From: an uncultured Eubacteriales bacterium | Lineage (GTDB): Bacteria > Acidobacteriota > Aminicenantia > Aminicenantales > Aminicenantaceae | Direction: 5' to 3' | Assembly: GCA_964410125.1 (NCBI GenBank) | Contig: CAYPGQ010000006.1 | Coordinates: 29,194 to 93,193, forward strand | Length of the DNA: 64,000 nt | Shown: positions 1 through 64,000 of the stretch, one piece after another | Layout of the letters: every line of letters begins with the position of its first letter | Numbering within the stretch: position 1 is the stretch's first letter | Position numbers and translations under genes: made by a program | The notes under the pieces: generated by a model | Told to the model about the DNA's origin: nothing | The model's input: the letters and a program-made list of their open reading frames with translations, nothing else | Database searches by the model: none

Positions 1-1
1 C

Positions 2-448
2 GGCAAACCAGTCAACATCAAAAAAGGGCAGTTTCTTGCCCCACACGACATTAAAAACACCGTGGAAAAAGTTTTAAGCCAAGGAAATGCCAATATCCTT
101 CTTACAGAAAGGGGGACATCTTTCGGCTACAACAATCTCGTCTTTGATGTTCGATCCATCCCTATCATGAAAAATTTGGGATTTCCCGTGGTCATCGATG
201 CCTCTCACTGCGTGCAAAAACCTGGGGGAGAAGGCACTTATTCAGGCGGAGACGCAGAATTTATTCCGCACATCGCATCCGCCGGAATCGCCGCAGGCGC
301 AGACGGGGTTTTCCTAGAAATCCATGACAACCCTCCCAAAGCGCTTTCGGATGGCCCTAACTCTTTGAATATAAACAATTTAGAGGATTTGCTGCGCATT
401 CTTATGCGTGTAAAAAACGCGATACATAACAAAGACAACTCAGTTTAA
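2..448 (+). CDS. kdsA: 3-deoxy-8-phosphooctulonate (KDO-8-P) synthase, C-terminal part; the 5' end lies outside the window
   Basis: The frame is open from the window edge (GKPVNIKKGQFLAP...). LTERGTSFGYNNLVFDVRS and VIDASHCVQKPGG are typical of KdsA. It is followed by kdsD and kdsC. Confidence 0.85.
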   Translation, partial: GKPVNIKKGQFLAPHDIKNTVEKVLSQGNANILLTERGTSFGYNNLVFDVRSIPIMKNLGFPVVIDASHCVQKPGGEGTYSGGDAEFIPHIASAGIAAGADGVFLEIHDNPPKALSDGPNSLNINNLEDLLRILMRVKNAIHNKDNSV

Positions 449-460
449 GACACCAGGAAA

Positions 461-1438
461 ATGGCAATGACAAAAAAAGAAATTATCAACATCGGAAAAC
501 AAGTCCTCGAGTTGGAAGCAAAAGCGTTGCAGGATCTTGTCCCTAGGCTCGATGAAAACTTTGCCAATGCCGTCGAGGCCCTTTCACGAACAAAATCCCG
601 CGTTATCATAACAGGGATGGGAAAATCTGGCTTAGTGGGACGAAAAATCGCTTCCACTCTGGCAAGCTGCGGAACCCCCGCCCTTTATATCCACCCAGCC
701 GAAGCAGGCCATGGGGACTTGGGGATGATCGTCAAGGATGATATCCTCGTGGTCATCTCCCATAGCGGAGAAACCCGGGAGATCAGCCATCTTCTCGAAT
801 TCGTGAAAAGGATCGGGATCAAGCTGATAGGAATCACCGGAGACAAAAAATCTAAACTGGCACAACACAGCGATATTGTTCTTGAGACGAAAGTGGAAAA
901 GGAGGCCGGACCGGCTGGGGTGGTCCCGACAGCAAGCTCTACAGCAGCCCTCGCAATGGGGGATGCCATGGCCATAGCCCTTATGAAAAAAAAGGCCTTC
1001 GGGATCAAGGATTTTGTTTTTTTTCATCCCAAAGGGGAGGCGGGAAAAAAATTGCTCAAGATCGGAGACTTAATGCACAAAGGCAGAAAAATCCCTACGG
1101 TTTTTCAAAATGCACCCATGAAAGATGTTCTTGCCGAAGTGTCGGATAAAAAGCTGGGGATGACATGTGTGATCGATAAGGACAAAAACCTCACGGGCAT
1201 CTTCACGGATGGCGATTTGAGGAGGGCTCTCCAAAAATATGGCAGCGCTTTTCTTCGCAAAAAAGCCAAGGATTGCATGTCCGATGCCCCTTTTACCATC
1301 GATAAGGACGACCTTGCCACAAAAGCCCTCCACATTATGGAGGAGAATAAAATCACTTCGTTGATCATTAAAAGCAAAAAGGGGGAAATCAAGGGGATCA
1401 TACATCTCCATGACCTCTGGCGAACGGAGATGTTCTGA
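461..1438 (+). CDS. kdsD: arabinose-5-phosphate isomerase (KpsF/GutQ family, SIS domain plus two CBS repeats)
   Basis: SIS motif ITGMGKSGLVGRKIASTLASCGTP and GHGDLGM are present, followed by a C-terminal CBS pair. It sits within the KDO gene context. Confidence 0.9.
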   Translation: MAMTKKEIINIGKQVLELEAKALQDLVPRLDENFANAVEALSRTKSRVIITGMGKSGLVGRKIASTLASCGTPALYIHPAEAGHGDLGMIVKDDILVVISHSGETREISHLLEFVKRIGIKLIGITGDKKSKLAQHSDIVLETKVEKEAGPAGVVPTASSTAALAMGDAMAIALMKKKAFGIKDFVFFHPKGEAGKKLLKIGDLMHKGRKIPTVFQNAPMKDVLAEVSDKKLGMTCVIDKDKNLTGIFTDGDLRRALQKYGSAFLRKKAKDCMSDAPFTIDKDDLATKALHIMEENKITSLIIKSKKGEIKGIIHLHDLWRTEMF

Positions 1439-1983
1439 TGACAAATCAAGACCGGGCGCAAAACATCACGTGGATTCTGATGGACGTGGACGGCACGCTC
1501 ACCGATGGCACCCTGTTGGTTTTTCCCGATGGCGAAGAACTCAAAACATATAACGTCCGAGACGGCTTGGGAATCCTTCTTGCCCATCTGGCAGGCTTGA
1601 AAACAGGAATCATCACAGGAAAAACATCCAAATCGCTGGAAATCCGGTCTGAAAAACTGAAAATCGCTGAACTCCATCAGGGGATTTTGGATAAAAAACC
1701 AGTTTTGGACAAAATTCTGGAACGGAACGGATTGACTGTCCAAGAAGTGGCCTATATCGGAGACGACTTGGGAGATCTCGAGGTCATCAAATCCGTCGGA
1801 TTCTCGGCAGCCGTGGCCGATGCCCACTCCGAAATCAAAAAACACAGCCATTTCATCTGCCAAAATCCTGGGGGGAAGGGCGCAGTCCGTGAGTTTATTG
1901 AATTTATCCTCTCCACCCAGAAAAAATGGGAAACGATTCAGGAGAATGTGAAAAATCTAACTCCCAAAAAAGATTTGGGTTGA
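1438..1983 (+). CDS. kdsC: KDO-8-phosphate phosphatase (HAD-IIIA)
   Basis: HAD motifs LMDVDGTLTDG and IGDDLGDL are present. Its start overlaps the kdsD stop (ATGA). Confidence 0.85.
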   Translation: MTNQDRAQNITWILMDVDGTLTDGTLLVFPDGEELKTYNVRDGLGILLAHLAGLKTGIITGKTSKSLEIRSEKLKIAELHQGILDKKPVLDKILERNGLTVQEVAYIGDDLGDLEVIKSVGFSAAVADAHSEIKKHSHFICQNPGGKGAVREFIEFILSTQKKWETIQENVKNLTPKKDLG

Positions 1984-2021
1984 GGGAAAAGGTCACGGGA
2001 ATAATGGGGAAGGAGAAGAAC

Positions 2022-3392
2022 ATGAGACTCAAGCCAGAAATATTTCGGCAGTATGATATTAGAGGCATTGTCGACAAAGATCTTACCCAGGAAACTGTCG
2101 AAATTCTGGGAAAAGCCATCGGCACCTATTTCCGCCGGCATAACCGATCCCATGTAGCCGTCGGGATGGACTGCCGTTTGAGTTCTCCAGCCTTTTCCGA
2201 ATCTCTGAGCCAAGGGCTTCTTTCGACCGGATGTGATATCACGGATCTGGGAACTATCCCCACGCCTCTTCTTTATTTCGCTATTTTTTTCAAAAAAATA
2301 GACGCTGGGGTCATGATCACCGGCTCTCATAATCCCCCTGAATACAACGGGTTCAAGATGATGTCCGGAGAGGATACTCTGTATGGTCCGGACATTCAAG
2401 ACATTTACCAAATCATCACATCCGATTCGTTTATTCAGGATGCGGTTGGTTCGAAAAAATATTATAACATCGTACCGGAATATTCCGATTATGTGGTGGA
2501 GAACATAAATCTGGACAAGCTAAAAAAGGTCGTCGTGGATGCCGGAAACGGAACCGGAGGTGTCGTGGCGGTTCCTATCCTCAAAAGGCTGGGATGTAAC
2601 GTTATAGACCTGTTCTGTGAAATGGATGGCCATTTCCCGAATCATCACCCGGACCCTACCCTCCCTGAAGCTCTAGAAATGTTAATCACAAAGGTCAAGG
2701 AATCCGGAGCAGACGCAGGAATCGCCTATGATGGAGATGCGGATCGCATCGGAGTAATCGACGATAAGGAGAATATCATCTGGGGGGATCAGCTCATGAT
2801 TCTGTTTGCCCGGGATATCCTCCCTTCCCATCCCGGAGCTCCGGTCATCAGCGAAGTTAAGGCTTCCAAACTCCTGTACGAAGAAATAGAGAGGCTGGGT
2901 GGCCGGCCCATCATGTGGAAAACCGGACATTCCTTCATCAAGAAAAAGATCAAACAAGAAAAAGCCCTGATTGCGGGAGAGATGAGCGGGCACATTTTTT
3001 TTGCCGACAGGTATTTTGGATTTGATGACGCCATCTATGCCTCGGCCAGACTTTTGGAGATTCTTTCCCGCTCAGAACAAAAACTCTCCGCAATGCTTGC
3101 CGATCTTCCCAAAACCTTTCACACACCCGAAATCAGAGTTTACGCATCGGATGCAGTAAAGTTTAAAATCGTCGAGACCGTGAAAAAAGATCTGGCAAAA
3201 AAATACCCCATCGTGGATATCGACGGAGTCAGGGCCCAATTCCCGAACGGATGGGGACTTGTTCGGGCCTCCAACACCCAAGAAGTCCTTGTTCTGCGAT
3301 TCGAGGCAGATACAGAACATGACCTGCAGGCTATCCGGAAAGAAATGGAAAAAGCAGTAGAACGTGCCATCCAAAGGTTGGAAAATACTTGA
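2022..3392 (+). CDS. phosphomannomutase/phosphoglucomutase
   Basis: It has the active-site loop TGSHNPPEYNGFK, the metal loop DGDADR and GEMSGH. I moved the start to ATG 2022, which follows AGGAGAAG, because the ORF-track start at 1926 would overlap kdsC. Confidence 0.85.
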   Translation: MRLKPEIFRQYDIRGIVDKDLTQETVEILGKAIGTYFRRHNRSHVAVGMDCRLSSPAFSESLSQGLLSTGCDITDLGTIPTPLLYFAIFFKKIDAGVMITGSHNPPEYNGFKMMSGEDTLYGPDIQDIYQIITSDSFIQDAVGSKKYYNIVPEYSDYVVENINLDKLKKVVVDAGNGTGGVVAVPILKRLGCNVIDLFCEMDGHFPNHHPDPTLPEALEMLITKVKESGADAGIAYDGDADRIGVIDDKENIIWGDQLMILFARDILPSHPGAPVISEVKASKLLYEEIERLGGRPIMWKTGHSFIKKKIKQEKALIAGEMSGHIFFADRYFGFDDAIYASARLLEILSRSEQKLSAMLADLPKTFHTPEIRVYASDAVKFKIVETVKKDLAKKYPIVDIDGVRAQFPNGWGLVRASNTQEVLVLRFEADTEHDLQAIRKEMEKAVERAIQRLENT

Positions 3393-4183
3393 GTCTTATC
3401 ACGATTATTTTTTTAGGGATTATCCAAGGTCTAACAGAATTTTTTCCCGTCAGCAGTTCGGGACATCTTGTACTCTTTCAGAACCTATTCGGACTGAAAG
3501 AACCGCAGATATTTGCGGATGTGATGCTCCATGTTGGCACTCTCATTTCTCTTTTTGTGTTTCTTCGACGCGAACTTCTACAGTTGTTCAAAGGACTCTG
3601 CCTGTTTGTAAGGAATCCTCAAAGATATCACAGCGATCCAAGAGTTAAACGGATTTTCGCCCTTGCTGTGGCTTCCATTCCCACCGCTCTTATCGGATAT
3701 TTTTTCAGTGATTTTTTCGAATCCCTGTTTGCTTCTCTTCAAACGGTCGGTCTGGCCCTTATTTTCACCGGTTGTTATCTCTTTTTGACAAAATGGGCAA
3801 GGATAAGACAAAAAAATCTCCTGCTGCATCCTTTCATCATAGGCATTCTTCAGGGAGCAGCCATTGTTCCAGGATTTTCCCGCTCGGGTTTGACTATCGG
3901 GGGAGCCATGTTCCTGGGTTGGAAGAGGAAGGATGCCGCACAATTCTCCTTCCTTCTCTCGATCCCGGCCATTTGCGGAGCCGCTGTTTTTCAGTTCGGA
4001 AAAATCGATACCGGATCTCAGCCCTGGCCGATCATTATCACCGGGATTGTGGTATCAGCCATAGTTGGTTATATCGCTCTGGCTGTGCTAGCGTCTGTTA
4101 TCAACAGGGGAAAATTTTATGCTTTTTCCTATTACTGTTTTTTGGCCGGCATTGCAGCCATCGCCTTTTCTTTTTTTATATAA
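3389..4183 (+). CDS. uppP: undecaprenyl-diphosphate phosphatase (BacA/UppP)
   Basis: FFPVSSSGHL and PGFSRSG motifs are present in a polytopic membrane protein. The TTG start overlaps the upstream stop. Confidence 0.9.
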   Translation: MSLITIIFLGIIQGLTEFFPVSSSGHLVLFQNLFGLKEPQIFADVMLHVGTLISLFVFLRRELLQLFKGLCLFVRNPQRYHSDPRVKRIFALAVASIPTALIGYFFSDFFESLFASLQTVGLALIFTGCYLFLTKWARIRQKNLLLHPFIIGILQGAAIVPGFSRSGLTIGGAMFLGWKRKDAAQFSFLLSIPAICGAAVFQFGKIDTGSQPWPIIITGIVVSAIVGYIALAVLASVINRGKFYAFSYYCFLAGIAAIAFSFFI

Positions 4184-4203
4184 TTCAAAATGGAGAGGAA
4201 TAA

Positions 4204-5280
4204 ATGGATATTCGGGCCGTGATCATGGCAGGTGGGGTTGGAACCCGTTTCTGGCCCTTGAGTCGAAAACAAAAACCCAAGCAATTCCTTCCGATCATCA
4301 GTGACAAAACCATGATCGAGGAAACCGTTTTTCGCCTATTGCCCCTCATTTCCCCGTCGCAAATTTATACCATAGCCAACCATTCTCAGACGAAAACGAT
4401 CAAAAAACTTTTGCCCCAAATTCCAGAAGAGAATCTTCTTGTCGAACCAAAGGGTAAAAACACCGCGCCATCATTGATGCTGGCCACAGCGGTCATCTAT
4501 CTCCAAAATCCTGAAGCAGTCGTGATCGCTCTGCCCGCCGATCACTTGATAAAGGATGCCGCGCTATTTTTAAAGAAGTTAGAGGCTGCAGGCCAAGCTG
4601 CTCTCGAAGGCACTCCTATAGTCACGTTCGGGATTCCGCCTTCCTCTCCTTCCTCAGGATACGGATATATCCAATTCTCACCGCAAGATTCAACCGAACT
4701 TTCTGGAGAAACCTTCTTTTCCGTCGAAAAATTCAAGGAAAAACCCGGCATAGAGCAAGCCAAGGAATTCCTGGACGCCGGAAACTACTTCTGGAACTCC
4801 GGAATGTTCCTATGGCAAGCCAAAATCTTCCCTATTAAACTGGAACAATACGCCCCTGAATTGTTTCCTTTCTGGGGGAAAATGGTCAAAGCCCTTGAGA
4901 CAAAACAAGAATCTCTCTTAATCTCGGTATTCGACGACATCCCTTCTATTTCGATCGATTACGCCCTGATGGAGAGAGCCCAGCCTGTCTGGATGTGCCA
5001 GGGAGATTTCGGCTGGTCGGATGTCGGAGTTTGGTCTTCTCTTTCCGACATATGGGCCAAGGACAATCGAGGGAATTCCCTTCGTGGCGATGTCATGCTT
5101 TTGGATTCAGTAAATTGCTTGGTGCATAATCCCGGCAAAATCACTGCCCTTTTGGGGGTGGAAGACTTGATCATCGTCGACACAGAAGACGCTCTTCTGG
5201 TATGCCGGAAGGATTGTGACCAAAAAGTCAAACAGATCGTGCAACAACTGAACAAAAAGGGGGAAAAGGAGCATCTCTGA
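4204..5280 (+). CDS. mannose-1-phosphate guanylyltransferase (no C-terminal isomerase domain)
   Basis: N-terminal IMAGGVGTRFWPLSR, GYGYI and FKEKP motifs indicate a nucleotidyltransferase fold. Confidence 0.85.
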   Translation: MDIRAVIMAGGVGTRFWPLSRKQKPKQFLPIISDKTMIEETVFRLLPLISPSQIYTIANHSQTKTIKKLLPQIPEENLLVEPKGKNTAPSLMLATAVIYLQNPEAVVIALPADHLIKDAALFLKKLEAAGQAALEGTPIVTFGIPPSSPSSGYGYIQFSPQDSTELSGETFFSVEKFKEKPGIEQAKEFLDAGNYFWNSGMFLWQAKIFPIKLEQYAPELFPFWGKMVKALETKQESLLISVFDDIPSISIDYALMERAQPVWMCQGDFGWSDVGVWSSLSDIWAKDNRGNSLRGDVMLLDSVNCLVHNPGKITALLGVEDLIIVDTEDALLVCRKDCDQKVKQIVQQLNKKGEKEHL

Positions 5281-5436
5281 ATCCCTATCGACGGATTCGA
5301 ACCATTTTTTCTTCCTCAGCTACCTTTCCAGAATATTTCACCTTAATTATTCAGGTTAAAATATAGGACACAAAATAAAGAAAGGCACCTTTTTTTTTAA
5401 TCGCGGTTGGTTGATGAGGATCGGGGGTGACTGTGC

Positions 5437-7206
5437 TCAGTCTTCTTTTTTTCTCTTAAGACCAAGCTCCTGGAGTTGTTTTTCCGAAACATCCGAGGGT
5501 GAACCAGTCAGCAAACACAACGAGCTGGTGGTTTTAGGGAACGGGATGACATCTCTGATGGATCCTTCGTCGGCCAACAGCATCACGATACGATCAAACC
5601 CGAGAGCAATTCCTCCATGAGGAGGAGCACCGAAACGCAGGGCCTCCAAAAAAAATCCGAATTTTGCCTCGATATCTTCCTTCTTCAGGCCAAGAATCCG
5701 GAAAATCCGCTCTTGCACATCGATATCATGGATTCGGATCGAGCCGCCACCGATTTCGACTCCGTTGAGCACCACATCGTAAGCTTTGGCTTTGACCTGA
5801 AGGGGATATTCTTCCAGGAGTTTCAAATCTTCATCCTGCGGAGAGGTGAACGGATGGTGCATAGAAAACAACCGTTTTTCATCCTCGTCCCACTCGAAGA
5901 GAGGAAAATCCGTAACCCAGGCAAACTTGTAAACCCCTGATTTTTTGGCCTCTTCGGGAAAAAGGTCCAGGCGCAGTTCGCCCAAAATCTTAAGAGCCGC
6001 GTCTGTTTTGCCGGCCACCAGCAAGACCAGATCCTGTTCAGAGCCTCCCAGTTTTTCCCAGATGGTTTTAAAGCCACTTTCTTCGAGTTTTAAGCTGGAT
6101 TTGAATTCCTGTTGTTTTTTTATCCAGATGATTCCTTTTCCACCCAGGTCTCTGGCTTTTTGGCCGAGTTTGTCCAGCTGACTGCGGGACAAGCTGGCCC
6201 CATGAGGCACCAGAAGGGCTTTCAGATTCCCACCGGAGGCAAGCGCCCCTTGGATAACCTGGGAGTCCAACGAAAAGCCGATCTCTGTCAGGTCTTCAAT
6301 CTCCATCCCAAAGCGCAGATCCGGTTTGTCTGTCCCGTATTTGGCCATGCTTTCCTGGTAAGTGAACCGGGGAAAAGGGCGTTTGATCTTCACATCAATC
6401 AGTGCAAAAGTCGACGCCAGCATGGCTTCTACCAAGTCAAACACATCCTGTTGGAAAACAAAGCTCATCTCGATGTCGATCTGTGTGAATTCGGGCTGTC
6501 GCTCCGCGCGCAAATCCTCATCCCGGAAACAGCGCGCGATCTGGAAGTACCGATCAAACCCGGAAATCATCAACAACTGTTTGAAGATTTGGGGAGACTG
6601 GGGAAGGGCAAAAAATCTTCCCTTGTACATGCGACTGGGCACCAGGTAATCCCTAGCCCCTTCTGGAGTCGATTTCGTCAAAAACGGCGTCTCGATCTCA
6701 TAAAATCCATTTTGACTCATAAAATTACGGATGGAAAGGGCAGCCTGATGGCGGAGCTTGAAATTCCTCTGCATGGAGGGACGTCTTAAATCCATATACC
6801 TATGTTTGAACCTCAATTCTTCGGTCGCTTGCGGCGGGTCCGACACAATAAACGGAGGAACCGCGGATACGTTCAAGATTTTTAACTCTTTGGCCTGGAC
6901 TTCAACATCTCCGGTCGACAATTGGAGATTGCGCAGATTGTCCTCGCGTGCAGCGACTATTCCTTTAATGCCCAAAACATATTCCATCCGGAGCTTTTTG
7001 GTTTTTTCAAGGAGCGCCTGATTCTCGGAGCCCACTACAACCTGGATCACTCCCTGCCTGTCTCGCAGGTCAATAAACACAAGATTTCCCATATCTCTGT
7101 GTTTATGGACCCATCCAAAAAGCGTGACCTCTTGACCGACATCATCGATGCGGAGGTCTCCGCAATATGTTGTCCTCTTCCAATCAGACAGATAATCGAA
7201 TCCCAT
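5437..7206 (-). CDS. aspS: aspartate--tRNA ligase
   Basis: Class II motifs FRDEDLRAERQPEFTQID, GGGSIRIH and PPHGGIALGFDR are present. I set the start to ATG 7206, giving a TGATG overlap with the hisS stop; the longer ORF-track start at 7257 would overlap hisS by about 50 nt. Confidence 0.93.
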   Translation of the reverse strand: MGFDYLSDWKRTTYCGDLRIDDVGQEVTLFGWVHKHRDMGNLVFIDLRDRQGVIQVVVGSENQALLEKTKKLRMEYVLGIKGIVAAREDNLRNLQLSTGDVEVQAKELKILNVSAVPPFIVSDPPQATEELRFKHRYMDLRRPSMQRNFKLRHQAALSIRNFMSQNGFYEIETPFLTKSTPEGARDYLVPSRMYKGRFFALPQSPQIFKQLLMISGFDRYFQIARCFRDEDLRAERQPEFTQIDIEMSFVFQQDVFDLVEAMLASTFALIDVKIKRPFPRFTYQESMAKYGTDKPDLRFGMEIEDLTEIGFSLDSQVIQGALASGGNLKALLVPHGASLSRSQLDKLGQKARDLGGKGIIWIKKQQEFKSSLKLEESGFKTIWEKLGGSEQDLVLLVAGKTDAALKILGELRLDLFPEEAKKSGVYKFAWVTDFPLFEWDEDEKRLFSMHHPFTSPQDEDLKLLEEYPLQVKAKAYDVVLNGVEIGGGSIRIHDIDVQERIFRILGLKKEDIEAKFGFFLEALRFGAPPHGGIALGFDRIVMLLADEGSIRDVIPFPKTTSSLCLLTGSPSDVSEKQLQELGLKRKKED

Positions 7207-8471
7207 CACACGTACTCCGACTCCGATAAAATCTTGAGCAGCTCCCTTTGGGTGCATGTTATTTGTTCCCCCGATTCCATCGTTTTCAACTGGAATTTCT
7301 TGTTTTTGACTTCATCATCACCTATGATCAGCACCCAAGTTGCTTCCAACCTGTCCGCCCGGCTCATCTGATTGCGGAGACTACGTTCTTTGTATTCTAT
7401 CAGACACCCAACGCCAATTCTCCGAATGGCACGTGCCAGATCCATCCCCACCTTTCTGGCCTCCTCTCCCATTGTCACCACATAGACAAAAACGTCCGGT
7501 TTCTCTTCCGTAGGGACCAGAGAAAGCAGCCGCTCCATCCCCACAGCAAACCCGGTGCCACAGACATCCGGCCCTCCAAAATCCTTCATCATGTCGTCGT
7601 ATCTTCCGCCCCCAAGGATGGAATCTTGTGCCCCCAGTTTTGAAGAGATGATTTCGAACGTGATTCTGGTGTAATAATCAATGCCTCTGACCAAAAGAGG
7701 ATCAATCCGGTATTTTATCCCATACAGATCCAGATAAGACCGGAATTGGCGGAAATTTTCGTCACATTCGGGGCAGAGATAATCCGTGATTTTCGGGAAT
7801 TCACGTGCGATCTCCCGGCAGGTTTCGACCTTGCAATCAAAAATCCTCAGGGGATTGGCATCGATCTTCCTTTGACAATCAGAACAAAGTCGGTCTCTGT
7901 GGTTTTCGGCAGCGGCCTTCAACTCCTGATGATAAGCGGGACGACCCTTGCGGCAACCAACAGAGTTCACAAGAATTTCTCTGTCTTTCACCCCGAGGCT
8001 GTTGCACAGAAAATCCGCCATTTCCACGATTTCGGCATCGATGGCTGGATCTTCCTCTCCAAAAACTTCTATATCGATCTGATGGAACTGCCGGAAACGG
8101 CCCTTTTGGGGTTTGTCATACCGGAACATCGGACCGATATAGTAGAACCGCAACGGTTGAGGTTGCAGGTGAAGCCTGTTCTCGATGATCGAACGGACGA
8201 TAGACGGGGTGTACTCAGGACGGAGTGTCAGGGACCGACCTCCTTTGTCCACAAACGTGTACATCTCTTTGGTCACGATATCTGACGTCTGGCCTGTCCC
8301 TTTCTCGAAGAGTTCGGTGGCCTCGAAAACGGGTGTCCTGATTTCCCGATACCCGTACAATTCGAAAATCCCTTTGGCTCGAGCTTCCACCCTCTGCCAC
8401 TTTCTGGCTTCCTGCGGAAGGATATCCTTAGTTCCTTTTATCGCGGCCAATTGTTTTTTTTGTGGACTCAT
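7206..8471 (-). CDS. hisS: histidine--tRNA ligase
   Basis: RLTLRPEYTPS, FRYDKPQKGRFRQFHQ and GGGRYD motifs are present, followed by an anticodon-binding C-terminus. Confidence 0.93.
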   Translation of the reverse strand: MSPQKKQLAAIKGTKDILPQEARKWQRVEARAKGIFELYGYREIRTPVFEATELFEKGTGQTSDIVTKEMYTFVDKGGRSLTLRPEYTPSIVRSIIENRLHLQPQPLRFYYIGPMFRYDKPQKGRFRQFHQIDIEVFGEEDPAIDAEIVEMADFLCNSLGVKDREILVNSVGCRKGRPAYHQELKAAAENHRDRLCSDCQRKIDANPLRIFDCKVETCREIAREFPKITDYLCPECDENFRQFRSYLDLYGIKYRIDPLLVRGIDYYTRITFEIISSKLGAQDSILGGGRYDDMMKDFGGPDVCGTGFAVGMERLLSLVPTEEKPDVFVYVVTMGEEARKVGMDLARAIRRIGVGCLIEYKERSLRNQMSRADRLEATWVLIIGDDEVKNKKFQLKTMESGEQITCTQRELLKILSESEYV

Positions 8472-9430
8472 TTTTCGGTGAAAACTCCGATTTTCCGGAA
8501 TTTCTGGTAACGTTCCTGTATTCTTTCTTCCGGAGATTTATTTTCCAGTTTCTTGAGTGCAGCATTCAGGTGTTTATTCACATTTTTGAACGTTTGCCCA
8601 TAGTCAACATGGGCACCTCCCGGTGGTTCGGGAATGACCGTATCGACAACGCCAAATTCCATCAAGTCCTTAGACAAAAATTTCAAATTCTCGGCGGCCA
8701 AGTCCACCGCACTTTGATCCTTCCAGAGAATGGCTGCACAACCCTCCGGCGAAATCACCGAGTAGAAGGAATACTCAAGCATCAAAATTGCATCCCCTAC
8801 GCCAATAGCCAGGGCACCTCCGCTTCCCCCCTCTCCGATCACAACATTGATCACCGGCACACGGAGCTTTGCGATTTCTTTGAGGTTATAGGCGATAGCC
8901 TCGGCCTGTCCTTTTTCCTCTGCCTGAATTCCCGGGTAAGCCCCAGGAGTATCTATAAGGGTGATAACAGGAAAGCCGAACTTTTCTGCCAGCTTCATCA
9001 CCCTCAAGGCTTTTCGATACCCCTCCGGATTGGGTTGTCCGAAGTTTCGTGCCAGTCTTTGTCTTGTGGTCCGTCCCTTCTGGTGACCGATGAACGCGAC
9101 TGTGCGCCCGTGGTAAAACCCAAAACCAGCTATGAGAGCAGGATCATCACCTGCTCGGCGATCCCCATGAAGCTCGGTAAAATCGGTTGTCAGGAATTCC
9201 AGATAATCCAACGTGTATGGTCTTTTCGGATGGCGGGCGATTTGCACGATATGAATAGGGGAAAAATTGGCACTTATCTGGGTCCACTCGTCCTTGATTT
9301 TTGCTCTCAGGTCCTCAATCTTTTTCCTTTTGTCAGGATTGTCAGATTCCTGGATCTTGTCTATCTCCGCCTTTAAAGCAGCGATGCCTTTTTCCAATTG
9401 ATAAAAATCTTTTTTTTCTTTCATCGGCAA
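8468..9430 (-). CDS. accA: acetyl-CoA carboxylase carboxyltransferase subunit alpha
   Basis: HPKRPYTLDY, GAYPGIQAEEKGQAEAIA and GEGGSGGALA motifs are present. There is a 4-nt overlap with the hisS start. Confidence 0.93.
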   Translation of the reverse strand: MPMKEKKDFYQLEKGIAALKAEIDKIQESDNPDKRKKIEDLRAKIKDEWTQISANFSPIHIVQIARHPKRPYTLDYLEFLTTDFTELHGDRRAGDDPALIAGFGFYHGRTVAFIGHQKGRTTRQRLARNFGQPNPEGYRKALRVMKLAEKFGFPVITLIDTPGAYPGIQAEEKGQAEAIAYNLKEIAKLRVPVINVVIGEGGSGGALAIGVGDAILMLEYSFYSVISPEGCAAILWKDQSAVDLAAENLKFLSKDLMEFGVVDTVIPEPPGGAHVDYGQTFKNVNKHLNAALKKLENKSPEERIQERYQKFRKIGVFTEK

Positions 9431-9496
9431 AAAGAATGGTTCGATTGAATGACCTCGTTTATTCTATAGAAAAAACCGGGAACTGGCAACTTTTTC

Positions 9497-9567
9497 TCCG
9501 CTTGGGTAAGCATACTTATATCCATGATGTCAAAAGGTTTTATATAGGCTTTTAGGAATGGTCTTGC
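9497..9567. repeat. intergenic motif copy 1 (CTTGGGTAAGCAT ... GGCTTTTAGGAATGG)
   Basis: It shares CTTGGGTAAGCAT and GGCTTTTAGGRATGGT blocks with 54341-54399 and, in inverted orientation, with 9676-9742. Confidence 0.5.
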
Positions 9568-9675
9568 TCCCGTGAAGATTTTTGTCGTGCTCAATACATC
9601 CTCGCCGACAATATGGGGATGCCCCCATATTGCTTCCCTCGAAGAGCGGTTCATAATGGCTAATCTTCAATGGTC

Positions 9676-9742
9676 GCTTCAACCATCCCCAAAAGCCCAA
9701 CTTATCACGGAAATAAGGATGTTTCCTCTGCTTGGGTAAAGG
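9676..9742. repeat. intergenic motif copy 2 (inverted relative to copy 1)
   Basis: GCTTCAACCATCCCCAAAAGCCC..TTATCACGG matches the reverse complement of 54365-54399. It ends with CTTGGGTAAAGG. Confidence 0.5.
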
Positions 9743-9852
9743 TCTCTTTTTCTGGAGTGCCTTTCTTGACTATCGGGAAAGGAGGGGTGCTTGCCACTGG
9801 AGGCAAAAAAAATCGGCATCTGGAGCGGAATCGAGGAAGAAAGGAGGAGGAT

Positions 9853-10551
9853 TTAGCGGATGGGCGCGCCTACCTGGGTGCGCAGAACCCTCAGGTTCTG
9901 GGAGGATATATCAAGACTGTTCAAGACTCCCCGCTCATCCGTCTCGATCTCGATTTCTGTCGTACCTATACGCAGAATAAGACGACACGGAAAATCTTGT
10001 TTTGGTCCGAGGCTGGAAGGGATTTCCATCTGAGGGATGATATAAGCTAAAATCTCCGCGGTCTCTTGAAGGCCGCAACGAAATTTTTTTGTCAAAACCA
10101 TATACGGAGAAAACACAGGATTGGGCAAAAGGACGGCATCCCTTTTTATATCTACCGTTTCCGTCCGTTCTTGGCCGGCCACCTGATTAGTGTTCACGAC
10201 CTTTCCTTCTGAAAAAAAGCTCTGGATATCTTGGTTCACACCACTGACCTGTCCCTTAAATGTATATCTTTCGGGAATGAAACTTTTGTCTACGCGGATA
10301 ACCAATCGCTCGATCTCGATGGCAATCGGCTTTGTCATTCTCCCTCGCACCGTCAAAGTGAAACCTGTGTTATCTTCTTCCCAAGAATACTCTTCATATC
10401 CCACCTGTTCCTGCATAAAGTAGATAGACAGGGTTCCCGTCTCCGAAGCATAAGCAAATACTCCTGACATTCGGGAAGGAAAGGAAATGATAAGTAAAAG
10501 GAGGCTGCAAAAGACGATTTTTTTTCGAATTTTTTTCCTATTCCACGACAA
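9853..10551 (-). CDS. hypothetical exported protein
   Basis: The 232-aa ORF has an N-terminal signal-like segment (KKIVFCSLLLLIISFPSRMSGVFA). No motif was recognised. Confidence 0.55.
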   Translation of the reverse strand: MSWNRKKIRKKIVFCSLLLLIISFPSRMSGVFAYASETGTLSIYFMQEQVGYEEYSWEEDNTGFTLTVRGRMTKPIAIEIERLVIRVDKSFIPERYTFKGQVSGVNQDIQSFFSEGKVVNTNQVAGQERTETVDIKRDAVLLPNPVFSPYMVLTKKFRCGLQETAEILAYIIPQMEIPSSLGPKQDFPCRLILRIGTTEIEIETDERGVLNSLDISSQNLRVLRTQVGAPIR

Positions 10552-10852
10552 CAGCTGTCCCGTAAGCCAGGATCTCCGAGGCGCTCTGCATAATCATCGA
10601 AGTGGTGAACCGAACATTGATGACGGCATTGGCTCCCATTCCCTCAGCTTCTTCGATCATGCGATCGAGTGCTTGTTCGCGCGACTCCGCCATCATTTTG
10701 GTATAGTCACGAATCTCGCCCCCAACGACATTCTTGAGGGCTGCTGATATATCGCGTCCGATGTGGCGGGCTCGGATGGTGTTTCCCCGACACAATCCCA
10801 GTGTTTTTTTGATGGTTTTTCCAGGGACAAAATCTGTATTAACGAAAATCAT
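10538..10852 (-). CDS. YbjQ/UPF0145 family protein
   Basis: It resembles the YbjQ family over its full length (GKTIKKTLGLCRGNTIRARHIGRDI...ANAVINVRF...AYGTAV). Confidence 0.8.
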   Translation of the reverse strand: MIFVNTDFVPGKTIKKTLGLCRGNTIRARHIGRDISAALKNVVGGEIRDYTKMMAESREQALDRMIEEAEGMGANAVINVRFTTSMIMQSASEILAYGTAVVVE

Positions 10853-11295
10853 TTCTCAACCTCCTTGTATCTTTCTCTCTTGTGAACAAAAAGCTGCTCT
10901 CTGAGAAGGGACACCAACAAAACAACCACCCCACCAAGAGCGGTAAGAATTCCGACCTTCAGCAGGAGCGGAGTGGAGGAATCCTGGATGATCCCTTCTA
11001 CGGCTTTGTAGCCGCCAAAAAACAATAAAATCATACCACCGATCGAGAGAAGAATCCACCCAATCCCGCGTTCCAGACGATTGTAGACCGTGTTCCAGTA
11101 GACTTTCCACATTTCCTTTTGAGGTTTTTTCAGTTGCATTTTTCCCATCACCTCCTCAAATTTGCCCATTTCTTCAAATTCCCTCCGGCACTCCGCGCAC
11201 TGCTCGAGGTGTTCTTCCAGCATCTGTTTTTCTCTGTTGCCCAACTCTCCGTCATGGTAGGAAGAAATGAGTTCTTTTATTTTCTGATGGTCCAT
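10849..11295 (-). CDS. membrane anti-sigma factor (zf-HC2 type)
   Basis: It has an N-terminal H-x3-C-x2-C motif (HLEQCAECRREF) and two C-terminal TM segments. It lies directly downstream of an ECF sigma gene. Confidence 0.7.
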   Translation of the reverse strand: MDHQKIKELISSYHDGELGNREKQMLEEHLEQCAECRREFEEMGKFEEVMGKMQLKKPQKEMWKVYWNTVYNRLERGIGWILLSIGGMILLFFGGYKAVEGIIQDSSTPLLLKVGILTALGGVVVLLVSLLREQLFVHKRERYKEVEK

Positions 11296-11316
11296 GAATC
11301 GCTCCTGATTGATTCC

Positions 11317-11970
11317 CTATTCAAAACCCATGTATTTTCCGATGATCCCCTTAAGCTTTTTTTTTGCATAAAACAGAGAGGACATCACCGTACCGATCGG
11401 TTTCCCGATGAGCTCGGCAATCTCTGCGTAAGAAAACTGCCGAAAATAACGAAGAATGACAATTTCCCTTTGCTCGAAGGAAAGCTTTTCTATGCCTTTC
11501 CATAATGTTTCCTTCATTTCCCGGTCTTCTTTTTCCTCTGCAAGGACGTGAACATCCTCTAGAGGGATCGCACGCATCCTGTGTTTGCGTTTCAGCTGAT
11601 CGATGCAGAGATTTCTCAGCAAACGATAGAACCAAGGGAAAAACGGTTTGCTGGTTTCAAACATTTTGATCTTACGGAATGCTTTGATAAAGGCATCCTG
11701 GGAAACATCCAGGGCATCCTGCTGATTGTGGACAAAGCCCAAAGCGATATAATAAGCTGAATGCATGTACCTTTTCACGATCGCACCGTAAGCCTCTTTA
11801 TCTCCCTTCTGCACCGCTTCCAATAACTCCCTTTCCGACACCTCTCTGTCCACTCGGACACGAACTTTATCGCCGGGAAAAACCTGATCCTTGTACAAAG
11901 CTACTTCTTCTGCCATTTCTTTTTTCCTACTCTTATATACGTCGTTGTCTTTGGGTTTATTCATTGGCAA
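11317..11970 (-). CDS. ECF-type RNA polymerase sigma factor (sigma-70 regions 2 and 4)
   Basis: The region 2 segment DALDVSQDAFIKAF..FFPWFYRLLRNLCID and the region 4 HTH LRYFRQFSYAEIAELIGKPIGTVMSSL are present. The start is uncertain; ATG 11916 is an alternative. Confidence 0.85.
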   Translation of the reverse strand: MPMNKPKDNDVYKSRKKEMAEEVALYKDQVFPGDKVRVRVDREVSERELLEAVQKGDKEAYGAIVKRYMHSAYYIALGFVHNQQDALDVSQDAFIKAFRKIKMFETSKPFFPWFYRLLRNLCIDQLKRKHRMRAIPLEDVHVLAEEKEDREMKETLWKGIEKLSFEQREIVILRYFRQFSYAEIAELIGKPIGTVMSSLFYAKKKLKGIIGKYMGFE

Positions 11971-12659
11971 ATACTCTTTCTTTGCCGGACAACCTCGTAT
12001 ATAAAAATAGCTGCAGCCGCGGCCACGTTGAGAGAGGTTATTGTCCCGAGAAGAGGGATAGAAAGAACCTTATCACATTTCTGCCTGACCAAAGGTCTCA
12101 TTCCCTTGCCCTCAGAGCCAAAAATGAGTCCGACGGGAACAGTGTAGTCAAACTCATGCCAGAGTCTTTCGCCTCCCTCCTCGGCTCCTATCAACCACAC
12201 CTCTTTTTTTCTCAATTCCTCCATGGTCCGGGCCAAATTTTTAACGCGCGCCACTTTCACATGCTCAAGAGCTCCTGATGCCACCACGGCAACAGTATCG
12301 GTCAAAAGCGCTGCCCGTCTCTCGGGTATTACGATGCCATCCACGCCTGCGCCTTCTGCCGTCCGGATGATGGCACCCAGATTTTGAGGGTCCCCAATGC
12401 CGTCCAGAAGCACCAGGAATGGGATTTCCGACGACGTCAGGATCGCATCCAGAGAAGCGTATTCTTTGGCCGCCAAAAGGGCAATCGCCCCCTGATGATG
12501 TGGGTCTATGCTGTTCAATTTTTTTTGAGGTAAGTAAAAAAACGGGATGCGGTTTTTTTTTGCCCATCCGACAATTTCGGCAATTTTGGCTCTGCCTGCT
12601 CCCTCTTGGATGAGTATCTTATTCACCCGCTCGGGTGAATGCTTTATCGCTTCCAACAT
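11961..12659 (-). CDS. rlmB: SpoU/TrmH-family 23S rRNA 2'-O-methyltransferase (RlmB-like)
   Basis: GIGDPQNLGAIIRTAEGAGVDG, GSEGKGMR and SLNVAAAAAIFIYE motifs are present. Confidence 0.8.
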   Translation of the reverse strand: MLEAIKHSPERVNKILIQEGAGRAKIAEIVGWAKKNRIPFFYLPQKKLNSIDPHHQGAIALLAAKEYASLDAILTSSEIPFLVLLDGIGDPQNLGAIIRTAEGAGVDGIVIPERRAALLTDTVAVVASGALEHVKVARVKNLARTMEELRKKEVWLIGAEEGGERLWHEFDYTVPVGLIFGSEGKGMRPLVRQKCDKVLSIPLLGTITSLNVAAAAAIFIYEVVRQRKSICQ

Positions 12660-12714
12660 GGGATTAAGACGGCTGATTTTTTCCTTTTCTTGAATCCCTT
12701 CCCCCTATAATGTC

Positions 12715-14433
12715 CTATGAAGATGTTTTCTTTTGGGCCTTTTCGATTTTGGCCCAAGTGTCCCGAAGTGTCGCCGTCCGGTTGAACACAGGCCTTTCCG
12801 GTGAAGAGTCTTCGGAATCCAGACAAAAATATCCCTTTCTCAGGAATTGACACCAATCTCCCGGCTTGGCATCGGCAAGGCTCGGCTCAACCTGGCAGGA
12901 GTGCAGAATCTCGAGTGACTTGGGATTCAGAGCGCTGTGCCAGTCTCCCCCCTTTTCATCGTCAGCGGGATTCTCTCTGAAAAACAGATGATCATAAAGC
13001 CGGACTTCGGCCGGGATTGCCTGAGGTACAGAAACCCAGTGAAGGGTTCCCCTGACCATCCGGCCATCCTTTGACCAGCCTCCTTTCGTTTCCGGATCAT
13101 AGGTACAATGAAGTTCGATAATTTCCCCTGTTTGGGGCTCTTTTGTTACCTCTTCGCACTTTATGTAATAGGCATGTTTGAGCCGGACTTCTCGGCCAGG
13201 GGCCAAACGGAAAAACTTTCTCGGTGGATCTTCCCGGAAATCATCCTGTTCGATGTACAATTCACGGGAAAACGGGACTTTTCGACTTCCCATGCTCGGG
13301 TCCTCGGGATTGTTTTCTGCATCCAGCATCTCGACCTGGCCCTCAGGGTAGTTATCGATGATTACTCTTAAAGGCCGCAAAACCGCCATTACCCGTGGGG
13401 CATTCTTGTTCAGGTCCTCACGCAAACAGTGCTCCAGCAGAGCGATGTCTACAGTGCTTTCTCTTTTGGCCAATCCGATACGGTCGCAAAAATTCCTGAT
13501 GGACTCTGGCGTGTATCCACGCCTGTGCAAACCCGATATGGTCGGCATCCGGGGATCATTCCAGCCGATCACATGTCCCTCCTCTACCAGCTGCAGGAGT
13601 TTCCGCTTGCTCATCACCGTGTAGGAAAGATTGAGGCGGGCAAATTCGATCTGCTGAGGATTATGAACCTCCAATTGTTCGAGGAACCAGTTGTACAAAG
13701 GGCGGTGGTCCTCAAACTCCAAGGTGCAGATAGAATGGGTAATTCCCTCAATGGAGTCGGACTGACCATGGGCCCAATCGTAGGTGGGGTAGATGCACCA
13801 CTTATCACTGGTTCTATGATGTGTCGCCCTGAGGATACGGTACATCACGGGATCTCGCATATTCAAGTTCGGAGAGGCCATGTCGATCTTTGCTCGAAGA
13901 GTCCGGGAACCATCCGCAAATTCCCCGTTGCGCATGCGGTCCAGAAAATCCGCATTCTCCTCGACTGACCTATTCCGATAAGGACTGTTTTTTCCTGGTT
14001 CTTTCAGCGTGCCTCTGTATGCCCGGATTTCATCTGCACTCAGGTCGCAAACATAGGCCTTGCCCTTTTGGACAAGTTGCAAGGCATATTCATACAATTT
14101 CTCGAAATAATCAGAAGCGAAAAAAAGACGGTCTTCCCAATCGAACCCGAGCCAACGGATGTCCTCTTTGATGGACTCCACATATTCCATTTCTTCTTTG
14201 ATAGGGTTGGTGTCATCGAACCGCAGATTGCAAAGCCCCTGATACTCGGAGGCAAGACCAAAGTTCAGGCAGATGGACTTGGCGTGTCCGATATGAAGAT
14301 ACCCGTTTGGCTCAGGAGGAAAACGGGTATGGACTCGCCCGTGGTTTTTGTTCATCTCCAAATCTTGGTCGATGATGGTCCGGATGAAGTCTCTGATTAT
14401 GCCTTGTTTGCCCTCTTTCCGATCGTTCTTCAT
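12715..14433 (-). CDS. glnS: glutamine--tRNA ligase
   Basis: HIGH region [16 protein letters not shown] and KMSKS-type VMSKRKL are present, with a C-terminal GlnRS anticodon-binding beta-barrel region. Confidence 0.93.
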
Positions 14434-15956
14434 GACTCTGCCTCCTCGTTCCTTATCGACCCGTGCTGTTTTAAATAATCCAACATTTCAGAAATCCGCT
14501 GGCTGCAATTCTTCAGGGACCGGGGCAGATTCAACTTGGCCCCCTTCTCCACCAACGGTATGAATTTGTCCAAATCCAAGCCTGACCCTCGCGTGGTAAG
14601 AGCAATGCGGAGAGGGTGATAAAGGTCTCTTCCCTTGCAGCCAGTATTCTGCTTTATTTCTTGAGTTATGGTTACAAATCGTTCATAGTCGAACTGTTTA
14701 ACGTCCGCGATTTTTTGTCCTAACAGGCTGATAACTTTTGATGCACAATCCCCTTCCACCTCCTTTTTTGTTTCCTCATCCATCTCCCGAGGGGAGTATT
14801 GGAATAACATGGCCATTTGAGATGGGAAATCCGCGAATCGGTCCACACGTTCGATGAATATTTTCACGACCGTTTCCAGCCAGTCCCAATGGGCATCTGT
14901 CATTTCTTCTGGTAAAAGTTCAGCCGTTTTCATGTGAGGATAGGCCATCTCTGCCATTTGCCGTACAGACAGAGCTTTGGCATGCTGCCGATTGATCCAA
15001 TAGAGTTTATCATAATCAAAAATAGCGGCTGACCGGCTTATCTTTTTCAAATCGAAAAACTGGATCAGTTCCTCCCTTGATAAAACCTCTTTATCCTCAG
15101 GGGGAGCCCATCCCAACAGAGCCAGATAATTGAAAAGAGCGGAAGAGAGCACACCATCCTTCTGGAACTGGTCAACGGCCGTAGCTCCATGACGTTTGCT
15201 CAACCGTGCATTGTCCCTTCCCATCACCATCGAAAGGTGGACAAACTGCGGCGGGATACAAGATAAAGCCTGGTAAACGAGAACCTGGCGGGGCGTGTTG
15301 GAAATATGATCCTCCCCCCTTATCACATGGGTTATTTCCATCAGGGAATCATCCACCGCAACGGCAAAATTATAGGCCGGATGTCCGGTGGATCGAACAA
15401 TGATCGGGTCCCCGATCAAGCCCAAATCAAACTTGAGCTCACCCCTCACAAGATCTCGGAATGTCAATTCTCCTCTATCTGGAGTTCGCAACCTTACGGA
15501 GGCTTTTTCCCCATCCTGAATCCTCTTGAGGGCCTCTGCAGCAGAAATATTTTTGCATTTCCCACTGTAGATGGCCACACCATTTTTTGCCAGCGCTTCT
15601 TTTCTTTCCGCCTCCAGGTCTTCCGGTGAGCAAAAACAGTGATAAGCTTTTCCCATATCCAAGAGTCTTTGTGTGCAATCCCTGTAGCTATCCAGCCGAA
15701 GAGATTGTCTGTACGGGCCAAAGGCCCCTCCCACATCCGGGCCTTCATCCCAATCCAATCCGAGCCACAGCAGGTCTTCCATCAGTTTTTCCTCATATTC
15801 CAAAGCAGACCGCTCGATATCCGTGTCCTCGATCCTCAAGATATAGGTTCCTTTTTGCTGGCGGGCGAACAACCAATTGAACAGAGCTGTCCGCGCATTT
15901 CCCACATGCAGAAATCCCGTGGGACTGGGCGCAAACCGTACTCTGATGTTTTCCAC
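14430..15956 (-). CDS. gltX: glutamate--tRNA ligase
   Basis: [24 protein letters not shown] and LSKRHG motifs are present. A GTG start at 15956 (VENIRVRF) is favoured over the ORF-track start at 16022. There is a 4-nt overlap with glnS. Confidence 0.88.
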
Positions 15957-16484
15957 CGCAGATAATACTAATACATTTTGTCCAAAAACCCAAATTCCTA
16001 TTCGGCAATATGAAATCCTCATTGATATTTTCCTACTAATTCTATTTATTTACCCGGATTATTCACGAGCCTTGTTTGATGTATATGCGAGGCACAGGGT
16101 ATGCAACTGTGGTTATCCAGCGCAAATGCCCTTTAATGAACCAAGTGTATTAAGATCGCCTGTCAGTTAGATAAAAATTTCCGATGAAAATATAAGGATG
16201 CTATCTTAAAAATGTTCGTATTGTCATTTGCAGCAATATCAGGATGATATTCTGATATTGCTGGAATCATGAGAATTACCAGCATTTTTCATGAATAATT
16301 AATGTGATTCTCTTCCATTTTGTTTGGGTAAACTCTAATGGAAAAAGACATCAGGTGTGTCCGCAGCGCCGAGAAGGGCACTCCAGACATGCCTGATGGC
16401 AAAGAAACACCTTTAAAGTAATGCTTACACAATATTGAAGAGAACTATTCGGGATAAATTTTTATGAACTATCCAGGCTAGAAA

Positions 16485-16530
16485 GGCTGTAGTTTTTCCG
16501 GATCCCATGGAAACTGCAGCCTTTTTTTTA
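16485..16530 (+). terminator. intrinsic terminator hairpin with a T8 tract, best formed on the plus strand (possibly bidirectional)
   Basis: GGCTGTAGTTT (16485-16495) pairs with AAACTGCAGCC (16511-16521). That gives 11 bp with one G-U pair, which becomes an A-C mismatch on the other strand. TTTTTTTT follows, and the T tract overlaps the ispF stop codon. Confidence 0.6.
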
Positions 16531-17007
16531 TTCCAATCCCAGAAGCGCTTGCGCTACAACCGCGATGGCCTCTCCTTGTCCGATGGGTCCGATCCCCTCA
16601 TTGGTTTTGGCTTTAATGCCGAGGTCATTTGCCTGTATTTGGAGAAGGGGACACAAAACCTGTTTCATCTTGGCGATATGCGGACCGATTTTGGGGGATT
16701 CCGCTATGATGATGCAGTCTATATTATGGATACTCCCGCTTTTTTTGCGTACCTGGTCCATGATGATTTCCAAAAGTTTTGTGCTTTGGATATTTCGATA
16801 TTGGAGATCGGTATCCGGAAAATATTGTCCGATATCTCCCTCCCCTATGGCTCCCAACAAGGCATCGATGATGGCGTGTATCAAGCAATCCCCGTCTGAA
16901 TGCCCGGTCAATCCTTTGGAAAAGGGTATTTTGACGCCGCCAAGAAAAAGCTTCTTTCCCTCTTGAAGCCTGTGGATATCATACCCAATACCGATTTTAA
17001 TTCTCAA
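16528..17007 (-). CDS. ispF: 2-C-methyl-D-erythritol 2,4-cyclodiphosphate synthase
   Basis: IGIGYDIHRL, GHSDGD and PKIGPH motifs are present. Confidence 0.93.
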   Translation of the reverse strand: MRIKIGIGYDIHRLQEGKKLFLGGVKIPFSKGLTGHSDGDCLIHAIIDALLGAIGEGDIGQYFPDTDLQYRNIQSTKLLEIIMDQVRKKSGSIHNIDCIIIAESPKIGPHIAKMKQVLCPLLQIQANDLGIKAKTNEGIGPIGQGEAIAVVAQALLGLE

Positions 17008-17662
17008 TCAACGCCTCCGCTATTTTCAGGTCTTCGGTTGTCGTGATTTTCATGTTCCTCTGGTCACCCGGGACAACAAAGACATCCTTTCCTAGCCTTT
17101 CCACAAGAACGGCCTCATCCGTCCCGTAAAAATGGTCTTCCATCGCATGAACAAAAGCTTCCTTGAGCAGAGAAACGGAAAAGCCCTGAGGAGTCTGGAC
17201 CCTGAAAAGCTGCCTTCTTTCTTCTGTCCGGAGAACCTTTTGTTCCTCCACGCATTTGATCGTATCTTCCAAAGGAACAACGGGAATCACCGCCCCTTTT
17301 TCCCTTGAGGCGTCGATAATCCTCCCGATCAGATCCTTCCCGACCAAAGGCCGCGCACCATCGTGGACGAGGATGATCTCGGTCTCCTGCATATCCACAC
17401 AGCTCAGCCCAGAGTAAACAGAGTCTTGCCTTTTTTCTCCTCCTCTGGCAATGGCGGCGATCTTTGTGTACCTGTTCAGATATTCGTCTCCCGACTGATC
17501 CCGCCCCAGCACAAGGATAATGTTGTCGATCGCTTCGTGTTCTTCGAATTTTTCCAAGCTCCAGTCCAAGATGGTTTTTCCCTTTAGCAGAGCAACCTGT
17601 TTGGCCGCACCGAACCGTTTTCCCTTCCCTGCAGCAACGATTATCGCTGAAACTTTATTCAT
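16997..17662 (-). CDS. ispD: 2-C-methyl-D-erythritol 4-phosphate cytidylyltransferase
   Basis: IIVAAGKGKRFG and VHDGARP motifs are present. It overlaps ispF. Confidence 0.9.
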   Translation of the reverse strand: MNKVSAIIVAAGKGKRFGAAKQVALLKGKTILDWSLEKFEEHEAIDNIILVLGRDQSGDEYLNRYTKIAAIARGGEKRQDSVYSGLSCVDMQETEIILVHDGARPLVGKDLIGRIIDASREKGAVIPVVPLEDTIKCVEEQKVLRTEERRQLFRVQTPQGFSVSLLKEAFVHAMEDHFYGTDEAVLVERLGKDVFVVPGDQRNMKITTTEDLKIAEALIEN

Positions 17663-18651
17663 CCAAATTCTTCTTCGTTGTAACGGCCAAAGATCATTTT
17701 CCCCACAGTTGTCTGGAGAACAGAGGTCACGGTGATTTCGACGTTTTGCCCGATCATCTTGCGGGAGTTATCAACGACAACCATGGTTCCATCATCCAAA
17801 TAGGCCACTCCTTGATCTTTCTCTTTTCCTTCCTTAAGGATAAACACATTGACCATTTCACCTGGAAGCACAACCGGTTTTAAGGCATTGGCCAGTTCGT
17901 TGATGTTGAGGACCGCGACACCCTGAAGCTGGGCGACCTTGTTCAGGTTAAAATCATTGGTGATGATTTTGGCATCCATGTGTTTGGCCAATTCGATCAA
18001 TTTGGAATCCACATCATTGATCTCAGGAAAATCCAGTTCGGTTATCACGATGGAAACACGCGAAGATTTTTGGAGTTGATCCAACACATCCAGGCCCCGT
18101 CTTCCTCTCTGCCTCTTGACACTGTCAGCGGAATCTGCCACAAGCTGCAGCTCTTTGAGGATAAACTGGGGAACGACCAAATCGCCGTCGATGAAGTCCG
18201 TGTCACAAATATCGGAGATCCGGCCATCGATGATCACGCTCGTATCAAGTATTTTGTGACTCCTTCCGGTGTTTTCCTCCTTGAAAAAACGAGTAAGATA
18301 GGTGGGATCAAGCCACTCGTGCTTTCGCGTTCCGACCAAAAAACCGATATAGGGCATGATGACGAGGAAAAATATCCTGATGAACGTTGTGGTCGCATCT
18401 TCTTGTGCTATGTTCTGGTAAATGGCTCCCAGTCCCCAGCCTATCAACACGCCGGCAAATGTGCCGAGAGTGCCACTCCATATGACCTTAAACTGACTCT
18501 TTCTGATCCGAGTCTCCAGATAAATGAAAAGAACGCTCAAAAGAAAGCCAGCCAGAATACCATAATAACCGGAAATTTGAAACGGCGGAAAAAAGTATCC
18601 CGCAGCGGATATTATGGCAACAACGAATAAACGAAATATTATAACGCCCAT
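17659..18651 (-). CDS. PIN/TRAM-domain membrane protein (YacL-like)
   Basis: It has four N-terminal TM segments, a PIN-like core (ILDTSVIIDGRI...ITNDFNLNKVA) and a C-terminal TRAM-like beta domain. The radA-yacL-ispD-ispF synteny is conserved. Confidence 0.75.
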   Translation of the reverse strand: MGVIIFRLFVVAIISAAGYFFPPFQISGYYGILAGFLLSVLFIYLETRIRKSQFKVIWSGTLGTFAGVLIGWGLGAIYQNIAQEDATTTFIRIFFLVIMPYIGFLVGTRKHEWLDPTYLTRFFKEENTGRSHKILDTSVIIDGRISDICDTDFIDGDLVVPQFILKELQLVADSADSVKRQRGRRGLDVLDQLQKSSRVSIVITELDFPEINDVDSKLIELAKHMDAKIITNDFNLNKVAQLQGVAVLNINELANALKPVVLPGEMVNVFILKEGKEKDQGVAYLDDGTMVVVDNSRKMIGQNVEITVTSVLQTTVGKMIFGRYNEEEFG

Positions 18652-18674
18652 TTTAAAAAACCTTATAACAAATA

Positions 18675-20033
18675 TTAAAATATAATGCCCAAAGCTTCTT
18701 TTATATTGCTCACTCCAGCCAAATCCACATCAGAGACCCCGTCTTTTTCCAACTGTGAAAGGTTTCCTTTGGGAAGAACGACCGTATTGAAGCCCAAAGA
18801 AACGGCTTCCTTGATCCTGGATAGAGGTTGGTTGACAGAGCGGACTTCCCCGCTCAGCCCCACCTCGCCAAAAAGAGCAAAATCCGGAGGGATGGCTTTG
18901 TTTTTCAAGCAGGATACGACAGCCATGATGGCGGCTAAATCCACCGCCGGTTCATCAAGCACCAATCCACCCGCCACATTCAAGTAGATATCCTCCCCGG
19001 CAAACCCAAATCCCAGTTTTCTCTCGATAATAGCCAACAACATAGCAGTCCGGAAATGATCCAGTCCTACGGTCATCCGCCTGGGATTCCCGGAAAACAG
19101 TGTTGGAGAAACCAAGGCTTGGATCTCGGCCAACAGAGGCCGCGATCCCTTGATCGTACAGACCACCACGCTCCCGGTCTCATCCTTGGGCCTTTCTTTC
19201 AGGAAAAAGGCCGATGGGTTGGAAATGGCTTGAAGCCCGTGGGCCCCCATTTCAAAAATGGCAAGCTCAGAAATGGGGCCGAACCTATTCTTCAGGGCCC
19301 GCAATACTCTATGGCTGTGATCCCTTTCTCCCTCAAAATAGAGCACCACATCCACCATGTGCTCCAGCGATTTAGGACCAGCCAGAGATCCTTCTTTGGT
19401 TATATGTCCTATCAGGAAACTGGAAATTTGGTTTTTCTTGGCAAACCGGAAAACCTGGTTGGTGACCTCCCTTACCTGGCTGATCGTCCCGGGGCTGGAA
19501 GTAAGTTTTGCAGAATAGATGCTCTGGACCGAATCCATCACAAATATCTGCGGTCTCAGTTTCTCAGCCTGGGAAATGATTCTCTCCAGATTTGTCTCCG
19601 CCAACAGATACAGACTGCCGTCAGAAATCCCTAGGCGTTCCCCTCGCATTTTGATCTGTTCCAGGGATTCCTCTCCGGAAACGTACAGCACCTTCTCCCC
19701 TTTTAAACAAAAATCACGACTCACCTGGAGAAGCAGGGTGGACTTGCCTATTCCCGGCTCCCCGCCGATCAAAACCAGCGAACCCAGGACAACCCCTCCG
19801 CCCATGACACGGTCAAGCTCTTTGATGCCTGTTTCTGCCCTCTTTTTTTTCGCATCTTTGACATCCTTATAAAGGAGTGGCTCCGATGGGGAAAAGGAAT
19901 AGTCAGCTTGGATTTCCTCAGCAACCTCCTCGATAAAAGAGTTCCACTCCCCACAACTGGGACACCTGCCAAGCCATTTGGGCGAATGGGACCCGCAATG
20001 TTGGCAGATAAAGACAGCTTTGCTCTTCATCAA
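18675..20033 (-). CDS. radA: DNA repair protein RadA
   Basis: It has the zinc finger CQHCGSHSPKWLGRCPSCGEW, Walker A GGEPGIGKST, KNRFG and a Lon-like C-terminus. Confidence 0.93.
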   Translation of the reverse strand: MMKSKAVFICQHCGSHSPKWLGRCPSCGEWNSFIEEVAEEIQADYSFSPSEPLLYKDVKDAKKKRAETGIKELDRVMGGGVVLGSLVLIGGEPGIGKSTLLLQVSRDFCLKGEKVLYVSGEESLEQIKMRGERLGISDGSLYLLAETNLERIISQAEKLRPQIFVMDSVQSIYSAKLTSSPGTISQVREVTNQVFRFAKKNQISSFLIGHITKEGSLAGPKSLEHMVDVVLYFEGERDHSHRVLRALKNRFGPISELAIFEMGAHGLQAISNPSAFFLKERPKDETGSVVVCTIKGSRPLLAEIQALVSPTLFSGNPRRMTVGLDHFRTAMLLAIIERKLGFGFAGEDIYLNVAGGLVLDEPAVDLAAIMAVVSCLKNKAIPPDFALFGEVGLSGEVRSVNQPLSRIKEAVSLGFNTVVLPKGNLSQLEKDGVSDVDLAGVSNIKEALGIIF

Positions 20034-21403
20034 AATCCAAATCTCATTCCCAGATAAAATTCCCTTTTTTCCGATAACGTGAAATCATCCAATCCCACAA
20101 GGATATGAACATATTTGGAGGCTACAAAGCTTGTCCAGGCCCGAAACCGGGGCCGTGGATTTCGGTTGAAATCGAAGCTCTCGAGCGTGAATATCACCCT
20201 GTCTTTGAATGCATACAAATCCAACCCGACACCGAACTTAGATTCCATGATCCCGGCTCGAGGAGCAAAAACACCCCAGCGGATTCCCCCCTGGGCAGAA
20301 TATGTGAATTTATCCTGCCAGGGATCCCTAACGATTTGGGCGAGCAAAAACTTGTCAGAGGTGGGCCAAAACCCAACAGAAAGGGCCCCTCTGAACAATT
20401 CGCTCTTGGCGAAATACTCTGCCCTTAATCCCATATCCACTCGCAAACTTGAAGCCGGGGTTATAACAGCTTGCACATCTTTTATGGTTTTTTCCGTCCT
20501 CTCGTACAGGCTCGGATCTTCGATCAGTTTTCCCAGCGTGCCTTCTCCTTTATTTATCTTTTCCAAGGATTCGCTCAGAGTTTTTAAGGCCTCTTCCGTC
20601 CTGGATATCAATTCCTTGATCCCCTCTAAATTTCCTTTCAGATTTCCCCTGTTCTCCTCTACCGTATCCTTAAGGAGATGGATGAGTTCATCCAGATTCT
20701 GTGAGATAGATTGGACATCCTGATCAAAGGTATCTATCGCCTGCGCAGCCTTATCCAGGCTCTGGGTAACATGAGGCTTGCTTTCACTGAGAAATTCATT
20801 AAGCTCTGCTGATACCATGGAAAGGTTTTGGAGAATTTCCTTTATATTTACACGTGCCTCACCCTCTCCTAACAAATCTCGCAAGGCCTTGCTTGTGCTT
20901 TTGATGTCGTCCCCGACAGAAGAGAGGATTATCCCCAATTGATCAAAACTAACCGGGGGTAAACTCCCGATCGTTCCTCCGGATTGCGCGATTTCATCTT
21001 TTGCACCCGGTGTTATTTCGATATACTTTTCTCCCAAAAGTCCGAGGGAGGCCAGAGTAGCCTTGGAATCCCGCCTGATCTCGACTTGCGGATTGATCTC
21101 CATGGCGACTTCTGCCTTGCTGCCTTTGAGACTGATGGCCTTAACAGCGCCCACCTTTACACCTGCCATGCGGACCACGGTCTTTTTTTCCAAACCAGCC
21201 ACTGTGCCAAAATGGGTGTACAGCGTATAGCCTTTCTGCTCGAACAGCGTGCTGAAATCTCCCACCACAAAAATAAACACCGCAAGGATGATCAGGCCAA
21301 CCGCCAGGAAAATACCGACTTTTATTTCCTGCCGAAAACCTTTCTTCTGGCTTTCATCCGGATACCCTGGCTCTTCCTTTTTCCTTTTTTTGAATATGCC
21401 CAT
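20030..21403 (-). CDS. MlaD/MCE-domain protein with a long coiled-coil and a beta-rich C-terminal extension
   Basis: An N-terminal TM segment and an MCE domain (VRMAGVKVGAVKAISL) are present. It lies adjacent to mlaF and mlaE. Confidence 0.8.
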   Translation of the reverse strand: MGIFKKRKKEEPGYPDESQKKGFRQEIKVGIFLAVGLIILAVFIFVVGDFSTLFEQKGYTLYTHFGTVAGLEKKTVVRMAGVKVGAVKAISLKGSKAEVAMEINPQVEIRRDSKATLASLGLLGEKYIEITPGAKDEIAQSGGTIGSLPPVSFDQLGIILSSVGDDIKSTSKALRDLLGEGEARVNIKEILQNLSMVSAELNEFLSESKPHVTQSLDKAAQAIDTFDQDVQSISQNLDELIHLLKDTVEENRGNLKGNLEGIKELISRTEEALKTLSESLEKINKGEGTLGKLIEDPSLYERTEKTIKDVQAVITPASSLRVDMGLRAEYFAKSELFRGALSVGFWPTSDKFLLAQIVRDPWQDKFTYSAQGGIRWGVFAPRAGIMESKFGVGLDLYAFKDRVIFTLESFDFNRNPRPRFRAWTSFVASKYVHILVGLDDFTLSEKREFYLGMRFGF

Positions 21404-21437
21404 TTAAATTTCTCTTATGTAAAATTTTCTTGATATG

Positions 21438-22190
21438 CTACCAATTTTCTATCGGTCCCTCGGCCGCCCCAGTGATAAACTGTTGGATTATAGAATTATT
21501 AGAGTCTCTGATCTCTGCGGGGGGACCGGTGGCGAGGATCTTTCCTTGATAGAGCATGGCAACCCGGTCCGCCACCTTATAAGTGCTGACCATGTCGTGC
21601 GTTATAACAATAGACGTTACTTTCAGGTCATTTTTCATCTGTATGATCAAATTATTTATCGCATCCGCCCTTATCGGATCGATCCCGGTCGAGGGTTCAT
21701 CATACAGAATAATTTCTGGCTTGTAGGCAATGGCCCGGGCTAGACCGACCCTTTTCCTCATCCCTCCGCTCAACTCAAATGGCATCAGGTTTTCAACTCC
21801 CCTCAATCCCACGCGATGGAGCGCCTGGCGTGCCATCTGTTCGATCATCTGATGGGTGTGTTCTGTATACCTTTCCAGGCCAAAGCTGACATTCTGCAAA
21901 ACCGTCAGGGAATCAAAAAGGGCCGCCCCTTGGAAAATCATTGCGAACTTGCGCCGGACCTTGTAGCGTTCCTCTTCGCTCAAACTTGTGATCTCCACTC
22001 CATCCACATAGATTTCGCCCCTATCCGGCATGATGAGGCCGATCAAGTGTTTAATCAAAATGCTTTTCCCGGAACCACTCTGTCCTATGATGACCAAAGT
22101 TTCGCCTCTTTCGACCTCCAAGTTTATGCCTTGAAGGACCTTATTTCCTCCAAAGGATTTATGCAAGTCAATAATGCGTATCATCATCAC
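21438..22190 (-). CDS. mlaF: ABC transporter ATP-binding protein (MlaF-like)
   Basis: Walker A GQSGSGKS, signature LSGGMRKRVGLARA and Walker B ILYDEPSTGID are present. Confidence 0.88.
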   Translation of the reverse strand: MMMIRIIDLHKSFGGNKVLQGINLEVERGETLVIIGQSGSGKSILIKHLIGLIMPDRGEIYVDGVEITSLSEEERYKVRRKFAMIFQGAALFDSLTVLQNVSFGLERYTEHTHQMIEQMARQALHRVGLRGVENLMPFELSGGMRKRVGLARAIAYKPEIILYDEPSTGIDPIRADAINNLIIQMKNDLKVTSIVITHDMVSTYKVADRVAMLYQGKILATGPPAEIRDSNNSIIQQFITGAAEGPIENW

Positions 22191-22969
22191 AAATCCGCAG
22201 GCAGCGCTTTACTGAGAAAAAAGTTGAATATGAGAATAAGAATGCTGGAGATAACCACAGCCCTGGTGGTGGCCCTGCCCACGCCCTCAGCACCCGCCTC
22301 AGTCTTCAAGCCTTGCCAACACCCGATGATGGCGATAATACCTCCGAAGAAGGCTGCCTTGATCAAGCCGCTCCCTACATCCCAAAACTCCATGTAAAGC
22401 AAGGTGTTCCTTATGTATACAAACCGATTCACGCCCATGACAATAACGTTATAAAAATAACCCCCAAATATGCCGATGATGTCTCCATACAGGGTCAAAC
22501 AGGGCAGCATGACAATACAGGCCAGGGTCCGGGGAACCACGAGATAACGGATTGGATCGGCTCCTAGGCTGACAAGGGCATCGATTTGCTCTGTGATCCG
22601 CATGGTGCCTATTTCGGCAGCCATCGAAGAGCCAACCCTTCCGGAAACCATCAGCCCCACCAGGATCGGGATCAATTCTTTGGAAAGGCTCAAGGAAATA
22701 ATCGGGCCTCCGTATGCCTCGGATCCTGGCCCGATTAAGCGGTGAAACCCGGCATAGGTCTGGAGTCCGAAAACAAGCCCACTAAAAGCAGCAGTGAGAG
22801 AAACAACGGGAAGAGATCGAACCCCGACCTCTTCGAGTTGGTAGATGAAAATTTCCCATTCCCATGGCTTTTTAAAGGTTCTCCTTATCGTTTGTCCAAG
22901 GAGAACCCCCACTTCTCCGATCTGTTGCAAAAAAAACAACAAAAACGTTTGTCTTTGACGAGGACACAT
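22187..22969 (-). CDS. mlaE: ABC transporter permease (MlaE-like)
   Basis: This polytopic permease shows MlaE/YrbE-like conservation (ITEQIDAL, GAEGVGRATTRAVV). I set the start to ATG 22969, just after the dnaB stop. Confidence 0.82.
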   Translation of the reverse strand: MCPRQRQTFLLFFLQQIGEVGVLLGQTIRRTFKKPWEWEIFIYQLEEVGVRSLPVVSLTAAFSGLVFGLQTYAGFHRLIGPGSEAYGGPIISLSLSKELIPILVGLMVSGRVGSSMAAEIGTMRITEQIDALVSLGADPIRYLVVPRTLACIVMLPCLTLYGDIIGIFGGYFYNVIVMGVNRFVYIRNTLLYMEFWDVGSGLIKAAFFGGIIAIIGCWQGLKTEAGAEGVGRATTRAVVISSILILIFNFFLSKALPADL

Positions 22970-22970
22970 T

Positions 22971-24326
22971 TTATGCTTCGAAAGCTTGGAATTCCATATC
23001 TGCAAATCGCGCGTACTCTCGGATGAAGGCCAGGTTGACTATCCCAGTTGGACCGTTGCGTTGCTTGGCCACTATAATTTTGGCAATGCCCCTCAGGTTT
23101 TCGTCTTCGGGGCGATAGAATTCCGGCCGATAGACAAATATGACAACATCGGCATCCTGCTCGATCGCACCCGATTCTCTCAAATCAGAGAGCTGAGGAA
23201 GGGGCTCACGACGACCTTTTTCTGGAGCTCGGCTCAGCTGAGATATGCCGACAACAGGAAGCTGAAGTTCTTTGGCTAACTCTTTTAAGGAACGAGATAT
23301 ATAGGATATTTCCTGCGTTCTGTTCTCGAACCGACTGCCTGGGCGCATGAGTTGCATGTAATCGACAAAAACCAGGTCTAGATTGTGCTCCATTTTCAAA
23401 CGCCTCGCTTTGGCTTTCATCTCTATAACGGTAAGAGCTGCGCTTTCATCGATAAAAATTTTTGCCTTGGAGAGCTCTTCTGCACTCAATTTGAGTCTTT
23501 CGAATTCTCGTTCCCCGATAAATCCTGTCCTCACTTTTTTGATGTCCAGTTGGGCTTCGGCACACATCAAGCGTATGGCGATCTGTTCTTTGGCCATTTC
23601 GAGAGAGAAAAAGCCCACAGCAAAATCTGTCCGGAGGCCGATGTGTAAAGATGTGTTCAAACAAAGTGCTGTTTTTCCCATCGAGGGCCGCCCGGCCACA
23701 ACGATGAATTCAGAGTTGTGGTAGCCAGATGTCAGGCTATCCAGGTCCCGGAATCCGGCAGGTATGCCGGTCACGGCATCCTGTCGGCCTCGAAGGGAAT
23801 CTATGACGTCGAGCACAGGTTCTGTCAAGGCCCCGACTGGGACAAAACCGGGTTTGATTCTTTGCTCCGCGACTTCGATGATAGAAGCCTGTGCCTCATC
23901 TAAAAGCTGGTCCGCATCCTCTCTCTGTTCATAACTGGAAGAGATGATCTTGGCTGAAGAAAGGATGAGACGTCTCAGGAGGGCTTTTTCCTTGATGATA
24001 TGAGCATAGTATTCCACATTCAGGCTTTTGGGCACACCATCCATGAGGGAAGAAAGATAGGAGGCGCCTCCGATTTCATCCAAGTCGCCAGCCTTTTTCA
24101 GCTCTTCGCTCAGAGAAAGCAAGTCCACCGGAAGACTCCTGTCAACCAACTGGGCAATTTTTTCCAGTATCTTCCGGTTTCCTTCTTTGTAAAAATCTTC
24201 GATGGAGAGGATGGACAAAACGACATTGAGGTTTTTGTTATTGATAAGGATCCCCCCCAAAATGGTTTTTTCCGCTTCTGGACTATGGGGTGGCGTTTTT
24301 TTCAAAAACATCAAGTCCAGTTCCAT
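22971..24326 (-). CDS. dnaB: replicative DNA helicase
   Basis: PHSPEAEKTILGGIL, Walker A GRPSMGKTA, VDYMQLM and SQLSRAPE motifs are present. Confidence 0.93.
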   Translation of the reverse strand: MELDLMFLKKTPPHSPEAEKTILGGILINNKNLNVVLSILSIEDFYKEGNRKILEKIAQLVDRSLPVDLLSLSEELKKAGDLDEIGGASYLSSLMDGVPKSLNVEYYAHIIKEKALLRRLILSSAKIISSSYEQREDADQLLDEAQASIIEVAEQRIKPGFVPVGALTEPVLDVIDSLRGRQDAVTGIPAGFRDLDSLTSGYHNSEFIVVAGRPSMGKTALCLNTSLHIGLRTDFAVGFFSLEMAKEQIAIRLMCAEAQLDIKKVRTGFIGEREFERLKLSAEELSKAKIFIDESAALTVIEMKAKARRLKMEHNLDLVFVDYMQLMRPGSRFENRTQEISYISRSLKELAKELQLPVVGISQLSRAPEKGRREPLPQLSDLRESGAIEQDADVVIFVYRPEFYRPEDENLRGIAKIIVAKQRNGPTGIVNLAFIREYARFADMEFQAFEA

Positions 24327-24337
24327 CTTTCCCCCTC

Positions 24338-25090
24338 TTATGATTCTTTTGTTTCTTCTGTGTTGTCTTCGTTCGACTCCTCAGTTTTTTTTTCGGGAAC
24401 AGCCTCTTGCTCTTCTTCGGGTTCCTCTATCTTCTCCTCCGGGGTTTCTTGTGTCGTTTCGGCCTGATTTTTTATTTCTTCCAGATTTTCTTTTTCCTCT
24501 TTTACCTTATCCACGGCAAGTTCTTCCTTTTTTTCTTGTTCTGGTTTTGCCGGGCGTTCTTCTTTTTCATCTTCCGCTTTCAGGCCTTCTTTTTCTTCGC
24601 TGATCTTCTCTTCACTCACGGCTGGTTTCTTTTCCTCGTATTCTGCCCCCTCTTTTTTCACTTCAATCTTGATCTCCGCCCGTTCATCATGGAAAACTTT
24701 GATCGGAACGGTGTAGTTTCCAAGCCGTTTTATGGGCTCTGCTAGTAATATCCTCTTTTTTTCTACTTCCATTCCCAGCTTCTCAAGAGCCTCTTTGATA
24801 TCCGTCGTACTAACTGACCCGAATATCACATCCTTGTCCCCTGCTTTCCTTCTAAATGATAAAAATGTCTGGTTGAGCTGATCGATCACGCTTTGAAAGG
24901 ATTGAACCTCCTGTTCCAGCTTTTTCCGCAAAGCCTTTTGCTTCATCTTGACCATTTTCAGGTTAGAAGGAGTGATCTGGAGGGCCAGTTTTCTTGGAAT
25001 GAGATAGTTCCTCCCGTAGCCGCGAGCCACATCGATGATGTCTCCTCTTTTTCCCAGATTTTCTATGTTCTCTTTCAGGATGATCTTCAT
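24338..25090 (-). CDS. rplI: 50S ribosomal protein L9 with an E/K-rich C-terminal extension of about 100 aa
   Basis: The N-terminus MKIILKENIENLGKRGDIIDVARGYGRNYLIPRKLA is a canonical L9. The tail is rich in E, K and P. Confidence 0.9.
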   Translation of the reverse strand: MKIILKENIENLGKRGDIIDVARGYGRNYLIPRKLALQITPSNLKMVKMKQKALRKKLEQEVQSFQSVIDQLNQTFLSFRRKAGDKDVIFGSVSTTDIKEALEKLGMEVEKKRILLAEPIKRLGNYTVPIKVFHDERAEIKIEVKKEGAEYEEKKPAVSEEKISEEKEGLKAEDEKEERPAKPEQEKKEELAVDKVKEEKENLEEIKNQAETTQETPEEKIEEPEEEQEAVPEKKTEESNEDNTEETKES

Positions 25091-25095
25091 TTTTC

Positions 25096-25353
25096 TCAGT
25101 CCTCAACATAAGGGAGTAAAGCCAGCAACCGGGCCCTTTTTATGGCTGTGGAAAGCTTTCGCTGATGGAAAGAGCAAGTGCCTGTTACCCGCCTAGGGGC
25201 GATTTTCCCTCGTTCAGGGACATATCTCTTCAGGATTTCTACATTTTTATAGTCGATGTCCTTGATGTTTCTTTCACAGAAACGGCAGTATTTTCGCTTC
25301 GGTGGAAAGTATTTTCGGTAAGAACTTCTTTCTCTATGTTCTCTTGCCATCAT
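25096..25353 (-). CDS. rpsR: 30S ribosomal protein S18
   Basis: [39 protein letters not shown] matches the S18 pattern. Confidence 0.93.
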
Positions 25354-25838
25354 TCTTTCTCCTCGGCTAATTTTTCAGGTTCAGGTTCTATCGCTTCAGG
25401 CAAGGCTTCAGGCTGTTTCTCCGGCTGTTTTTTCCTATTTTCTTCTGTCTCAGCAGTCTTCATTGCCCTCTTTTTCACTGTTTTTGTCTTTTCCTCTGCT
25501 GCTTTTATTTTTTCTCTTCTGCCCGTTTTTTTCTTTTTTCTCGGTTGGATTTGTGCGTCTTTTTTCAGGGTCAAATAGCGGAGGACCGTCTCCGTTTGTC
25601 GGAATCTTCTTTGGAGTTCTTGTGGAATATCCGGGTCTCCTTCGTAATGGAAAAACACATAAACCGCTTCATCAAGTTTGTCGATGGGATAGGCCAACCT
25701 TCTTTTTCCCCATTTTTCTATGTTGACCATTTTCCCTCTTTTTTTCTTCACCACCTCAGCCATTTTTTCGATAAGCTTCTCCGTTTCTTCTTCTTCCAGT
25801 TTAGGGGTGATGAGGAAGGCTGTTTCGTATTGTCTCAT
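25350..25838 (-). CDS. rpsF: 30S ribosomal protein S6 with a K/E-rich C-terminal extension
   Basis: [10 protein letters not shown]...[14 protein letters not shown] matches S6. A low-complexity tail of about 65 aa follows. Confidence 0.9.
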
Positions 25839-25861
25839 GAATACCTCCTTATGGATTTAAA

Positions 25862-25891
25862 GCTCCTTCTTTTACAGAAGGAACAAGGAGC
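25862..25891 (-). promoter_or_regulatory. hairpin in the rpsF 5' leader (two mutually exclusive stems)
   Basis: On the mRNA strand, GCUCCUU...AAGGAGC forms an outer stem and CCUUCU-GUAAA-AGAAGG an inner stem. The structure ends 23 nt before the rpsF ATG, just upstream of the AAGGAGG RBS. Confidence 0.35.
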
Positions 25892-25962
25892 TTTTTTTTA
25901 ACTCGATCTCAGGACAATAAGACAGGATAGTATATTAAGCCTTTTCTGTCCATCTTTTTTAT

Positions 25963-26082
25963 CCTGAATTATTTATTAAAACGGCTGATTTCCTCATTAA
26001 TTTTCATGAAAACTGAATTTTAAAATAATCCTAAAATACAATCAGCCGTTTTTACCCTTCGGGCGAGCCAATCTTACTGCAT
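25963..26082. repeat. intergenic repeat element of about 120 nt, copy A
   Basis: It starts CCTGAATTATTTATTAAAACGGCTGATT. It has an internal inverted repeat (AACGGCTGATT/AATCAGCCGTT). It ends TTTTTACCCTTCGGGCGAGCCAATCTTACTGCAT. Copy B at 47786-47902 has the same ends and the same length. Confidence 0.7.
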
Positions 26083-26179
26083 ATGAATTTTTTATAAAGG
26101 TTCTCTCCCATATTGTGTCGGTAAACTTAAAGGCTAAAGTCTATAAGGCATGTCCTGAGCGACATTGAGGATTTAGCCT

Positions 26180-28018
26180 TCATGAACCGTCATTCGAGGG
26201 TACCCTCATCTTTGTCTTATTAATACTAGACTTACTTGTACCACCACTACCTTTAGGATTGCCTCCCTTTTTGATTATGGATTCCATCTCTCTTTCCCAC
26301 TTTCCAAACAGCAGTTTAAACGGCTCAGTTAGCTCGAATGTGATATGACCAATCTTGCGAAAATCCTCAGGCTCGATATCCTTGAATTTTGTTAGCCAGC
26401 CTTTCCTCAGTCGTATGTCTTTGAATACCTGCATAAGCAATCTACGCTGATTCCTGGGATGAAGTTTCTCATACTCCTCACCTAGGCTTACAAAGGCATC
26501 CAAAACCTGAAATAGCTCGTTGGTATCGACTTGCTTTTCCTCCGCAATTCCGTCCAGTTCTTCCTTTGCCTTTTCAATATCAGACTCGATTTGGTCTATT
26601 ACCTTTTTAATCCCTTCCGCATATTTGCCCGAATCTGCAAGGGCTAGGTTTTTATAAGCCTTAGTCTGATCCCTCTCGAGCTTATCAATTCGGTTTCGTA
26701 ACGGTTCCCTGCGTGCTTCATTGGCCTTTACCCTTTCTTCCCAATCGGCTTGCATCTGCTCAATAATGGGTTTTATTACCTTCCGGTCTTTGCTGAATTC
26801 CAAGAGCTTCATTTTAATAGCTTCATCTATTGAGCTTGTAGCCCAATACAACTGTGGGCAGTTGACTATCTTCTGTTGCTTTTTGCTGAATCCCTTTCCA
26901 ACCACCCTCACCTTTCTTTCACTAACTCCGCTGTGGTTTTCTCCGAAGTGCTTTTTATACCAATCACTGTCCCGATCTTTTTTCCCGTAGGTGCATCGAT
27001 AGCTAACTATTGTTCCTTTTGGCTTTCCATAATTTGCCGATACATCATTGGGCGTCATTCTACAACCACAGTAATCACAAGTGAGAATCCCTTGTAATTT
27101 GTGCCGATCTTGGCTTGTGCTTGCCGTATGGCGGGTGGAATACTTAACGGCTCGTTCCTCAATGATTTTCTGGACCTTCTCAAACAACGCTTTGCTAATC
27201 AATGGCTTATAGTTTCCCTTCCAAACTGCTGGCTCTCCTGTTGTTGGATGCTCCCATTGAAACTCTCCTGTATAAACCCGTTTCTTCAATAAAGAATTTA
27301 CATCCTTCCTGGATATGGGTCTCGGTTCATTCCCAGCCGTAGGCTTCATCGTTAAACCATCGTCTCTAAGCACTTTTGCCACCTCATCCCCGCTGAGATC
27401 CATATTAGAATACAGCTCGAACATCTTTTTTACCCCAGGAGCGCGTAAATCGTCGTAAACCAAGGTTTTTCCCTTGCTATCGTTCAGATATCCTGTTGGT
27501 GCAAAGCCTGGGAACTCTCCTCTTTCCAATTTCATCAGAATTGTGCGTTTTACAGCCTCGCTTTTCCTGGCTGATTCTCCCTCAGCGCGGAACCATTCTT
27601 GCTGATACAACTGCACTACCCAATATTCCGATTTGCTATTAAGGGGTGGTAATCCTGGGCATAGGATTTCCAAGAGCCCTTCCTCACGGCATTTTTGCAT
27701 AATATCAAATGTGGATTTGTGGAATACTTTGCGGGTAAGTCTGTCCTGATCGTCAACAATTATAGCTACTGTTTCTCCTTTCTTTTTCGCATAGGAAATT
27801 ATCTCATTTACAGCCGCTACAAACTTTTTTCTCTTTCCCTTAAAAGCCGATTCTGGAAACTGAAACTGTTTAACTATTTTCAGCTTTTTTTGTTTAACGA
27901 AATCGTTCAACCTTTTTAATTGAATGGGAATGCCGTAACGATCGTCTTGGAGTTGCTCTGGGGTGGAAACCCGTGCGATTATAAACCCCTCTTTGCTAAT
28001 TATTTCTTGTCTTGGCAT
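26180..28018 (-). CDS. large serine recombinase (integrase)
   Basis: The 612-aa protein has an N-terminal resolvase catalytic domain (IARVSTPEQLQDDRYG), a recombinase domain, a Cys-rich zinc ribbon (CDYCGC...C) and a coiled-coil region. Confidence 0.88.
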   Translation of the reverse strand: MPRQEIISKEGFIIARVSTPEQLQDDRYGIPIQLKRLNDFVKQKKLKIVKQFQFPESAFKGKRKKFVAAVNEIISYAKKKGETVAIIVDDQDRLTRKVFHKSTFDIMQKCREEGLLEILCPGLPPLNSKSEYWVVQLYQQEWFRAEGESARKSEAVKRTILMKLERGEFPGFAPTGYLNDSKGKTLVYDDLRAPGVKKMFELYSNMDLSGDEVAKVLRDDGLTMKPTAGNEPRPISRKDVNSLLKKRVYTGEFQWEHPTTGEPAVWKGNYKPLISKALFEKVQKIIEERAVKYSTRHTASTSQDRHKLQGILTCDYCGCRMTPNDVSANYGKPKGTIVSYRCTYGKKDRDSDWYKKHFGENHSGVSERKVRVVGKGFSKKQQKIVNCPQLYWATSSIDEAIKMKLLEFSKDRKVIKPIIEQMQADWEERVKANEARREPLRNRIDKLERDQTKAYKNLALADSGKYAEGIKKVIDQIESDIEKAKEELDGIAEEKQVDTNELFQVLDAFVSLGEEYEKLHPRNQRRLLMQVFKDIRLRKGWLTKFKDIEPEDFRKIGHITFELTEPFKLLFGKWEREMESIIKKGGNPKGSGGTSKSSINKTKMRVPSNDGS

Positions 28019-28317
28019 GGTTCCTCCTCACCCTCTTCACAAGCGATATGCTCGCGCAATTCTTTCACCGTATCAGAAAAGTTTACCATACAGCCTAGAA
28101 ACGATCCACTCTCCTCAGCTAGGTTATTCGTGATACTGGTGTGCCAATACGATCGAGCCCGTTCCCAAATCAGGTGATTTTCCCGGCTTAACTCGGTTAT
28201 AAGGTCCTTCATTTCCTCTAGCTGACCTAATATGTTGTCTCGAAGCTCCTCAAGCCTATTAACCGCTAAAACCTTGTCTTCCTTATCTAAAATAATCATG
28301 TTAATTCTCCTTTTCAA
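28000..28317 (-). CDS. hypothetical protein (island)
   Basis: The 105-aa ORF is co-oriented with the integrase gene and overlaps its start. No motif was recognised. Confidence 0.45.
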   Translation of the reverse strand: MKRRINMIILDKEDKVLAVNRLEELRDNILGQLEEMKDLITELSRENHLIWERARSYWHTSITNNLAEESGSFLGCMVNFSDTVKELREHIACEEGEEEPCQDKK

Positions 28318-28591
28318 ATAACGTGGAAATAATTGAATCGACGTCTTCAGGGATTACCGCATACAGGCTTTTGACGCCATGGACGATTCGCTGAACCAGC
28401 AGGTAATCGTTAGGAGCATGCGCCATTTGGGTAGGCCACATTTTCCTTACGGCATCCCCAAAGCCCAGCACCTTTCCAATCATTAGGGTATTTGCGCCTG
28501 TCCACTCATTCATTGCCCAGAAACGAATCTGGTCACCTTTCCTTGGCTTTTGTTTTTTCTTTTCCTCCATTGTGTTCACCATTTTGTTCAC
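28301..28591 (-). CDS. hypothetical protein (island)
   Basis: The 96-aa ORF is co-oriented and overlaps the downstream ORF by 17 nt. Confidence 0.45.
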   Translation of the reverse strand: MNKMVNTMEEKKKQKPRKGDQIRFWAMNEWTGANTLMIGKVLGFGDAVRKMWPTQMAHAPNDYLLVQRIVHGVKSLYAVIPEDVDSIISTLFEKEN

Positions 28592-28773
28592 CTTTTTATT
28601 TTATAATAAGTTTCATTATGTGAAAAATCAAGGAGCTTTCAAAAATAATTTAAAATCGGAAGGAATTAGCCCCGAAATACGCTGTATTTGGCGTTCTACG
28701 TTTATTTACGAAAAGAAGGAGTATTTATCCATAGGATAAGGTTGAGGGAATGTAAAGTGTGCGTATAGCGTGG

Positions 28774-29988
28774 CTATTTTCCGAGAGCGTCAGAAAGAAA
28801 AGAACCTTTGATATGGCTATCTATTTCAGAATCCTCGCAAGTGAATCTTATCCGGTTCCAATAAGTCCCGATTGCTTCTTCTAAGAAATGCCTTACTATC
28901 TTCTGGCCATCCTGGTTACAGATAAGCTTCTTCCTCACCTTGAGCCGAGCAGCATCATCCTTTGAATCTACAGATTCCTGTATCTTTTTTATCGTTGCTC
29001 CTAGCTTCTCATAAATTTCCAAGAGCTGAGGGAAGTATAGAAAAACCCCTTTTCTCCAGGTGATATGGAAACTGTTTAATACAGCTTCGTTTCCTTTTTC
29101 TTTGACAGCGTGCTTGAGTAAGATATTAGCCGTATACAAATCCCTAACCGCGTTCGACATGAAATCAATAACATCGCCATCCAACTGTTTGTAAAGGTTC
29201 TTGAATTCAGAATCTGTGCATTTATAATCTTTCGTAACATCTCCCTTTTCATCGATGCGATGAATTTCTTGATACTTCCAGTTGCCGTAACCACCACGCT
29301 TATCCAAAACCTCCATCTTCCCTTCCTTCTTTAAGATGCGATCCCTTTCCTGTTGCCTCTTCTTCTCTTCCTTCTTACTTTCCTCATTTTCCTGGTCTCT
29401 TTCTCGAAAGCATTTTTCATAAAATGCCTTAACAGCCGCACGAGAGATAGATGTATTTCCTGCCTTGAGTTTCTTTAGAGTTTTCTCAGGGGCATACTCA
29501 TTAATAAGCTTCACTCTGTAAATTGTGTCTGTGGAGAGACCTGCAATAGTAGCAACTTCTTTTAAAGTGTTAATAGGTTTTTCAGATTTCTTAGAAACCT
29601 TTTTTGGATGCCCTTTACCGTATTTTTTCCCTGACTCTCGTTTCTTCTGCTCGGCCCTTTTCTTTATGTAAGGTTCGAGTCTTAAAGCTAAAGTGGCCCG
29701 ATCGTAATTAGTGAGATTCCTTCTAGCGAATTGATTATAGATAATCCAGAGCCTTGCCGCTTCCCGGTTTTTAAGTTCTTTGGTCTTATCTATTACTGGG
29801 TATTTGATGTTGTGCTTTTGGCAAATATTAAACCTGTTATTTCCATCCAGGATACGCCCTTTCCATACGGTGATGGCATCCTTGCATCCTTCATTGAGGA
29901 TGCTTTGTTCCAAATCCTTATACTCTACCTTGGTGAGGGATCGCATAAGAGATTGAAACTCTTTGTCGATTTTGAATTCTTCACTCAT
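28774..29988 (-). CDS. ParB N-terminal (ParB/Srx) domain protein with an HTH and a long unknown C-terminal region
   Basis: The N-terminus has the ParB-like ILDGNNRFNICQKHNI (DGxxR) motif, a mid-protein HTH (LKEVATIAGLSTDTIYRVKLI), a K/E-rich linker and an unassigned C-terminal half of about 190 aa. Confidence 0.7.
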   Translation of the reverse strand: MSEEFKIDKEFQSLMRSLTKVEYKDLEQSILNEGCKDAITVWKGRILDGNNRFNICQKHNIKYPVIDKTKELKNREAARLWIIYNQFARRNLTNYDRATLALRLEPYIKKRAEQKKRESGKKYGKGHPKKVSKKSEKPINTLKEVATIAGLSTDTIYRVKLINEYAPEKTLKKLKAGNTSISRAAVKAFYEKCFRERDQENEESKKEEKKRQQERDRILKKEGKMEVLDKRGGYGNWKYQEIHRIDEKGDVTKDYKCTDSEFKNLYKQLDGDVIDFMSNAVRDLYTANILLKHAVKEKGNEAVLNSFHITWRKGVFLYFPQLLEIYEKLGATIKKIQESVDSKDDAARLKVRKKLICNQDGQKIVRHFLEEAIGTYWNRIRFTCEDSEIDSHIKGSFLSDALGK

Positions 29989-30216
29989 GGTTATACCCCT
30001 TTTCTGTTTATCAGAAAAAAAATAATATATGAAGGTGTGGTGGAATTCAATCCTCTTTAGGGATGATTTAGAGGGTGATTTTGAAAGAGCGTACGTTCAT
30101 CCGTATAAATAGGTTGAGCCAGTATCGTTTGCCGTTTTATGCTACGCTCTATACCAGCTAAGTATGGCATGTGCTAGTATAAGAAGTGGTTGTGAGGTGT
30201 GTGATAGGCTTTTGAA

Positions 30217-30444
30217 CTATATTTTTCTCTCTATCCAGAGACAATGATTACAAGAGTTAAATCCATTCTTTTTGGCTTCGTCTAGGTCAGTGAACATTCT
30301 TATAAAATCGGGGTTGATATTATCAATTCCACAATTAGGTTTTTCTTGTAATAGGTCGTGAACAAGATTAGTGCTCGTGTCGGCACAATATTGCCTTCCA
30401 TAAAAAGGTTTTCCTGGTCGGATTCTACGTACCATTTTCATCAC
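30217..30444 (-). CDS. hypothetical small protein
   Basis: The 75-aa ORF ends with C-x-H-C (SCNHCLW). No family was recognised. Confidence 0.4.
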   Translation of the reverse strand: MMKMVRRIRPGKPFYGRQYCADTSTNLVHDLLQEKPNCGIDNINPDFIRMFTDLDEAKKNGFNSCNHCLWIERKI

Positions 30445-30473
30445 CTCCCGTCTTTTGCCGAAAAAAAAGTTTT

Positions 30474-30926
30474 TTAACGCCCCATTGAATAAGCAGTAGG
30501 TCTCTCAAATAATATATTCGCACCCGCAAAAACAAGAAGAAAGAAAATTCCTAAGAAAAAGAAAACACCACACCACTTTATTTGATTTTTTAATTTCGTT
30601 TTGAGGGATTCAATCTCTTTACCTGTTGGTCTTCCCTCGATTGGAAAATTCCACCCCCACATTTTTTCCATAGAAGTGATGTAACTTTTCATCACTAGCA
30701 ACGAAAAAAACAACGAGACTGAAAAGCATACTAACGACACCAAAATAACTTCTTTCCAAACTGGATTCTCAAAGGCACGTTCCATAAAAGCCACCACAAG
30801 GATAAACGCACCTGTGTTGAGAGTTGTCATATTTTTGAAGTAGTCGTATTGATGTTTAAGAGACTCAAGTTGGACTTTGATAAATTCTATTGTGCGTTTT
30901 TCTTCAGTTGATAATTCTGTGCTCAT
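30474..30926 (-). CDS. hypothetical membrane protein (about 3 TM)
   Basis: Hydrophobic segments include GAFILVVAFM, VILVSLVCFSVSLFFSLLVM and CGVFFFLGIFFLLVFAGANIL. Confidence 0.55.
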   Translation of the reverse strand: MSTELSTEEKRTIEFIKVQLESLKHQYDYFKNMTTLNTGAFILVVAFMERAFENPVWKEVILVSLVCFSVSLFFSLLVMKSYITSMEKMWGWNFPIEGRPTGKEIESLKTKLKNQIKWCGVFFFLGIFFLLVFAGANILFERPTAYSMGR

Positions 30927-31153
30927 CGAGTCCTTCCTTCCTGTGGTTTAGGCAGTTCGGTGACCTTCACAGCTATCGGTAGAGTTCCCTCAAAAGCATC
31001 GAAATTGACATCAAGTATTTTCACACTCATACCCACACTCTGTTGTTCTGATGCCAGTAAGCTGCTACTGCCGACTGCAAAATCCTTCACACAAAGCCAT
31101 ATCAAACACAATGCGATAATGGTTAAAATGATTTTGGTGTACCTGTCGTTCAT
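30923..31153 (-). CDS. hypothetical small membrane-anchored protein
   Basis: It has an N-terminal TM segment (IILTIIALCLIWLCV) and a 4-nt overlap with the downstream gene. Confidence 0.45.
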   Translation of the reverse strand: MNDRYTKIILTIIALCLIWLCVKDFAVGSSSLLASEQQSVGMSVKILDVNFDAFEGTLPIAVKVTELPKPQEGRTR

Positions 31154-31209
31154 ACTGACCTCCTTTTTTTATTTTTATTAGATTCCCTTGAATATTTTTA
31201 TCTAAAATA

Positions 31210-31509
31210 TTAGTCACGACCAACAACTTTTGCTATACCAAACAAAATCATGATAACAATCCACAAACCATAAACAACTGTAATCGGAAACCAATTGCCC
31301 CAAACTGCTAGAGCATAAATTGGAGCTACTGCAAGAACCACAGGAAAGATTATCAAACTAAGAAATGCTGCCACTGGCCCTAACACTTCGTTGACGATTC
31401 GGATGGATATTACTAAGGTAAACAATCCCCCAACCATCATGATTATCATGGCTAATCCATAGATTGCATTTTCAAAAAGACCTCTAATCTTATCTATAAG
31501 TTTTCCCAT
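31210..31509 (-). CDS. hypothetical membrane protein (3 TM)
   Basis: I chose the start at ATG 31509 because an AGGAGG lies 5 nt upstream. Three hydrophobic helices are present. Confidence 0.55.
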   Translation of the reverse strand: MGKLIDKIRGLFENAIYGLAMIIMMVGGLFTLVISIRIVNEVLGPVAAFLSLIIFPVVLAVAPIYALAVWGNWFPITVVYGLWIVIMILFGIAKVVGRD

Positions 31510-31577
31510 GAAGACCTCCTTTCGCTTTGCTGGCAATATTTTAGTAATTGAGGATGAGGGTTGTCAACCTGTGTGGA

Positions 31578-32111
31578 TTACATAAACTGCGGGAATATCT
31601 TTTCATTCATAGTTCTATCCAATCGCTGGTCTTGTAGTTGCTCAAAGTAAACCTGAGCGCTTGCGATATTTTTATGCCTGAGCCAGTTTTGGATGAAGAT
31701 TGCGCTGGAGCCTTCTTTTGCCATTGCCATGGCGCATGAATGGCGTAACGAGTGAATACTATAAGCGTTCGGGATTCCGGCATTCTTGGCGTGCGTCTTA
31801 AACCGGTATTGCATCGCAGTCGTGGTTACTGGAAATAACCGTTTCTTAATTTTGTTCACCTTTACGTATTTTGCAATTTGCTGATAGAGAGCATCGTCTA
31901 AATCGTAGCTCCTCGTTCTACCATTCTTAACGCCGGTTATAATTATTTGCCTACTTTCGAAATTGATGTGCTTTACTGAAATGTTGCAAAGCTCCTGCAC
32001 CCTCAGCGCATATCGGAAACACAGTTTAAACGCTATAATATCTCGCTTGTTTTTACTGCGGACGATGGCTTTGTCTAAATCCTTGATTTGTTGTTGTGTG
32101 AGGTATTTCAT
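31578..32111 (-). CDS. short tyrosine recombinase (catalytic domain only, 177 aa)
   Basis: The catalytic residues appear as ALRVQEL (R), GVKNGRTRS (K), HSLRHS (H-x-x-R) and LRHKNIASAQVY (H...Y). There is no N-terminal core-binding domain. Confidence 0.8.
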   Translation of the reverse strand: MKYLTQQQIKDLDKAIVRSKNKRDIIAFKLCFRYALRVQELCNISVKHINFESRQIIITGVKNGRTRSYDLDDALYQQIAKYVKVNKIKKRLFPVTTTAMQYRFKTHAKNAGIPNAYSIHSLRHSCAMAMAKEGSSAIFIQNWLRHKNIASAQVYFEQLQDQRLDRTMNEKIFPQFM

Positions 32112-32882
32112 TTTAGAGTCTCCTTTAAATTGATTTGTTTATGGCTAGTCGTATACCGATATCTGTGTGTAGGGCGTTGTTCGGTATTGTGTACATATTT
32201 GTATGATCTCGCGCTATTTTGCTCCTGAGCTATATATTTGCATCGGTGTGTTGTGGAAAAGGTTTTTGTTCGAACGTGCCGCATCTTCTTCCCCGAAAAC
32301 AACTTAGCCATGATTTATATTATGATACTTCTACAGAAACGCCAAGGAAAATCTTTTCAGGATTCTATTATTCTATGAACGGATTCTAATCCGCTATATC
32401 ATAGCCGACCTGAAATAGTGCTTCATATTACCCCTCAATTCCAGCCCCATCTGCCAGATATAACACCGGCTTTTCGTTAGTGAAAGAGCCTCCTCCTGGC
32501 TCTGCTTGATATAACCCTCCATGTATTAGGGTGGAGCCCCATACAATCTACCCTTATACAGTCGTAGAGGGAGCCAGACTAATACCTCTTCCCAGATATA
32601 GAACTGTTATTGATTGTCCCAGATATGGGCAAATTGATTCGGTGTGCTTACTCTTCTTTACAGACTCAACCGATTCTTTACGATAGTAGACCGATTATGA
32701 AGGTTACGCCACCCCATATAACGTCGAGCTTTCTCTTTTTTCTTTTCTCTCATTCTATCTCTCATCATAGCCACTGAAGAGCTACTCTTTTACTGGCTAT
32801 TTACAAGATTCCAAATGGATCCTACTTATTCTATATTGAATATTAAATGAATATAAATCTTATACATAATATGACTACCCCT

Positions 32883-33446
32883 TTAATAGGGAGCCCTCTC
32901 CTCTATATCCCCTTTCCAGGTTCTTGGTCCAATTCTCTTTCCTTCCTCAATTCTCTTTTCCCTTATCCTTCTTACCCTCACCTGAAACCTCTTATCGGTC
33001 GTTCTTTCTTTAATGAATTTCTCTAAACTCTTTGCCTCAAATCGAACGCCAAAACCGACTTTCAAATAAGGCAGCTCTCCCTTATATATCCACTTATAAA
33101 AAAAGCTGTCACTTAAATCATATCTCCGCATTGCCACTGGGATATTAATCAGGGATTCTATCACCGGACCTTTCTCCAGCTCTATCTCCCTATACACTGC
33201 GATCATGCATTCCTCTTTAAGCCATTTATTTACTTCTCCGATTCTCCACATCCATTGCTTATACTGGGGACTTGAAAACTCATCCGGTTTTGGCAGGTAT
33301 TTATCTCGATGCCATCTATTCAAAGTCTCTCTTGTGATCCTAAAATATAGACTCAGTTCTCGCATGCTGAGAAGGTGTCCGCTTAACAGAGCTACTCTAA
33401 TCATCTTCCTCTTCTTTATCTCTGTGAAAATAATCAGGGGGCGCAA
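32883..33446 (-). CDS. DNA-binding protein with two excisionase/MerR-like HTH_17 segments (candidate excisionase/RDF)
   Basis: The two segments are MRELSLYFRITRETLNRWHRDKYLPKP and MRRYDLSDSFFYKWIYKGELPYLKVGFGVRF. The start is uncertain; internal ATGs lie at 33404 and 33365. Confidence 0.6.
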   Translation of the reverse strand: MRPLIIFTEIKKRKMIRVALLSGHLLSMRELSLYFRITRETLNRWHRDKYLPKPDEFSSPQYKQWMWRIGEVNKWLKEECMIAVYREIELEKGPVIESLINIPVAMRRYDLSDSFFYKWIYKGELPYLKVGFGVRFEAKSLEKFIKERTTDKRFQVRVRRIREKRIEEGKRIGPRTWKGDIEERAPY

Positions 33447-33594
33447 TTTGCGGATATGGCTTGTTTTGCCAGATCGTGCCGCCTTTTACTATTCTGTTTA
33501 GTTCGGTAAGCCTATCTTCAACACAAAGGATGCAGTCGCCGAGCAAATAGTGTCGATGCTCTAGGTCTTCGTTCTTATCAAATAAAGCCACCAA
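33397..33594 (-). CDS. hypothetical small protein
   Basis: The 65-aa ORF is co-oriented. It overlaps the longest version of the downstream ORF. Confidence 0.3.
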   Translation of the reverse strand: MVALFDKNEDLEHRHYLLGDCILCVEDRLTELNRIVKGGTIWQNKPYPQIAPPDYFHRDKEEEDD

Positions 33595-33776
33595 TTCTGC
33601 CTTTATTTTTCTAACACTTTTATTACTTCTTTCATTCTTAAAACTCCTTCATTTTCTCTCTTCATAGTTTTGGATGAGGGGGCTACGCTTGCAGCCCCCT
33701 CGATTGCTTGGAAACTTAGCACGTAACGCCTCTTGGTAAAACGTTACATTATCTGTAACAAAGACCCATTATCTTA

Positions 33777-33968
33777 TTATGTTTCTGTTACTTCGCCAAC
33801 GATTTGTGCGTTGTAGACGCCCTGTTGAGCCGGAACGACATCCCCGACAGCTCTTTTTATCTTAGCGCGAAAAATCGTCACATTCGCTTCCGAATCAACG
33901 ATGGTTTCCTCGTCCAGTTTGGTGTATTTCACAGTTAACGAATACGTCTTTGTAAAATCTGTAGCCAT
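33777..33968 (-). CDS. hypothetical small protein
   Basis: The 63-aa ORF is co-oriented. No motif was recognised. Confidence 0.4.
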   Translation of the reverse strand: MATDFTKTYSLTVKYTKLDEETIVDSEANVTIFRAKIKRAVGDVVPAQQGVYNAQIVGEVTET

Positions 33969-34026
33969 TTTATTCTCCTCTAATCTCGTTTATGAGCCCC
34001 GTACTCGCAACGCTCATAACTATAAA

Positions 34027-34272
34027 TTAATCTTGGTTATGCGCTTCGGCAACACGAAGAGTTCTGCCACCCACCTCTTTGCCATTTAATCCTGCGATGG
34101 CAGCGTTGGCTTCGGCATCATTTGGCATACTGCAAAACCCGTAACCTCTCGGTTTCCCAGTTTCTCGCCAAGTGCAAACTATAAGGCTTGCGACTTCCCC
34201 GTATTCCTGGAAAAGTGCCTTTAATTCCGCGTCGGTTGTTTCATAGTTTAGATTTCCTATATAGATTTTCAT
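34027..34272 (-). CDS. RRM-type RNA-binding protein
   Basis: RNP-2 (IYIGNL) and RNP-1 (RGYGFCSM) motifs are present, and the protein ends GRTLRVAEA, as in single-RRM bacterial Rbp proteins. Confidence 0.8.
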   Translation of the reverse strand: MKIYIGNLNYETTDAELKALFQEYGEVASLIVCTWRETGKPRGYGFCSMPNDAEANAAIAGLNGKEVGGRTLRVAEAHNQD

Positions 34273-34514
34273 TTTCTTGTTTTTCTCCTAGTTCGTTTTT
34301 CTTTCACGCTTATCGTCCTGGCGCTTGCCATACCCTTTGAAACGTTCAGAACAAGCGATTCTTTTACTTGTTTTTCTAATTCCTGAAAATGCACATTGCT
34401 AGCTGTATTTTGATTGAATCTTATCTCGACCTCAAAAATTTTATTCATTTTACTCCTGTTATAATTATGCTCGATTTGGGTTTTTATTCTGAGACGCATA
34501 GCCGTCTTGGACAT
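34269..34514 (-). CDS. hypothetical small protein
   Basis: The 81-aa ORF has a 4-nt overlap with the RRM gene start. Confidence 0.4.
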   Translation of the reverse strand: MSKTAMRLRIKTQIEHNYNRSKMNKIFEVEIRFNQNTASNVHFQELEKQVKESLVLNVSKGMASARTISVKEKRTRRKTRK

Positions 34515-34809
34515 TCTCGATTAGCAAATTTTCCTCTGGATATCCCGGAAGAATAATTTGGCTTATTTTTGCCTTTGCTTTTCTTAGCATAAGGTCCACA
34601 TCCACAATTTCACTATGCCTTTCTGCTTTCGTAAGCTGAACTAGGGCATAGAGCTTTTGCGGGTGGGCAATTTCTACTCGGGAAACCCATAGTTTAGTAC
34701 CCCTCTCAGACACCATTTTTATTTTCTCAAGATGCTCCACTAAAGACGGCATCGTTTTTTGGATTCCCGTGCGGAGCCAAATTGTTAACCAGCTTTCCCA
34801 AGATGTCAT
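34465..34809 (-). CDS. hypothetical protein, paralog 1 of a tandem pair
   Basis: SWESWLTIWLRTGIQKTMPSLVEHLEKIKMVSERGTKLWVS aligns with the neighbouring ORF. Confidence 0.5.
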   Translation of the reverse strand: MTSWESWLTIWLRTGIQKTMPSLVEHLEKIKMVSERGTKLWVSRVEIAHPQKLYALVQLTKAERHSEIVDVDLMLRKAKAKISQIILPGYPEENLLIENVQDGYASQNKNPNRA

Positions 34810-34835
34810 TTTTTATTCTCCTTTGTTTATAGTTT

Positions 34836-35183
34836 TTATAAATGAATGTGTCCGTCATATATGCGTTTTACGATCGGTTTACCCTCGTGTCTCAACTCCC
34901 CAAACATCCCTCTTAATTTTCGATGGGTCCTTTCGATTAGACCACCGCCAAAACGGTCTTTATTATTTGCCAATTTCCATTTCACGTGAACTTGAATCCC
35001 AACTCCTGTTGCTTCCGAAATCCAACACTTTGTTCCGCTATTGGATTCAAATCGGATAGCGCGAATTTGGTCAAGCAAATCGGGCATACTTTTCTGGAGC
35101 CCCGTTGAAAGCTCAAGTGTATTCCACTCCTCCCAGGAATGATGGGTCCCGTATTGGTCAGCATTCTCTTTTGTCAGTAACAT
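34836..35183 (-). CDS. hypothetical protein, paralog 2 of a tandem pair
   Basis: SWEEWNTLELSTGLQKSMPDLLDQIRAIRFESNSGTKCWIS aligns with 34465-34809. Confidence 0.5.
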   Translation of the reverse strand: MLLTKENADQYGTHHSWEEWNTLELSTGLQKSMPDLLDQIRAIRFESNSGTKCWISEATGVGIQVHVKWKLANNKDRFGGGLIERTHRKLRGMFGELRHEGKPIVKRIYDGHIHL

Positions 35184-35205
35184 TTTTTATCTCCTTAATA
35201 ACTAT

Positions 35206-35898
35206 TTATTCAATAATTCTTTTTCCCCCAGCGATTCTACGCTCCTCAAAAGTGAGTCCATCCTTGACCGCTTCTATAGTTTTCTTTTCTTTTTCCAGTT
35301 TGTAATAGCCCGCAGCCCGTTGCTCCTGGAGCAGTAACACATTCACTTTCGGGTCCTGTTTTTTCTGATCATTATTTCCAGATTCTAAAGCTGAATTCAA
35401 CGACTCAAGCATCGCTGGACCGATATGCATTCCTGAACTTGGCGTATGTACGATATCAGCTGATTTCATATCATAGTTATCCTCGACTATGCCACCAGCA
35501 TTTACTTTTCCAATTCCAACTGTTGATGCACCGCACTTTACCCCTGATTTAATCAGCGTCAATAAATCAGCACCTTTTTGGGTATTTAGGATTCTTGCCT
35601 TAGCTTGAGCTAATCCATCTTTAAAGAAAAATTCCGTAAATACGTGGCTGACTTTATCTAACGCAATTATGCCATCCGGGTTATGCCGAAGCATGCCCGG
35701 CACCGGTCCGAGTTTTAATTTTATATTCATTTTACCCATCTCCCTTTTCAAAAGAGCAGTCGGGTAAGTTCTTTTGTTGTTATTTTCCACCCCGCCTTTA
35801 GCGAGCGGAACCGTTAAGTTTGCCAAAAATAGTTTTTTATCCTTCGCTTCACTTAATTCGATTTTTGATTCAAAAATATCAGTTATTTTAGTTGTCAT
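35206..35898 (-). CDS. putative phage prohead protease/scaffold-like protein
   Basis: The pattern N.N.R.YP..LL...(P.MLRH)...GLAQAKARIL.T.KGADLL.LIKSGV..GASTVGIG resembles HK97/XkdF-type prohead proteases in its His...Ser arrangement. The C-terminus is charged. The assignment is tentative. Confidence 0.4.
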   Translation of the reverse strand: MTTKITDIFESKIELSEAKDKKLFLANLTVPLAKGGVENNNKRTYPTALLKREMGKMNIKLKLGPVPGMLRHNPDGIIALDKVSHVFTEFFFKDGLAQAKARILNTQKGADLLTLIKSGVKCGASTVGIGKVNAGGIVEDNYDMKSADIVHTPSSGMHIGPAMLESLNSALESGNNDQKKQDPKVNVLLLQEQRAAGYYKLEKEKKTIEAVKDGLTFEERRIAGGKRIIE

Positions 35899-36047
35899 AG
35901 TTATCTCCTATTGTGAAAAGAGACGGGACCGGAAGGAGGTTGCCAAACGGCCCCGCCCATGAGATTGAAAATAGACAAGAGATGGGGAATGTTGGAAGGG
36001 ATTCCATCCCCACCAAATGGAAAAATTAAAGACCTTTAAAAACATTG

Positions 36048-36437
36048 TTATTTCTCTCCAAATTTTAAACCGCGTATAAACCCATGAAGAAACGCTTCAT
36101 TATCGGTCGTCCAATTTGCTTCCTCGTCAACGCTTGGAACTATAACCTCCGCGACTTCTAAAGCCAACGTTTGGAATTCCTCATCGGTGCAAGCGTCCAT
36201 CGCCTCCAGCGCTAGCCGTAACGTTTTTTCCTCCCGGATGGCGGTTTGGTGTAAACGCCATAATCCAAGCGCTTCTTTTAACAGCTCGCCCACGTCCGTA
36301 TTCTGTGGCAATTGCTCAAATGCCTTTTCTCGCTCTTCAAACTCTTCAAACGCCTTGCCGTAACGCTCGATAAGATCTTCGAGCACGATATGTAATTGGT
36401 CTTGATTCTTAATTAAACACTTTTCTTCATCTGCCAT
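36048..36437 (-). CDS. hypothetical acidic protein
   Basis: The 129-aa ORF is E/D-rich and helical. No motif was recognised. Confidence 0.45.
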   Translation of the reverse strand: MADEEKCLIKNQDQLHIVLEDLIERYGKAFEEFEEREKAFEQLPQNTDVGELLKEALGLWRLHQTAIREEKTLRLALEAMDACTDEEFQTLALEVAEVIVPSVDEEANWTTDNEAFLHGFIRGLKFGEK

Positions 36438-36481
36438 TGGTTATTCCCTGATATATATAAGCCAGGATTTTTCGAAATCCA

Positions 36482-37372
36482 TTATTTTTCGCGATTTTCA
36501 TGGAAAATATTTTTAATCTTTTTAATCAGCGTTTTTGTCTTTTCAGTGTTTCTCATAACTTCTAATTTATTCCGACTGGGCGCGGCATATCCTCTAATCC
36601 TTTGCGAATCAGGCACCACAATATAGTTTTTATAAAACATTCTCATTTCCCGTATCGCAATTTTGCTTTCTTCTTTGTCCATCTTGTATAGTTTAGCTGC
36701 CTCATTTTTCAGTGCTGTATTTGCCAGATCCTCCCTCGACTCAAACTCAAGCGAGATAAGATTTTGGAAATCTTTTACTGAAAAAATTATAGCTTTAAAG
36801 AAAAGCGTTGACGGGAAACTATAAGCTAGGAACCTAGCCATCAAAGGGTCGCTGGCAAATTTCTTTATCAAATAAGCTTTGAGGTATCGCGGATCAGCAG
36901 AATGCGCTAATGCCTTTTCCAAAGCATCCTGTGAAACTATATCCAAAATGCCATCCTGATTTTTTGTATTCTGACGCTGAATTGTCCCAGCCTTATTCGA
37001 ATCAGCTATTGCACCAAGACCATCCTCACCTTCTATAATTGGTAAATTTCCGATACTTGAAACTATATTTAACCTCGTTTTAAATGTCCTGAGAAGCCAG
37101 TATGCTTTGATATCAAATTTCTTGTATAGTTTTTCGTTCTCCAAAGTTTGTAATGCTACTCGATTTTTCTTTACCCATTTGCCCTGTGAGAATAGCTCGT
37201 CGAAAAGCATCTGCTCGGCATCCACATCCCTATATCGCAATACATACTCGACCTTTCGCCGAATATAGTTTTGGATTTCTTTTAGCTCTGTTTTGTTGAT
37301 CTTTATTTTGCGCTGGTTTAAGATAACTTTGCGGATTGCTGAGATAATCAGTCTAGAGTTGTAGGACGGCAT
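36482..37372 (-). CDS. hypothetical protein
   Basis: The 296-aa ORF is co-oriented. No motif was recognised. Confidence 0.5.
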   Translation of the reverse strand: MPSYNSRLIISAIRKVILNQRKIKINKTELKEIQNYIRRKVEYVLRYRDVDAEQMLFDELFSQGKWVKKNRVALQTLENEKLYKKFDIKAYWLLRTFKTRLNIVSSIGNLPIIEGEDGLGAIADSNKAGTIQRQNTKNQDGILDIVSQDALEKALAHSADPRYLKAYLIKKFASDPLMARFLAYSFPSTLFFKAIIFSVKDFQNLISLEFESREDLANTALKNEAAKLYKMDKEESKIAIREMRMFYKNYIVVPDSQRIRGYAAPSRNKLEVMRNTEKTKTLIKKIKNIFHENREK

Positions 37373-37698
37373 TGTTATTTCCTGGTTATTTACCTATTAG
37401 CGCGGTATAGGAAGCACTTTATCGGTTGCTCCATATATCCTTAACACTGAGACATTTATTTCCTTTTAAAATTGAAGATTAAACCGTTGCCAGTTTACTG
37501 GTAATGGTTTTACACCAGCCGGTTTCCGGATGGTGATAGAGTATCGGCTAATCTCTTATTTTGGATAGCTATCAAAAACACCGCTTCCTTCTCTTTAATT
37601 CTTATTAAAGAGTATTAATACTCTTCTTAATACTATATATATATTTACGTTTATTCTTATATGGTAAGGATATATCTTACTCATGACTAAGATATATC

Positions 37699-38124
37699 TT
37701 AATCACTGCCTTCCTTTTCCTTACGGAATTTCTCTTCCCACTCCCATTTTTCAACCGCAATATTGGCTTGCTCAACGTACCCATTCATATCTTTTTCAGA
37801 AATTACTTCATTCTTAAAGCCATGAAGGATAGTAAGATTTGTTTTCATTACTCCTCTTCGATATCTGGTAGCCCAACCCTTCTTTTCTAACTCGCGCCAG
37901 AGTGTGGAAACGTGCTGCTCGCTTTTATTCATAACCTTGCTAAGTTTTGCATTACTTGCCCACGTTATTCCTTCAAAATTTGCAATCCTTGCAGCTACGA
38001 CGTATAAAAAGCGGGCAGATACCCCAACATCCGTATCGTCGATTACCTCGTACGGAATTTGCGCGTTATTGGTTTTGAATCTGTTGACTAAAGCAAGCGG
38101 TTTATTAGAGCTGTATTTCTTCAC
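37699..38124 (-). CDS. winged-helix DNA-binding protein (replication-initiator/regulator-like)
   Basis: ARFLYVVAARIANFEGITWASNAKLSKVMNKSEQHVSTLWRELEKKGWATRY is a typical wHTH segment. It lies next to a palindrome-rich non-coding region. Confidence 0.55.
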   Translation of the reverse strand: MKKYSSNKPLALVNRFKTNNAQIPYEVIDDTDVGVSARFLYVVAARIANFEGITWASNAKLSKVMNKSEQHVSTLWRELEKKGWATRYRRGVMKTNLTILHGFKNEVISEKDMNGYVEQANIAVEKWEWEEKFRKEKEGSD

Positions 38125-38413
38125 GGACTAAACTCTCCTCTTCGATTAAAGTGGCTACGGCTTCCCTTCCCCGAGCAACCACTTCTGTTGTTCGCTCATT
38201 CTTTTTCCAGCGCGTCTTGAATCGAATGGCAACTATATCCCCATCCTCCAAACGAAAAGCATGATATCTTGCTTTCAATGCCTCATCCAGGTTATCGGGT
38301 GTACTTGCAATCGCAAAGCGTTGATTATTCTTACAATGGTCGTGAAGAAAATCAACAAGGCATAGAGTGTCCTGGAAGATGAAACTCTCCTTTTGGAAAT
38401 TAAATCTAACCAT
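38105..38413 (-). CDS. hypothetical protein
   Basis: The 102-aa ORF overlaps the wHTH gene start by 20 nt. Confidence 0.45.
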   Translation of the reverse strand: MVRFNFQKESFIFQDTLCLVDFLHDHCKNNQRFAIASTPDNLDEALKARYHAFRLEDGDIVAIRFKTRWKKNERTTEVVARGREAVATLIEEESLVREEIQL

Positions 38414-38761
38414 TTTTTTACTCCCTATTTATTTTATAATTTTTCCTCACTTGATTTTTTGATTATTGGTTGCCCCTTTCTATGTTATTGAATCGGTTAT
38501 ATTTGTATTATATGAAATTTTGCTTGGATCATCAAGGATTATTTTTAGCCGGTGGCTACTGGAAAGGGTAATTCCCTCAACCTATTTATATTCCACACCG
38601 ATCGTTCTTTGCGTATACGCGCGTAAAACCGGTGTATTTTACTGATAATATGGTAGGGATTGACAAATGTTAGGTTATTAAACAATTCCAATGACATGAT
38701 GAGATTTTTCAGATTTCAAAAAAACCTAACAAGTGAGGTTTTTAAGAACTGAATTCAGTAA

Positions 38762-40033
38762 TCAGTAAATAGGGGATGTATTTATTTGAAAATGTTTATT
38801 TCTAACTGTATCAATTCGCTTTTCTAAGATATCTTTTCCAATTTCTTTTATGCTCTCTTCGAAGATATGTTTAACTGCATTCGATAATGAATACCCCTTC
38901 CTCTGTAATATATATATAGCAGCAAAATTATCTAAAGAAAATCTTTGGAATAAATCTAATTTACCGTAAGCTTCAATATTTTCAATCTCATAAAATGGCA
39001 TATCTTGATAATCTAATAAGATATCTCTGGAAAACATTAAAAGCGATAATAAATTTTCCTTGGATGCTTTTTCATCGACAATTGGATTCTTATTATATTC
39101 TACATCTTCAACTCCAGCTGTTATTGCTCCAAGCCTACGGACAATACATCCATAACAAGTTCCATCATGTTTTCCAAAGCGCTGAGTAATACAAGAATAA
39201 GTCTTTTTAAATTCCCCCTTAAATTTTGAAAGAGCCATTACTTCAGCTTTAGTCATATTTTCGAAGGGAGTAATAATTTTAATCTTCTTCTTAAGTAATA
39301 ACTCAAGAACTTTATGCGAGATTTCGACAGTCACTGGATGGGTTGTCATCGTGACTTCATCATACGGCCCAAATCTTGGTTGATACATAGTGGGTCCACA
39401 TTCAGAAACAATAAGAGTATCAGAATTCAGCAAGCTCATCCATGCTCCAGCTGATATCATATATAGAAAGCCTCTTAATTGAGAATATCCTCCTTTAGTT
39501 AAAGATGGTACATAAATTGTCTTCAGCTTAATTCCAGTTAGAGATAAAAAATCCTTTAATAAAGAATTTACTATATGTATATTCCACGCTTGGTCTGAGT
39601 GAGCACAAAATATCCCCACAACATTATTGAAATATTCTTTAGCCCAAGTTATTCCACTAAAAGAATCTATGCCCCCAGAAAAAAGAACAGATATATACGG
39701 ACTCTCTGGTTTTTTATAATCGAACTTCTTTTTATTCAACTTCTTTTTTGATTGAATAAAATTAATATCTACATCTTTTAAAAGAATATAAGATATCAAC
39801 TCAGAAAGAATATTTTTTAATTCACTCTTGTGATTTTTTGTAAACCGCTCTATATGAAATTGACTAATTCTATCTCTTTTTGCTAATTTTTCTAATTCAA
39901 AAATACCATAAGCGATTGAGAGAATATCTCGAGATTTTATATATTCTTCATAGTTAAAAATTCGCATTTGAGGAGCTTGAGAAAGCCTAAGATGAAATTC
40001 ATGGATTTCATCAGAATCTGATTTTTTATTCAT
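38762..40033 (-). CDS. QueC-like PP-loop ATP pyrophosphatase with an unknown N-terminal domain of about 110 aa
   Basis: The PP-loop VLFSGGIDSFSGITWA matches QueC VVFSGGQDSTTCLFWA. RGFLYMISAGAW...LIVSEC, ITPFENMTKAEV and the C-terminal Cys cluster SCITQRFGKHDGTCYGCIVRRLG resemble the QueC zinc site. Confidence 0.8.
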   Translation of the reverse strand: MNKKSDSDEIHEFHLRLSQAPQMRIFNYEEYIKSRDILSIAYGIFELEKLAKRDRISQFHIERFTKNHKSELKNILSELISYILLKDVDINFIQSKKKLNKKKFDYKKPESPYISVLFSGGIDSFSGITWAKEYFNNVVGIFCAHSDQAWNIHIVNSLLKDFLSLTGIKLKTIYVPSLTKGGYSQLRGFLYMISAGAWMSLLNSDTLIVSECGPTMYQPRFGPYDEVTMTTHPVTVEISHKVLELLLKKKIKIITPFENMTKAEVMALSKFKGEFKKTYSCITQRFGKHDGTCYGCIVRRLGAITAGVEDVEYNKNPIVDEKASKENLLSLLMFSRDILLDYQDMPFYEIENIEAYGKLDLFQRFSLDNFAAIYILQRKGYSLSNAVKHIFEESIKEIGKDILEKRIDTVRNKHFQINTSPIY

Positions 40034-40302
40034 CGTCTGAAAGCTCTTAGTGCGGCACCTATAGAAGAATTAAAGGCTGTTCTGAGAAGAGTCTCATCTT
40101 CTAAATTTGAACCATGCTTTTGCATATAATATCGAGCAGCATGTTTTGCAATCCCATCAAAATTTCGTTTCAGAAGTGCGCTATCACCTTTCTGTAAGAG
40201 TGCAAAATAAGGTGAGTTTTCTTTGGATTTTATCATGGCATGACATTCTTCTCGAAATATTTCTTCTATTAAGAAAGAGCACTCCTCACAAGTAACACTC
40301 AT
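40030..40302 (-). CDS. hypothetical 90-aa protein (cassette gene 3)
   Basis: It has 4-nt ATGA overlaps with both neighbours and N-terminal cysteines (TCEEC...EEC). No family was recognised. Confidence 0.55.
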   Translation of the reverse strand: MSVTCEECSFLIEEIFREECHAMIKSKENSPYFALLQKGDSALLKRNFDGIAKHAARYYMQKHGSNLEDETLLRTAFNSSIGAALRAFRR

Positions 40303-40664
40303 TTTTTTATTCTCTTTAGAGCCCTACTCACTGCGTCTACAACTCCAATATCAATAACTCTATTGGATATTAGCCTTTCTTCCTCTTTTTTCTCGGCCCA
40401 ATCGACTCTTACTTTTCTGCTTATTTCTTTTATCACTCTGAGTTCCTGTGGAGGGTATTTATCTTTTATATCGGATAATAATTTCTTCGAAAAAAGATAT
40501 ATTTTAACTATATCTCGGTGTTCAGGTATTAATTTGACAGAACTTCGAGCAATGCCACCAATATCTCTTTCTTTCAAAGATTTTGTAAGCGCATCTCTTT
40601 TTTCTAGAGCTCTTTGACTTTCTCCCACAACTTCCCTAATTGAATATGCTCTGCGGCCACCCAT
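40299..40664 (-). CDS. hypothetical 121-aa basic protein starting Met-Gly-Gly (cassette gene 2)
   Basis: It has a TAATG overlap with the upstream gene and an ATGA overlap with the downstream gene. No family was recognised. Confidence 0.55.
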   Translation of the reverse strand: MGGRRAYSIREVVGESQRALEKRDALTKSLKERDIGGIARSSVKLIPEHRDIVKIYLFSKKLLSDIKDKYPPQELRVIKEISRKVRVDWAEKKEEERLISNRVIDIGVVDAVSRALKRIKK

Positions 40665-41203
40665 TATAATTTCTCCATTAAATTAATAAACTCATCTTTA
40701 TATTTTCTTTCAGCGCTATTAAGATGGGAATTAAAACATAACAGACATACAGAAAAAAGCACACAAATAAAAATAGGTATAAATTCTCCGGGAATTTTTA
40801 TAATTAGAATTTTTATTTTGCAATTATCTTCAATGAAATAATTAACTGTTCCTGATAAAAAAAATGAAATTGTTAATGCGAATATGAGTTTATATTTAAT
40901 CTTGTATAGAGATTCTATTTTACCTCTTTCCTTATCTAAACTAATAAATTTTCCTATTATATTCACATCCTGAACTTCTTGGAGAGTTTCCTCTTTTAAT
41001 AAGGCATTTAATGCTTTTAATTTCTTTATAGGAGAAGTTTGAGCTCTAAGCAGTGGTCTAATTTTTTCCCACTTAATATTGCGCTTCATACTAAAATCCC
41101 TTTCCGCCTCTACTGTGTCTTTATGCCAGCTTTTTATTTGCTCACTCCAACCTATCAACACCAATAAAAGAATTACCCCAGTGCCTATTAAAAATTCATC
41201 CAT
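40664..41203 (-). CDS. hypothetical 3-TM membrane protein (cassette gene 1; candidate effector)
   Basis: The TM segments are FLIGTGVILLLVLIGW, LIFALTISFFLSGTVNYF and FIPIFICVLFSVCLLCF, with a charged helical loop between TM1 and TM2. Confidence 0.6.
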   Translation of the reverse strand: MDEFLIGTGVILLLVLIGWSEQIKSWHKDTVEAERDFSMKRNIKWEKIRPLLRAQTSPIKKLKALNALLKEETLQEVQDVNIIGKFISLDKERGKIESLYKIKYKLIFALTISFFLSGTVNYFIEDNCKIKILIIKIPGEFIPIFICVLFSVCLLCFNSHLNSAERKYKDEFINLMEKL

Positions 41204-41407
41204 TCTTAATATAGAAACTCCGAATAAAAATATGTCAGATTACTATTTTTCATTTGTTTTCCCATCATCTTAAAGCTGTCATTTATAATAAAATAAAAAA
41301 TGTTTTTTTTCAAGAAAGATTCAAATTTAAACCTGCTACAATACCCATGGCTTTCTTGTATCGACTGGTCAAATAAGCTCAAGTAAGAATAAAATCTACA
41401 TGCCGAT

Positions 41408-41614
41408 TCATCCCGTATGGCATTCTCTGGAACAAAAAAAGCAACCATTCGACTGCTGGTAATGCTTTTTTGCTTCCTTTACGGCATCATGACAGGTATT
41501 AAAAGATCCAAGATAGAGCCTGTTTTCTTCAGAGGGGAGATAGTCGCAATCTTGCTTATGAACTTCATGGTCTCCATTCGTCTGAGCCTTTTTGTTGACA
41601 TAATAAGACGCCAT
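41408..41614 (-). CDS. small Cys/His-rich conserved hypothetical protein (68 aa)
   Basis: YYVNKKAQTNGDHEVHKQDCDYLPSEENRLYLGSF..CHDAVKEAKK.YQQSNGCFFCSRECH has four Cys plus His. I recall this pattern from widespread uncharacterised small proteins. Confidence 0.6.
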   Translation of the reverse strand: MASYYVNKKAQTNGDHEVHKQDCDYLPSEENRLYLGSFNTCHDAVKEAKKHYQQSNGCFFCSRECHTG

Positions 41615-41669
41615 AGCAAACCTCCTTTTTTTACTTATTCCACTATAAAATGTACTTCAGCAGCAACTC

Positions 41670-41738
41670 ATGTCAATAATTCTTGAAGAAATGTCACTTT
41701 ATTTCACATTATGTCACTTTATGTCATATGAAATGACA
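41670..41738. promoter_or_regulatory. operator-like ATGTCA repeats in a divergent promoter region
   Basis: ATGTCACTTTAT occurs twice (41691 and 41711). Further ATGTCA copies lie at 41670 and 41721, and TGTCAT/ATGACA form an inverted pair (41722-41738). Confidence 0.45.
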
Positions 41739-41935
41739 ACAAAACCGTCTGTTTATTCTATCTGATACCCTTAATCCTATTTACAACTGTCAAAACACAC
41801 TACAACACCCACGATTCTCCTCTCCCGTCTGGAGAGAGTTCCCATCTTTTGGTTCCCATCAATTACCCCTTAGATTCGATGGCAGCCGGTAACATATTCA
41901 TTTAGATTGTTGGCATAGCAATATAAAAATTAGTT

Positions 41936-41944
41936 TGATATAAT
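41936..41944 (+). promoter_or_regulatory. extended -10 promoter element (TGATATAAT)
   Basis: A TGnTATAAT match lies about 55 nt upstream of ATG 42000. Confidence 0.45.
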
Positions 41945-41999
41945 TTCATACAGAAATGAGGAGGGCGGTTGAGTTATTATCTTAATTTTGGAGGGTAAA

Positions 42000-42326
42000 A
42001 TGGGATGGGTACCAATTAAATGTTATCTTTGTGATAAAGATGCAGAACAATGGAATTATGATCCCCCTGATTTTATGGTGAGGTCTAAACTTTCTTCAGA
42101 TAAACCTTGTGAATGTGGATTTTATAAACTTATTAGCCATCTAATAAAATTTAGAATGGATGACAAGAAAAAATTGCTTACAAAAAACAAGACTCCTCTT
42201 ACAGAAGCACAAAAAAAGAGTCTCGCTGATTTTGTTAAAAAAAATCAAGATCCAACAGGCAAAAATCCAGTGACGATACATTTAGCCAAGTATGACAATC
42301 TTATCTTACGAAGTTTAGAGGATTAA
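42000..42326 (+). CDS. hypothetical Cys-containing protein (108 aa) upstream of the HEPN gene
   Basis: ATG 42000 follows a GGAGGG RBS. CYLC...CEC is a possible zinc-binding site, and the C-terminal half is K-rich. Confidence 0.55.
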   Translation: MGWVPIKCYLCDKDAEQWNYDPPDFMVRSKLSSDKPCECGFYKLISHLIKFRMDDKKKLLTKNKTPLTEAQKKSLADFVKKNQDPTGKNPVTIHLAKYDNLILRSLED

Positions 42327-42402
42327 ATGACCTTCTTCAGGAGTGGTCGCCTCACTAGATAGACGGATGAGGAGGAAGGGAATTCTCAGGAAAGGATAAA
42401 AA

Positions 42403-42930
42403 ATGAAAAGAAAAAAATTATTACTAAATGGAGAAACTTTTGATGAAGACTTGGCAAAAAAGTTTCATGATGAACTTAATGGAGAATCAATAAGGGCAGC
42501 TGTAATTTGTGGCTTTGCTTATATAGAGAGTCTGCTAAAAGAATTATTACAAAGAAAATTGGTTAAAGACAAAGAAACGTTTAAACGTATTGATATAATG
42601 GGACTCGAAAAAATATTAAGTCTGTGTTTTTGTTTAGGAATTATTAGCAAAGAAGAAAGGAGTGATTTAAAGATCTTAAGTAAGATAAGAAATGAATTTG
42701 CACATGATTGGGAAGTTAATAAATTTGAAAATATCACTATTGGAAACAAATTAGACAATCTATATATTGTTACTCATATAAAAATATGCAGAAACGAAAA
42801 ATCCTTTCCTATTTATAATTCAAAGGAGAAATATCTCTCAGCCATAAATGCATACTACTTAATATTCCATTGGAGACTTCTTCAGAATGGCAAAAGAATA
42901 AAAGCGCGCGAAAATTATTATGCTATATAA
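42403..42930 (+). CDS. HEPN-superfamily protein (MtlR/DUF4145-like)
   Basis: The R-x4-H motif occurs in LSKIRNEFAHDW. The helical N-terminal part ESIRAAVICGFAYIESLLKELL is typical of MtlR-like HEPN domains. Confidence 0.7.
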   Translation: MKRKKLLLNGETFDEDLAKKFHDELNGESIRAAVICGFAYIESLLKELLQRKLVKDKETFKRIDIMGLEKILSLCFCLGIISKEERSDLKILSKIRNEFAHDWEVNKFENITIGNKLDNLYIVTHIKICRNEKSFPIYNSKEKYLSAINAYYLIFHWRLLQNGKRIKARENYYAI

Positions 42931-43437
42931 GACACAATCGCGGATACACGGGCGAGAGAATAATCGCCATTTACCCAATATAGTCCCAAAAATGTCGAGA
43001 GACTGAAAATCTCTATCGACCATTACTCTAACAACTCTTTCAGCTCAGATAAATTCCTAATAATATTTGGATTGGTGTATCAAGTATTCTTTTTAGGAAT
43101 TCCTTTATCAACTGTTAAGCTAGAATTGTTTGAAGCTCTCTGAGCGTATTATGCACCCTAATCGATGAGTTAATAAAGTTCAAAAATTCGGGTACCCGAT
43201 AGAGTCGGGCGGCAAGGATGTTTTGAGCACGACTTTGTTTGAGAATAAAAGATCCGGACAAGCTCGGGAACAGAGGCTGGAGTGGAGGAGATTGGGAGTT
43301 AACGTGCGCAGTTCCGCAACCGCCGAGAAGGATGGTGAGTGAATGGCGTTAAAAATCGTCACTAAAGTGAAGGACATGTCTGATAGAGTATGGATACATA
43401 ATCAAAAAAGGTCCACGCAATATAAAAGAGAAGCTTT

Positions 43438-43467
43438 ATAAATAATCCAGGCTCCTGAATTATTTAT
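43438..43467. repeat. AT-rich palindromic (REP-like) hairpin at the pth 3' end
   Basis: ATAAATAATCCAGG and CCTGAATTATTTAT are inverted repeats matching at 13 of 14 positions. The hairpin overlaps the pth stop codon. The same motif occurs at 47982-48009. Confidence 0.6.
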
Positions 43468-44048
43468 AAAAAATGGGTGTTATTCACTTTGCGGTTGAAC
43501 CTGTTCATGGCCTCATCTACACCGCTCATCATAATCAGATCCACAGCTTTCTCAGCCGTAATCATGCTATCCTCCAGGACCGGGTTCTCTTCTTTCCGGA
43601 AATCACTAAGCACAAAATCTGTCGGATCAACACCTGGGGGCAAAGGCCCTATGCCGATTCGGATTCTCGGAAATTCAGTGGAGTCGATTTCCTGAACGAT
43701 CGAAGCCATCCCGTTATGTGTTCCCGGGCCACCCCTCTTCCTAATCCTAATCTCGCCCAGGGGAATGTCAAGATCATCATAGACCACTAGCAAACAACCC
43801 AAACTCACGCCGGCCCTTTCGATAAGCCCGTTGACGGCCACACCACTTCTGTTCATATAGGTCCAAGGTTTTACAAGAAGAGCGGGCCCGTTTGCCAGCT
43901 CCACTTGGGCAGCTTTCGCTGAATACTTCCGTTTCTTCAGTTTTATGTTGCGCTTATCCGCCAATCTTTGGATAAGGACGAATCCCGCATTATGACGGGA
44001 GGTCGCATACTTTTTCCCAGGATTTCCCAGCCCAACGATAACCCACAA
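43464..44048 (-). CDS. pth: peptidyl-tRNA hydrolase
   Basis: VGLGNPGKKYATSRHNAGF and GGPGTHNG motifs are present. Confidence 0.93.
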   Translation of the reverse strand: MWVIVGLGNPGKKYATSRHNAGFVLIQRLADKRNIKLKKRKYSAKAAQVELANGPALLVKPWTYMNRSGVAVNGLIERAGVSLGCLLVVYDDLDIPLGEIRIRKRGGPGTHNGMASIVQEIDSTEFPRIRIGIGPLPPGVDPTDFVLSDFRKEENPVLEDSMITAEKAVDLIMMSGVDEAMNRFNRKVNNTHFL

Positions 44049-44051
44049 ATA

Positions 44052-44750
44052 TCACTCCTTCTTTTCCTCTTTGGAGGTTTCCTTGTCTTTCTTCTCTTCC
44101 TCTTCTTTTTCCTTCTTGATGACTTCGGGTTGCTCTCCTTCGGCCATGACTTCCACTTCTTCCTCTTCCTCTTCTTCCTTCACTATTTCCTCTTCTTTGC
44201 TAGGAGCCTCGATCAAAACGACCAGGGTTTGAGGGTCGCTCATGTTTTCCACACCTTTTGGAAACATCATTTCCTCGATCTTGATGGATTGATGAAGATG
44301 GAGATCGCTAATGTCCACTTCGATGTACTCAGGAATATCTCCTGGAAAGCATTCAACCTCGACCTCTCGTGTGATCAACTCGACAAATCCTCCCTCGGTT
44401 TTAACACCTACCGCTTCTCCTACTACGACAATGGGCACAGACACCCTCACAGCTTTGTCCATGGCAATCAGAATCAAATCGATGTGAAGAATTTCATCGG
44501 TGACAGGATCCGTTTGGAATTCTTTGATCATCGTGTCTTTGTATTCCGAATCAAAAGATGTCTTAAATATCGTATTTTCTCCTGATTCAGATCTCAGGAT
44601 CCCGAAAACATCTTTTTTTTGTATCGCCAAGTGTGTGCTGGGTTCATCTCTACCATACAGCACAGCTGGCACTTTTCCCTCTCGCCTGAGCCGACGGGAT
44701 GCGTTTTTTCCAAAAACATCTCTTTTTTCACATTTGATCGTTAAGCTCAT
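44052..44750 (-). CDS. rplY: 50S ribosomal protein L25/Ctc with an E/K-rich C-terminal tail
   Basis: The N-terminus RDVFGKNASRRLRREGKVPAVLYG matches L25. A Ctc-type second domain follows, then an EEEEEE/KEEKK tail. Confidence 0.88.
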   Translation of the reverse strand: MSLTIKCEKRDVFGKNASRRLRREGKVPAVLYGRDEPSTHLAIQKKDVFGILRSESGENTIFKTSFDSEYKDTMIKEFQTDPVTDEILHIDLILIAMDKAVRVSVPIVVVGEAVGVKTEGGFVELITREVEVECFPGDIPEYIEVDISDLHLHQSIKIEEMMFPKGVENMSDPQTLVVLIEAPSKEEEIVKEEEEEEEVEVMAEGEQPEVIKKEKEEEEKKDKETSKEEKKE

Positions 44751-44762
44751 CGCTTCTCCTCC

Positions 44763-45692
44763 TTAAACAAACAGGGAACTCACAGAATGTCCTCGACTTA
44801 TTCTTCGAATGGCTTCCCCGAACAGCTCGGCCACAGAGATCACCAAAAATTTTTCAGAAGACTGAGCTTTTTCGTTCAGGGGAATTGTGTCGGTTACGAT
44901 TATTTTTTCCAGTTGGGAATTCTCGATTCTATCGAGGGCCTCTCCGGATAAAACGGGATGAGTACATGCCGCGAACACCTTGCGGGCGCCCTCTTTGATC
45001 AACGCTTCAACGCTCTGGATAAGAGTTCCCGCTGTGTCCACCATGTCGTCGACGATCACAACGTCCCGCTCTTTCACCTCCCCGATGACATGAAGGACGC
45101 GTGCCACATTCGGCGCAGGCCGCCTTTTATCTATGATCGCTAAGTTGGCCTTCAATCTTTTTGCAAGAACCCGGGCTCTTCCTACTCCTCCGGCATCCGG
45201 AGATACAATGGTCAAGTCCTTGAGCTCCAAATTCTGGATATACCGGGCCAATACAGGAGCCGCCGTCAGATTATCAACAGGGATGGAGAAAAAACCTTGG
45301 ATCTGTGGGGAATGAAGATCCATGGTCAGGACTCTATTCGAACCAGCCGCTTCGAGCAAATCAGCCACCAATCTGGCCGAGATGGCCACCCGTGGCCTGT
45401 CCTTCCAATCTTGCCGGGCATATGCGTAATAGGGTATGACGGCTGTAATCCTTTCCGCTGAGGCCCGCTTGAAGGCATCGATCATCACAAATATTTCCAT
45501 GAGATGAAAGTTGGCGTCGAACGCCCCGGATTGGAGGACAAAAACATCCTCTCCGCGCACGTTTTCATCGATGAAAAAGTGGATTTCCCCATCGCTAAAA
45601 CGTTCCAGCACAGATTGCCCGAGATCGATGTTAAGATAATCCGCAACCTCTTTGGCCAGGGCAGAATTGGAAGAACCTGCAAACACCTTCAT
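44763..45692 (-). CDS. prs: ribose-phosphate diphosphokinase
   Basis: MKVFAGSSN, DLHSPQIQGFF and VDDMVDTAGT motifs are present. ATG 45692 follows an AAGGAAGAG RBS and is preferred over GTG 45710. Confidence 0.92.
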   Translation of the reverse strand: MKVFAGSSNSALAKEVADYLNIDLGQSVLERFSDGEIHFFIDENVRGEDVFVLQSGAFDANFHLMEIFVMIDAFKRASAERITAVIPYYAYARQDWKDRPRVAISARLVADLLEAAGSNRVLTMDLHSPQIQGFFSIPVDNLTAAPVLARYIQNLELKDLTIVSPDAGGVGRARVLAKRLKANLAIIDKRRPAPNVARVLHVIGEVKERDVVIVDDMVDTAGTLIQSVEALIKEGARKVFAACTHPVLSGEALDRIENSQLEKIIVTDTIPLNEKAQSSEKFLVISVAELFGEAIRRISRGHSVSSLFV

Positions 45693-45761
45693 TTTATTCT
45701 CTTCCTTCACCGCTTCTCCTCCTTCAAAATCTCTCCAATCGAGGATTTTTCCACCACAACA

Positions 45762-45836
45762 TGGCTGGGGTGGGAGGATTCGAACCTCCGAATGGCGGAT
45801 CCAAAGTCCGCTGCCTTACCGCTTGGCTACACCCCA
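45762..45836 (-). tRNA. tRNA-Gln (anticodon UUG)
   Basis: The 75-nt cloverleaf has the acceptor stem TGGGGTG/CACCCCA, anticodon stem GCGGA/TCCGC with loop CTTTGGA, T arm GGAGGTTCGAATCCTCC and an encoded CCA. Confidence 0.9.
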
Positions 45837-46693
45837 GTTTGTATCTGTTTCCGATACTCTGTTCGTGACAATGTCGTCGTAAAGACAACTGTATGTTCGT
45901 TCGAAAGCGTCCTAAAAGCTTTCATCGCCTTTTTCCTTTGATGGAAAAGGCCATAAACAGCCGAACCGCTGCCACTCATCAAAGTCAGCTCTGACCCCTG
46001 CTCCTGGATTAGGATCTTAATAGCTTTTATCTGAGGATATGATCGAAATACAGTCTCTTCTAAATCGTTTTCCAAAAAGCCAAGATCACGGCTGTCTAAA
46101 AACTTGATAATTTTACTGTCTTTATCCTGTGAAGTCAAGGAGGCACAAAACCTCTCATAGACAGCCGCTGTCGAGACAGAAGCCGACGGAAGGACCAATA
46201 CACACAGGAAAGGCTTCAGGTCTTCTTGCGGAAAAAGGATGTCTCCTTTCCCTTGCCCCAAACACAAGCCTCCTTCGAAAAAATACGGGATATCAGCTCC
46301 TAGTTGGGCCCCCAAATCCCTAAGGGCATTTTTCTCCTGACCAATTTTCCACATTTTGTTCAGGGCCGACAGCGTCATGGCCGCATTGCTGCTTCCTCCT
46401 CCCAAGCCTTTGCCGGCAGGAATGTTTTTCGTCACATGAATTTCCACGCCCGTTTTGATGGCATGCCGTTCCTTTAGAAGGGTAGCAGCCTGGTGAATAA
46501 GGTTAGATCCATCCCAAGGGATGGAATCATCATCTCCCTTCAGAATAATTTCATTTTGTGTACAGGGAAAAAACGTCAAAAGATCAAACAGGTTTACCGT
46601 CTGGAACAAAGTCCTGATTTCATGATAGCCATCATCTCTTTTTCCCAGAACTTCTATCCCAAGGTTAATTTTGGCAAAGGATTTAACGCGCAT
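45827..46693 (-). CDS. ispE: 4-diphosphocytidyl-2-C-methyl-D-erythritol kinase
   Basis: AKINLGIEVLGKRDDGYHEI and the GHMP motif IPAGKGLGGGSSNAA are present. I set the start to ATG 46693 (MRVKSF). The last 10 nt overlap the tRNA-Gln 5' end. Confidence 0.88.
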   Translation of the reverse strand: MRVKSFAKINLGIEVLGKRDDGYHEIRTLFQTVNLFDLLTFFPCTQNEIILKGDDDSIPWDGSNLIHQAATLLKERHAIKTGVEIHVTKNIPAGKGLGGGSSNAAMTLSALNKMWKIGQEKNALRDLGAQLGADIPYFFEGGLCLGQGKGDILFPQEDLKPFLCVLVLPSASVSTAAVYERFCASLTSQDKDSKIIKFLDSRDLGFLENDLEETVFRSYPQIKAIKILIQEQGSELTLMSGSGSAVYGLFHQRKKAMKAFRTLSNEHTVVFTTTLSRTEYRKQIQTGV

Positions 46694-47381
46694 GGTTGAG
46701 CAATTCTTGGATTTCTGTCCAAGTTTTGGGCTGGTATCTTTCGATGAATTCAGTGGAAAAAACACTTGGTTTTATCGGGCCATTGAGGTTGACACTCAGG
46801 ACTTTCACCTGTCCTGTGCTCAAAGGGTGCTTGAATATGAGGCGCCGGGCAAACGGCGTATCTCCGATAAACTCTTCGATCTTAAACCTGAGGTCTTCTC
46901 TTTGCCCGGAGACAATGCGGCCATCATGGTCTTTTGTAAAAGACCAGTTTCCTAAGTCCTCGTTGTGTAACATTTCTTGTTCGCTCCAGTTTCCGCTCAA
47001 AAGGTTGATCATTTCGGCCAGGTTCAACCGGAATCCCATGAATTTATCTATTATTTCTTCTTCCTGGCCTTGCCAATACACTTTTTTTGAGGGAACAACA
47101 AAGTATGCTCCCCCCTCATGAATGATAATGCGATAAAGGACACTCCCCAAAGCGCCTGTGACATCGATCCGCCCACGGTCAGGCAGATGGAAAAGAAAGG
47201 AAAACTTCGATCTTGCCGTTCCTTGATCTCCAGAGATCACCAAGGAAGCATGTCCCTCCATCCGGTCAATTCGGGAAGGGAGCGGGGATAGGGATATAGG
47301 GGGAAGTTGACAGCACGCAAGAGCTGCCAGCACAAAACAGATGACACCCGTTTGAACTTTCCGCAAAATGCATCCTCTCAA
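46683..47381 (-). CDS. LolB-like outer-membrane lipoprotein
   Basis: It has a signal peptide with a lipobox-like VLAALAC. It sits upstream of ispE-prs as lolB does in proteobacteria. Sequence similarity could not be verified. Confidence 0.5.
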   Translation of the reverse strand: MRGCILRKVQTGVICFVLAALACCQLPPISLSPLPSRIDRMEGHASLVISGDQGTARSKFSFLFHLPDRGRIDVTGALGSVLYRIIIHEGGAYFVVPSKKVYWQGQEEEIIDKFMGFRLNLAEMINLLSGNWSEQEMLHNEDLGNWSFTKDHDGRIVSGQREDLRFKIEEFIGDTPFARRLIFKHPLSTGQVKVLSVNLNGPIKPSVFSTEFIERYQPKTWTEIQELLNHAR

Positions 47382-47702
47382 TCAGCTAGAATTTTTTTCG
47401 CTGCTTTTTCCGCCCAGATCAAACCCATAATCCTCTGTCGCAATGTTTGGCCTTGTGCCCGGACTTCTCTTTTGAGCCTGCTTTTGTATGTTTGCTCCTT
47501 GGATTATTTTTTCTCCAGGGCCACCAAGATCAAAACCGTAGTCCACTGTTTCTCTAATTTTCTGTTTCATCTTTTTCTTGCGTATTACGGGATAAAGCGG
47601 AGACTTCAGCTTCCTTCCAAAACAAGATAGGTTGGGATTAAAAACCATAAGAACGATGAATAAAGCAAGAATGCCCAGGATTCCGTATAATGCAAGCTTC
47701 AT
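47382..47702 (-). CDS. hypothetical small membrane-anchored protein with a duplicated DYGFDLGG motif
   Basis: It has an N-terminal TM segment, and DYGFDLGG occurs twice. Its stop abuts the start of the downstream lolB-like gene. Confidence 0.5.
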   Translation of the reverse strand: MKLALYGILGILALFIVLMVFNPNLSCFGRKLKSPLYPVIRKKKMKQKIRETVDYGFDLGGPGEKIIQGANIQKQAQKRSPGTRPNIATEDYGFDLGGKSSEKNSS

Positions 47703-47785
47703 TTGGTCCCTCTGAAACTAACCTTAATTATTCTCTGTTTTCTTAAACTTTATTATACGGCCCACCCATAGTTTCGTCAACCAGC

Positions 47786-47902
47786 CCTGAATTATTTATA
47801 AAAATTGTCGATCCTATTCTTCAATAGAAAAATCAGGTTTCAAAACCAATAAATCTCATAATCAACAATTTTTACCCTACGGGCGAACCAATCTTACTGC
47901 AT
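47786..47902. repeat. intergenic repeat element of about 120 nt, copy B
   Basis: It starts CCTGAATTATTTATAAAAATTGTCGAT and ends ATTTTTACCCTACGGGCGAACCAATCTTACTGCAT. It matches copy A (25963-26082) at both ends with the same spacing. Confidence 0.7.
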
Positions 47903-47981
47903 CGACTTCGTTGCAGCCCAATCGTAGTATACAAATACAACTCATGAGCTGCTGCCTGGCCGCTGCAGCAATCTAGGCCCG

Positions 47982-48009
47982 TAAATAATCCAGGCTCATG
48001 AATTATTTA
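47982..48009. repeat. AT-rich palindromic (REP-like) hairpin
   Basis: TAAATAATCCAGGCTCATGAATTATTTA is nearly identical to 43439-43466. Confidence 0.55.
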
Positions 48010-48098
48010 TAAAAACGGCTGGAAAATCGGATTTTCAAATTCAGGGAAAAGGCAACACCCAAAGCAGGAAGGGAGGCTCGGAACAATAAAATGCGCTA

Positions 48099-48242
48099 TT
48101 ATCCCTCGGGGAGTTTTTCCTCTGACTCTTCTTGAAAGTCAGAAATCTGGGACATGACATTCTCTTTGCCCATATAGAAGCCAAGATAAAATGCTGAAGA
48201 TGCAAGTATTAAAACAAACAAGGATTTAAAAATATCTTTCAT
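48099..48242 (-). CDS. possible 47-aa small membrane protein
   Basis: The ORF MKDIFKSLFVLILASSAFYLGFYMGKEN... has one TM segment and a purine-rich stretch before its ATG. It is below the ORF-track size cutoff. Confidence 0.3.
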   Translation of the reverse strand: MKDIFKSLFVLILASSAFYLGFYMGKENVMSQISDFQEESEEKLPEG

Positions 48243-48353
48243 GGTCTTTCTTTCCAATTTTCATCCAAATACGGATAAAAGTCAACCCATTGCTTTTTCC
48301 CAGTATTCGGAGTATATTTTTGCTAGGATCGCCCCATAAGGATTGTCATTCAG

Positions 48354-49781
48354 ATGAGAAAAAAAATCGTGTTTTTTGTCTTTTTGATCTTGGTTTTTGT
48401 TTCAGCATCTTGGCCTCAAGGTTTACGAAAGGCTCAACTGACCGGATCCTGGTACCCAAAAGATCCAGAGGCACTCTCCAGGCTTATCGATTATTTCCTC
48501 AAAAATGTGCCGGCATCGATCCCTCCATCAGGCAACATCATGGCGATTATAGCCCCCCACGCAGGCTATGTTTTTTCCGGTCAAGTAGCAGCCTACGCCT
48601 ACAAGTCTATCCAGAATAAAAATTACGAGTCCGTTGTTATTCTAGCTCCATCCCATCAGTTCGGATTCGAAGGCTGTTCCATCTATCCAAAAGGAGGATA
48701 TGAAACACCTTTTGGCATTGCTCAGGTCGATGCGTCTCTTGCTGCTGAAATTTCTAAGGCCACAGGATTCGGTTATATCGCTCAAGCCCACCAGGCCGAA
48801 CATTCTGTTGAGATTCAGGTCCCGTTTGTGCAAAAAGTTCTGCCACAGGCAAAAATTGTGCCCATCGTGATGGGAATTCCCAAAAAGGCTACGATAACTC
48901 GCCTTGCAGAGGGGCTTAAAAAGGCCACGGCTGGAAAAAAAATCCTCATCATCGCTTCGACCGATCTTTCTCATTTCCTTACGAAAGAAGAAGCCAATAA
49001 AAAAGATAACGAGACCATTGCTCTAATCCGAGAGTTCAAAACGGACGAACTCATCAGGAAGTGCGAGAAGGGAGAAAACATCATGTGTGGAGGAGGCCCG
49101 GTTGGGGCGACCCTTCTTTTTGGAAAGGATAAAGCCAGCGTAGAAATCTTGCGGTATTCCGACTCCTCCGAGGCCAGCAAGGATGAATCCCGGGTAGTCG
49201 GATATCTTGCCGCCGCCCTCCTTGCCAAGCCTTCCACAAAAGAGTTTCTTTTGTCCGAACTGGACAAAAAAGAGCTATTGCAGCTGGCCTATTCCACAGT
49301 TAACCTGTATGTCCAGGAAAACAAGGTGCTGGAATACAAACCCCAAAGCGAAAATCTTTTGCAGAATTGCGGGGCTTTTGTGACGCTTAAAAAATATGGG
49401 CAACTGCGGGGTTGTATCGGATTCATCGAACCTGTTTTACCGCTCCACCAGACCGTCATTCAGGCCAGCATCTATGCGGCCTGCCGAGATTCCCGATTCC
49501 TCCCGGTTACTCGAGATGAACTCGATGATCTGAAGGTGGAAATTTCCGTGCTAACTCCGCTTAAAAAAATAATCAATCCAAACAGGATAACCGTAGGCAG
49601 GCATGGCCTCGTAATCGCAAAGGATGGGAAAAGAGGACTTCTCCTTCCCCAGGTCGCCATTGAACACAACTGGACTCGCGAAACCTTTTTGGAACGGGCT
49701 TGCCTCAAAGCAGGCCTGCCAAAAAACGCCTGGCGATCCGGTGCCGAAATATTTGTGTTTGAAGCCATTGTTTTTCACTAA
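48354..49781 (+). CDS. fused AmmeMemoRadiSam system proteins B and A (Memo-like dioxygenase fold plus AMMECR1 domain)
   Basis: The N-terminal half is Memo-like (AIIAPHAGYVFSG, ASTDLSH). The C-terminal half is AMMECR1 (GAFVTLKKYGQLRGCIGFIEP, RHGL). An N-terminal signal-like segment is present. Confidence 0.8.
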   Translation: MRKKIVFFVFLILVFVSASWPQGLRKAQLTGSWYPKDPEALSRLIDYFLKNVPASIPPSGNIMAIIAPHAGYVFSGQVAAYAYKSIQNKNYESVVILAPSHQFGFEGCSIYPKGGYETPFGIAQVDASLAAEISKATGFGYIAQAHQAEHSVEIQVPFVQKVLPQAKIVPIVMGIPKKATITRLAEGLKKATAGKKILIIASTDLSHFLTKEEANKKDNETIALIREFKTDELIRKCEKGENIMCGGGPVGATLLFGKDKASVEILRYSDSSEASKDESRVVGYLAAALLAKPSTKEFLLSELDKKELLQLAYSTVNLYVQENKVLEYKPQSENLLQNCGAFVTLKKYGQLRGCIGFIEPVLPLHQTVIQASIYAACRDSRFLPVTRDELDDLKVEISVLTPLKKIINPNRITVGRHGLVIAKDGKRGLLLPQVAIEHNWTRETFLERACLKAGLPKNAWRSGAEIFVFEAIVFH

Positions 49782-49840
49782 AGTCGTTTCCTGCTTTCCC
49801 ATGCCTAAAAAAACCGCACCTTTATATCCCGGAATAAGTC

Positions 49841-49849
49841 TGGTATAAT
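49841..49849 (+). promoter_or_regulatory. extended -10 promoter element (TGGTATAAT) with TTTATA at -35
   Basis: TGnTATAAT lies 26 nt upstream of ATG 49875. TTTATA lies 17 nt upstream of the TATAAT. Confidence 0.45.
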
Positions 49850-49874
49850 ACAAAGTTTCATTTCGAGCAAACCA

Positions 49875-50165
49875 ATGCCACTATACGAATACAAATGTAC
49901 AAAGTGTGGATCTGTTTTTGAAGTTTTGCAAAAGGTCAATGAGCCCTTGCTAAAAAAATGCATCTACTGCCAAGGTGCTGTAAAAAAAGTTCTTTCCCCT
50001 CCGGCTCTCCAGTTTAAAGGAAGCGGATGGTATGTCACCGATTATGCCTCAAAAAAAAACCGAGCATCTGATTCCGAACCTAAAGAAAAGCCCAAAAAAG
50101 ACAAAGACACATCCCTAAAAAAGAAAGGGGCACCTTCTTCTTCCTCCGGAAAAAACAATTCTTAA
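49875..50165 (+). CDS. FmdB-family zinc-ribbon protein
   Basis: The motif YEYKCTKCG...CIYCQG is present, followed by a K/S-rich tail. Confidence 0.8.
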   Translation: MPLYEYKCTKCGSVFEVLQKVNEPLLKKCIYCQGAVKKVLSPPALQFKGSGWYVTDYASKKNRASDSEPKEKPKKDKDTSLKKKGAPSSSSGKNNS

Positions 50166-50299
50166 TCCCCCCCCCCACTCTCCCATAAAAAAAGCCCCTT
50201 TCCCGCACCCCATACTACCAAAAGCCATACAAACTGATGAGGAGGCCATTCGAAGGCGAGAAAGCATCGCTTTTGACAAGATCCCGGTTAGTGAATACA

Positions 50300-51310
50300 A
50301 TGGATTTCATGAAAATCGTGGTTCGTGCGCCAAATTGGGTGGGAGATTCCGTCCTTGCCCTCCCGGCTATGAATACTATAAAAAGAAACTACCCGGAGTC
50401 CGAAGTCTGGATAGCTGCTCAAGATTGGGTCAAAGATCTTTTTTCGATGAGCGATATGTTTGCAGGCACCATCTCTCTCCCCGAACAGAAAGGATTTAAA
50501 AACCTTCATGTTTCAGCCCGTCGCCTCCGAACTTTCTGTTTTGACTTAGGCATTCTGTTCACGAATTCCTTTGCATCTGCGTTTGTGTTTTACCTGGCAA
50601 GAATTCCCCAACGGTGGGGATACAAAAAAGACGGGCGAGGCATCCTGCTCACTAAAGGAATCCCTGTACAATCCAAAGAAAATCGAGTCCACCAAGCTCA
50701 CTACTACCTCGATCTCCTTTCAGGCCTGGGAATGAAAGAATTCCCTGAGGAGCACCCCCTCCAGGTAGACCAAAAGGAAAAGACGCTGACAGAAGAGTGG
50801 TTAGAATCCCAAAATATTCAAATCCAACGGCCTCTTATCATCATCAACCCAGGGGCATACTACGGAAGCGCCAAGAGGTGGCCGGCAGAAAAATACGCTG
50901 AACTTGCCTCCCTCCTTCAAAGAAAGACGCTGGCACAGATTCTGATCATCGGCTCTGCCGAGGAAACACCTCTGGCCGAAGCCATCTCCTCCTTAATGAA
51001 CGAACGCCCGTATGTTCTGACGGGAAAGACGAATCTACCTCGATTGGCCGCTTTACTGAGTCTCGCAGATCTTTTTGTGACAAACGATTCAGGTCCCATG
51101 CATTTGGCAAATTTCCTGAAGATTCCCTTAGTCGCCCTATTCGGCCCCACAGAACCTGCCCGGACGGGCCCTTATCAGCAACCTGCCATAGTTATCCACA
51201 AGGAAGCCTCTTGCTGGCCCTGTTCTTACAGGCAATGCCCGCTTGACCACAGGTGTATGCTGGATATTTCTCCCAAGGAGGTTCTTCAAGCCTGCCAAAA
51301 ATTATTATGA
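50300..51310 (+). CDS. waaF: ADP-heptose:LPS heptosyltransferase (WaaF/RfaF-like, GT9)
   Basis: KIVVRAPNWVGDSVLALPA and NDSGPMHLANFLKIPLVALFGPT motifs are present. The start is either ATG 50300 or ATG 50309. Confidence 0.82.
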   Translation: MDFMKIVVRAPNWVGDSVLALPAMNTIKRNYPESEVWIAAQDWVKDLFSMSDMFAGTISLPEQKGFKNLHVSARRLRTFCFDLGILFTNSFASAFVFYLARIPQRWGYKKDGRGILLTKGIPVQSKENRVHQAHYYLDLLSGLGMKEFPEEHPLQVDQKEKTLTEEWLESQNIQIQRPLIIINPGAYYGSAKRWPAEKYAELASLLQRKTLAQILIIGSAEETPLAEAISSLMNERPYVLTGKTNLPRLAALLSLADLFVTNDSGPMHLANFLKIPLVALFGPTEPARTGPYQQPAIVIHKEASCWPCSYRQCPLDHRCMLDISPKEVLQACQKLL

Positions 51311-51891
51311 TGAAAAAACGCGCAGTCTTTCTCGACAGAGACGGAACTATCAACCAAGACGTTGGTTATCCCAATTCCTACAGCATGATTAAAATTTTTT
51401 CTTACAGCTTCGCAGCCGTCCGAAAAATAAATGAGGCCGGATTTCTGGCTGTTATCGTGACCAACCAGTCTGGAGTCGGGAAAGGACTTATCGAAGAAAA
51501 AACCCTTCACAATATCCATCAGAAAATGCGTCTTGCCTTTGCCGAAAAGAAAGCCTCCTTTGATGGGATCTATTACTGTCCCCATTATGAGAACTCTGAG
51601 ATACCTGAATACAGGAAGGCTTGCTCCTGCCGAAAGCCCAATCCCGGGATGGCCCAACAAGCCGTTCAAGACTTAAACATTGACACAGCAAAATCCTACA
51701 TGATCGGAGACAAAGTAGAAGACATCCTTTTCGGAATGAACATCAACGCAACCCCGATACTCTTACTAACAGGATTTGGTCAAAAGTCTCTCCCAAAGCT
51801 CAGGAAGAAGGGAATGGAACCGGCCCACGTGGCAGAAACACTGATTGATGCGGTGGACTGGATTCTCGAAAGGGAAAAATCAAAACCTTAA
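51307..51891 (+). CDS. gmhB: D-glycero-D-manno-heptose 1,7-bisphosphate phosphatase
   Basis: FLDRDGTIN, TNQSGVG, the Zn-loop CPH...CSCRKPNPGM and GDK motifs are present. Its start overlaps the waaF stop (ATGATGA). Confidence 0.88.
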   Translation: MMKKRAVFLDRDGTINQDVGYPNSYSMIKIFSYSFAAVRKINEAGFLAVIVTNQSGVGKGLIEEKTLHNIHQKMRLAFAEKKASFDGIYYCPHYENSEIPEYRKACSCRKPNPGMAQQAVQDLNIDTAKSYMIGDKVEDILFGMNINATPILLLTGFGQKSLPKLRKKGMEPAHVAETLIDAVDWILEREKSKP

Positions 51892-51907
51892 CTAAACCAG
51901 TGGTCAG

Positions 51908-54064
51908 ATGATCAGATTTGATGACATCTTGGAAAAGACGTCCTCTCTCTATTCAGAGAAAGACATCACCATTCTGAAAAAGGCATACGTGTTTGCAGCC
52001 AGGGCACACAAAGGACAGATCCGCCGCTCAGGGGAACCTTATCTAAGCCACCCCCTGGAAGTTGCCAGGATGCTTTCGGAGATGAAGCTTGATTGTGTTA
52101 CTCTGGCCGCAGGATTGCTGCATGATGTTTTGGAAGACACAGATGTGACTGCCGCTGAACTGCAAAAAGATTTCGGAAAAGAAATTGCCGATCTTGTTGA
52201 AGGCGTCACAAAAATCAGCCGCGTCCAGGAAACCTCTCCAGAGACCAGGCAAGCTGAGAGTATACGAAAAATCATCTTGGCAATGACCGATGATCTTCGT
52301 GTGATCTTCATCAAGCTGGCCGACCGGGTACACAACCTTAAAACATTAAAGTTTCTCCCAGAAAACAAACAAAAACAGATTGCACAGGAAACATTGGAGA
52401 TTTATGTTCCGATTGCGAACAGACTGGGAATGGGTCGGATAAAGGCAGAGTTGGAGGACCTCTCTTTCCGGTATGTTGCCCCAGAGGAATACTTTAAAAT
52501 GACCTCATTTGTCGAGCCTCAGAGGAAAAAAGCAGAGAAAGAAATCAAAAAAATCAAAAACACACTCCAGGGCTTGATGAAAGAAAACAACATCCCCGCT
52601 GAAATTTTCTCGCGTATAAAACGCCTTTACAGCATCTACAACAAGATGAAACGCCAAAATATCGATTTCGATCAAGTCTACGACTTCATGGCCATCCGGA
52701 TCATCGCAGACTCGGTTAAAAATTGCTATTCCGCCCTAGGTATCCTCCACCAAAACTGGCCTCATTTTCCGCACCGATTCCGGGACCTTATCTCCATGCC
52801 CAAGCCCAATCTGTACCAAGCCCTTCACACCACGATCATTACCGAAAATAAACATACAATTGAAATTCAGGTTCGCACACAGGCAATGCACAACATGGCA
52901 GAAAACGGAATCTCTGCACACTGGAAATACAAAGAAAAATCCCCTAGGACCATCATGAAGGAGGATGCGCGACTTCACTGGCTGCGAGAAATGGTTGAGC
53001 TTTACAAAGAACAAAAGAGCCCAAAGGAATTCTTGAAAAATTTAAAAATCCATCTTATCCCTGAAGAAGTTTACGTGTTCACCCCCAAAGGAAAAGTAGT
53101 CACACTGCCCTCAGGTGCTTCGGTCCTAGATTTTGCCTTCAAAATTCACTCAGAAATCGGGCTCCAAGCCAAAGAGGCCATTGTCAACGGAAAAAAAACT
53201 CCATTAAAAACCATCCTGAAAACAGGAGACATCATCGAAATTCTCACTTCCTCAGAAAAGCAGCCTCGTCGAGACTGGCTGAACAATGCCTTCTCTTCAA
53301 AGGCAAGATACCACATCAAGCGCTGGTTCAACCAGCAGGACAAAATAAAAAACACAGCCATTGGCAAAAAACTGTGGGAGAAAAAAATCAAGGAATACAA
53401 ATTGCCCCCGCCGCGGTTGAAGAAAGAAAATCTTCTGAAAAGACTCTCCGAGAAAACGCCCTTCAGCCTTCCGGATATCGATGCTTTTTATATTCTGATA
53501 GGTTCGGGAAAATTGGTCCTCAATAAAAAGTTTATGGAAAAGCTCTTCCAAGAAAAAAAATTGACGGATAAAAAAGAGACCATTCTCAAAAAAGTGGTCG
53601 CAAAGGTTGCCAAAAAACCAAAACCATTGATCGAAATTAAACAGGCGGATGAGGCCATCATCAACCTGGCCAAATGTTGTGCCCCCATCCGTGGAGAGTC
53701 TATCATTGGCTATATCACATCAGGCAAAGGAGTAACGGTTCACGCCCAACGATGCGCGCTGGTAAAAAAGGAAATCCTTGATCCCCAGCGGATCGTGGAT
53801 GCTTCCTGGTCTTCCTCCTCTACAGAGGGCTCATACCAAAGCAAAATTCTGGTAAAAAGCCAAGATTCACCCGGTGTTTTGGCCCAGCTCACAACAGTTA
53901 TTGCCGAGCTAGGAGGAAATATCACCAAGGCTCAGGTCGATACTTATGATGGTCAAAAGGCACAAATCAAACTGACGATCATTATCCGAGATCTCAAACA
54001 CCTTGAGCAAATAATAAAAAAGATATTAGGAATTAAAGAGGTTTCTTCTGTCGAAAGAGTCTAA
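51908..54064 (+). CDS. bifunctional (p)ppGpp synthetase/hydrolase (RelA/SpoT homolog)
   Basis: It has an HD domain (HPLEVARML...LLHDVLEDT), a synthetase domain (YRSLHT-like YQALHTTI, EIQVRTQAMH), and TGS and ACT domains. Confidence 0.93.
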   Translation: MIRFDDILEKTSSLYSEKDITILKKAYVFAARAHKGQIRRSGEPYLSHPLEVARMLSEMKLDCVTLAAGLLHDVLEDTDVTAAELQKDFGKEIADLVEGVTKISRVQETSPETRQAESIRKIILAMTDDLRVIFIKLADRVHNLKTLKFLPENKQKQIAQETLEIYVPIANRLGMGRIKAELEDLSFRYVAPEEYFKMTSFVEPQRKKAEKEIKKIKNTLQGLMKENNIPAEIFSRIKRLYSIYNKMKRQNIDFDQVYDFMAIRIIADSVKNCYSALGILHQNWPHFPHRFRDLISMPKPNLYQALHTTIITENKHTIEIQVRTQAMHNMAENGISAHWKYKEKSPRTIMKEDARLHWLREMVELYKEQKSPKEFLKNLKIHLIPEEVYVFTPKGKVVTLPSGASVLDFAFKIHSEIGLQAKEAIVNGKKTPLKTILKTGDIIEILTSSEKQPRRDWLNNAFSSKARYHIKRWFNQQDKIKNTAIGKKLWEKKIKEYKLPPPRLKKENLLKRLSEKTPFSLPDIDAFYILIGSGKLVLNKKFMEKLFQEKKLTDKKETILKKVVAKVAKKPKPLIEIKQADEAIINLAKCCAPIRGESIIGYITSGKGVTVHAQRCALVKKEILDPQRIVDASWSSSSTEGSYQSKILVKSQDSPGVLAQLTTVIAELGGNITKAQVDTYDGQKAQIKLTIIIRDLKHLEQIIKKILGIKEVSSVERV

Positions 54065-54079
54065 CCTGAATAATTCAGG
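54065..54079. repeat. perfect 15-bp palindrome CCTGAATAATTCAGG filling the relA/rpmB convergent gap
   Basis: The palindrome occupies the entire gap between the two stop codons. It uses the same half-sites as the REP-like hairpins. Confidence 0.6.
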
Positions 54080-54271
54080 CTAAGCGGCCTTGGTAACTTT
54101 CCCGGATCGAAGACATCTTGTGCAAACCCATATGCGTTTTGTCCCTGCCGGCGTTTTTGCTTTGACTTTTTGTAAGTTTGGCTTCCATTTCTTCTTGGAA
54201 GCCTTATGTGAATGACTAAGACTTTGCCCAAAGACCGGACCCTTTCCACAAATTTCACAAGCTTTTGGCAT
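54080..54271 (-). CDS. rpmB: 50S ribosomal protein L28
   Basis: MPKACEICGKGPVFGQSLSHSHKASKKKWKPNLQKV matches L28. Confidence 0.92.
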   Translation of the reverse strand: MPKACEICGKGPVFGQSLSHSHKASKKKWKPNLQKVKAKTPAGTKRIWVCTRCLRSGKVTKAA

Positions 54272-54309
54272 CTTATGTTCTCTGTTATTGATGATTCGAG
54301 AAAAAAGTA

Positions 54310-54338
54310 TTTATACCATAATTGGGATCAAAAACCAA
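54310..54338 (-). promoter_or_regulatory. candidate sigma-70 promoter of rpmB (TTGGTT-17-TATAAA)
   Basis: On the minus strand, TTGGTT (54338-54333) is followed by a 17-nt spacer and TATAAA (54315-54310), about 39 nt upstream of the ATG. Confidence 0.35.
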
Positions 54339-54340
54339 CT

Positions 54341-54399
54341 CCTTTGGGTAAGCATCTTTTTTCCCCGTGATAAATAGGGCTTTTAGGGATGGTTGAAGC
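54341..54399. repeat. intergenic motif copy 3 (CTTTGGGTAAGCAT ... GGGCTTTTAGGGATGGTTGAAGC)
   Basis: It shares both blocks with the copies at 9497-9567 and 9676-9742. Confidence 0.5.
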
Positions 54400-54698
54400 A
54401 AGCATTGAAGACCCCGTCCCAACCTAACCAAGCCTTCTTTACAGGTTGCTATTCGAGGGAATCTGACGTGAGGAGGTATTGAGCATGACTATACAAAAGG
54501 GAGGAGGTTCGGATTAACATAGGAATATTCTGGGCTTTTTACGATTGTAAAGATTTTTTCTATTAACAGCACCATGTCCTCTTTTATGTACACTTTTTCC
54601 CCAGGAATAGGAAACTTATGCCAGAATGCATTTGGTACAAATATTGCAGCATTATTTTGTCCTCTTGACGAAGTTTTACAAAACAAGTATTTTAGTTT

Positions 54699-55073
54699 AT
54701 GAGAGAGATGAATAAAAAAACCATATTACTCCTGCTCCTTTTATCTCTTTTTATGCTCTTCACCCGCTGTGCACCGCCTCTTCCAAAGTCCCAACTTCAT
54801 TTCGGAATCCTTGCAGCACAACGCGATCTTTGGGATGAAGCCATTTTCCGGTGGAAAAAAGCTGTTCAGCTTGAGCCGGATTCCTCATCCGCTCACAACA
54901 ACCTGGCTGTGGCATATGAAAAAAAAGGGCTCTGGGAAGAATCGGGAAAAGAATATGAAGTCGCTCTCGAGTTGAATCCTAAAAACGAATACATCCAAGC
55001 CAATTATGAAAAATTCAAACAGCGCATGGAAAAAGGCAATGAGGATGAGGACAAAGATAAAAAAAAGAAATAG
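54699..55073 (+). CDS. TPR-repeat protein with a signal peptide (possible lipoprotein)
   Basis: It has an N-terminal hydrophobic leader ending in Cys. TPR-like helices are present (AIFRWKKAVQLEPDSSSAHNNLAVAYEKKGLWEES). Confidence 0.7.
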   Translation: MREMNKKTILLLLLLSLFMLFTRCAPPLPKSQLHFGILAAQRDLWDEAIFRWKKAVQLEPDSSSAHNNLAVAYEKKGLWEESGKEYEVALELNPKNEYIQANYEKFKQRMEKGNEDEDKDKKKK

Positions 55074-55713
55074 TCTCATTTTGCTGCTCGGCCTTTTGTT
55101 TTTTCTTTCCTGTGGAACGGGAGAGCACGTGCGGTTGCGTATTGAAATGCCGCGAAAAGCGCCGATTAACCTGGGAGATTTTGAAGAGATTACCATCACA
55201 AGTTTTCTTGTGAAGGAAGAGGCCAAAGACTTTGATCTCAACAAAGAATTGACAGAATACTTTGCCGTGGAGTTTGGCCAAAAAGTAAAAAATAAAATCT
55301 CATCCACCGAAGTTTCGCTACAGAATGAAGAGGTCTTCCAGGACAAAACATTCTGGCAAAAAGTCTCTCCTGACAAAAAGGGAACCCTCCTGTTCACAGG
55401 CAGCCTGGAATACACGGAAGAAGTCCGGAAAGCGATCAAATCCGCGAGCAAAAGACGGTTCGAGGAGCCTTTCCCAGAAGAATCCCGGATCGAGGAGCGC
55501 AGATTTTATTCCCTCTCTCTTCATCTCTACCTCATCGACGCACAATCGGGAGATGCTCTCTACAAACGAACTTTTAAAGAAAGCAAAGCGTATAAAAATC
55601 CTAACCAGACTGCCTACTTTGCCTTCTGTGACATGATGTTAAATATAAGAGATAAGCTCTTTCGCCAGATTCTTGGCGAAGAGCAAATCCAAGAAAGATA
55701 TCTCATTAAGTAA
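55039..55713 (+). CDS. hypothetical lipoprotein
   Basis: The signal peptide carries the lipobox LFFLSCG. I moved the start to ATG 55039 or 55045, which overlaps the upstream gene end. Confidence 0.6.
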   Translation: MRMRTKIKKRNSLILLLGLLFFLSCGTGEHVRLRIEMPRKAPINLGDFEEITITSFLVKEEAKDFDLNKELTEYFAVEFGQKVKNKISSTEVSLQNEEVFQDKTFWQKVSPDKKGTLLFTGSLEYTEEVRKAIKSASKRRFEEPFPEESRIEERRFYSLSLHLYLIDAQSGDALYKRTFKESKAYKNPNQTAYFAFCDMMLNIRDKLFRQILGEEQIQERYLIK

Positions 55714-55730
55714 AAAATCGAGGAGAAATC

Positions 55731-58691
55731 ATGACATTTATCAAAAAATGCTTTTTCCTTCTTCTCATTGTAATAATCAGCGCAAACATGAGTTTTTCTC
55801 AAATTGTCTATTTTCCGTATTACGGAAAGAACAAAGTTCTTTACACAAAATTCGACTGGAAAGTGTATAAAACCGATCACTTCGACATTTTTTACTACGG
55901 GGATGACACCCGCGACCTCAAAATAATCGCCGACCTTGCCGAGAGCGCATACAAATCCATAAGCGAGGATATCAAACATCAGCTTTCAGCCTCTGTTCCA
56001 CTTCTTTACTACAGAACCTCCACAGAATTCTACCAGACAAATTTGTTTCGACTCCCCGAGGGAGTCCTTGGCGTGGCGGAGCCTCTCCTGTACCGCATCG
56101 CGATTCAAGGAGATATGGCCATCGATGAAATCCATGACCTCATCGAACATGAGCTTAGCCATGTCTTCGAATATGATCTCCTTTGGGGGTCTCCGGGTGG
56201 GGTGATGTATTCTCTTTCCCAGCCTCCTGGATGGATATTCGAGGGTTACAGTGAATACAACACCCGTAATTGGGCTCCATGGTCTGCAATGATCGTCCGA
56301 GATGCCGCACTTAACGATCGGATTCCAGATCTCATCGGAAGTGGCCATCTTTACTCCCGTTATCCATTGCCTCGACCGCCAGATTACGATTTTGGTCATG
56401 CCCTGTTTGATTTTATCGAACACAAATACGGCAAAAATGGAGTCCGAGACTTCTGGCATTCCTTGAAGAATGCTCCCCTTATCGGAAATCAAAATCCCAT
56501 AAAGCGGGCATTTGACAAGCCTGTCAAAGAATTCAACTACGAGTTTAAAAAATACCTCCGCGACAAAAACAAACCATTCCTGACGCGAGAAAATCCCGAA
56601 GATTACAGCATACCGATCGGACCTGAATTCCCGATGAATCCTTACTATCATGCCTACTCGATTGCGCTCTCTCCCTCTGGCGACATCGTCGCTGCCATCC
56701 TTGCGAACTACAAAGATTTGGACTATGACATCATCTTGTTTTCAACAAAAGACGGTAAAGTTATAAAAAATATCACAAAAGGATATACCCTCAAATACGA
56801 ATTCATCAGGTTTGACGTGGACCCATCCAAAGGCAGAGATATTGCATGGTCTGGGGATGGAGACAGGATCGCCTTTTTCGGACGTGCGGGGAAAAAACAC
56901 TCTCTTTTTATAGCCAATCCCCTTACGGGGAAAATAGTCCAGAATTTAAAAATCCTTCAGGACCAACCCTCCTCTCCCTGTTTTTTCCCCAATAAAAATG
57001 AGCTCCTTTTCACAGCCTTCAAGAATGGCATTCATGATATTTTTAAAGTGAACCTTGCGAACGGAGAAGTCTTCAACCTAACCTCCAATGATCTTTTCGA
57101 AAAAGCCCCGGCTATATCTCACGATGGAAAATCCGTCGCTTACACCATCCGCATAGATGCCTATGATAAACTTTTTATCTCGCCGATCGAGGACCTGAAA
57201 AAAAGGACACAGCTAACCTTTGGGAAGGGGAACACGATCACCCCAACCTTTTCACAGAATAACAAAGAAATTTTCTTCTCTGGAGACATAAGAGAAGCAT
57301 ACAATATCTATTCTCTCAATCTGGAAACTGGGACACTCCTGCGATACACAGATGTAAGAACAGGAAATTTTTTTCCAGTTCCCATGCCAAACAAACCCAA
57401 CCAGGTCCTCTTCTCTTCCTTCAACAAGGGGGCTTTTCAGATTTTCAAGAGCGAAATGGAAGGCCAAGAGGAAGGATCCGTGACATTTGCCGACATGGAT
57501 TATGAAGAGGAATTTGAGAGGTTCGAGCCAATCGTAACTGTAGATATCGACGAAAAAAAGATCACTCCCTACAAAGGATTGGGCAAGCTTTACCTGAGCA
57601 ACCGGCCTCCGATCAGCGGAATCATTTCTACCGACGGGTCCATTTACGGAGGCACGGCGCTCACTTTCTCCGATCTTTTAGGAGATCACAATTTCAACCT
57701 GACTGCTTACCAGGTAAGGAGCTTCCGGTCCTATAGTTTTTCTTATGCAAACCTGAAAAATCGATTTCAATTTGTGGCAGAGGCGTTTCAATTCACCATG
57801 TTTTACTACACTCCCTATAATTACATAGATCCGACTTTTTACCAGATGCTCTCCTACCGCGATGCCTTGGCAACAAGAACGATGATGGGCGCTAGCATCA
57901 ACGGTTTCTACCCCTTCAATCGCTATTACAGAGCCCAAGTTGGCCTCAATTTTATCAATTATGAGGAAGACTTTTACGACCCCTATTTCAACCAGGCTTT
58001 AGGCCAGCAAAATCAAGCATATGGATATTTCTATAACGGAAACGCCCTCTCAGCTTCCGTTACTTTAATCGGAGAGACTACGAATTTCAGAATGTATGGT
58101 CCATACTCGGGAAATACTTTCATGCTCAGCCTCTCCCAATCCATTCCTGTGACCAACAATTTTATCCGTAACACAACGGCTCACGTTGACCTGCGCCAAT
58201 ACCTTCCGATCGGGGGAGACACGCTTTTTGCTTTCCGTCTCAAAGCCATGACCAGCATGGGAAGGAATCCTTATATTTTCTACTGGGGAGGAAACAACCA
58301 GGTCCGCTCCTCTTATTACTATAACATTATTGGAAACACGGGATGGTACGCAAACTTGGAATTCCGAATCCCTCTGGTTAACGTCGCGTCTACTATATTA
58401 GGCCGACTCGGACCTATTCGTGGTGTCATCTTTTTCGATTTGACGCGTGCAAAACTCAAAGGATACCCCTCCAAAATCTATGATATTGGTTATGATGAGC
58501 AGGGAGTTCCGATACTGAGAGTGGCGGATGCCATCGGCTCGTATGGTTTTGGATTCCAATTTTTCTTCCTCGGCCTTCCGCTGCACTTTGAATGGGCGAA
58601 ACGGTTGGAAATAAAAGATATTTCCAGTCCCTTCAGTATCAATTCTTACGGAAAATTCGAGTTGAAATTCTGGATCGGATTCGATTTCTAG
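55731..58691 (+). CDS. 986-aa outer-membrane protein: HExxH peptidase-like N-domain, PD40/TolB-like beta-propeller and Omp85-like C-terminal barrel
   Basis: It has a signal peptide and HELSH within IEHELSHVFEY. At least six PD40-like repeats are present (for example SPSGDIVAA, AWSGDGDRIAFF, AISHDGKSVAYT). The C-terminus is beta-strand rich and ends KFWIGFDF, an aromatic terminus. Confidence 0.65.
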   Translation: MTFIKKCFFLLLIVIISANMSFSQIVYFPYYGKNKVLYTKFDWKVYKTDHFDIFYYGDDTRDLKIIADLAESAYKSISEDIKHQLSASVPLLYYRTSTEFYQTNLFRLPEGVLGVAEPLLYRIAIQGDMAIDEIHDLIEHELSHVFEYDLLWGSPGGVMYSLSQPPGWIFEGYSEYNTRNWAPWSAMIVRDAALNDRIPDLIGSGHLYSRYPLPRPPDYDFGHALFDFIEHKYGKNGVRDFWHSLKNAPLIGNQNPIKRAFDKPVKEFNYEFKKYLRDKNKPFLTRENPEDYSIPIGPEFPMNPYYHAYSIALSPSGDIVAAILANYKDLDYDIILFSTKDGKVIKNITKGYTLKYEFIRFDVDPSKGRDIAWSGDGDRIAFFGRAGKKHSLFIANPLTGKIVQNLKILQDQPSSPCFFPNKNELLFTAFKNGIHDIFKVNLANGEVFNLTSNDLFEKAPAISHDGKSVAYTIRIDAYDKLFISPIEDLKKRTQLTFGKGNTITPTFSQNNKEIFFSGDIREAYNIYSLNLETGTLLRYTDVRTGNFFPVPMPNKPNQVLFSSFNKGAFQIFKSEMEGQEEGSVTFADMDYEEEFERFEPIVTVDIDEKKITPYKGLGKLYLSNRPPISGIISTDGSIYGGTALTFSDLLGDHNFNLTAYQVRSFRSYSFSYANLKNRFQFVAEAFQFTMFYYTPYNYIDPTFYQMLSYRDALATRTMMGASINGFYPFNRYYRAQVGLNFINYEEDFYDPYFNQALGQQNQAYGYFYNGNALSASVTLIGETTNFRMYGPYSGNTFMLSLSQSIPVTNNFIRNTTAHVDLRQYLPIGGDTLFAFRLKAMTSMGRNPYIFYWGGNNQVRSSYYYNIIGNTGWYANLEFRIPLVNVASTILGRLGPIRGVIFFDLTRAKLKGYPSKIYDIGYDEQGVPILRVADAIGSYGFGFQFFFLGLPLHFEWAKRLEIKDISSPFSINSYGKFELKFWIGFDF

Positions 58692-58778
58692 CTCTTTATC
58701 TCCACTACCGAAGGAACTTTCAAAAAAAAACAAAATTTCCTTGAATTTGAAAATCGGGAGTGCTATTATGTTCGAGCC

Positions 58779-58843
58779 TTCTCCACAGAAGTTACTCAGC
58801 AAAACTGAAGGTTTTCCACAGATGTGGAAATATCTGTGGAAAT
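58779..58843. promoter_or_regulatory. cluster of DnaA-box-like 9-mers upstream of dnaA
   Basis: The boxes are TTCTCCACA (58779-58787), TTTTCCACA (58812-58820) and two copies of TGTGGAAAT (58823-58831 and 58835-58843, reverse complement ATTTCCACA). Confidence 0.65.
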
Positions 58844-58856
58844 CTTAAGCTATCTC

Positions 58857-60188
58857 ATGGAAGACAAACAAAACTCTAATCCTTGGCTCCTTATCAAAGA
58901 CGCTGTCAAGCTGAAGATCGACAGGAATAGCTACGAGACCTGGTTCTATCCAACGATATATATCGGACAAGAAAGCAATTGCTTTTACATCAAAGTTCCC
59001 AATTCCTATTTTAAGGATTGGCTTTCTTTCCATTATCTGACCCTTATAAACAAATGTTCAATTGAACTTTTTGGCAAATCTTTCGAGATAAAATATATTT
59101 TTGAAGACACTCCCAATCAATTTATGAGAAGCTCCCCGCATGAACGCCGCTCCAAACATGGTGGCCTTCTCAATCCTAACCTGAATCCCAATTACACATT
59201 CGAAAACTTCGTTGTCGGTTCCTGCAACCAATTTTCCCATGCAGCAGCCTTTGCCGTTGTGAATAATCCAGCAAAATCTTACAATCCTCTGTATGTTTAC
59301 GGCGGAGCCGGCTTAGGAAAAACCCATCTGATGAATGCCATCGGTCACAGTATTCTCAACAACAATCGGGGGCTGAAAATCCTATATATAACAACAGAAA
59401 AGTTCATGAATGATTTGATCAATCATCTTCAATACGGGAAGGTTTTGGATTTTCGCCAAAAATACCGAAGTGTGGACGTCTTGTTAATAGATGATATCCA
59501 CTATCTCTCCGGAAAGGAAAGAACAAAGGAAGAATTTTTTCATACGTTTAATCATCTATACGACAGCCAGAAACAAATCGTTATGTCCAGCGATTGCCCT
59601 CCCAAAGAAATTCCCAATCTTGAAGAAAGATTCAGTTCTCGGTTTGAGTGGGGGCTGATCGCCGACCTCAAACCTCCTGACATAGAAACAAGGATCGCTA
59701 TTCTGAAAAAGAAATCTGAATTGGAAGAAATATCTCTTCCCGAAAGTGTGGCTCTATATATTGCTGATAAAGTCAACTCCAATATCCGGGAGCTTGAAGG
59801 CTACTTGAGGAGAGTTATCGCTTATTCTTCCCTAAAGGGTGAGCCCATCGATCTGGACTTGACCAAAGAAGCCCTCAAAACCTTGTTGGATTCATCCATG
59901 ACGATTGTAACAGTCGAAAAGATCCAAAAAGCCATCAGCCATGAGTTCAAGATCAAGATATCCCAACTGAAATCTAAGAACAATTCTCCGAAAATCGCCT
60001 TTCCTCGCCAAATCGCTATGTATCTTTCCAAGCAAATGACCAAAACCTCCCTCCCTGAGATCGGAAAAAAATTCAGTGGAAAACATCATACAACGGTTCT
60101 CCACAGCATAAGAAAAATCGAGAAATTAAGATCAAAAGATGCAGAATTTAACAAAAAAATTAACACTTTAATCAACCAAATCCATTAG
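58857..60188 (+). CDS. dnaA: chromosomal replication initiator protein DnaA
   Basis: It has the AAA+ Walker A motif GGAGLGKTHLM, LLIDDIHYLSGKE and a domain IV HTH (IAMYLSKQMT..SLPEIGKKFSGKHHTTVLHSIRKI). ATG 58857 is preferred over the upstream GTG, which lies within the DnaA boxes. Confidence 0.92.
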   Translation: MEDKQNSNPWLLIKDAVKLKIDRNSYETWFYPTIYIGQESNCFYIKVPNSYFKDWLSFHYLTLINKCSIELFGKSFEIKYIFEDTPNQFMRSSPHERRSKHGGLLNPNLNPNYTFENFVVGSCNQFSHAAAFAVVNNPAKSYNPLYVYGGAGLGKTHLMNAIGHSILNNNRGLKILYITTEKFMNDLINHLQYGKVLDFRQKYRSVDVLLIDDIHYLSGKERTKEEFFHTFNHLYDSQKQIVMSSDCPPKEIPNLEERFSSRFEWGLIADLKPPDIETRIAILKKKSELEEISLPESVALYIADKVNSNIRELEGYLRRVIAYSSLKGEPIDLDLTKEALKTLLDSSMTIVTVEKIQKAISHEFKIKISQLKSKNNSPKIAFPRQIAMYLSKQMTKTSLPEIGKKFSGKHHTTVLHSIRKIEKLRSKDAEFNKKINTLINQIH

Positions 60189-60304
60189 GAAAATCAATAA
60201 ATTAGATGAGTTTTGCACATTTTCAATTGATTTTATTATTCTTATTATTTAATCTAATTTATATATATTAGTAATAAGAAATAAGTTTGTGGAAAGGTGG
60301 AAAA
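60189..60304. promoter_or_regulatory. AT-rich dnaA-dnaN spacer with DnaA-box-like sites (candidate DNA-unwinding element of oriC)
   Basis: TTTTGCACA (60211-60219) and TGTGGAAAG (60288-60296) flank an almost pure A/T run (60221-60285). Confidence 0.5.
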
Positions 60305-61405
60305 ATGAAATTTTCAATCAATAAAGAAGAGATACTCCGAGAATTGCAGCTTCTTCAGGGAATTGTCGAGAAAAGGAATACAATGCCTATTCTGGCAAAC
60401 ATTTTGGTCAATGTGACCGAAAGTGAGGTGGAGCTTATCGGGACAGACCTTGAGGTCGGCTTGAAAACACATTTTCCAGCTCAGATCGACGGAACGGGAT
60501 CGATCACAATTTCGGGAAAAAAGGTTTTTGAGATCGTTCGATCTCTCGCCGAAGAACAGCAGGTCGTTTTCAGCGAGGAGAAGGACCTCATGATGGAAAT
60601 CACTTCCGGTGAAAGCGAATTCAAGGTTTTGTGTTTACCCAAGGAAGACTATCCTCAGATGCCAGAACCAAAATTCGAAAAAAACATCGTTCTACCTTTG
60701 GAAAGATTCAAGGAGATGATCGACCGCGTTTTTTATGCAATCACCCAAGAGCAGAGGTATTATCTCAACGGCGCATTGATGCTTTTGCGAGATGATCAGA
60801 TGGAACTTGTGAGCACGGATGGTCACAGGTTAGCCTATACGAGCCTTGCTGTTGAAGGATTGAAAATGGAAAAGGAGATAAAGGTGATTGTTTCCAAAAA
60901 GACATTGAATGAACTGAGAAAGTTCGAAGATGAAACAGTCGAGTTTGATCTAGATGATAACAATCTCTTTTTCCGTGTCCGGAACAGGACGTTGATTTCA
61001 CGGATAATCGAGGGGAAGTTCCCCAACTACGAAGCTGTCATCCCGAAAGGAAATCCTGACACTCTGGAAATCTCTCGAGAAAAAGTTACCGGTGCGATAA
61101 GGCGAGTATCTCTTCTTTCTACCGAAAGGTCAAAGGGAATTCGTTTTAATATCGCGCCGAAGCATATCAATTTGTATTCTTCAAATCCAGAAATAGGGGA
61201 AGCGAGAGACAAGGTTGAGGTGGATTACAGCGGGAACGAGATGGAAATCGGGTTCAATTCTCAATATTTATTGGATTTTCTGACAACCATAAAATCAGAA
61301 AAAATATGTTTTGAGTTGAAAGACGAGAACAGCGCCGTGTTGATGAAGCCTACAACGGATGATGATATCAAATACCTGTATGTTTTGATGCCGATGAAAA
61401 TATAA
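60305..61405 (+). CDS. dnaN: DNA polymerase III beta sliding clamp
   Basis: MKFSINKEEILRELQLLQGIVEKRNTMPILANILV and VSTDGHRLA motifs are present. ATG 60305 follows a GGAAAGGTGG RBS. Confidence 0.92.
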   Translation: MKFSINKEEILRELQLLQGIVEKRNTMPILANILVNVTESEVELIGTDLEVGLKTHFPAQIDGTGSITISGKKVFEIVRSLAEEQQVVFSEEKDLMMEITSGESEFKVLCLPKEDYPQMPEPKFEKNIVLPLERFKEMIDRVFYAITQEQRYYLNGALMLLRDDQMELVSTDGHRLAYTSLAVEGLKMEKEIKVIVSKKTLNELRKFEDETVEFDLDDNNLFFRVRNRTLISRIIEGKFPNYEAVIPKGNPDTLEISREKVTGAIRRVSLLSTERSKGIRFNIAPKHINLYSSNPEIGEARDKVEVDYSGNEMEIGFNSQYLLDFLTTIKSEKICFELKDENSAVLMKPTTDDDIKYLYVLMPMKI

Positions 61406-61408
61406 TCC

Positions 61409-62341
61409 TTACTTTTCCAGACGAATAGGGTATGCTTTTCCGATAAGGAAAGTCTTCCCTTTCGAATCGACAACAATTGCTCCATAATCTGGGAATTTTT
61501 TGAGAATTTTTTCCGGCTGGTCGAAGACGAACAGAGCAGTGGAAAGCGCGTCACAAACCAGCGTTTCAGGGCCCACAACGGTCACGCTTTGTTTGCCTTC
61601 AGAGGGATAGCCTGATTTTGGGTCAAACACGTGATGATACCGGATTCCTTTTTGGATAAAGAACCGTTGATAATCTCCGGTGGTGGCTGCTCCGGTGTCT
61701 GCAATATAAAGAATCGCTGAAATCCCGCTGCCCCGAGGGTGTTTAATGCCTATGCGCCAGGATTCTTGATCAGGATTTTTCCCCCAACAGTATAGGTCTC
61801 CACCCGCATTAATGAATCCGTTTTTTATGCCCGTTTGAATCATGGCTTGGGATGCAAGGTCGATGCCGAAGCCTTTGGCAATGCCTCCCCAATCAAGCTC
61901 CATTCCGGGCGTGAGAAGGAGCCCATCGGGCTTGAGAGTGATTTTGTCCATTCCGATCTTTTCCAGAGTCCGGTTGATTTCCTCGGAGGATGGCACACGA
62001 TGGGAATGGTCGCGGAATCCCCAGATGTGGGATAAAGGAGCCACGGTGATATCGAAACATTCTTCTGAATCGTGATAGATGGTTAAAGCTTTTTTATAAA
62101 GGAATTTCACTGGGGCGGAGGAAAAAGACTCGGCACCTGGTGAAAAATGGGTTTCGATGTCCTGAAAGATCTTTTTAATTTCTTTTTTTGAGGATTCAAA
62201 ATCCGAGGGGGAACAGAATAGATTGATTTCACAAACGGTGTCGAAAAAAAGAAGCGTTGTTGTCTGCCACTTCTCCGTAACACGATTGCAATACACACAC
62301 AAGAGAAAAAGGACTGGCAAAAAAAGGGTCTTTTTCGACAT
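61409..62341 (-). CDS. apbE: FAD:protein FMN transferase (ApbE family), probable lipoprotein
   Basis: FDITVAPL, GGIAKGFGID, NAGGDL and TTGDYQRFF motifs are present. I set the start to ATG 62341 (MSKKTLFLPVLFLLCVYC). Confidence 0.85.
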   Translation of the reverse strand: MSKKTLFLPVLFLLCVYCNRVTEKWQTTTLLFFDTVCEINLFCSPSDFESSKKEIKKIFQDIETHFSPGAESFSSAPVKFLYKKALTIYHDSEECFDITVAPLSHIWGFRDHSHRVPSSEEINRTLEKIGMDKITLKPDGLLLTPGMELDWGGIAKGFGIDLASQAMIQTGIKNGFINAGGDLYCWGKNPDQESWRIGIKHPRGSGISAILYIADTGAATTGDYQRFFIQKGIRYHHVFDPKSGYPSEGKQSVTVVGPETLVCDALSTALFVFDQPEKILKKFPDYGAIVVDSKGKTFLIGKAYPIRLEK

Positions 62342-62552
62342 CAAAGATCTTTCCGAAACTGGGCTTCTATTTTTTAGGAACAGAGACAAAAAGTCAACGG
62401 GAACATTTTCTTTTGCGATGTCTGTTTTGTATTGACAGGCCATCCAAATATATATATTTTGTTTTTATTCCAAAAATGGCTTTTTTCGCGGCGCGGGCAA
62501 TGTTTTTGTTGATGAGGGTTTTCCCCGGCATTGTCGGAAAAAGAGAGGAATC

Positions 62553-63770
62553 ATGGGAGTGAAATTTCGTCTTTGTGTGATGATGTTCCTGCAATACGCG
62601 ATCTGGGGCGCGTGGAGTCCTGTGCTATCAGATTATTTATTGAATGAACTTGGCTTCAGCGGAACTCAGGTTGGGATCATCTACAGCTTGTTGCCTCTTG
62701 CGACGATCGTAGCGCCTTTTATCGGCGGACAAATAGCCGACCGGTATTTTGCCAGCCAAAAAGTAATCGCAATCCTCCAATTGATCGGGGGAGGGCTGCT
62801 TCTGTTTATATCCAAGGTTTCCGACTATAACACCATGATGTGGCTGATGCTTTTTTATTGCCTTTTGTATGCCCCCACTCTTGCTTTGACAAATTCTGTG
62901 GCCTTTATCAACCTAAAAAACTCGGAAAAAGAATTCGGGATAGTCCGAGTTTGGGGGACGATCGGGTGGATTGTATCGGGCCTCGCGTTGATGGGATGGC
63001 GGCATTTTGCTCAAGCCGAAGAAGCCCTCGCTCTTCGAGGGGATACGTTTTTGCTGGCCGGAGTTTTCTCAATCATCATGGGATTCCAGGCCTTTGGATT
63101 GCCGCGTACACCGCCCAAAAAAGAAGGGACAAAACCCTGGGCTTTTCTAGAAGCAATCAAGATGATGAAAAACAAAAATTTCCTGGCGTTTGTGATCATC
63201 TCCTTTATCGTGGCAACAGAGTTAATGTTTTACTATGTGTTAACAGCCCCCTTTCTCACATCCGATAAGATCGGGCTTTCGAGCGCCAGCGTCCCTGGGG
63301 TGATGGTGATTGCCCAGGTGGCTGAAATTATTGTTTTGGCCATACTATTGCCTTATTTCATCTCTAAGATCGGCATCAGAAACATCCTCGTCCTCGGGGT
63401 GTTGGCCTGGCCCATTCGGTACATCATCTTTGCCATCGGCCAACCATCCTGGCTGGTGATCGCCTCGTTGAGCCTCCATGGTTTCTGTTTTGTTTTTTTC
63501 TTTGCGGCTGCTTTTATTTATGTGGACACGATCGCTCCGAGGGATATTCGGCACTCGGCGCAGAGCTTCATCATGCTGGTCACCTATGGCATCGGGAGCT
63601 ACATCGGGAGCCTGTTTGCCGGATGGATCCGCGATCTTTTCACGACAGATGCCGTCACGAATTGGACCCACGTTTTTATCGTGCCTTGTTTCTTGACTGT
63701 TCTGTGTGCTGTCGCGTTTCTGCTGTTTGTGAAGGATGATCGAGCGGTAAAGACACAGGAAACCGGATAA
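62553..63770 (+). CDS. MFS transporter, nucleoside:H+ symporter family-like
   Basis: It has 12 TM segments. The N-terminus MMFLQYAIWGAWSPVLSDYL and GGQIADRYF are typical of the Nuc_H_symport family. Confidence 0.75.
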   Translation: MGVKFRLCVMMFLQYAIWGAWSPVLSDYLLNELGFSGTQVGIIYSLLPLATIVAPFIGGQIADRYFASQKVIAILQLIGGGLLLFISKVSDYNTMMWLMLFYCLLYAPTLALTNSVAFINLKNSEKEFGIVRVWGTIGWIVSGLALMGWRHFAQAEEALALRGDTFLLAGVFSIIMGFQAFGLPRTPPKKEGTKPWAFLEAIKMMKNKNFLAFVIISFIVATELMFYYVLTAPFLTSDKIGLSSASVPGVMVIAQVAEIIVLAILLPYFISKIGIRNILVLGVLAWPIRYIIFAIGQPSWLVIASLSLHGFCFVFFFAAAFIYVDTIAPRDIRHSAQSFIMLVTYGIGSYIGSLFAGWIRDLFTTDAVTNWTHVFIVPCFLTVLCAVAFLLFVKDDRAVKTQETG

Positions 63771-63839
63771 AATATCAAATTTCCATAGAATTCGGATATG
63801 GAATATTAAGGTTGTGCAAAATTAAAAAGTGAGGCAAAA

Positions 63840-64000
63840 ATGCGGAAAAAAAGGATTGGTATCGGCATCGTAGGAGGAGGATTCATCGCTCGATTCCACA
63901 TCCGCTCTTGGGTCGGCGTACGGGATGCCGACATCCTGGGTGTTGTCGGCAAAGATGACACAGCAGAGGAAGCAGCAGCCCTGGCTAGAGATTTGAATGT
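63840..64000 (+). CDS. Gfo/Idh/MocA-family oxidoreductase, N-terminal part; the 3' end lies outside the window
   Basis: MRKKRIGIGIVGGGFIARFHIRSW is a Rossmann GxGxxG motif. A GAGG RBS lies upstream, and the frame is open to the window edge. Confidence 0.7.
   Translation, partial: MRKKRIGIGIVGGGFIARFHIRSWVGVRDADILGVVGKDDTAEEAAALARDLN

Follow-up and report, generated by a model that had tools for sequence, protein, structure and literature searches.

The window, a 64,000-nt stretch of DNA, contains an insertion between rpsF and pth that interrupts one copy of a MITE-like repeat of ~350 bp. Approximately 75 copies of this repeat are dispersed in the genome (G000) of the host, which is uncultured and represented by metagenome assemblies. 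The insertion is bounded by two copies of the 8-bp perfect palindrome GGGTACCC, the attL core (26198-26205), which on the minus strand supplies the recombinase codons R-V-P, and the attR core (43190-43197); this palindrome is the sole identity between the left and right junctions. From attL core to attR core the mobile element measures 16,992 bp, in agreement with the original prediction of an integrated block of ~17 kb. The predicted right limit (43190) is exactly where the attR core begins, whereas the predicted left limit (26083) has to be moved to the attL core at 26198. The block is also more A+T-rich than its flanks, as had been noticed, with a G+C content of 0.381 over the whole element compared with 0.474 and 0.446 in the flanks and 0.446 in the genome; within the element, the backbone (26206-38420) has a value of 0.404 and the distal part (38421-43189) one of 0.322. 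The coding fraction is 0.83, all listed open reading frames (ORFs) are open, and of the 30 ORFs about half lack an assignable family or function.

The left arm of the repeat (26075..26197), which forms the left half of attB, is host DNA that aligns with other G000 copies and with G005, in which the repeat is uninterrupted at the rpsF-pth locus. The right arm (43198..43440), the right half of attB, is likewise host DNA, and a small hairpin, CCCGATAGAGTCGGG, begins within the core; the entire repeat folds into a long hairpin (z = -3.2). Comparison with related genomes, proposed earlier as a check on whether the block is shared at this locus, showed that it is not: rpsF adjoins pth without the element in five of five same-genus genomes, and the element interior has no match in any of 40 related genomes. 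The empty site was found in two public contigs from the same environment (L086 and L089), where the left arm joins directly to 43198 onward, both flanks are 100% identical and the overlap is exactly the 8-bp core, a scarless empty allele. Sample ERZ25073485 contains both alleles, the empty one at a coverage of 15 and the element contigs at 3.5-3.8. Given that occupied and empty alleles with identical flanks coexist, the element must have been mobile recently. The SPAdes-style (NODE_-named) ENA element contigs stop exactly one k-mer past the core (47+8 = 55), as do the Logan contigs (22+8 = 30), the k values being deduced from the contig end positions; this is expected with attB reads in the same assembly graph, and the pattern argues that attP was too rare to split the graph in the samples seen. 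Every contig with a visible flank carries the element at one and the same locus, so that no spread between sites or cells is seen for this exact element. Targeting of the repeat nevertheless recurs: two more serine recombinase genes in the same genome (on contigs C76 and C10) end within repeat copies, and in another genome a recombinase remnant with 91% identity ends at the same core beside a different repeat copy. The dispersed-repeat target adds to what had been predicted.

The left end of the element encodes a large serine recombinase of 612 aa (26180..28018, minus strand) with Pfam Resolvase, Recombinase and Zn_ribbon_recom matches. Its ORF crosses attL, the last five codons and the stop being host repeat sequence. 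Since positions 26083-26197 belong to the repeat, the stop codon (26180) lies outside the element; the terminal position predicted for the gene holds, except that attL falls inside its 3' end. In the circular form the ORF has a computed length of 631 aa, based on the C-terminal tails, and because attP is located within the 3' end of the gene, the final residues of the enzyme are exchanged upon integration. Alignment A2 shows an invariant R-V-S-T..Q nucleophile motif and, judged by its sequence, the recombinase is intact. Two small minus-strand proteins of 105 and 96 aa (28000..28591), without a family match in Pfam or PHROGs, accompany this module, and their homologues (35-53% identity) adjoin other serine/tyrosine recombinase pairs on G000 contigs C76, C10 and C172. 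A tyrosine recombinase of 177 aa (31578..32111, minus strand; PF00589, 5e-26) consists of the catalytic domain only. It is 80% identical in the related contigs L030 and L031, 51% in the more distant L039 and 38-42% beside the C76 and C10 recombinases, with a dN/dS of 0.09, and is a possible multimer resolvase or directionality partner. Pfam and PHROGs confirmed both predicted recombinases.

The system resembles those of phiC31, Bxb1, TP901-1 and SCCmec-type recombinases in its Resolvase, Recombinase, zinc ribbon and coiled coil domains, its short identity core, the adjoining integrase gene and the inverted-repeat attP arms, here a TTAATAA(A)G motif in inverted orientation 10-11 bp from the core on each side. 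It differs in its 8-bp core, which is perfectly palindromic and has a centre (TA) that is itself palindromic, in the placement of attP within the recombinase coding sequence, and in targeting a dispersed, mobile repeat instead of a unique gene.

The remaining backbone genes are all on the minus strand. A 404-aa protein (28774..29988) has an HTH-like middle and an N-terminal domain that weakly resembles ParB/Srx proteins (DGNNR motif; phrog_21315, 1e-8; phrog_66, 5e-6). The ParB-like label given to it earlier draws weak support from the motif and from its three best PDB profile matches, all ParB proteins (E 0.19-0.32), and none from Pfam, where it has no match; a homologue is present in the C76 island. 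A Cys-rich 75-aa protein (phrog_28292, 7e-8) follows together with three small proteins (150, 76 and 108 aa) predicted from hydrophobic stretches to be membrane proteins, which have no family match (30217..31536). Beyond the tyrosine recombinase lies a candidate regulatory, non-coding region of 570 bp (32312..32882) with short direct and inverted repeats; it has no Rfam match and shows ~75% nucleotide identity with L030 and L031 over most of its length. The adjacent 187-aa protein (32883..33446) matches HTH_17 (PF12728, 2e-11) in two stretches, in the manner of excisionase, AlpA and MerR-type proteins (phrog_66, 2e-11). Among the backbone proteins it is the best conserved (83-87% identity with L030 and L031; dN/dS 0.07-0.12) and on sequence grounds a candidate regulator or excision factor. 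It is followed by small conserved proteins of 65 and 63 aa, an RRM protein of 81 aa (34027-34272; RRM_1, 1e-21) and a second 81-aa protein (33397..34514), whose order is kept in L030 and L032 with 52-68% identity. Two paralogues of 114 and 115 aa (34465..35183; alignment A4; dN/dS 0.14-0.20) fill the position that is occupied by the major capsid gene in relatives. Past the protease gene described below are two proteins of no known family (129 and 296 aa; 36048..37372), the larger of which has 7 relatives among 1.84 billion representatives. The next stretch (37373..37698) is non-coding and contains palindromes of the GATATATC type more than once (related sites at 37433-37449, 37662-37683 and 37684-37705), which makes it a candidate operator or origin. 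It adjoins a 141-aa wHTH protein (HTH_36, 4e-6) with an overlapping 102-aa ORF (37699..38413); matches to phrog_270 (replication initiation, 4e-10) and phrog_186 (DnaD-like loader, 5e-7) suggest that the wHTH protein resembles the DNA-binding N-terminus of replication initiators. These profiles agree with the earlier recognition of a two-HTH excisionase-like protein, an RRM protein and a wHTH protein beside a palindrome-rich non-coding region.

The sole head gene of the element is an orphan prohead (head-maturation) protease of T4 gp21 type, 230 aa in length with a charged C-terminal tail (35206..35898, minus strand). The prediction of a prohead-protease-like protein was upheld by matches to phrog_207 (2.6e-23) and PF03420 (2.7e-6); residues H72, H85 and S125 are invariant in alignment A1, and dN/dS is 0.05-0.16. 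The protein shares ~30% identity with the 'prohead core scaffold protease' of T4-like cyanomyoviruses, and the nearest proteases in cultured phages are those of T4-like myoviruses. In phage-like loci that encode distant homologues, gp23-like capsid genes come next. Searches with Pfam and PHROGs detected no capsid, portal, terminase, tail or lysis family in the element, consistent with the earlier reading, and family profile searches detected no relaxase or secretion family. No small terminase, pac/cos function, primase or helicase was found in the element, and no gp23-like capsid gene anywhere in the assembly. A scan of all six frames for the Walker A motif gave no hit; the element therefore encodes no P-loop NTPase of any kind and no packaging or extrusion ATPase. 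We also modelled the two best candidates for a hidden capsid protein with AF2. The 115-aa protein was predicted to form an alpha/beta sandwich (pLDDT 80.5; best PDB match, E 0.02) and the 296-aa protein an all-helical, two-domain structure (pLDDT 70.6) for which Foldseek gave no match under E 0.3 against PDB or BFVD. The predicted folds are not capsid folds, that of the 115-aa protein not being HK97, and on these models both were ruled out as capsid proteins. The profile searches, Walker A scan and structure predictions thus yielded the protease as the only virion gene. Of the two findings that the earlier reading had named as fatal to it, a block common to all related genomes and structural virion genes, neither was obtained. 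An autonomous small virus or virus-like element, with its structural proteins among the unassigned ORFs (the membrane proteins or the 296-, 129- and 115-aa proteins), would agree with the large share of ORFs without a family, with the clustering of small membrane proteins and with the rarity and structural isolation of the 296-aa protein. We consider it very unlikely, given the lack of a packaging or extrusion ATPase, the two modelled folds, and the pairing of protease homologues elsewhere with a gp23-like capsid gene that is absent here.

The protease, the 114/115-aa paralogues, the RRM and double-HTH proteins and the short tyrosine recombinase form a backbone whose order is kept in three metagenomic contigs (L030, L031 and L032), all of them capsid-less, with identities of 52-87% and dN/dS values of 0.05-0.2. 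In L039 the protease gene is followed by a gp23-like capsid gene (PF07068, 1e-44); this contig further encodes a 753-aa Walker-A protein, two excisionase-like proteins, the same tyrosine/serine recombinase pair and, at its far end, a HEPN-NB-ARC-TPR gene. The phage-type protease, the excisionase-like and initiator-like genes, the integrase at one end and the capsid gene of this relative could be taken to indicate what is left of a small temperate phage after the loss of its structural genes. The conserved gene order and purifying selection argue that the element is not a decaying prophage, and its open ORFs and coding fraction, perfect att sites and scarless empty allele also speak against a remnant, as does the lack of a recognisable portal, terminase or tail gene in the capsid-bearing L039 itself. 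We regard this explanation as improbable; in the original choice between phage satellite and degraded prophage, the former fits and the latter finds no support.

The distal part begins with four overlapping minus-strand genes (38762..41203) in the lowest-G+C part of the element (0.32), the last of which encodes a QueC-like PP-loop protein of 423 aa (PF06508, 6e-11; PADLOC QueC, 5e-10, and QatC, 4e-7); its partner proteins have no family matches. From its sequence this cassette is candidate defence cargo. Between 41206 and 42930, two minus-strand ORFs (80 and 68 aa) are followed by a divergent control region, in which three direct repeats are spaced by 10 bp (41691-41729), and by plus-strand genes for a protein of 112 aa and an MtlR/HEPN-like one of 175 aa (PF05068, 3.5e-6), none with a PADLOC match. 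Defence-like families thus do lie at the distal end, where candidate defence cargo had been proposed, and the cargo role itself is inferred. In the same genome, the sister island C76 shares the recombination module, but its cargo is of a restriction-modification-like kind, comprising a DNA methylase, an 830-aa protein, a HARE-HTH protein and an AAA ATPase, and it has no phage head gene. A possible, though less probable, explanation is a defence or genomic island moved only by its serine recombinase without phage packaging, in which the phage-derived protease and its neighbours work to the benefit of the host, for instance by disrupting the head assembly of T4-type phages during infection, and transfer between cells is rare and passive (transformation, vesicles or generalised transduction). 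The sister island, the defence-like cargo, the single locus in the contigs seen and the failure to find a terminase, pac function or primase are all in line with it. A phage-linked cycle is a better fit to the conserved, selected protease block, to the initiator-like wHTH protein beside an origin-like region and to L039 with its protease, capsid gene and helicase-like protein, and the recent mobility of the element also weighs against such an island.

With a head-protease gene and no capsid, packaging or motor genes, the element would seem to parasitise a large phage. We favour, at a probability of roughly 0.55, an intact, currently mobile integrative element that lives as a phage satellite of a large T4-type helper and carries defence-like genes distally. 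The serine recombinase inserted the element at the 8-bp core through conservative site-specific recombination. For such a satellite we infer the following cycle. The element would remain integrated until a signal triggers excision, with the double-HTH protein as candidate directionality factor or regulator, unless the former is supplied by the helper phage. Replication might start from the palindrome-rich region, with the wHTH initiator acting alongside enzymes of the host or the helper and multimers being resolved by the short tyrosine recombinase, and exit would be in particles of the helper, whose prohead the gp21-type protease, with its charged tail, may enter or disturb. The QueC-like cassette and the HEPN/MtlR-like pair may provide the host with anti-phage cargo. 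Because about half of the proteins have no assignable function, a non-phage route of transfer or another function of the protease is also possible.

Among known systems, the Vibrio PLEs and the marine VEIMEs are probably the closest in logic. Integration of PLEs employs a large serine recombinase and is directed to the VCR repeat, which is present in >100 copies (PMC5481146). Both PLEs and the present element are ~17-18 kb in size, consist mostly of genes that cannot be assigned, have a large serine recombinase gene at one end and integrate into a short repeat of about 100 copies (VCR in PLEs, MITE-like here); both have HTH/MarR-type regulators and an initiator with an origin, and both lack capsid, terminase and tail genes. 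The phage on which PLEs depend is a large virulent myovirus, and the type of the protease points to such a phage here as well (PMC5481146, PMC6002521). This likeness is one of layout, as Pfam and PHROGs give generic domains only. Unlike in PLEs, the target repeat is unrelated to VCR and lies outside any integron, a gp21-type prohead protease, a tyrosine recombinase and an RRM protein are present, the recombinase ORF spans attP, and the host is an uncultured bacterium. Subgroups of VEIMEs possess both serine and tyrosine recombinases and no capsid gene (PMC9618062); VEIMEs are defined as concatemers within virus particles, and they are compared here by their described features. PICIs differ in having a tyrosine recombinase as integrase in place of a serine recombinase, as well as a primase-replicase, small terminase and capsid-morphogenesis gene, and the cfPICI core (capsid, portal, head-tail adaptors, terL, terS and HNH) is absent here apart from the protease, which is of T4 gp21 type (Peptidase_S77) in contrast to that of PICIs and cfPICIs. 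The element nevertheless follows their module order (integrase, regulator, replication, head-related genes and accessory cargo), a head serine protease is present in some PICIs, and L039, with its protease and capsid gene, recalls cfPICIs (PMC10085698).

The region from 25000 to 44800 of the window was compared with 40 related genomes. G+C content falls from 0.45–0.50 in the flanks to 0.31–0.43 at about 26–43 kb, and the flanks found matches in all five same-genus genomes, whereas the interior found none in any of the 40. The A+T-rich block inserted between rpsF and pth, as described in the original prediction, was therefore confirmed both by the G+C profile and by this comparison; it is not common to relatives, and those lacking it yielded the exact junctions. 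The rpsF–pth spacing is 12–100 bp in four of the same-genus genomes (G001 to G004). In the fifth, G005, the left flank extends to window position 26205 and the right flank begins at 43190, with an overlap of 8 bases. The sole identity between the junctions in the alignment is GGGTACCC, at 26198–26205 (attL) and 43190–43197 (attR). Given that this 8-bp core marks both junctions, the element measures 16,992 bp, and the left limit originally placed at 26083 lay 115 bp too far to the left. Mean G+C is 0.381 for the element versus 0.446 for the genome, with 0.404 for the backbone (26206–38420) and 0.322 for the distal part (38421–43189). Thirty ORFs cover 83% of the block, 28 of them on the minus strand. 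The genes dnaB-rplI-rpsR-rpsF lie on the left, and pth-rplY-prs and a tRNA-Gln gene on the right. Both ribosomal protein L9 (24338–25090, 250 aa) and ribosomal protein S6 (25350–25838, 162 aa) carry a long COOH-terminal extension, the Pfam L9 domains stopping at residue 145 and the S6 domain at residue 92.

The sequence interrupted by the element is a dispersed repeat of ~350 bp with terminal inverted repeats of ~20 bp (GGTTCTCTCCCATATTGTGT), which folds as a long hairpin through its terminal and subterminal inverted repeats (z = -3.2). The assembly to which the window belongs contains ~75 copies at 70–95% identity, including the interrupted copy (26075–26205 plus 43198–43440), C22:25855–26369, C109:6184–6479, C21:41262–41612 and ~70 others, and many copies are present in relatives, same-genus genomes included. 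A 48-nt core of the repeat retains 85–92% identity even in other genera. Among the copies, many are reduced to a core-only form (positions 84–296 of the repeat), and some have a different small hairpin, or in contig C22 a 100-bp insert, exactly at the position of attB, the empty target; no second copy with an intact attB was found within the assembly. Rfam gave no match for the repeat and no credible match for the element. The repeat is itself a variable insertion, being absent from the rpsF–pth locus in G002 and G003. A separate repeat of ~120 nt (25963–26082 and 47786–47902), also noted in the first reading of the sequence, sits between the rpsF leader and the large repeat; in the alignment it is present at the rpsF locus of the window's genome and of G005 and missing from G002 and G003.

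The 612-aa protein encoded at the left end of the element has the catalytic serine domain (Resolvase, PF00239), the Recombinase domain (PF07508) and the zinc ribbon (PF13408) of a large serine recombinase. Residues R16-V17-S18..Q22, which form the R-V-S-T..Q nucleophile motif, and the Cys pairs are invariant in an alignment of its relatives. The core encodes recombinase residues R-V-P, and beyond it the host repeat supplies the final five codons along with the stop codon (26180). In the circular form, the ORF would continue across the junction into the far end of the element, giving a predicted protein of 631 aa, which places attP (predicted as 43140–43197 joined to 26206–26260) within the gene. 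An inverted TTAATAA(A)G motif occurs in the attP arms, 10–11 bp from the core, which is itself perfectly palindromic around a TA centre. Serine integrases take their polarity from a non-palindromic central dinucleotide; with a palindromic core, either the crossover could be off-centre or insertion could be possible in both orientations. A scan of the genome contigs with the single recombinase protein gave no match, a scan with the alignment returned solely unrelated serine recombinases (24–30% identity), and the best match within a family-level set of 96 genomes was 35% identical.

At least 20 public contigs, drawn from several samples in JGI, ENA and SRA, carry the exact 612-aa recombinase, and the flank is rpsF in every case where it is visible; samples with the element include ERZ25073474, ERZ25073485 and the SRA runs that yielded L077–L079. 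A look-up of the identical RpsF protein identified two contigs with rpsF immediately after pth, L086 (81 kb, coverage of 42) and L089 (coverage of 15). Both are 100% identical to window positions 44830–43190 and 26205–23350, with alignments that overlap by exactly the 8-bp core, and they are the predicted attB, scarless and from the same population. One sample (ERZ25073485) holds both the empty allele and element contigs, at a coverage of 3.5–3.8, and therefore represents a mixed population. An ENA contig of 17,094 bp ends at window position 26151, its length corresponding to the element plus 47 nt per side; another contig stops at 43244, 47 nt past the core (55 in total with it), and three Logan contigs stop at 26176, 22 nt outside the core (30 in total with it). 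These totals fit a k-mer of 55 in the SPAdes-style contigs with NODE_ names and, for Logan, k-1 with k = 31, both values of k being inferred from the end positions. Breaks one k-mer past the core agree with the pattern expected when attB reads share the flanks in the assembly graph, and they imply that attP is too scarce to split that graph. The locus shows the features of conservative insertion, namely a short core at both junctions, a scarless empty site and no long direct repeats. These results established that the insertion is precise, recent and polymorphic in natural populations, and they point to the serine recombinase as its mediator. Public contig L071, otherwise 99.985% identical, lacks 30 bp (41569–41598) within a 68-aa ORF (41408–41614), an indel polymorphism inside the element population. 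The variant 5' ends of two further public contigs (L075:1–75 and L080:1–75; Ga0111032_1020858 and Ga0078745_1020284) are not biological: Illumina (Nextera) adapter and index bases have been joined there to element DNA at 28204, an assembly artefact in the public records.

The same repeat has been targeted elsewhere. Contigs C76 and C10 of the assembly encode serine recombinases ~26–28% identical to that of the window, each adjoining a homologous short tyrosine recombinase gene, and the two share the tail ...GMSAAPLRI*, for which a copy of the dispersed repeat supplies the codons, at about its position 69. The C76 island (C76:1815–17809) is a ~16-kb insertion relative to G004 that begins at the terminal inverted repeat of the repeat. 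It encodes a serine recombinase of 596 aa, with an ORF that terminates within the repeat, a tyrosine recombinase of 200 aa and a ParB-like protein of 347 aa, together with cargo resembling restriction-modification or defence genes (an N6/N4 DNA methylase, an 830-aa orphan, a HARE-HTH protein and an AAA ATPase); C76:15534–17411 is duplicated on contig C57 at 91% identity. C10:1–4015 encodes a protein similar to the 96-aa protein of the element, a tyrosine recombinase and a 567-aa serine recombinase that ends inside a repeat copy. Homologues of the 105-aa and 96-aa proteins of the element and a tyrosine recombinase are encoded by C172:1400–4051, and DNA identity between C76:6065–6774 and C172:1400–2115 is 86%. 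A JGI contig from a close relative (L094) carries a 5'-truncated recombinase remnant with 91% DNA identity to the window's gene; its homology stops exactly at the core (there GGATACCC), beyond which lie a short repeat copy, with its terminal inverted repeat 40 nt away, and then genes orthologous to those of contig C145. PLEs 1, 3, 4 and 5 use a large serine recombinase to insert into the VCR repeat, which has >100 copies (PMC5481146), and the recurrent targeting seen here is, by analogy, the same logic. Given that the C76 island combines a shared recombination module with restriction-modification-like cargo and has no phage genes, it lends support to the element being a defence island moved by the recombinase alone, an explanation that we regard as possible but rather doubtful.

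From 43.2 kb to 26.2 kb, the element begins with two plus-strand genes forming a HEPN/MtlR-like pair (PF05068, 3.5e-6), then a divergent control region in which three repeats are spaced by 10 bp, and small ORFs. These are followed by a cassette of four overlapping genes ending in that for a QueC-like PP-loop protein (PF06508, 6e-11; PADLOC QueC, 5e-10, and QatC, 4e-7) and by genes for a 102-aa ORF product and a 141-aa wHTH protein that matches the NH2-termini of replication initiators (phrog_270, 4e-10). The wHTH protein had been predicted to lie beside a palindrome-rich non-coding region, and in addition to the initiator-like match we found three related GATATATC palindromes in the neighbouring 326-bp non-coding stretch. 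Next come orphan proteins of 296 and 129 aa, the protease, a pair of paralogues (115 and 114 aa), an RRM protein (1e-21) preceded by a protein of 81 aa and followed by two of 63 and 65 aa, a double-HTH_17 protein of 187 aa, a partly conserved non-coding region of 570 bp, a 67-aa ORF and a 177-aa tyrosine recombinase consisting of the catalytic domain alone (5e-26). An invertible promoter next to this recombinase gene was considered for the 10-bp inverted repeats at 32312 and 32850 and found no support, one such pair being at about chance expectation in this A+T-rich stretch and the related contigs all being collinear. The left part encodes three small membrane proteins, a 75-aa Cys-rich protein, a 404-aa protein, the 96-aa and 105-aa proteins that accompany the recombination module in the sister islands, and finally the serine recombinase. 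Family matches upheld the original identification of both recombinases and of the two-HTH, RRM and protease genes; the 404-aa "ParB-like" protein is present, but its resemblance to ParB is weak and N-terminal.

No capsid, portal, terminase, tail, lysis, relaxase or secretion family was detected among the 30 ORFs with Pfam and PHROGs, and a six-frame scan of the element revealed no Walker A motif. The element has no P-loop NTPase and is therefore without a terminase, packaging ATPase, helicase, ParA or coupling protein. Two proteins, of 296 and 115 aa, were judged the best candidates for a disguised capsid protein and were modelled with AlphaFold2. The 296-aa protein, which has seven relatives among 1.84 billion representatives, gave an all-helical, two-domain model (pLDDT of 70.6) with no Foldseek match below an E value of 0.3, and was rejected as a hidden capsid, portal or terminase protein; its sigma-factor-like matches (T4 gp55, RpoE-like) have E values above 1 and are not evidence. 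The 115-aa protein gave a small alpha/beta sandwich (pLDDT of 80.5; best match, E = 0.02), and this fold, the absence of profile matches and the intact, conserved ORFs led us to reject the 114-aa and 115-aa paralogues as capsid remnants. The predicted lack of capsid, portal, terminase, tail and lysis genes thus held in the family searches, the Walker A scan and both structure models. Nor was a gp23-like capsid gene found anywhere in the 90%-complete assembly. The element does not carry the gene set of a tailed prophage. With regard to the core sets of PICIs and cfPICIs (PMC10085698), a serine-type integrase and an HTH_17 regulator are present with no primase, helicase or terS family, and the protease alone is found with none of the capsid, portal, head-tail adaptor/connector, terL, terS and HNH genes. 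The set of conjugative or mobilisable elements is likewise lacking (no relaxase, T4SS family or Walker A motif). As judged from its predicted proteins, the element is unable to package, conjugate or unwind DNA by itself. An autonomous virus of unknown kind is the least probable explanation that we considered, given the lack of a P-loop NTPase and of capsid folds in the two modelled proteins.

The protease matches phrog_207 (2.6e-23) and Peptidase_S77 (PF03420; 27.5 bits against a cut-off of 27), and its candidate catalytic residues H72, H85 and S125 are invariant among its relatives. A profile score above the curated threshold and the conserved His and Ser residues point to a prohead protease of the T4 gp21 type. 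In cultured phages, its nearest homologues (~30% identity) come from T4-like cyanomyoviruses, where the name is "prohead core scaffold protease", and from a jumbo phage, and more distant homologues (29–34%) in metagenomic or viral loci have a gp23-like capsid gene 1.4–3 kb downstream. The protease of the element is thus a predicted orphan of the T4 type and its sole putative head gene.

Three short metagenomic contigs (L030, L031 and L032) share the gene order protease, 115-aa protein(s), RRM protein, 63/65-aa proteins, double-HTH protein, 67-aa ORF and tyrosine recombinase, with identities of 52–87% to the element. Across the protease, the 115-aa and 114-aa paralogues, the double-HTH protein and the tyrosine recombinase, dN/dS ranges from 0.05 to 0.20, which marks the layout without a capsid gene as one that is maintained rather than decaying. 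A degraded prophage, one of two possibilities raised in the original prediction, is at odds with a backbone order conserved under purifying selection, and we consider it very unlikely. Word-based searches with the protease and with the double-HTH protein returned only three homologous proteins apiece, and the element family is rare, with three or four instances among 5.8 billion clustered proteins. A distant element on a 108-kb contig (L039) is 43% identical in the protease, 51% in the tyrosine recombinase and 43% in the serine recombinase, and has a gp23-like major capsid gene directly after the protease gene (PF07068, 1e-44; phrog_138, 4e-46). Genes for a 753-aa Walker A protein, a 385-aa orphan and a MerR-like protein lie upstream, and two excisionase-like and two SnoaL-like genes downstream. 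The gene content of L039 therefore makes the lineage look phage-derived with a satellite-type layout, in which the branch of the window gave up the capsid gene. At the far end of L039, in the same position as the HEPN-like cargo of the window, a minus-strand gene (2009–4297) encodes a 762-aa protein of defence-type architecture, comprising Swt1-like HEPN, NB-ARC/STAND ATPase and TPR repeats.

We favor the interpretation that the element is a phage satellite, with a probability of roughly 55%. Such a satellite would spread inside the particles of a large T4-type helper phage, would replicate from the palindrome region with the wHTH protein, and might use its protease to enter or disturb helper proheads, with the distal cassettes serving as defence cargo. 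It resembles PLEs in mechanism, size, repeat targeting and use of a large serine recombinase, although its target repeat is unrelated to VCR; the likeness is one of mechanism by analogy, with PHROGs and Pfam giving only generic domains for the element. To our knowledge, serine-recombinase satellites that land in dispersed repeats are known experimentally only from the PLEs of Vibrio cholerae. The element provides a fully defined example in an unrelated, uncultured bacterium, with exact attL, attR, attB and predicted attP, occupied and empty alleles in nature and a small conserved gene set. Its gene content is compatible with that of VEIME subgroups which combine serine and tyrosine recombinases and lack a capsid gene (PMC9618062); VEIMEs are defined by their occurrence as concatemers in virus particles. 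PLEs and these dual-recombinase, capsid-less VEIME subgroups are the closest known systems. More tentatively, the element may be the first recognisable member of a new satellite family from an uncultured, sediment-type lineage. Its ancestors would have been of the T4 type and capsid-forming, as L039 suggests, and would have lost the capsid gene and kept an active gp21-type protease as a means of entering or re-programming the heads of a large virulent helper; its attP-spanning recombinases would have specialised on different positions of one MITE-like repeat family offering ~75 potential landing pads per genome, and with its perfect palindrome the core may even permit insertion in both orientations. 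A selected orphan T4-type protease, where a relative has both protease and capsid genes, is a lead to satellite exploitation of large lytic phage heads, and the recombinase with its 8-bp palindromic core should make a compact, testable integration system. Were the element not a satellite, it would be a clean case of a defence-carrying island with a mobile repeat as its landing site.

A second head-maturation protease is encoded elsewhere in the assembly (C85:9–1286; 370 aa; phrog_207, 4e-39) and has a long, charged COOH-terminal tail. C85 found no support as a resident helper prophage, since PHROGs detected nothing else structural and the contig breaks off next to the protease. At that contig end, the protease gene is followed by a homologue of the gene for the 63-aa protein of the element. 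This pairing recurs in metagenomic contig L042, and the 63-aa protein may be a functional partner of the protease family.

Follow-up and report, generated by a model that had tools for sequence, protein, structure and literature searches.

Four open reading frames lie on the minus strand at positions 38762–41203 of the window, the whole 64-kb stretch of DNA that was analysed. Gene 1 encodes a protein with three transmembrane (TM) segments (179 aa; 40664–41203), gene 2 the MGG protein, which starts MGGRRAY (121 aa; 40299–40664), gene 3 a helical protein, p90 (90 aa; 40030–40302), and gene 4 a PP-loop ATP pyrophosphatase of the QatC clade (423 aa; 38762–40033). Successive genes overlap by 1, 4, and 4 nucleotides, with TAATG, ATGA, and ATGA at the junctions, and they constitute one operon with translational coupling, as an earlier sequence-only reading of this DNA had proposed. 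A hairpin followed by a U-run on the same strand (38718–38753), just 3′ of the gene 4 stop codon, is a plausible intrinsic terminator, with a predicted folding energy of −13.2 kcal/mol (z −2.77; 3 of 200 shuffled sequences fold equally well). Upstream, a consensus scan located a promoter-like site, TTGAAA-17-TATTAT (minus strand, 41285–41313), about 80 nucleotides 5′ of gene 1; such sites are about as numerous in the region as in shuffled sequence, which makes this one weak evidence. A terminator-like site at 41457–41440 was discarded as an operon boundary, since it falls inside an upstream 68-aa ORF. The product of that ORF is a strong member of phrog_4298 and is not conserved with the cassette; its matches to SLATT_4 and 2TM-effector families were weak (E 0.07 and 0.02) and were dismissed.

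The cassette occupies the end of a low-GC mobile island that carries genes for a serine recombinase and a replication-initiator-like protein as well as a fragment of an integrase. Its GC content is 31.5%, compared to 38% for the island and 45–48% for the flanks, and the lowest-GC 2.4-kb segment of the entire 64 kb begins at position 38601, so that a cassette described earlier as the most A+T-rich part of the island is in fact the most A+T-rich part of the whole window. It adjoins a gene for a 175-aa protein that matches the HEPN-type family MtlR above cutoff and has an Rx4H motif, RNEFAH. The HEPN neighbour named in the sequence-only reading is thereby corroborated, as is the absence of pathway partners that it had reported: tblastn probes for queD and queE had no match in the window, a canonical QueC probe matched the 423-aa gene only, and profile searches of the neighbours near the cassette revealed no cyclase, TGT, OGG, KAP ATPase, or TatD.

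The 423-aa enzyme comprises an N-terminal extension (residues ~1–110), a QueC-like core (~112–310), and a C-terminal extension (~311–423). All QueC-like motifs quoted for it previously are present in the core, namely SGGIDS (119–124), ECGP (211–214), TMTTHP (228–233), PFENMTK (256–262), and the cysteines C281, C293, and C296. Across 31 family members, S119–S124, E211/G213, T228/T230/H232/P233, P256/T261/K262, and C293/C296/R299 are invariant. The family retains SGGxDS, ExG, P(x)4TK, and CxxCxxRR, the motifs by which QatC is defined (PMC13329287). Its invariant TMTTHP aligns with the catalytic TRTTHP of QatC; at the position of the Tyr/Asp of QueC (YPDC), the 423-aa enzyme has TxT, as does QatC, and the family alignment indicates that the remodelled active site of the QatC type is present.

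Profile comparisons were in agreement with a remote relationship. Pfam QueC matched at 5.8e-11, above its gathering cutoff, and covered residues 234–302 only. The NCBIfam QatC equivalog NF041925 scored 53.1 bits (E 2.3e-14; cutoff 280), the TIGR00364 QueC equivalog scored 32.3 bits (cutoff 150), and the PADLOC QatC profile reached only 3.6e-7. When the families were compared by hhalign, the alignment of the enzyme family with QatC-like proteins spanned 300 columns and took in part of the N-terminal extension (99.8%, E 1.4e-27), although the 423-aa enzyme and QatC are only ~20% identical; its best relatives in the PDB are the QatC chains 9vlk and 9zee. An HMM of the enzyme family splits cleanly, with 272–660 bits on family loci versus 30–81 bits on QatC-like loci. 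Many homologs carry the JGI annotation 7-cyano-7-deazaguanine synthase. The label of a QueC-like enzyme given to the protein earlier holds for the type of its core but was too generic: judged by its sequence, the protein is specifically a distant member of the QatC clade with a TxTTHP site, and not a queuosine enzyme.

The MGG protein is very basic (pI ~10), with a flexible peptide, MGGRRAYSIREVVG, at its N-terminus and a five-helix bundle after it. For the small proteins, MGG and p90, a word-indexed homolog search found close relatives only; an exhaustive HMMER search reached further, and 37 of the 37 MGG-family clusters it returned align starting at residue 1. Among distinct family sequences, M1 and G2 are conserved in 66 of 66, R4 in 63 of 66, and G14 in 59 of 66, within the N-terminal consensus MGGR[RK]..S[LIV]..[IV]VG. 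In an alignment of 38 diverse members, invariance is confined to three columns, M1, G2, and W89. That the protein resembles no familiar family had been noted before, but the invariant Met1-Gly2, its key feature, had been missed. An AF2 model based on a 38-sequence alignment (pLDDT 91.3, pTM 0.80), used in place of an unusable seven-sequence run (pLDDT 45), shows a lower-pLDDT tail preceding a confident helical bundle. Foldseek searches with this model returned nothing significant from BFVD (best E 1.9) or from a PDB copy dated 2026-04-08 that may omit QatB structures (best E 1.4). By sequence, the protein matched no PDB chain, QatB chains included, and hhalign detected no homology between its family and QatB-like proteins (2.4%).

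It was only in 2025–2026 that QueC-family enzymes were found to modify protein N-termini, in type IV CBASS and Qat. QatABCD has a QatB–QatC core (Gao et al. 2020; structures 9zee and 9vlk; PMC13279940, PMC13376578, PMC13639016). The MGTS motif of QatB is essential, a G2D substitution abolishes defence, and QatBC alone defends. In type IV CBASS, Cap9 conjugates NDG to G2 of CdnD, the N-terminus of which reads MGGSGGS (Wassarman et al. 2025, bioRxiv 10.1101/2025.04.06.647259). In the cassette, an intact PP-loop enzyme gene is adjacent and translationally coupled to a gene for a partner with an invariant Gly2 and a flexible tail. Its invariant Met1-Gly2 mirrors the N-terminal glycine acceptors of the CBASS cyclase (type IV) and of QatB. 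The MGG protein is read as such an acceptor, and it is almost certainly a functional analogue of QatB and CdnD in this respect.

A gene for a protein of ~90–110 aa is found at the p90 position in all full loci, and a p90 HMM from which the window copy had been left out matches the window p90 all the same (21.8 bits). A natural MGG::p90 fusion exists in P0141 (68.8 + 31.6 bits), and p90 probably binds the MGG protein. No PDB chain is related to p90, and its family bears no relation to QatB-like proteins (hhalign 0.8%). A 'split QatB', in which the MGG protein and p90 together would represent QatB, is rejected at the profile level on the two hhalign values and the lack of sequence matches in the PDB.

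Hydropathy and the positive-inside rule confirm the three segments previously assigned to the three-TM protein and predict an N-out topology: TM1 with an LLGWSDQI motif, a basic cytoplasmic helical loop of ~80 aa (residues 23–104), TM2, TM3, and a C-tail in which E165 is invariant in the family alignment. There was no robust match in Pfam, PDB, PADLOC, or PHROG, and no TM-effector family was hit; DUF6608 (0.021), DUF2207_C (3 of 12 members), and MxiC (0.059) were weak, inconsistent candidates and were regarded as noise. The protein is a candidate membrane effector or anchor. Searches of PADLOC, Pfam, NCBIfam, PHROGs, and the PDB left the MGG, p90, and three-TM proteins without a match, and no such cassette is described in the 2025–2026 literature on QatC and Cap9. 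The novelty claimed for the cassette on the basis of its sequence is thus upheld as far as published systems are concerned, but not for its mechanistic class, which has precedents in Cap9–CdnD and QatC–QatB.

The family has roughly 350 members. In ~25 loci, from Acidobacteriota, Clostridia-like bacteria, DPANN, and other archaea, all four genes recur in an unchanged order, with the three-TM gene directly 5′ of the MGG gene, which bears out the linkage suspected from a single locus. At more distant QueC-like loci, 0 of 73 (23 genomic and 50 viral) carry the partner genes. A divergent sub-branch (L015, L016, L112, and L114) has kept the enzyme and the MG protein and is missing the TM gene, which is therefore outside the minimal core. 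Decaying copies were also found, with a frameshifted enzyme gene in L014 and L003 and a truncated one without partners in L007.

In the flanks of 23 family loci (151 ORFs), a single canonical queC was found, ~4 kb away in L006, and no que gene, be it queD, queE, or queF, recurs; KAP NTPase (QatA) and TatD (QatD) are not among the top families of these ORFs. The cassette passed all of the computational refutation tests that the sequence-only reading had proposed. Most of the sampled neighbours are housekeeping genes, such as a riboflavin operon, a tRNA synthetase, or type II secretion genes. At some family loci the neighbours include pAgo, type I R-M, AbiEii, methylases, integrases, IstB, or TraG, and most loci show no recognisable mobile element. 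Flanking genes are otherwise unrelated from locus to locus, as expected for a mobile module. A scan of IMG/VR viral contigs found no family member, only QatC-like relatives at ≤29% identity, and a viral origin of the family is not supported.

Based on these data and by analogy with the two characterized systems, we favour, at a probability of roughly 0.55, a model in which the cassette is a self-contained, horizontally mobile system whose QatC-clade enzyme tags Gly2 of a dedicated substrate and so controls a membrane-directed response to phage. The initiator Met of the MGG protein would be removed, because Gly follows it, exposing the Gly2 alpha-amine, and the 14-residue peptide GGR[RK]..S[LIV]..[IV]VG would dock into the active site of the enzyme. 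Using ATP and its SGGxDS loop, the enzyme would adenylate a carboxylate co-substrate and transfer it to the Gly2 amine with formation of an amide, in the way that Cap9 acts on CdnD and QatC is proposed to act on QatB. The adduct may not be 7-deazaguanine, because the predicted co-substrate-binding residues are the TxT of QatC rather than the Tyr/Asp of QueC and Cap9. With p90 bound to the MGG protein as a complex partner, we infer that the modification state of this complex would control the three-TM protein via its basic cytoplasmic loop and C-tail, and that the outcome would be an abortive-infection-type response, directed at the membrane, to phage or other invading DNA. Several observations count against this model: many flanks hold plain housekeeping genes, the family was not found in IMG/VR viral contigs, the TM gene is missing from a sub-branch and its product matches no TM-effector family, some copies are decaying, and at ~8–16 residues, the MGG tail is much shorter than the 30–90 residues of QatB.

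Alternatively, the same Gly2 chemistry could serve a non-immune purpose, with the cassette acting as a membrane-associated regulatory or stress module in which N-terminal tagging controls a membrane process. The housekeeping genes that dominate the 23 sampled flanks would fit such a role, as would the absence of the family from viral contigs and the dissimilarity of the partners to known effectors. It is nevertheless unlikely, as both characterized QueC-family protein-modifying systems are anti-phage systems and the family is spread patchily over bacterial phyla and archaea. At the locus itself, the anomalous GC content, the integrative element, and the adjacent HEPN gene speak against it; elsewhere, the variable flanks, several with R-M, Abi, pAgo, or integrase genes, do so as well, as do pseudogenised copies, all of which is ill-suited to a conserved housekeeping function.

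A toxin–antitoxin or addiction module that mainly stabilises its element, with the three-TM protein as a membrane toxin, the small proteins neutralising it, and the enzyme tuning those small proteins, is improbable. Small, overlapping, translationally coupled genes at the end of a mobile island, one of them encoding a TM protein, are suggestive of such modules, and AbiE and integrase genes adjoin other loci. However, recognisable mobile elements are absent at most loci, the sub-branch dispenses with the TM gene while keeping the enzyme and the MG protein, and a 423-aa predicted ATP-dependent ligase with a strictly conserved active site is atypical for toxin–antitoxin systems. The proposal is also only partly a rival to the favoured defence model, since toxin–antitoxin and abortive-infection roles overlap heavily.

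QatC is the closest characterized relative of the enzyme, and QatBC suffices for defence, so that a degenerate or rearranged canonical QatABCD has to be weighed. The resemblance extends over ~300 residues and to the presence of extensions on both sides of a QueC core, as well as to the shared SGGxDS, ExG, T-x-T-T-H-P (in place of the Tyr/Asp of QueC), P(x)4TK, and C..CxxCxxRR motifs. Both systems have four genes, and in both the next upstream gene specifies a protein that is all-helical and bears an invariant Met-Gly at the start of a flexible tail. On the other hand, the enzyme falls far below the QatC equivalog cutoff, and one Zn ligand differs, a QatC Cys aligning with Asp290. QatB is ~255 aa long and starts MGTS..P....W, whereas the MGG protein has 121 aa and starts MGGRR; the Met-Gly start is all that they have in common, and neither the MGG protein nor p90 is detectably homologous to QatB. 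Genes for a KAP NTPase and a TatD nuclease, which are present in L031 and L037, two bona fide QatABCD loci, were not found in the window or in any family locus. The cassette encodes the 90-aa helical and three-TM proteins instead, and its family reaches archaea, DPANN included. Given also the gap in family HMM scores and an architecture too stable over ~25 loci for a decay product, derivation from QatABCD by decay or rearrangement is very improbable.

Canonical QueC (PDB 3bl5) shares the PP-loop Rossmann core and the C-terminal Cys-rich metal site with the cassette enzyme, which lacks its catalytic and substrate motifs and its queuosine-pathway context and adds N-terminal and C-terminal domains of ~110 aa each. 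A divergent genuine QueC or 7-deazapurine biosynthesis enzyme with unrelated small neighbours, for which the Pfam match, the JGI names, and the queC near L006 might be cited, is effectively refuted by the TIGR00364 score, the replacement of the YPDC Tyr/Asp by TxT as in QatC, which fails to complement a queC deletion, the lack of queD and queE in the window and of recurrent que genes in the flanks, and a strict linkage to three specific partners that excludes coincidence.

In type IV CBASS, too, a QueC-family PP-loop enzyme, Cap9, modifies its operon partner at the N-terminal glycine, an action that for the cassette is proposed by analogy, and both partners start MGG (CdnD MGGSGGS; cassette MGGRR). 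Cap9 is, however, a minimal QueC of ~185 aa with the canonical CDG-binding Tyr/Asp (YxDC), in contrast to the 423-aa enzyme and its QatC-type site. A CD-NTase, TGT-like Cap10, and OGG-like Cap11 were not found in the window or in family loci, and the cassette has no cyclic-nucleotide effector. A separate set of loci (L018, L020–22, L026, L028, L030, and L038) pairs an 'MGH' protein with a long QueC-like enzyme (~570–680 aa), and no publication describing these pairs was found. They share with the cassette a two-gene core, a QatC-clade enzyme and an overlapping upstream gene with a Met-Gly product start, but their enzyme is much longer, the TM and p90 genes are absent, and the 'MGH' partner, of ~260 aa and with the start MGHxRxGxLPxTxxW, resembles QatB and shares its P10/W15 spacing.

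The cassette would add a third, independent set of partners to the systems that follow the logic of an enzyme and a Gly2 substrate, and three protein families are new with it. For DefenseFinder and PADLOC it offers a search signature, in which a gene for a product with the start MG[GS]R[RK] stands ahead of the gene for a QatC-clade enzyme. The putative substrate is the smallest so far, with 121 aa, a 14-residue conserved N-terminal peptide, and a confident predicted fold, and it comes with a candidate membrane output; this combination would make identification of the adduct by mass spectrometry and structure–function tests straightforward. More tentatively, the cassette could define a third class of QueC-family immune systems in bacteria and archaea, in which a carboxylate other than 7-deazaguanine is placed on Gly2 and the MGG–p90 complex switches a TM effector. 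In this third-class reading, the reaction would not depend on queuosine precursors, because the family is present in DPANN archaea of reduced metabolism and never with recurrent que genes. Attempts to reconstitute QatC catalysis in vitro have failed; if the third-class reading is true, the small, short-tailed substrate could be a tractable model that reveals the QatC-type reaction. More generally, taken with the 'MGH' family, the cassette suggests that the enzyme–Gly2 pair is a modular core for which different substrates and outputs may have been recruited several times, in bacteria as well as in archaea.

The four minus-strand open reading frames (ORFs) lie exactly where the sequence-only reading had placed them, and encode a 179-aa transmembrane (TM) protein (41203–40664), a 121-aa protein starting MGGRRAY (the MGG protein; 40664–40299), a 90-aa protein (p90; 40302–40030), and a 423-aa QatC-like enzyme (40033–38762). 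The start/stop overlaps at the junctions (TAATG, ATGA, and ATGA) are likewise as first read. A sigma-70-like site is located ~80 nt 5' of the first gene, and a hairpin with a U-run directly follows the last stop codon (−13.2 kcal/mol, z −2.8). The impression that the cassette is the most A+T-rich part of its island is borne out by a GC content of 31.5%, lower than in the island (38%) and the flanks (45–48%); the lowest-GC 2.4-kb stretch in the whole 64 kb coincides with it. The island itself (window positions ~25900–43400, bounded by rpsF/rplI and pth) contains genes for a large serine recombinase (26180–28018), a truncated, 177-aa tyrosine integrase (31578–32111), an HTH_17 protein (32883–33446), an S77 prohead-protease-like protein (35206–35898), and a replication-initiator-like HTH_36 protein (37699–38124), and resembles a degraded prophage or satellite-like element.

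The QueC-like core attributed to the 423-aa protein was recovered by the Pfam QueC profile above its gathering score, with the match confined to residues 234–302. The protein fails both the curated QueC equivalog (32 bits; cutoff, 150) and the QatC equivalog (53 bits; cutoff, 280). Its full-length relatives form a large family of ~400–455 aa (346 matches, the best 120 all >340 bits), none with an informative name. In an alignment of 31 family members, the invariant elements are SGGxDS (119–124), H145/D147/Q148 and Y183xQxRG, E211xGPTxYQP, T228xT230xH232P233, P256....T261K262, and C281, C293, C296, and R299. In QatC, the enzyme of QatABCD, two invariant threonines occupy the place of the Tyr/Asp with which QueC, and likewise Cap9, the QueC-like enzyme of type IV CBASS, bind 7-carboxy-7-deazaguanine; QatC is further defined by HP and P(x)4TK, by the zinc motif CxxCxxRR, and by additional domains at both termini (PMC13279940, PMC13329287). 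In a profile search, the best relatives of known structure were QatC chains (9vlk and 9zee), with QatC TRTTHP aligned to the family's TMTTHP, and profile–profile comparison with QatC-like proteins extended over 300 columns from the N-terminal extension on (99.8% probability, E 1.4e-27). Together, the QatC-type motifs and the profile match place the protein in the QatC clade as a distant member, at ~20% identity, and not among the queuosine enzymes; a true QueC is effectively excluded.

To assess the linkage of the four genes, loci were taken from GTDB species genomes, metagenomes, viral contigs, and exact-match contigs, and their six-frame translations were searched with HMMs for each of the cassette proteins. 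The grouping proposed from the window holds well beyond it: the order TM–MGG–p90–enzyme recurs in 24 further loci (L001, 2, 4, 5, 6, 8, 9, 10, 13, 14, 47, and 48; L099, 101, 102, 103, 107, 109, 110, 111, 113, 115, 117, and 121), whose hosts are Acidobacteriota/Terriglobia, a Eubacteriales MAG, unclassified bacteria, Woesearchaeota, and Nanoarchaeota. In a divergent sub-branch (L015 from Thermoplasmata, L016, L112, and L114), the enzyme is retained together with an MG[GS]R protein that is longer (~150 aa) and includes a hydrophobic helix of its own; the ~90-aa gene is usually present, and the TM gene is absent. L116 has no detectable TM gene, and L017 lacks partners. None of the three partners occurs in any of 23 genomic loci whose QueC-like genes are more distant, canonical QatABCD included, or in any of 50 viral loci with such genes; the family HMM scores 272–660 bits on family loci and ≤81 bits elsewhere. 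The enzyme gene is split by frameshifts in L014 (5884–7196) and L003 (87–1355), and is N-terminally truncated, without partner genes, in L007 (6034–6882), which indicates ongoing decay in some genomes.

Cap9 joins a 7-deazaguanine carboxylate to the Gly2 alpha-amine of its cyclase, CdnD, whose N-terminus is MGGSGGS (bioRxiv 10.1101/2025.04.06.647259). In published Qat structural work, QatC binds QatB, and the N-terminal MGTS tail of QatB inserts into the active site; published Qat work also showed that QatB G2D abolishes defence and that QatB and QatC alone suffice for it. Against this background, no feature of the cassette is more informative than the start of the MGG protein. An exhaustive HMMER search yielded 37 clusters at 50% identity, each alignable from residue 1 and, one fusion apart, 118–125 aa long. 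M1, G2, and W89 are the sole invariant columns among 38 diverse members. When the HMMER clusters were pooled with copies from genomic and metagenomic loci, all 66 distinct sequences started with Met-Gly, with R4 in 63, R or K at position 5 in 62, and G14 in 59 (consensus MGGR[RK]..S[LIV]..[IV]VG). The protein is strongly basic (median pI 10, net charge +12), and with a deeper alignment its AlphaFold2 model is confident (pLDDT 91.3, pTM 0.80), with less confident first ~8 residues followed by a compact five-helix bundle. No fold relatives were detectable in PDB or BFVD, no sequence-profile relatives in PDB, and no homology to QatB (hhalign 2.4%), which makes it almost certainly an analogous, not homologous, Gly2 partner; QatB and CdnD are mutually unrelated too.

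The ~90-aa proteins are homologous though weakly conserved (the window copy scores 21.8 bits against an HMM from which it was left out), are unrelated to QatB (0.8%), and have no related PDB chain. The metagenomic protein P0141 (210 aa) is a natural fusion of MGG (residues 1–116) and p90 (119–190) domains, scoring 68.8 and 31.6 bits, and this fusion is good evidence that the two proteins interact. In the TM protein and its homologs, TM1 bears an LLGWSDQI motif and is separated from TM2 by a helical loop of ~80 aa that contains 14–20 Lys+Arg; a short loop lies between TM2 and TM3, after which comes a 19-residue tail that includes an invariant Glu. No robust match to any family or structure was found. 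The positive-inside rule predicts an outside N-terminus and a cytoplasmic long loop and tail, in agreement with the Pro/Ser-rich, signal-peptide-like N-terminal extensions of acidobacterial versions.

Based on these data, the best-supported reading is that the cassette would work like the QatBC and Cap9–CdnD systems. Met1 of the MGG protein would be removed, and the enzyme would activate a carboxylate with ATP and ligate it to the Gly2 amine of this substrate, to which p90 would be bound. The state of the MGG/p90 complex would then control the membrane protein, with an output of the abortive-infection type. Judging from the TxT site, the lack of que genes, and the family's occurrence in DPANN archaea, the adduct may be something other than deazaguanine. 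In line with the first reading, which noted no other queuosine genes nearby, queD and queE are absent from the window, and no queuosine genes recur in the flanks; the sole que gene among 23 flanks is a canonical queC (Pfam 2.8e-67), located in a Pyrinomonadaceae genome (L006, 695–1435) ~3 kb upstream from the cassette, probably by coincidence.

Neighbouring genes vary from locus to locus, with no recurrent fifth gene. Many flanks consist of housekeeping genes; others contain pAgo, a complete type I R-M system, AbiEii, and several methylases with Vsr, as well as two integrases, IstB, and TraG. This pattern agrees with a self-contained module that moves horizontally and has some affinity for defence/mobilome regions. 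The evidence for a defence role is suggestive, not strong. Rival explanations are a non-immune regulatory module and an addiction module of a mobile element. A decayed QatABCD is effectively excluded; QatA, QatB, and QatD are absent and the enzyme is far below the equivalog cutoff, so that membership failed on four counts. Membership in type IV CBASS failed as well.

Beside the cassette, the neighbour earlier called HEPN (175 aa; 42403–42930, plus strand) matches HEPN-type MtlR above cutoff and phrog_22031, and has RNEFAH (Rx4H). It is preceded by a 112-aa Cys-rich ORF without a family match (41988–42326, plus strand); the two are divergent from the cassette, in equally low-GC DNA, and may be a two-gene toxin or defence module in their own right. 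Immediately upstream of the cassette, a 68-aa Cys/His-rich ORF (41408–41614, minus strand) is a strong member of phrog_4298 (1.8e-26), annotated as function unknown; it is found in identical metagenomic copies of the window locus, with no equivalent noted in other family loci.

Other QueC-like genes were encountered among the compared loci. A protein of ~260 aa starting MGHxRxGxLPxTxxW, whose gene overlaps the enzyme start, is paired with a long QatC-clade enzyme (570–680 aa) in L020 (5042–7701), L021 (4766–7389), L022 (4887–7377), and L026 (5067–7572), and also in L018, L028, L030, and L038. The MGH protein is alignable with QatB, with P10/W15 spacing equal to that of the MGTS tail; judged from ORF N-termini, no QatA or QatD is obvious nearby, and this is apparently another undescribed pairing. 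L035 (4896–6927) and L036 (4863–6903) encode QatB-like (MGTSTARKAPTGKFW...) and QatC-like (436 aa) pairs with no adjacent KAP ATPase or TatD, downstream of a conserved 448-aa protein and a 162-aa membrane protein, and may be natural "QatBC-only" systems. Fifty IMG/VR viral/proviral contigs (L049–L098) carry QueC-like genes distant from the enzyme family (21–30% identity, ≤81 bits), presumably QatC-like; phrog_1550, a 418-position "QueC-like" phage family, is consistent with this.

The first reading recognised no family for the two small proteins; PADLOC 2.0, Pfam, NCBIfam, and PHROGs have no models for any of the partners, and no description of the cassette was found in Qat structural papers, QueC-superfamily or Qat-variant surveys, or the full-text literature, coverage of which is incomplete. 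Since the enzyme-plus-Gly2 principle has already been published, the cassette is not new as a category. As a system it is clean, widely distributed, and without earlier annotation, and its small substrate could let QatC chemistry be tested directly.

Follow-up and report, generated by a model that had tools for sequence, protein, structure and literature searches.

Examination of the window (the whole 64,000-nucleotide stretch of DNA that was analysed) revealed a cassette of four minus-strand genes, A to D, which is probably a previously undescribed variant of a known anti-phage system. We propose that Gly2 of the small basic protein encoded by gene B, exposed by removal of the initiator methionine, is probably the acceptor modified by the QatC-like ligase encoded by gene D. 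The first-pass annotation had singled out B as a candidate substrate of a QueC-like enzyme, and this idea is now supported by the invariant Met-Gly N-terminus of B, the QatC-like character of D and the precedents from type IV CBASS and Qat. All of the checks suggested there that lend themselves to computation turned out in favour of the idea. A literature search found no description of the four-gene architecture.

Organization of the cassette

The four genes are tightly packed (Table 1): the stop codon of A overlaps the start codon of B (TAATG), and the B/C and C/D junctions are both ATGA overlaps between stop and start. These overlaps bear out the earlier view that B lies two genes upstream of the QueC-like gene and is translationally coupled to it. 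The gene order was identical at every homologous locus with an intact upstream region, and A led the cassette in every locus for which gene order was examined. The promoter-like site ahead of A is a weak candidate because the region contained no more such sites than shuffled sequences (19 versus 16.1 ± 4.1); overall, a scan for promoters and terminators gave counts no higher than in shuffles. A Cys-rich 68-aa gene upstream of the cassette (41408-41614) was considered as a fifth component and rejected; the 68-aa genes near the cassettes at loci L001 and L004 proved unrelated.

Table 1. Positions of the cassette genes and associated signals in the window.
Feature	Position	Strand	Basis or remark
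Gene A, 179-aa membrane protein	40664..41203	-	ORF, hydropathy, alignment of 13 homologues
Gene B, 121-aa basic protein	40299..40664	-	ORF translation, family alignments
Codons 1-9 of gene B (M-G-G-R-R-A-Y-S-I)	40638..40664	-	Most conserved segment of the family
GGAG, Shine-Dalgarno of gene B	40673..40676	-	Inside the 3' end of gene A
Gene C, 90-aa helical protein	40030..40302	-	Between B and D in every cassette
Gene D, 423-aa QatC-like PP-loop ATP pyrophosphatase, QueC family	38762..40033	-	Profiles, AF2 model
Promoter-like site, TTGAAA-17-TATTAT	41285..41313	-	Consensus match only; ~80 nt upstream of gene A

Hydropathy across 13 homologues placed three hydrophobic segments in A, at about residues 4-22, 106-124 and 130-163, with a conserved LLGWS(D/E)QI(R/K) motif following the first. 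The A family showed no consistent match to a family in the Pfam, PADLOC or PDB profiles. A is the candidate effector or membrane anchor, and its linkage to the other genes suggests a membrane effector driven by the module. Gene C encodes a helical protein with a variable N-terminus and no similarity to QatB or to any PDB chain. The idea that B and C together represent a split QatB found no support, as hhalign comparison of the C family with QatB gave a probability of 0.3%. Overall, searches of A, B and C against Pfam, PADLOC and PDB profiles returned only sub-threshold, inconsistent matches.

Gene D is related to QatC by fold and active site

Several comparisons placed D in the QueC family, with its closest resemblance to QatC. 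The protein matched the Pfam QueC profile (5.8e-11) and the PADLOC models for QueC (4.7e-10) and QatC (3.6e-7), and the D family profile searched against the PDB retrieved QatC (9vlk, 3.7e-7; 9zee, 4.7e-6) along with QueC (1.6e-4) and Cap9 (0.55). For the AF2 model of D (pLDDT 90.1), the best Foldseek matches were QatC chains (9y02_B, E 6.8e-12; 9y01_B, 3.1e-11) aligned over ~450 columns with TM 0.61-0.63, and QueC and Cap9 covered only the core of D (TM 0.34-0.35). D is thus predicted by the model to share the full-length fold that QatC adopts in complex with QatB (PDB 9y01/9y02, 9vll, 9zee; PMC13279940, PMC13376578, PMC13639016), including the extensions that flank the QueC core on both its N- and C-terminal sides.

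The active-site residues tell the same story as the fold. D has a PP-loop of the SGGxDS type (FSGGIDS) in which S119, G120, G121, D123 and S124 were invariant in 23 homologues, and its TMTTHP segment aligns with TRTTHP of QatC, placing the invariant T228 and T230 at the Thr pair specific to QatC. R187 and Y191 correspond to the adenine-binding Arg and aromatic residue, K262 lies in a P(x)4TK motif (PFENMTK), and the CxxCxxRR zinc motif is present as C281...C293-YG-C296-IV-R299-R300, with a spacing from its first Cys of 11 residues rather than 19. All of these residues were invariant except R300, which was conserved in at least 90% of homologues. Residues of P. aeruginosa QatC that are essential have direct equivalents in D, with S119/D123/S124 equal to S156/D160/S161, R187/Y191 to R233/F237 and T228/T230 to T278/T280. 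The QueC-like enzyme of the first-pass annotation can therefore be described more specifically as QatC-like, by fold and by active-site residues.

In other respects D departs from QatC. Neither D(x)4R(x)7WxR nor DxW/YxxxF, both motifs of the QatC N-terminus (PMC13329287), was visible in the D family consensus before the PP-loop, a region in which the family has no conserved Trp and which aligns weakly with residues 91-165 of QatC 9vlk. D scored 27.4 bits on the PADLOC QatC model PDLC02214, compared with 95-618 bits for canonical QatC, and this genome was absent among the matches to that model at 1e-20. Judged by these sequence comparisons, D is a distant sister clade of QatC and not a canonical QatC. 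Canonical QueC, the preQ0 synthase (PF06508 cluster 1; PDB 3bl5), shares with D the Rossmann-like PP-loop core, SGGxDS and the zinc cysteines, whereas its motifs YxQxHxxE, VPxRN and YPDC are missing from D, which has large N- and C-terminal extensions.

Relation to type IV CBASS and Qat

The two QueC-family immune enzymes characterised so far each act on a protein from their own operon by way of its N-terminal glycine, CdnD in one case and QatB in the other. In type IV CBASS, Cap9 conjugates 7-amido-7-deazaguanine to Gly2 of CdnD, whose N-terminus is MGGS, and the resulting NDG adduct has been seen both crystallographically and by mass spectrometry (10.1101/2025.04.06.647259). [quoted passage not shown] The NDG-modified QatB peptide GTSKAY has been detected by LC-MS/MS, by one group only. 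The precedent invoked in the first-pass annotation, that QueC-like enzymes of both systems attach a 7-deazaguanine derivative to the N-terminal glycine of a partner, is thus firm for type IV CBASS but was stated too strongly for Qat, where it is proposed and rests on one mass spectrometric detection.

The cassette nevertheless belongs to neither system. As in Qat, the operon partner begins with Met-Gly, often has [S/A]-Tyr at positions 6-7 and carries a tail predicted to be flexible, but the QatA (KAP NTPase, PF07693) and QatD (TatD nuclease, PF01026) domains of QatABCD were absent from the cassette, its neighbours and every homologous locus for which a gene table was inspected. It differs from Qat further in having a 90-aa gene between partner and enzyme and a protein with three transmembrane segments (3-TM) first in the operon. 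According to PMC13329287, qatA or qatD accompanies only ~34% of QatC-cluster genes; the contexts of the others are not described in that paper. In type IV CBASS (PDB 9nto), Cap9 is a QueC-family ATP-dependent ligase acting on the Gly2 alpha-amine, an activity that for D is proposed by analogy. Cap9 is a minimal protein of ~185 aa with the canonical Tyr/Asp deazaguanine site, in contrast to the much larger D with its Thr/Thr, and the cassette lacks the CD-NTase, TGT-like Cap10, OGG-like Cap11 and nucleotide-activated effector of type IV CBASS.

The nature of the putative adduct

The Thr/Thr pair bears directly on which group D might transfer. Substitution of Thr/Thr for Tyr/Asp in D, together with the failure to find QueD in four of five DPANN hosts, means that deazaguanylation of B is only our leading guess. 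It is possible, if somewhat unlikely, that D does modify the N-terminal glycine of B, but with a different group, derived from some other cellular or phage-derived carboxylate that D activates. T228 and T230 replace the Tyr/Asp with which Cap9 and QueC recognise the deazaguanine by stacking and hydrogen bonding. In QatC itself, mutation of the Thr pair to Tyr/Asp abolishes defence, CDG has not been seen in any crystal and attempts to reconstitute the reaction in vitro with CDG were unsuccessful; Thr/Thr is read in the Qat papers as a hint of a different substrate. Against a different group stands the NDG-modified N-terminal peptide of QatB found in one study.

The host genome of this cassette encodes queC, queD and tgt and thus has a route to CDG; a separate canonical queC adjoins queD, and the sole TGT lies on another contig. 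QueD was also encoded in four of five other bacterial hosts, and its presence in these genomes likewise counts against a different group. Among the DPANN archaea that carry the cassette, by contrast, QueD was not found in four of the five genomes searched, and the same four had no strong match to canonical QueC; these genomes are small and possibly incomplete MAGs, and precursors may come from the hosts of these archaea.

The N-terminus of gene B is under selection at the protein level

Conservation in the B family is concentrated at its N-terminus. In a set of 38 representatives (pairwise identity <=50%, mean column identity 24%), the only invariant columns were M1, G2 and W89, with R4 and K93 conserved in >90%. 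Information content averaged 3.29 bits per column at residues 1-8 compared with 1.80 elsewhere, and every match aligned from its own residue 1. The Met-Gly start, which the first-pass annotation had noticed in this one sequence, therefore proved invariant among homologues down to ~20% identity. R and K are freely exchanged at position 5, and variation also occurs at positions 6-8. Gly2, Gly3 and Arg4 are encoded by several synonymous codons (GGT/GGA/GGC for Gly; CGC/AGA/AGG/CGA/CGT for Arg), with codons 2-5 varying synonymously, which indicates selection on the protein rather than on the DNA; a motif conserved as a DNA signal, for example for translational coupling, was rejected on this basis. 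No conserved N-terminus was found in any other cassette protein.

The 38 representatives came from a search whose profile contained the motif, and the weakest matches were therefore partly selected for it. To avoid this bias, 13 distinct loci were collected through the QueC-like gene only. Twelve of the 13 had an intact gene of ~120 aa beginning MG[GS]R[RK] in the same position, two genes upstream of D. The thirteenth locus, L044, retains ATG GGC GGA AGA AGA GCT, encoding MGGRRA, in a frame shifted from the remainder of the gene.

The AF2 model of B (pLDDT 90.6) is all-alpha, with residues 1-8 as coil. Mean pLDDT was 67 at residues 1-10 compared with 88-96 in most later blocks, and the N-terminal tail is accordingly predicted to be flexible and free ahead of a confidently modelled helical domain. 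This tail, of ~8-16 residues, is short compared with that of QatB, a protein of ~260-290 aa for which tails of 30-90 residues are given in the P. aeruginosa paper. B therefore displays three features expected of an N-terminal-glycine acceptor: an invariant Gly after the initiator Met (38/38 representatives), a predicted flexible, if short, tail before a folded domain, and a place in the same operon as a QueC-family enzyme with which it is co-inherited.

These features come without homology to the known partners. The possibility that B is a short QatB homologue was rejected by PADLOC (no QatB match), by profile search of the PDB, by hhalign (probability 0.04%) and by Foldseek. No PDB entry, QatB included, matched B in fold or sequence, and Foldseek gave no match with E < 1 in a library containing 9y01 and 9y02; as a control, a QatB alignment retrieved 9vll_A and 9zee_A at 1e-45 to 1e-47, and the B profile retrieved neither. 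Homology to CdnD was likewise absent by PADLOC, PDB profile search and Foldseek. On these sequence and fold comparisons, B is not homologous to QatB and shares only its N-terminal logic, M1-G2 and a frequent [S/A]6-Y7, the latter also found in many QatB proteins (MGTSKAY, MGTSSSY, MGTSGAY). In its MGGRR(S/A)Y N-terminus, positions 1-3 (MGG) are identical to those of CdnD.

The absence of homology to known substrates leaves room for a different explanation of the motif, which we regard as unlikely: MGGRR could be conserved for reasons unrelated to D, as a basic arm binding nucleic acid or membrane, as a contact with A or C, or as a stability signal, while D modifies some other target, whether protein, nucleic acid or small molecule. 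B is a strongly basic protein with a pI of ~10 and an Arg-rich motif, and most of its homologues have a net charge of +6 to +17; QatC has been reported to bind DNA (PMC13376578), and the evidence linking the N-terminus of B to D is indirect. However, a basic arm would tolerate replacement of G by A or S and of R by K throughout, and G2 never varies in the 38 representatives even though residue 5 varies between R and K. An invariant Gly after the initiator Met is also the signature of both known protein substrates of QueC-family enzymes. B and D co-occur strictly, and other QatC-like clades also have partners with Met-Gly starts (MGTS, MGSQS, MGH). These observations favor Gly2 of B as the acceptor for D.

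Distribution and genomic context

The cassette is distributed patchily across bacterial phyla and DPANN archaea, with Acidobacteriota and Eubacteriales among the bacterial hosts. In this genome its GC content (0.31-0.35) is below that of its flanks (0.43-0.45), and the island bearing it encodes a serine recombinase, an integrase fragment and an excisionase-like HTH protein. The flanks differ between homologous loci: an MtlR/HEPN-like gene neighbours the cassette here, a SIR2_2 gene adjoins it in L001, and integrase and DUF3987 genes adjoin it in L007. This context fits defence cargo, and we infer a defence role for the cassette. The module might instead benefit the mobile element, for example through addiction, exclusion or membrane remodelling, or take part in a housekeeping process at the membrane, but we consider a non-immune function improbable. 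It would be compatible with the lack of PADLOC defence-family matches for A, B and C, and with the absence of relatives at E <= 1e-10 in sequenced phages and plasmids, IMG/VR holding only distant QueC-family proteins of other clades (24-30% identity). Weighing against it are the neighbouring genes, the patchy distribution and the fact that defence systems are to date the only known setting of QatC-type enzymes.

Translation start of gene B and proposed mechanism

The translation of gene B (121 aa, 40664..40299, minus strand) starts MGGRRAYSIREV, that is, MGGRRAYS..., from an ATG at 40664-40662 that is the earliest start available after the preceding in-frame stop. The GGAG (40676-40673) lies 8 nt 5' of this ATG, and GGAG-N8-ATG was also present in L001 and L004. 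The start assigned in the first-pass annotation is borne out by this spacing, by the TAATG coupling and by codon-level conservation, which indicates that residues 1-12 are translated. That the Met-Gly start is an annotation artefact is extremely improbable: an in-frame GTG (Val13) does have AGGGA 4 nt upstream, but the ORF has no in-frame start 5' of the ATG, the ribosome-binding site and coupling favor the ATG, synonymous codon changes across phyla leave residues 1-12 conserved in the protein, and the start residue is identical in 37/37 database relatives.

In the mechanism that we propose, the four genes would form one operon on a horizontally acquired island and encode a QatC-type protein-conjugation module. 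B would lose its initiator Met, because Gly at position 2 makes a good methionine aminopeptidase substrate, exposing Gly2 on a short flexible tail, GGRR(A/S)YS. D would adenylate a carboxylate substrate through its PP-loop, and attack of the Gly2 alpha-amine on the adenylated intermediate would yield B with an N-terminal amide-linked adduct. The leading candidate for this adduct is 7-amido-7-deazaguanine from CDG, as in type IV CBASS, although it may be a different acyl group. The modified B, perhaps with C as an adaptor, would then control the 3-TM protein A; the position of C between B and D raises the possibility that B does not bind D directly. The likely setting is defence against phages or mobile elements. 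Removal of Met, binding of B to D, ligation, the adduct and the role of A are all steps that we infer.

Implications

A tentative and rather unlikely extension of this proposal is that the cassette represents a third, independent architecture of N-terminal-glycine conjugation immunity, in which a QatC-like ligase tags the unrelated protein B, gating a 3-TM effector, with an acyl group other than deazaguanine; the last element is suggested by the presence of the cassette in DPANN archaea in which no QueD was found. If true, this would reveal the chemistry of the whole QatC branch.

Three structural papers from 2026 share the question of what reaction is performed by QatC and by what route its modified partner blocks phage, and QatC activity has resisted reconstitution in vitro. 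In the cassette, an enzyme of this type is paired with a candidate substrate that is much smaller (121 aa), well folded and furnished with a free tail of ~8 residues; where Qat has an ATPase and a nuclease, the obvious output here is a membrane protein. Trapping the adduct and tracing the signal may therefore be simpler in this system. The rule that a Met-Gly partner accompanies a QueC-family ligase also covers partners without homology to one another and reaches into DPANN archaea, and it can guide searches for more protein-conjugation systems.

Cassette architecture and conservation of the Met-Gly start

The four head-to-tail ORFs of the cassette (A-B-C-D) meet at TAATG, ATGA and ATGA junctions (A/B, B/C and C/D, respectively). 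The first-pass annotation had described gene B as a 121-aa ORF starting Met-Gly-Gly, and translation of B, which begins MGGRRAYSIREV, bears this out; its ATG is the earliest start codon past the preceding in-frame stop, with a GGAG 8 nt upstream. The product of gene A combines a conserved LLGWS(D/E)QI(R/K) motif with three hydrophobic segments, spanning approximately residues 4-22, 106-124 and 130-163. Acidobacteriota homologues of A (loci L013, L014, L015, L023 and L024) carry an additional N-terminal extension of 70-120 aa, comprising a hydrophobic stretch that resembles a signal peptide and a low-complexity region rich in Pro and Ser, which suggests that the N-terminus of A faces outward from the cell. 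Searches of Pfam and PADLOC gave no family match for A, B or C. In a promoter scan, candidate sites were no more numerous than in shuffled sequence.

Coordinates of the cassette, its surroundings and related loci
Feature	Location	Strand	Details
Gene A	41203-40664	minus	179 aa
Gene B	40664-40299	minus	121 aa
Gene C	40302-40030	minus	90 aa
Gene D	40033-38762	minus	423 aa
Inserted element	26180-43400		~17 kb
Large serine recombinase	within inserted element		612 aa
Tyrosine-integrase fragment	within inserted element		177 aa
Excisionase-type HTH protein	within inserted element		HTH_17
Prohead-protease-like gene	within inserted element		Peptidase_S77, 2.7e-6
HTH_36 protein	within inserted element
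Cys-containing protein, then MtlR/HEPN-like protein	41988-42930	plus	112 aa, 175 aa; Pfam MtlR 3.5e-6
Frame-shifted B homologue	L044:2340-2708		long-read metagenome contig
SIR2_2 gene	L001:3650-5404		584 aa
Host queC, first part	G000 C68:21936-22292		contig end; queD adjacent
Host queC, second part	G000 C74:5-331		contig end
MGH partner and long QatC-like enzyme	L042:585-3384
MGH partner and long QatC-like enzyme	L043:569-3438
MGH partner and long QatC-like enzyme	L046:152-2804
MGH partner and long QatC-like enzyme	L047:504-3327
MGH partner and long QatC-like enzyme	L049:1697-4466

The Met-Gly start, whose invariance the first-pass annotation had proposed to check, was retained throughout the B family. 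A word-indexed search with B returned seven relatives (52-100% identity), all starting MGGR, and a profile search, run against 1.84 billion cluster representatives, recovered 37 proteins of 118-125 aa and one of 210 aa, each aligned from its own residue 1, with the weakest partly selected for the N-terminal motif that the profile included. The 38-sequence alignment had a mean column identity of 24%, and M1, G2 and W89 were the sole invariant columns; R4 and K93 exceeded 90%, and position 3 was Gly in 32 sequences, Ser in five and Glu in one. Residues 1-8 averaged 3.29 bits per column versus 1.80 elsewhere.

Because of the motif bias, a second sample was drawn with gene D as the only anchor. 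It started from 16 GTDB genome loci, three metagenome contigs and two more divergent homologues of D; once duplicates and contig-end-cut or degraded loci were dropped, 13 distinct loci were left. Twelve of them have the gene order A-B-C-D with an intact MG[GS]R[RK] gene of 118-121 aa. In the remaining locus, L044, ATG GGC GGA AGA AGA GCT is preserved but shifted by one base relative to the reading frame of the remaining gene, so that its B homologue is called from an upstream GTG; the shift is either an assembly error or indel, or a pseudogene. Gene D of L024 is also split, into two ORFs. Gly2, Gly3 and Arg4 are encoded by multiple synonymous codons across relatives, indicating that constraint acts on the protein. 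The N-terminal sequences of A, C and D vary among homologues.

Relationship of D to QatC and of B to QatB

D matched Pfam QueC (5.8e-11) and, weakly, both the QueC/Cap9-type and the QatC models of PADLOC. Comparison of a 23-sequence D family profile with solved structures ranked QatC best (9vlk, 3.7e-7; 9zee, 4.7e-6), above QueC (1.6e-4) and Cap9 (0.55), and the QatC alignment extended into sequence preceding the PP-loop. The AF2 model of D (pLDDT 90.1) matched the QatC chains of QatB-QatC crystal structures over its whole length (E 6.8e-12, TM 0.61-0.63), and QueC and Cap9 over the core only (TMq ~0.34-0.35). The D family invariantly retains the residues with demonstrated importance in P. aeruginosa QatC (QatC numbering in parentheses): S119/D123/S124 of the PP-loop (S156/D160/S161), R187/Y191 for adenine binding (R233/F237) and T228/T230 (T278/T280), which replace the Tyr/Asp nucleobase site.

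D departs from canonical QatC in three respects: the N-terminal motifs given by Libby et al. (PMC13329287) are absent, its PADLOC QatC score is only 27 bits versus 95-618 bits for true QatC genes, and it is never found beside qatA or qatD. This combination of shared fold and residues with marked differences places D in a distant sister clade of QatC. Only about one third of QatC-cluster genes lie beside qatA or qatD, the remainder being undescribed (Libby et al., PMC13329287), and our literature search found no description of the A-B-C-D architecture.

The AF2 model of B (pLDDT 90.6) is all-helical, residues 1-8 forming a coil, and neither the model (best E 2.0) nor the family sequence profile matched any PDB entry. 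As a control, genuine QatB genes were taken from the loci of canonical QatC matches; these encode 259-342 aa proteins starting MGTS (one MGSS), immediately precede QatC and QatD, and gave a profile that recovered the QatB chains of solved structures (1e-45 to 1e-47). Homology of B to QatB was rejected by hhalign against this profile (probability 0.04%), and C likewise showed no similarity (0.3%). This controlled comparison indicates that B is an analogue rather than a homologue of QatB. B shares N-terminal logic and some detail with QatB and CdnD, the type IV CBASS substrate: its consensus is MGGRRSYS, CdnD starts MGGS, and many QatB members have MGTS-x-[S/A]-Y, including the E. coli peptide GTSKAY.

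In a further clade of QatC-like enzymes, which are long (622-699 aa), the upstream gene always encodes a ~260-aa protein beginning MGH (e.g. MGHLRLGRLPRTQQW, MGHVRLGILPASKKW and similar others), and L039 encodes a 472-aa QatC with a 258-aa MGSQS protein upstream; three of these other-clade loci are on IMG/VR viral contigs. Met-Gly partners seem to be a general rule among QatC-like enzymes.

Genomic setting and mobility

The cassette is the most AT-rich stretch (GC 0.31-0.35 versus 0.43-0.45 in the flanks) of a low-GC element inserted between pth and the gene for ribosomal protein L9, in which no capsid or tail genes were recognised. The divergent gene pair adjoining the cassette resembles an independent toxin or defence pair of the HEPN type. 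On other contigs the same four genes have very different flanks, including a SIR2_2 gene, a ParA-like gene, or an integrase with a DUF3987 gene, indicating that the cassette moves as a unit. The SIR2_2 gene, directly downstream of the cassette on one metagenome contig, fits a defence-island context. Occurrence in DPANN MAGs of 0.5-1.3 Mb (Woesearchaeota, Nanoarchaeota, Aenigmatarchaeota and Pacearchaeota; L017, L018, L019, L012 and L022) as well as in bacteria shows transfer between bacteria and archaea.

Proposed modification of B

The first-pass annotation had taken it as precedent that QueC-like enzymes of type IV CBASS and Qat attach a 7-deazaguanine derivative to the N-terminal glycine of a partner. 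This holds for type IV CBASS, where crystallography and mass spectrometry showed that Cap9, once the initiator Met of CdnD is gone, joins CDG to the alpha-amine of Gly2 (Wassarman et al., 10.1101/2025.04.06.647259), but was somewhat too strong for Qat, whose reaction no group has reconstituted. Three groups demonstrated a complex of QatB with QatC and found that G2D abolishes defence (PMC13279940, PMC13376578, PMC13639016); the QatB N-terminus occupies the active site in two E. coli structures, whereas the tail could not be resolved in the P. aeruginosa crystals and its placement comes from AF3 modelling. Two of the Qat groups argued that the Thr/Thr site may imply a substrate other than CDG.

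From the observed anatomy, conservation, co-occurrence and QatC-like active site of D, we infer by analogy that B is probably an N-terminal-glycine substrate of D. Removal of the initiator Met would expose Gly2; D would adenylate a carboxylate, with CDG the leading candidate; the Gly2 amine would attack this intermediate to give N-terminally tagged B; and tagged B, perhaps with C, would act on the membrane protein A.

A 7-amido-7-deazaguanine tag is a tentative assignment. The host genome encodes tgt and a canonical queC adjoining queD, so CDG should be available; the split of this queC over two contig ends reflects a broken assembly rather than loss of the gene. QueD is present in four of five other bacterial hosts of the cassette and in one of five DPANN hosts, whose MAGs are small, leaving its absence from the other four unproven. 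Together, the Thr/Thr site and sparse DPANN QueD keep a donor other than deazaguanine a live possibility, and the failure to find QueD in four of the five archaeal hosts bears on the identity of the group that D would attach.
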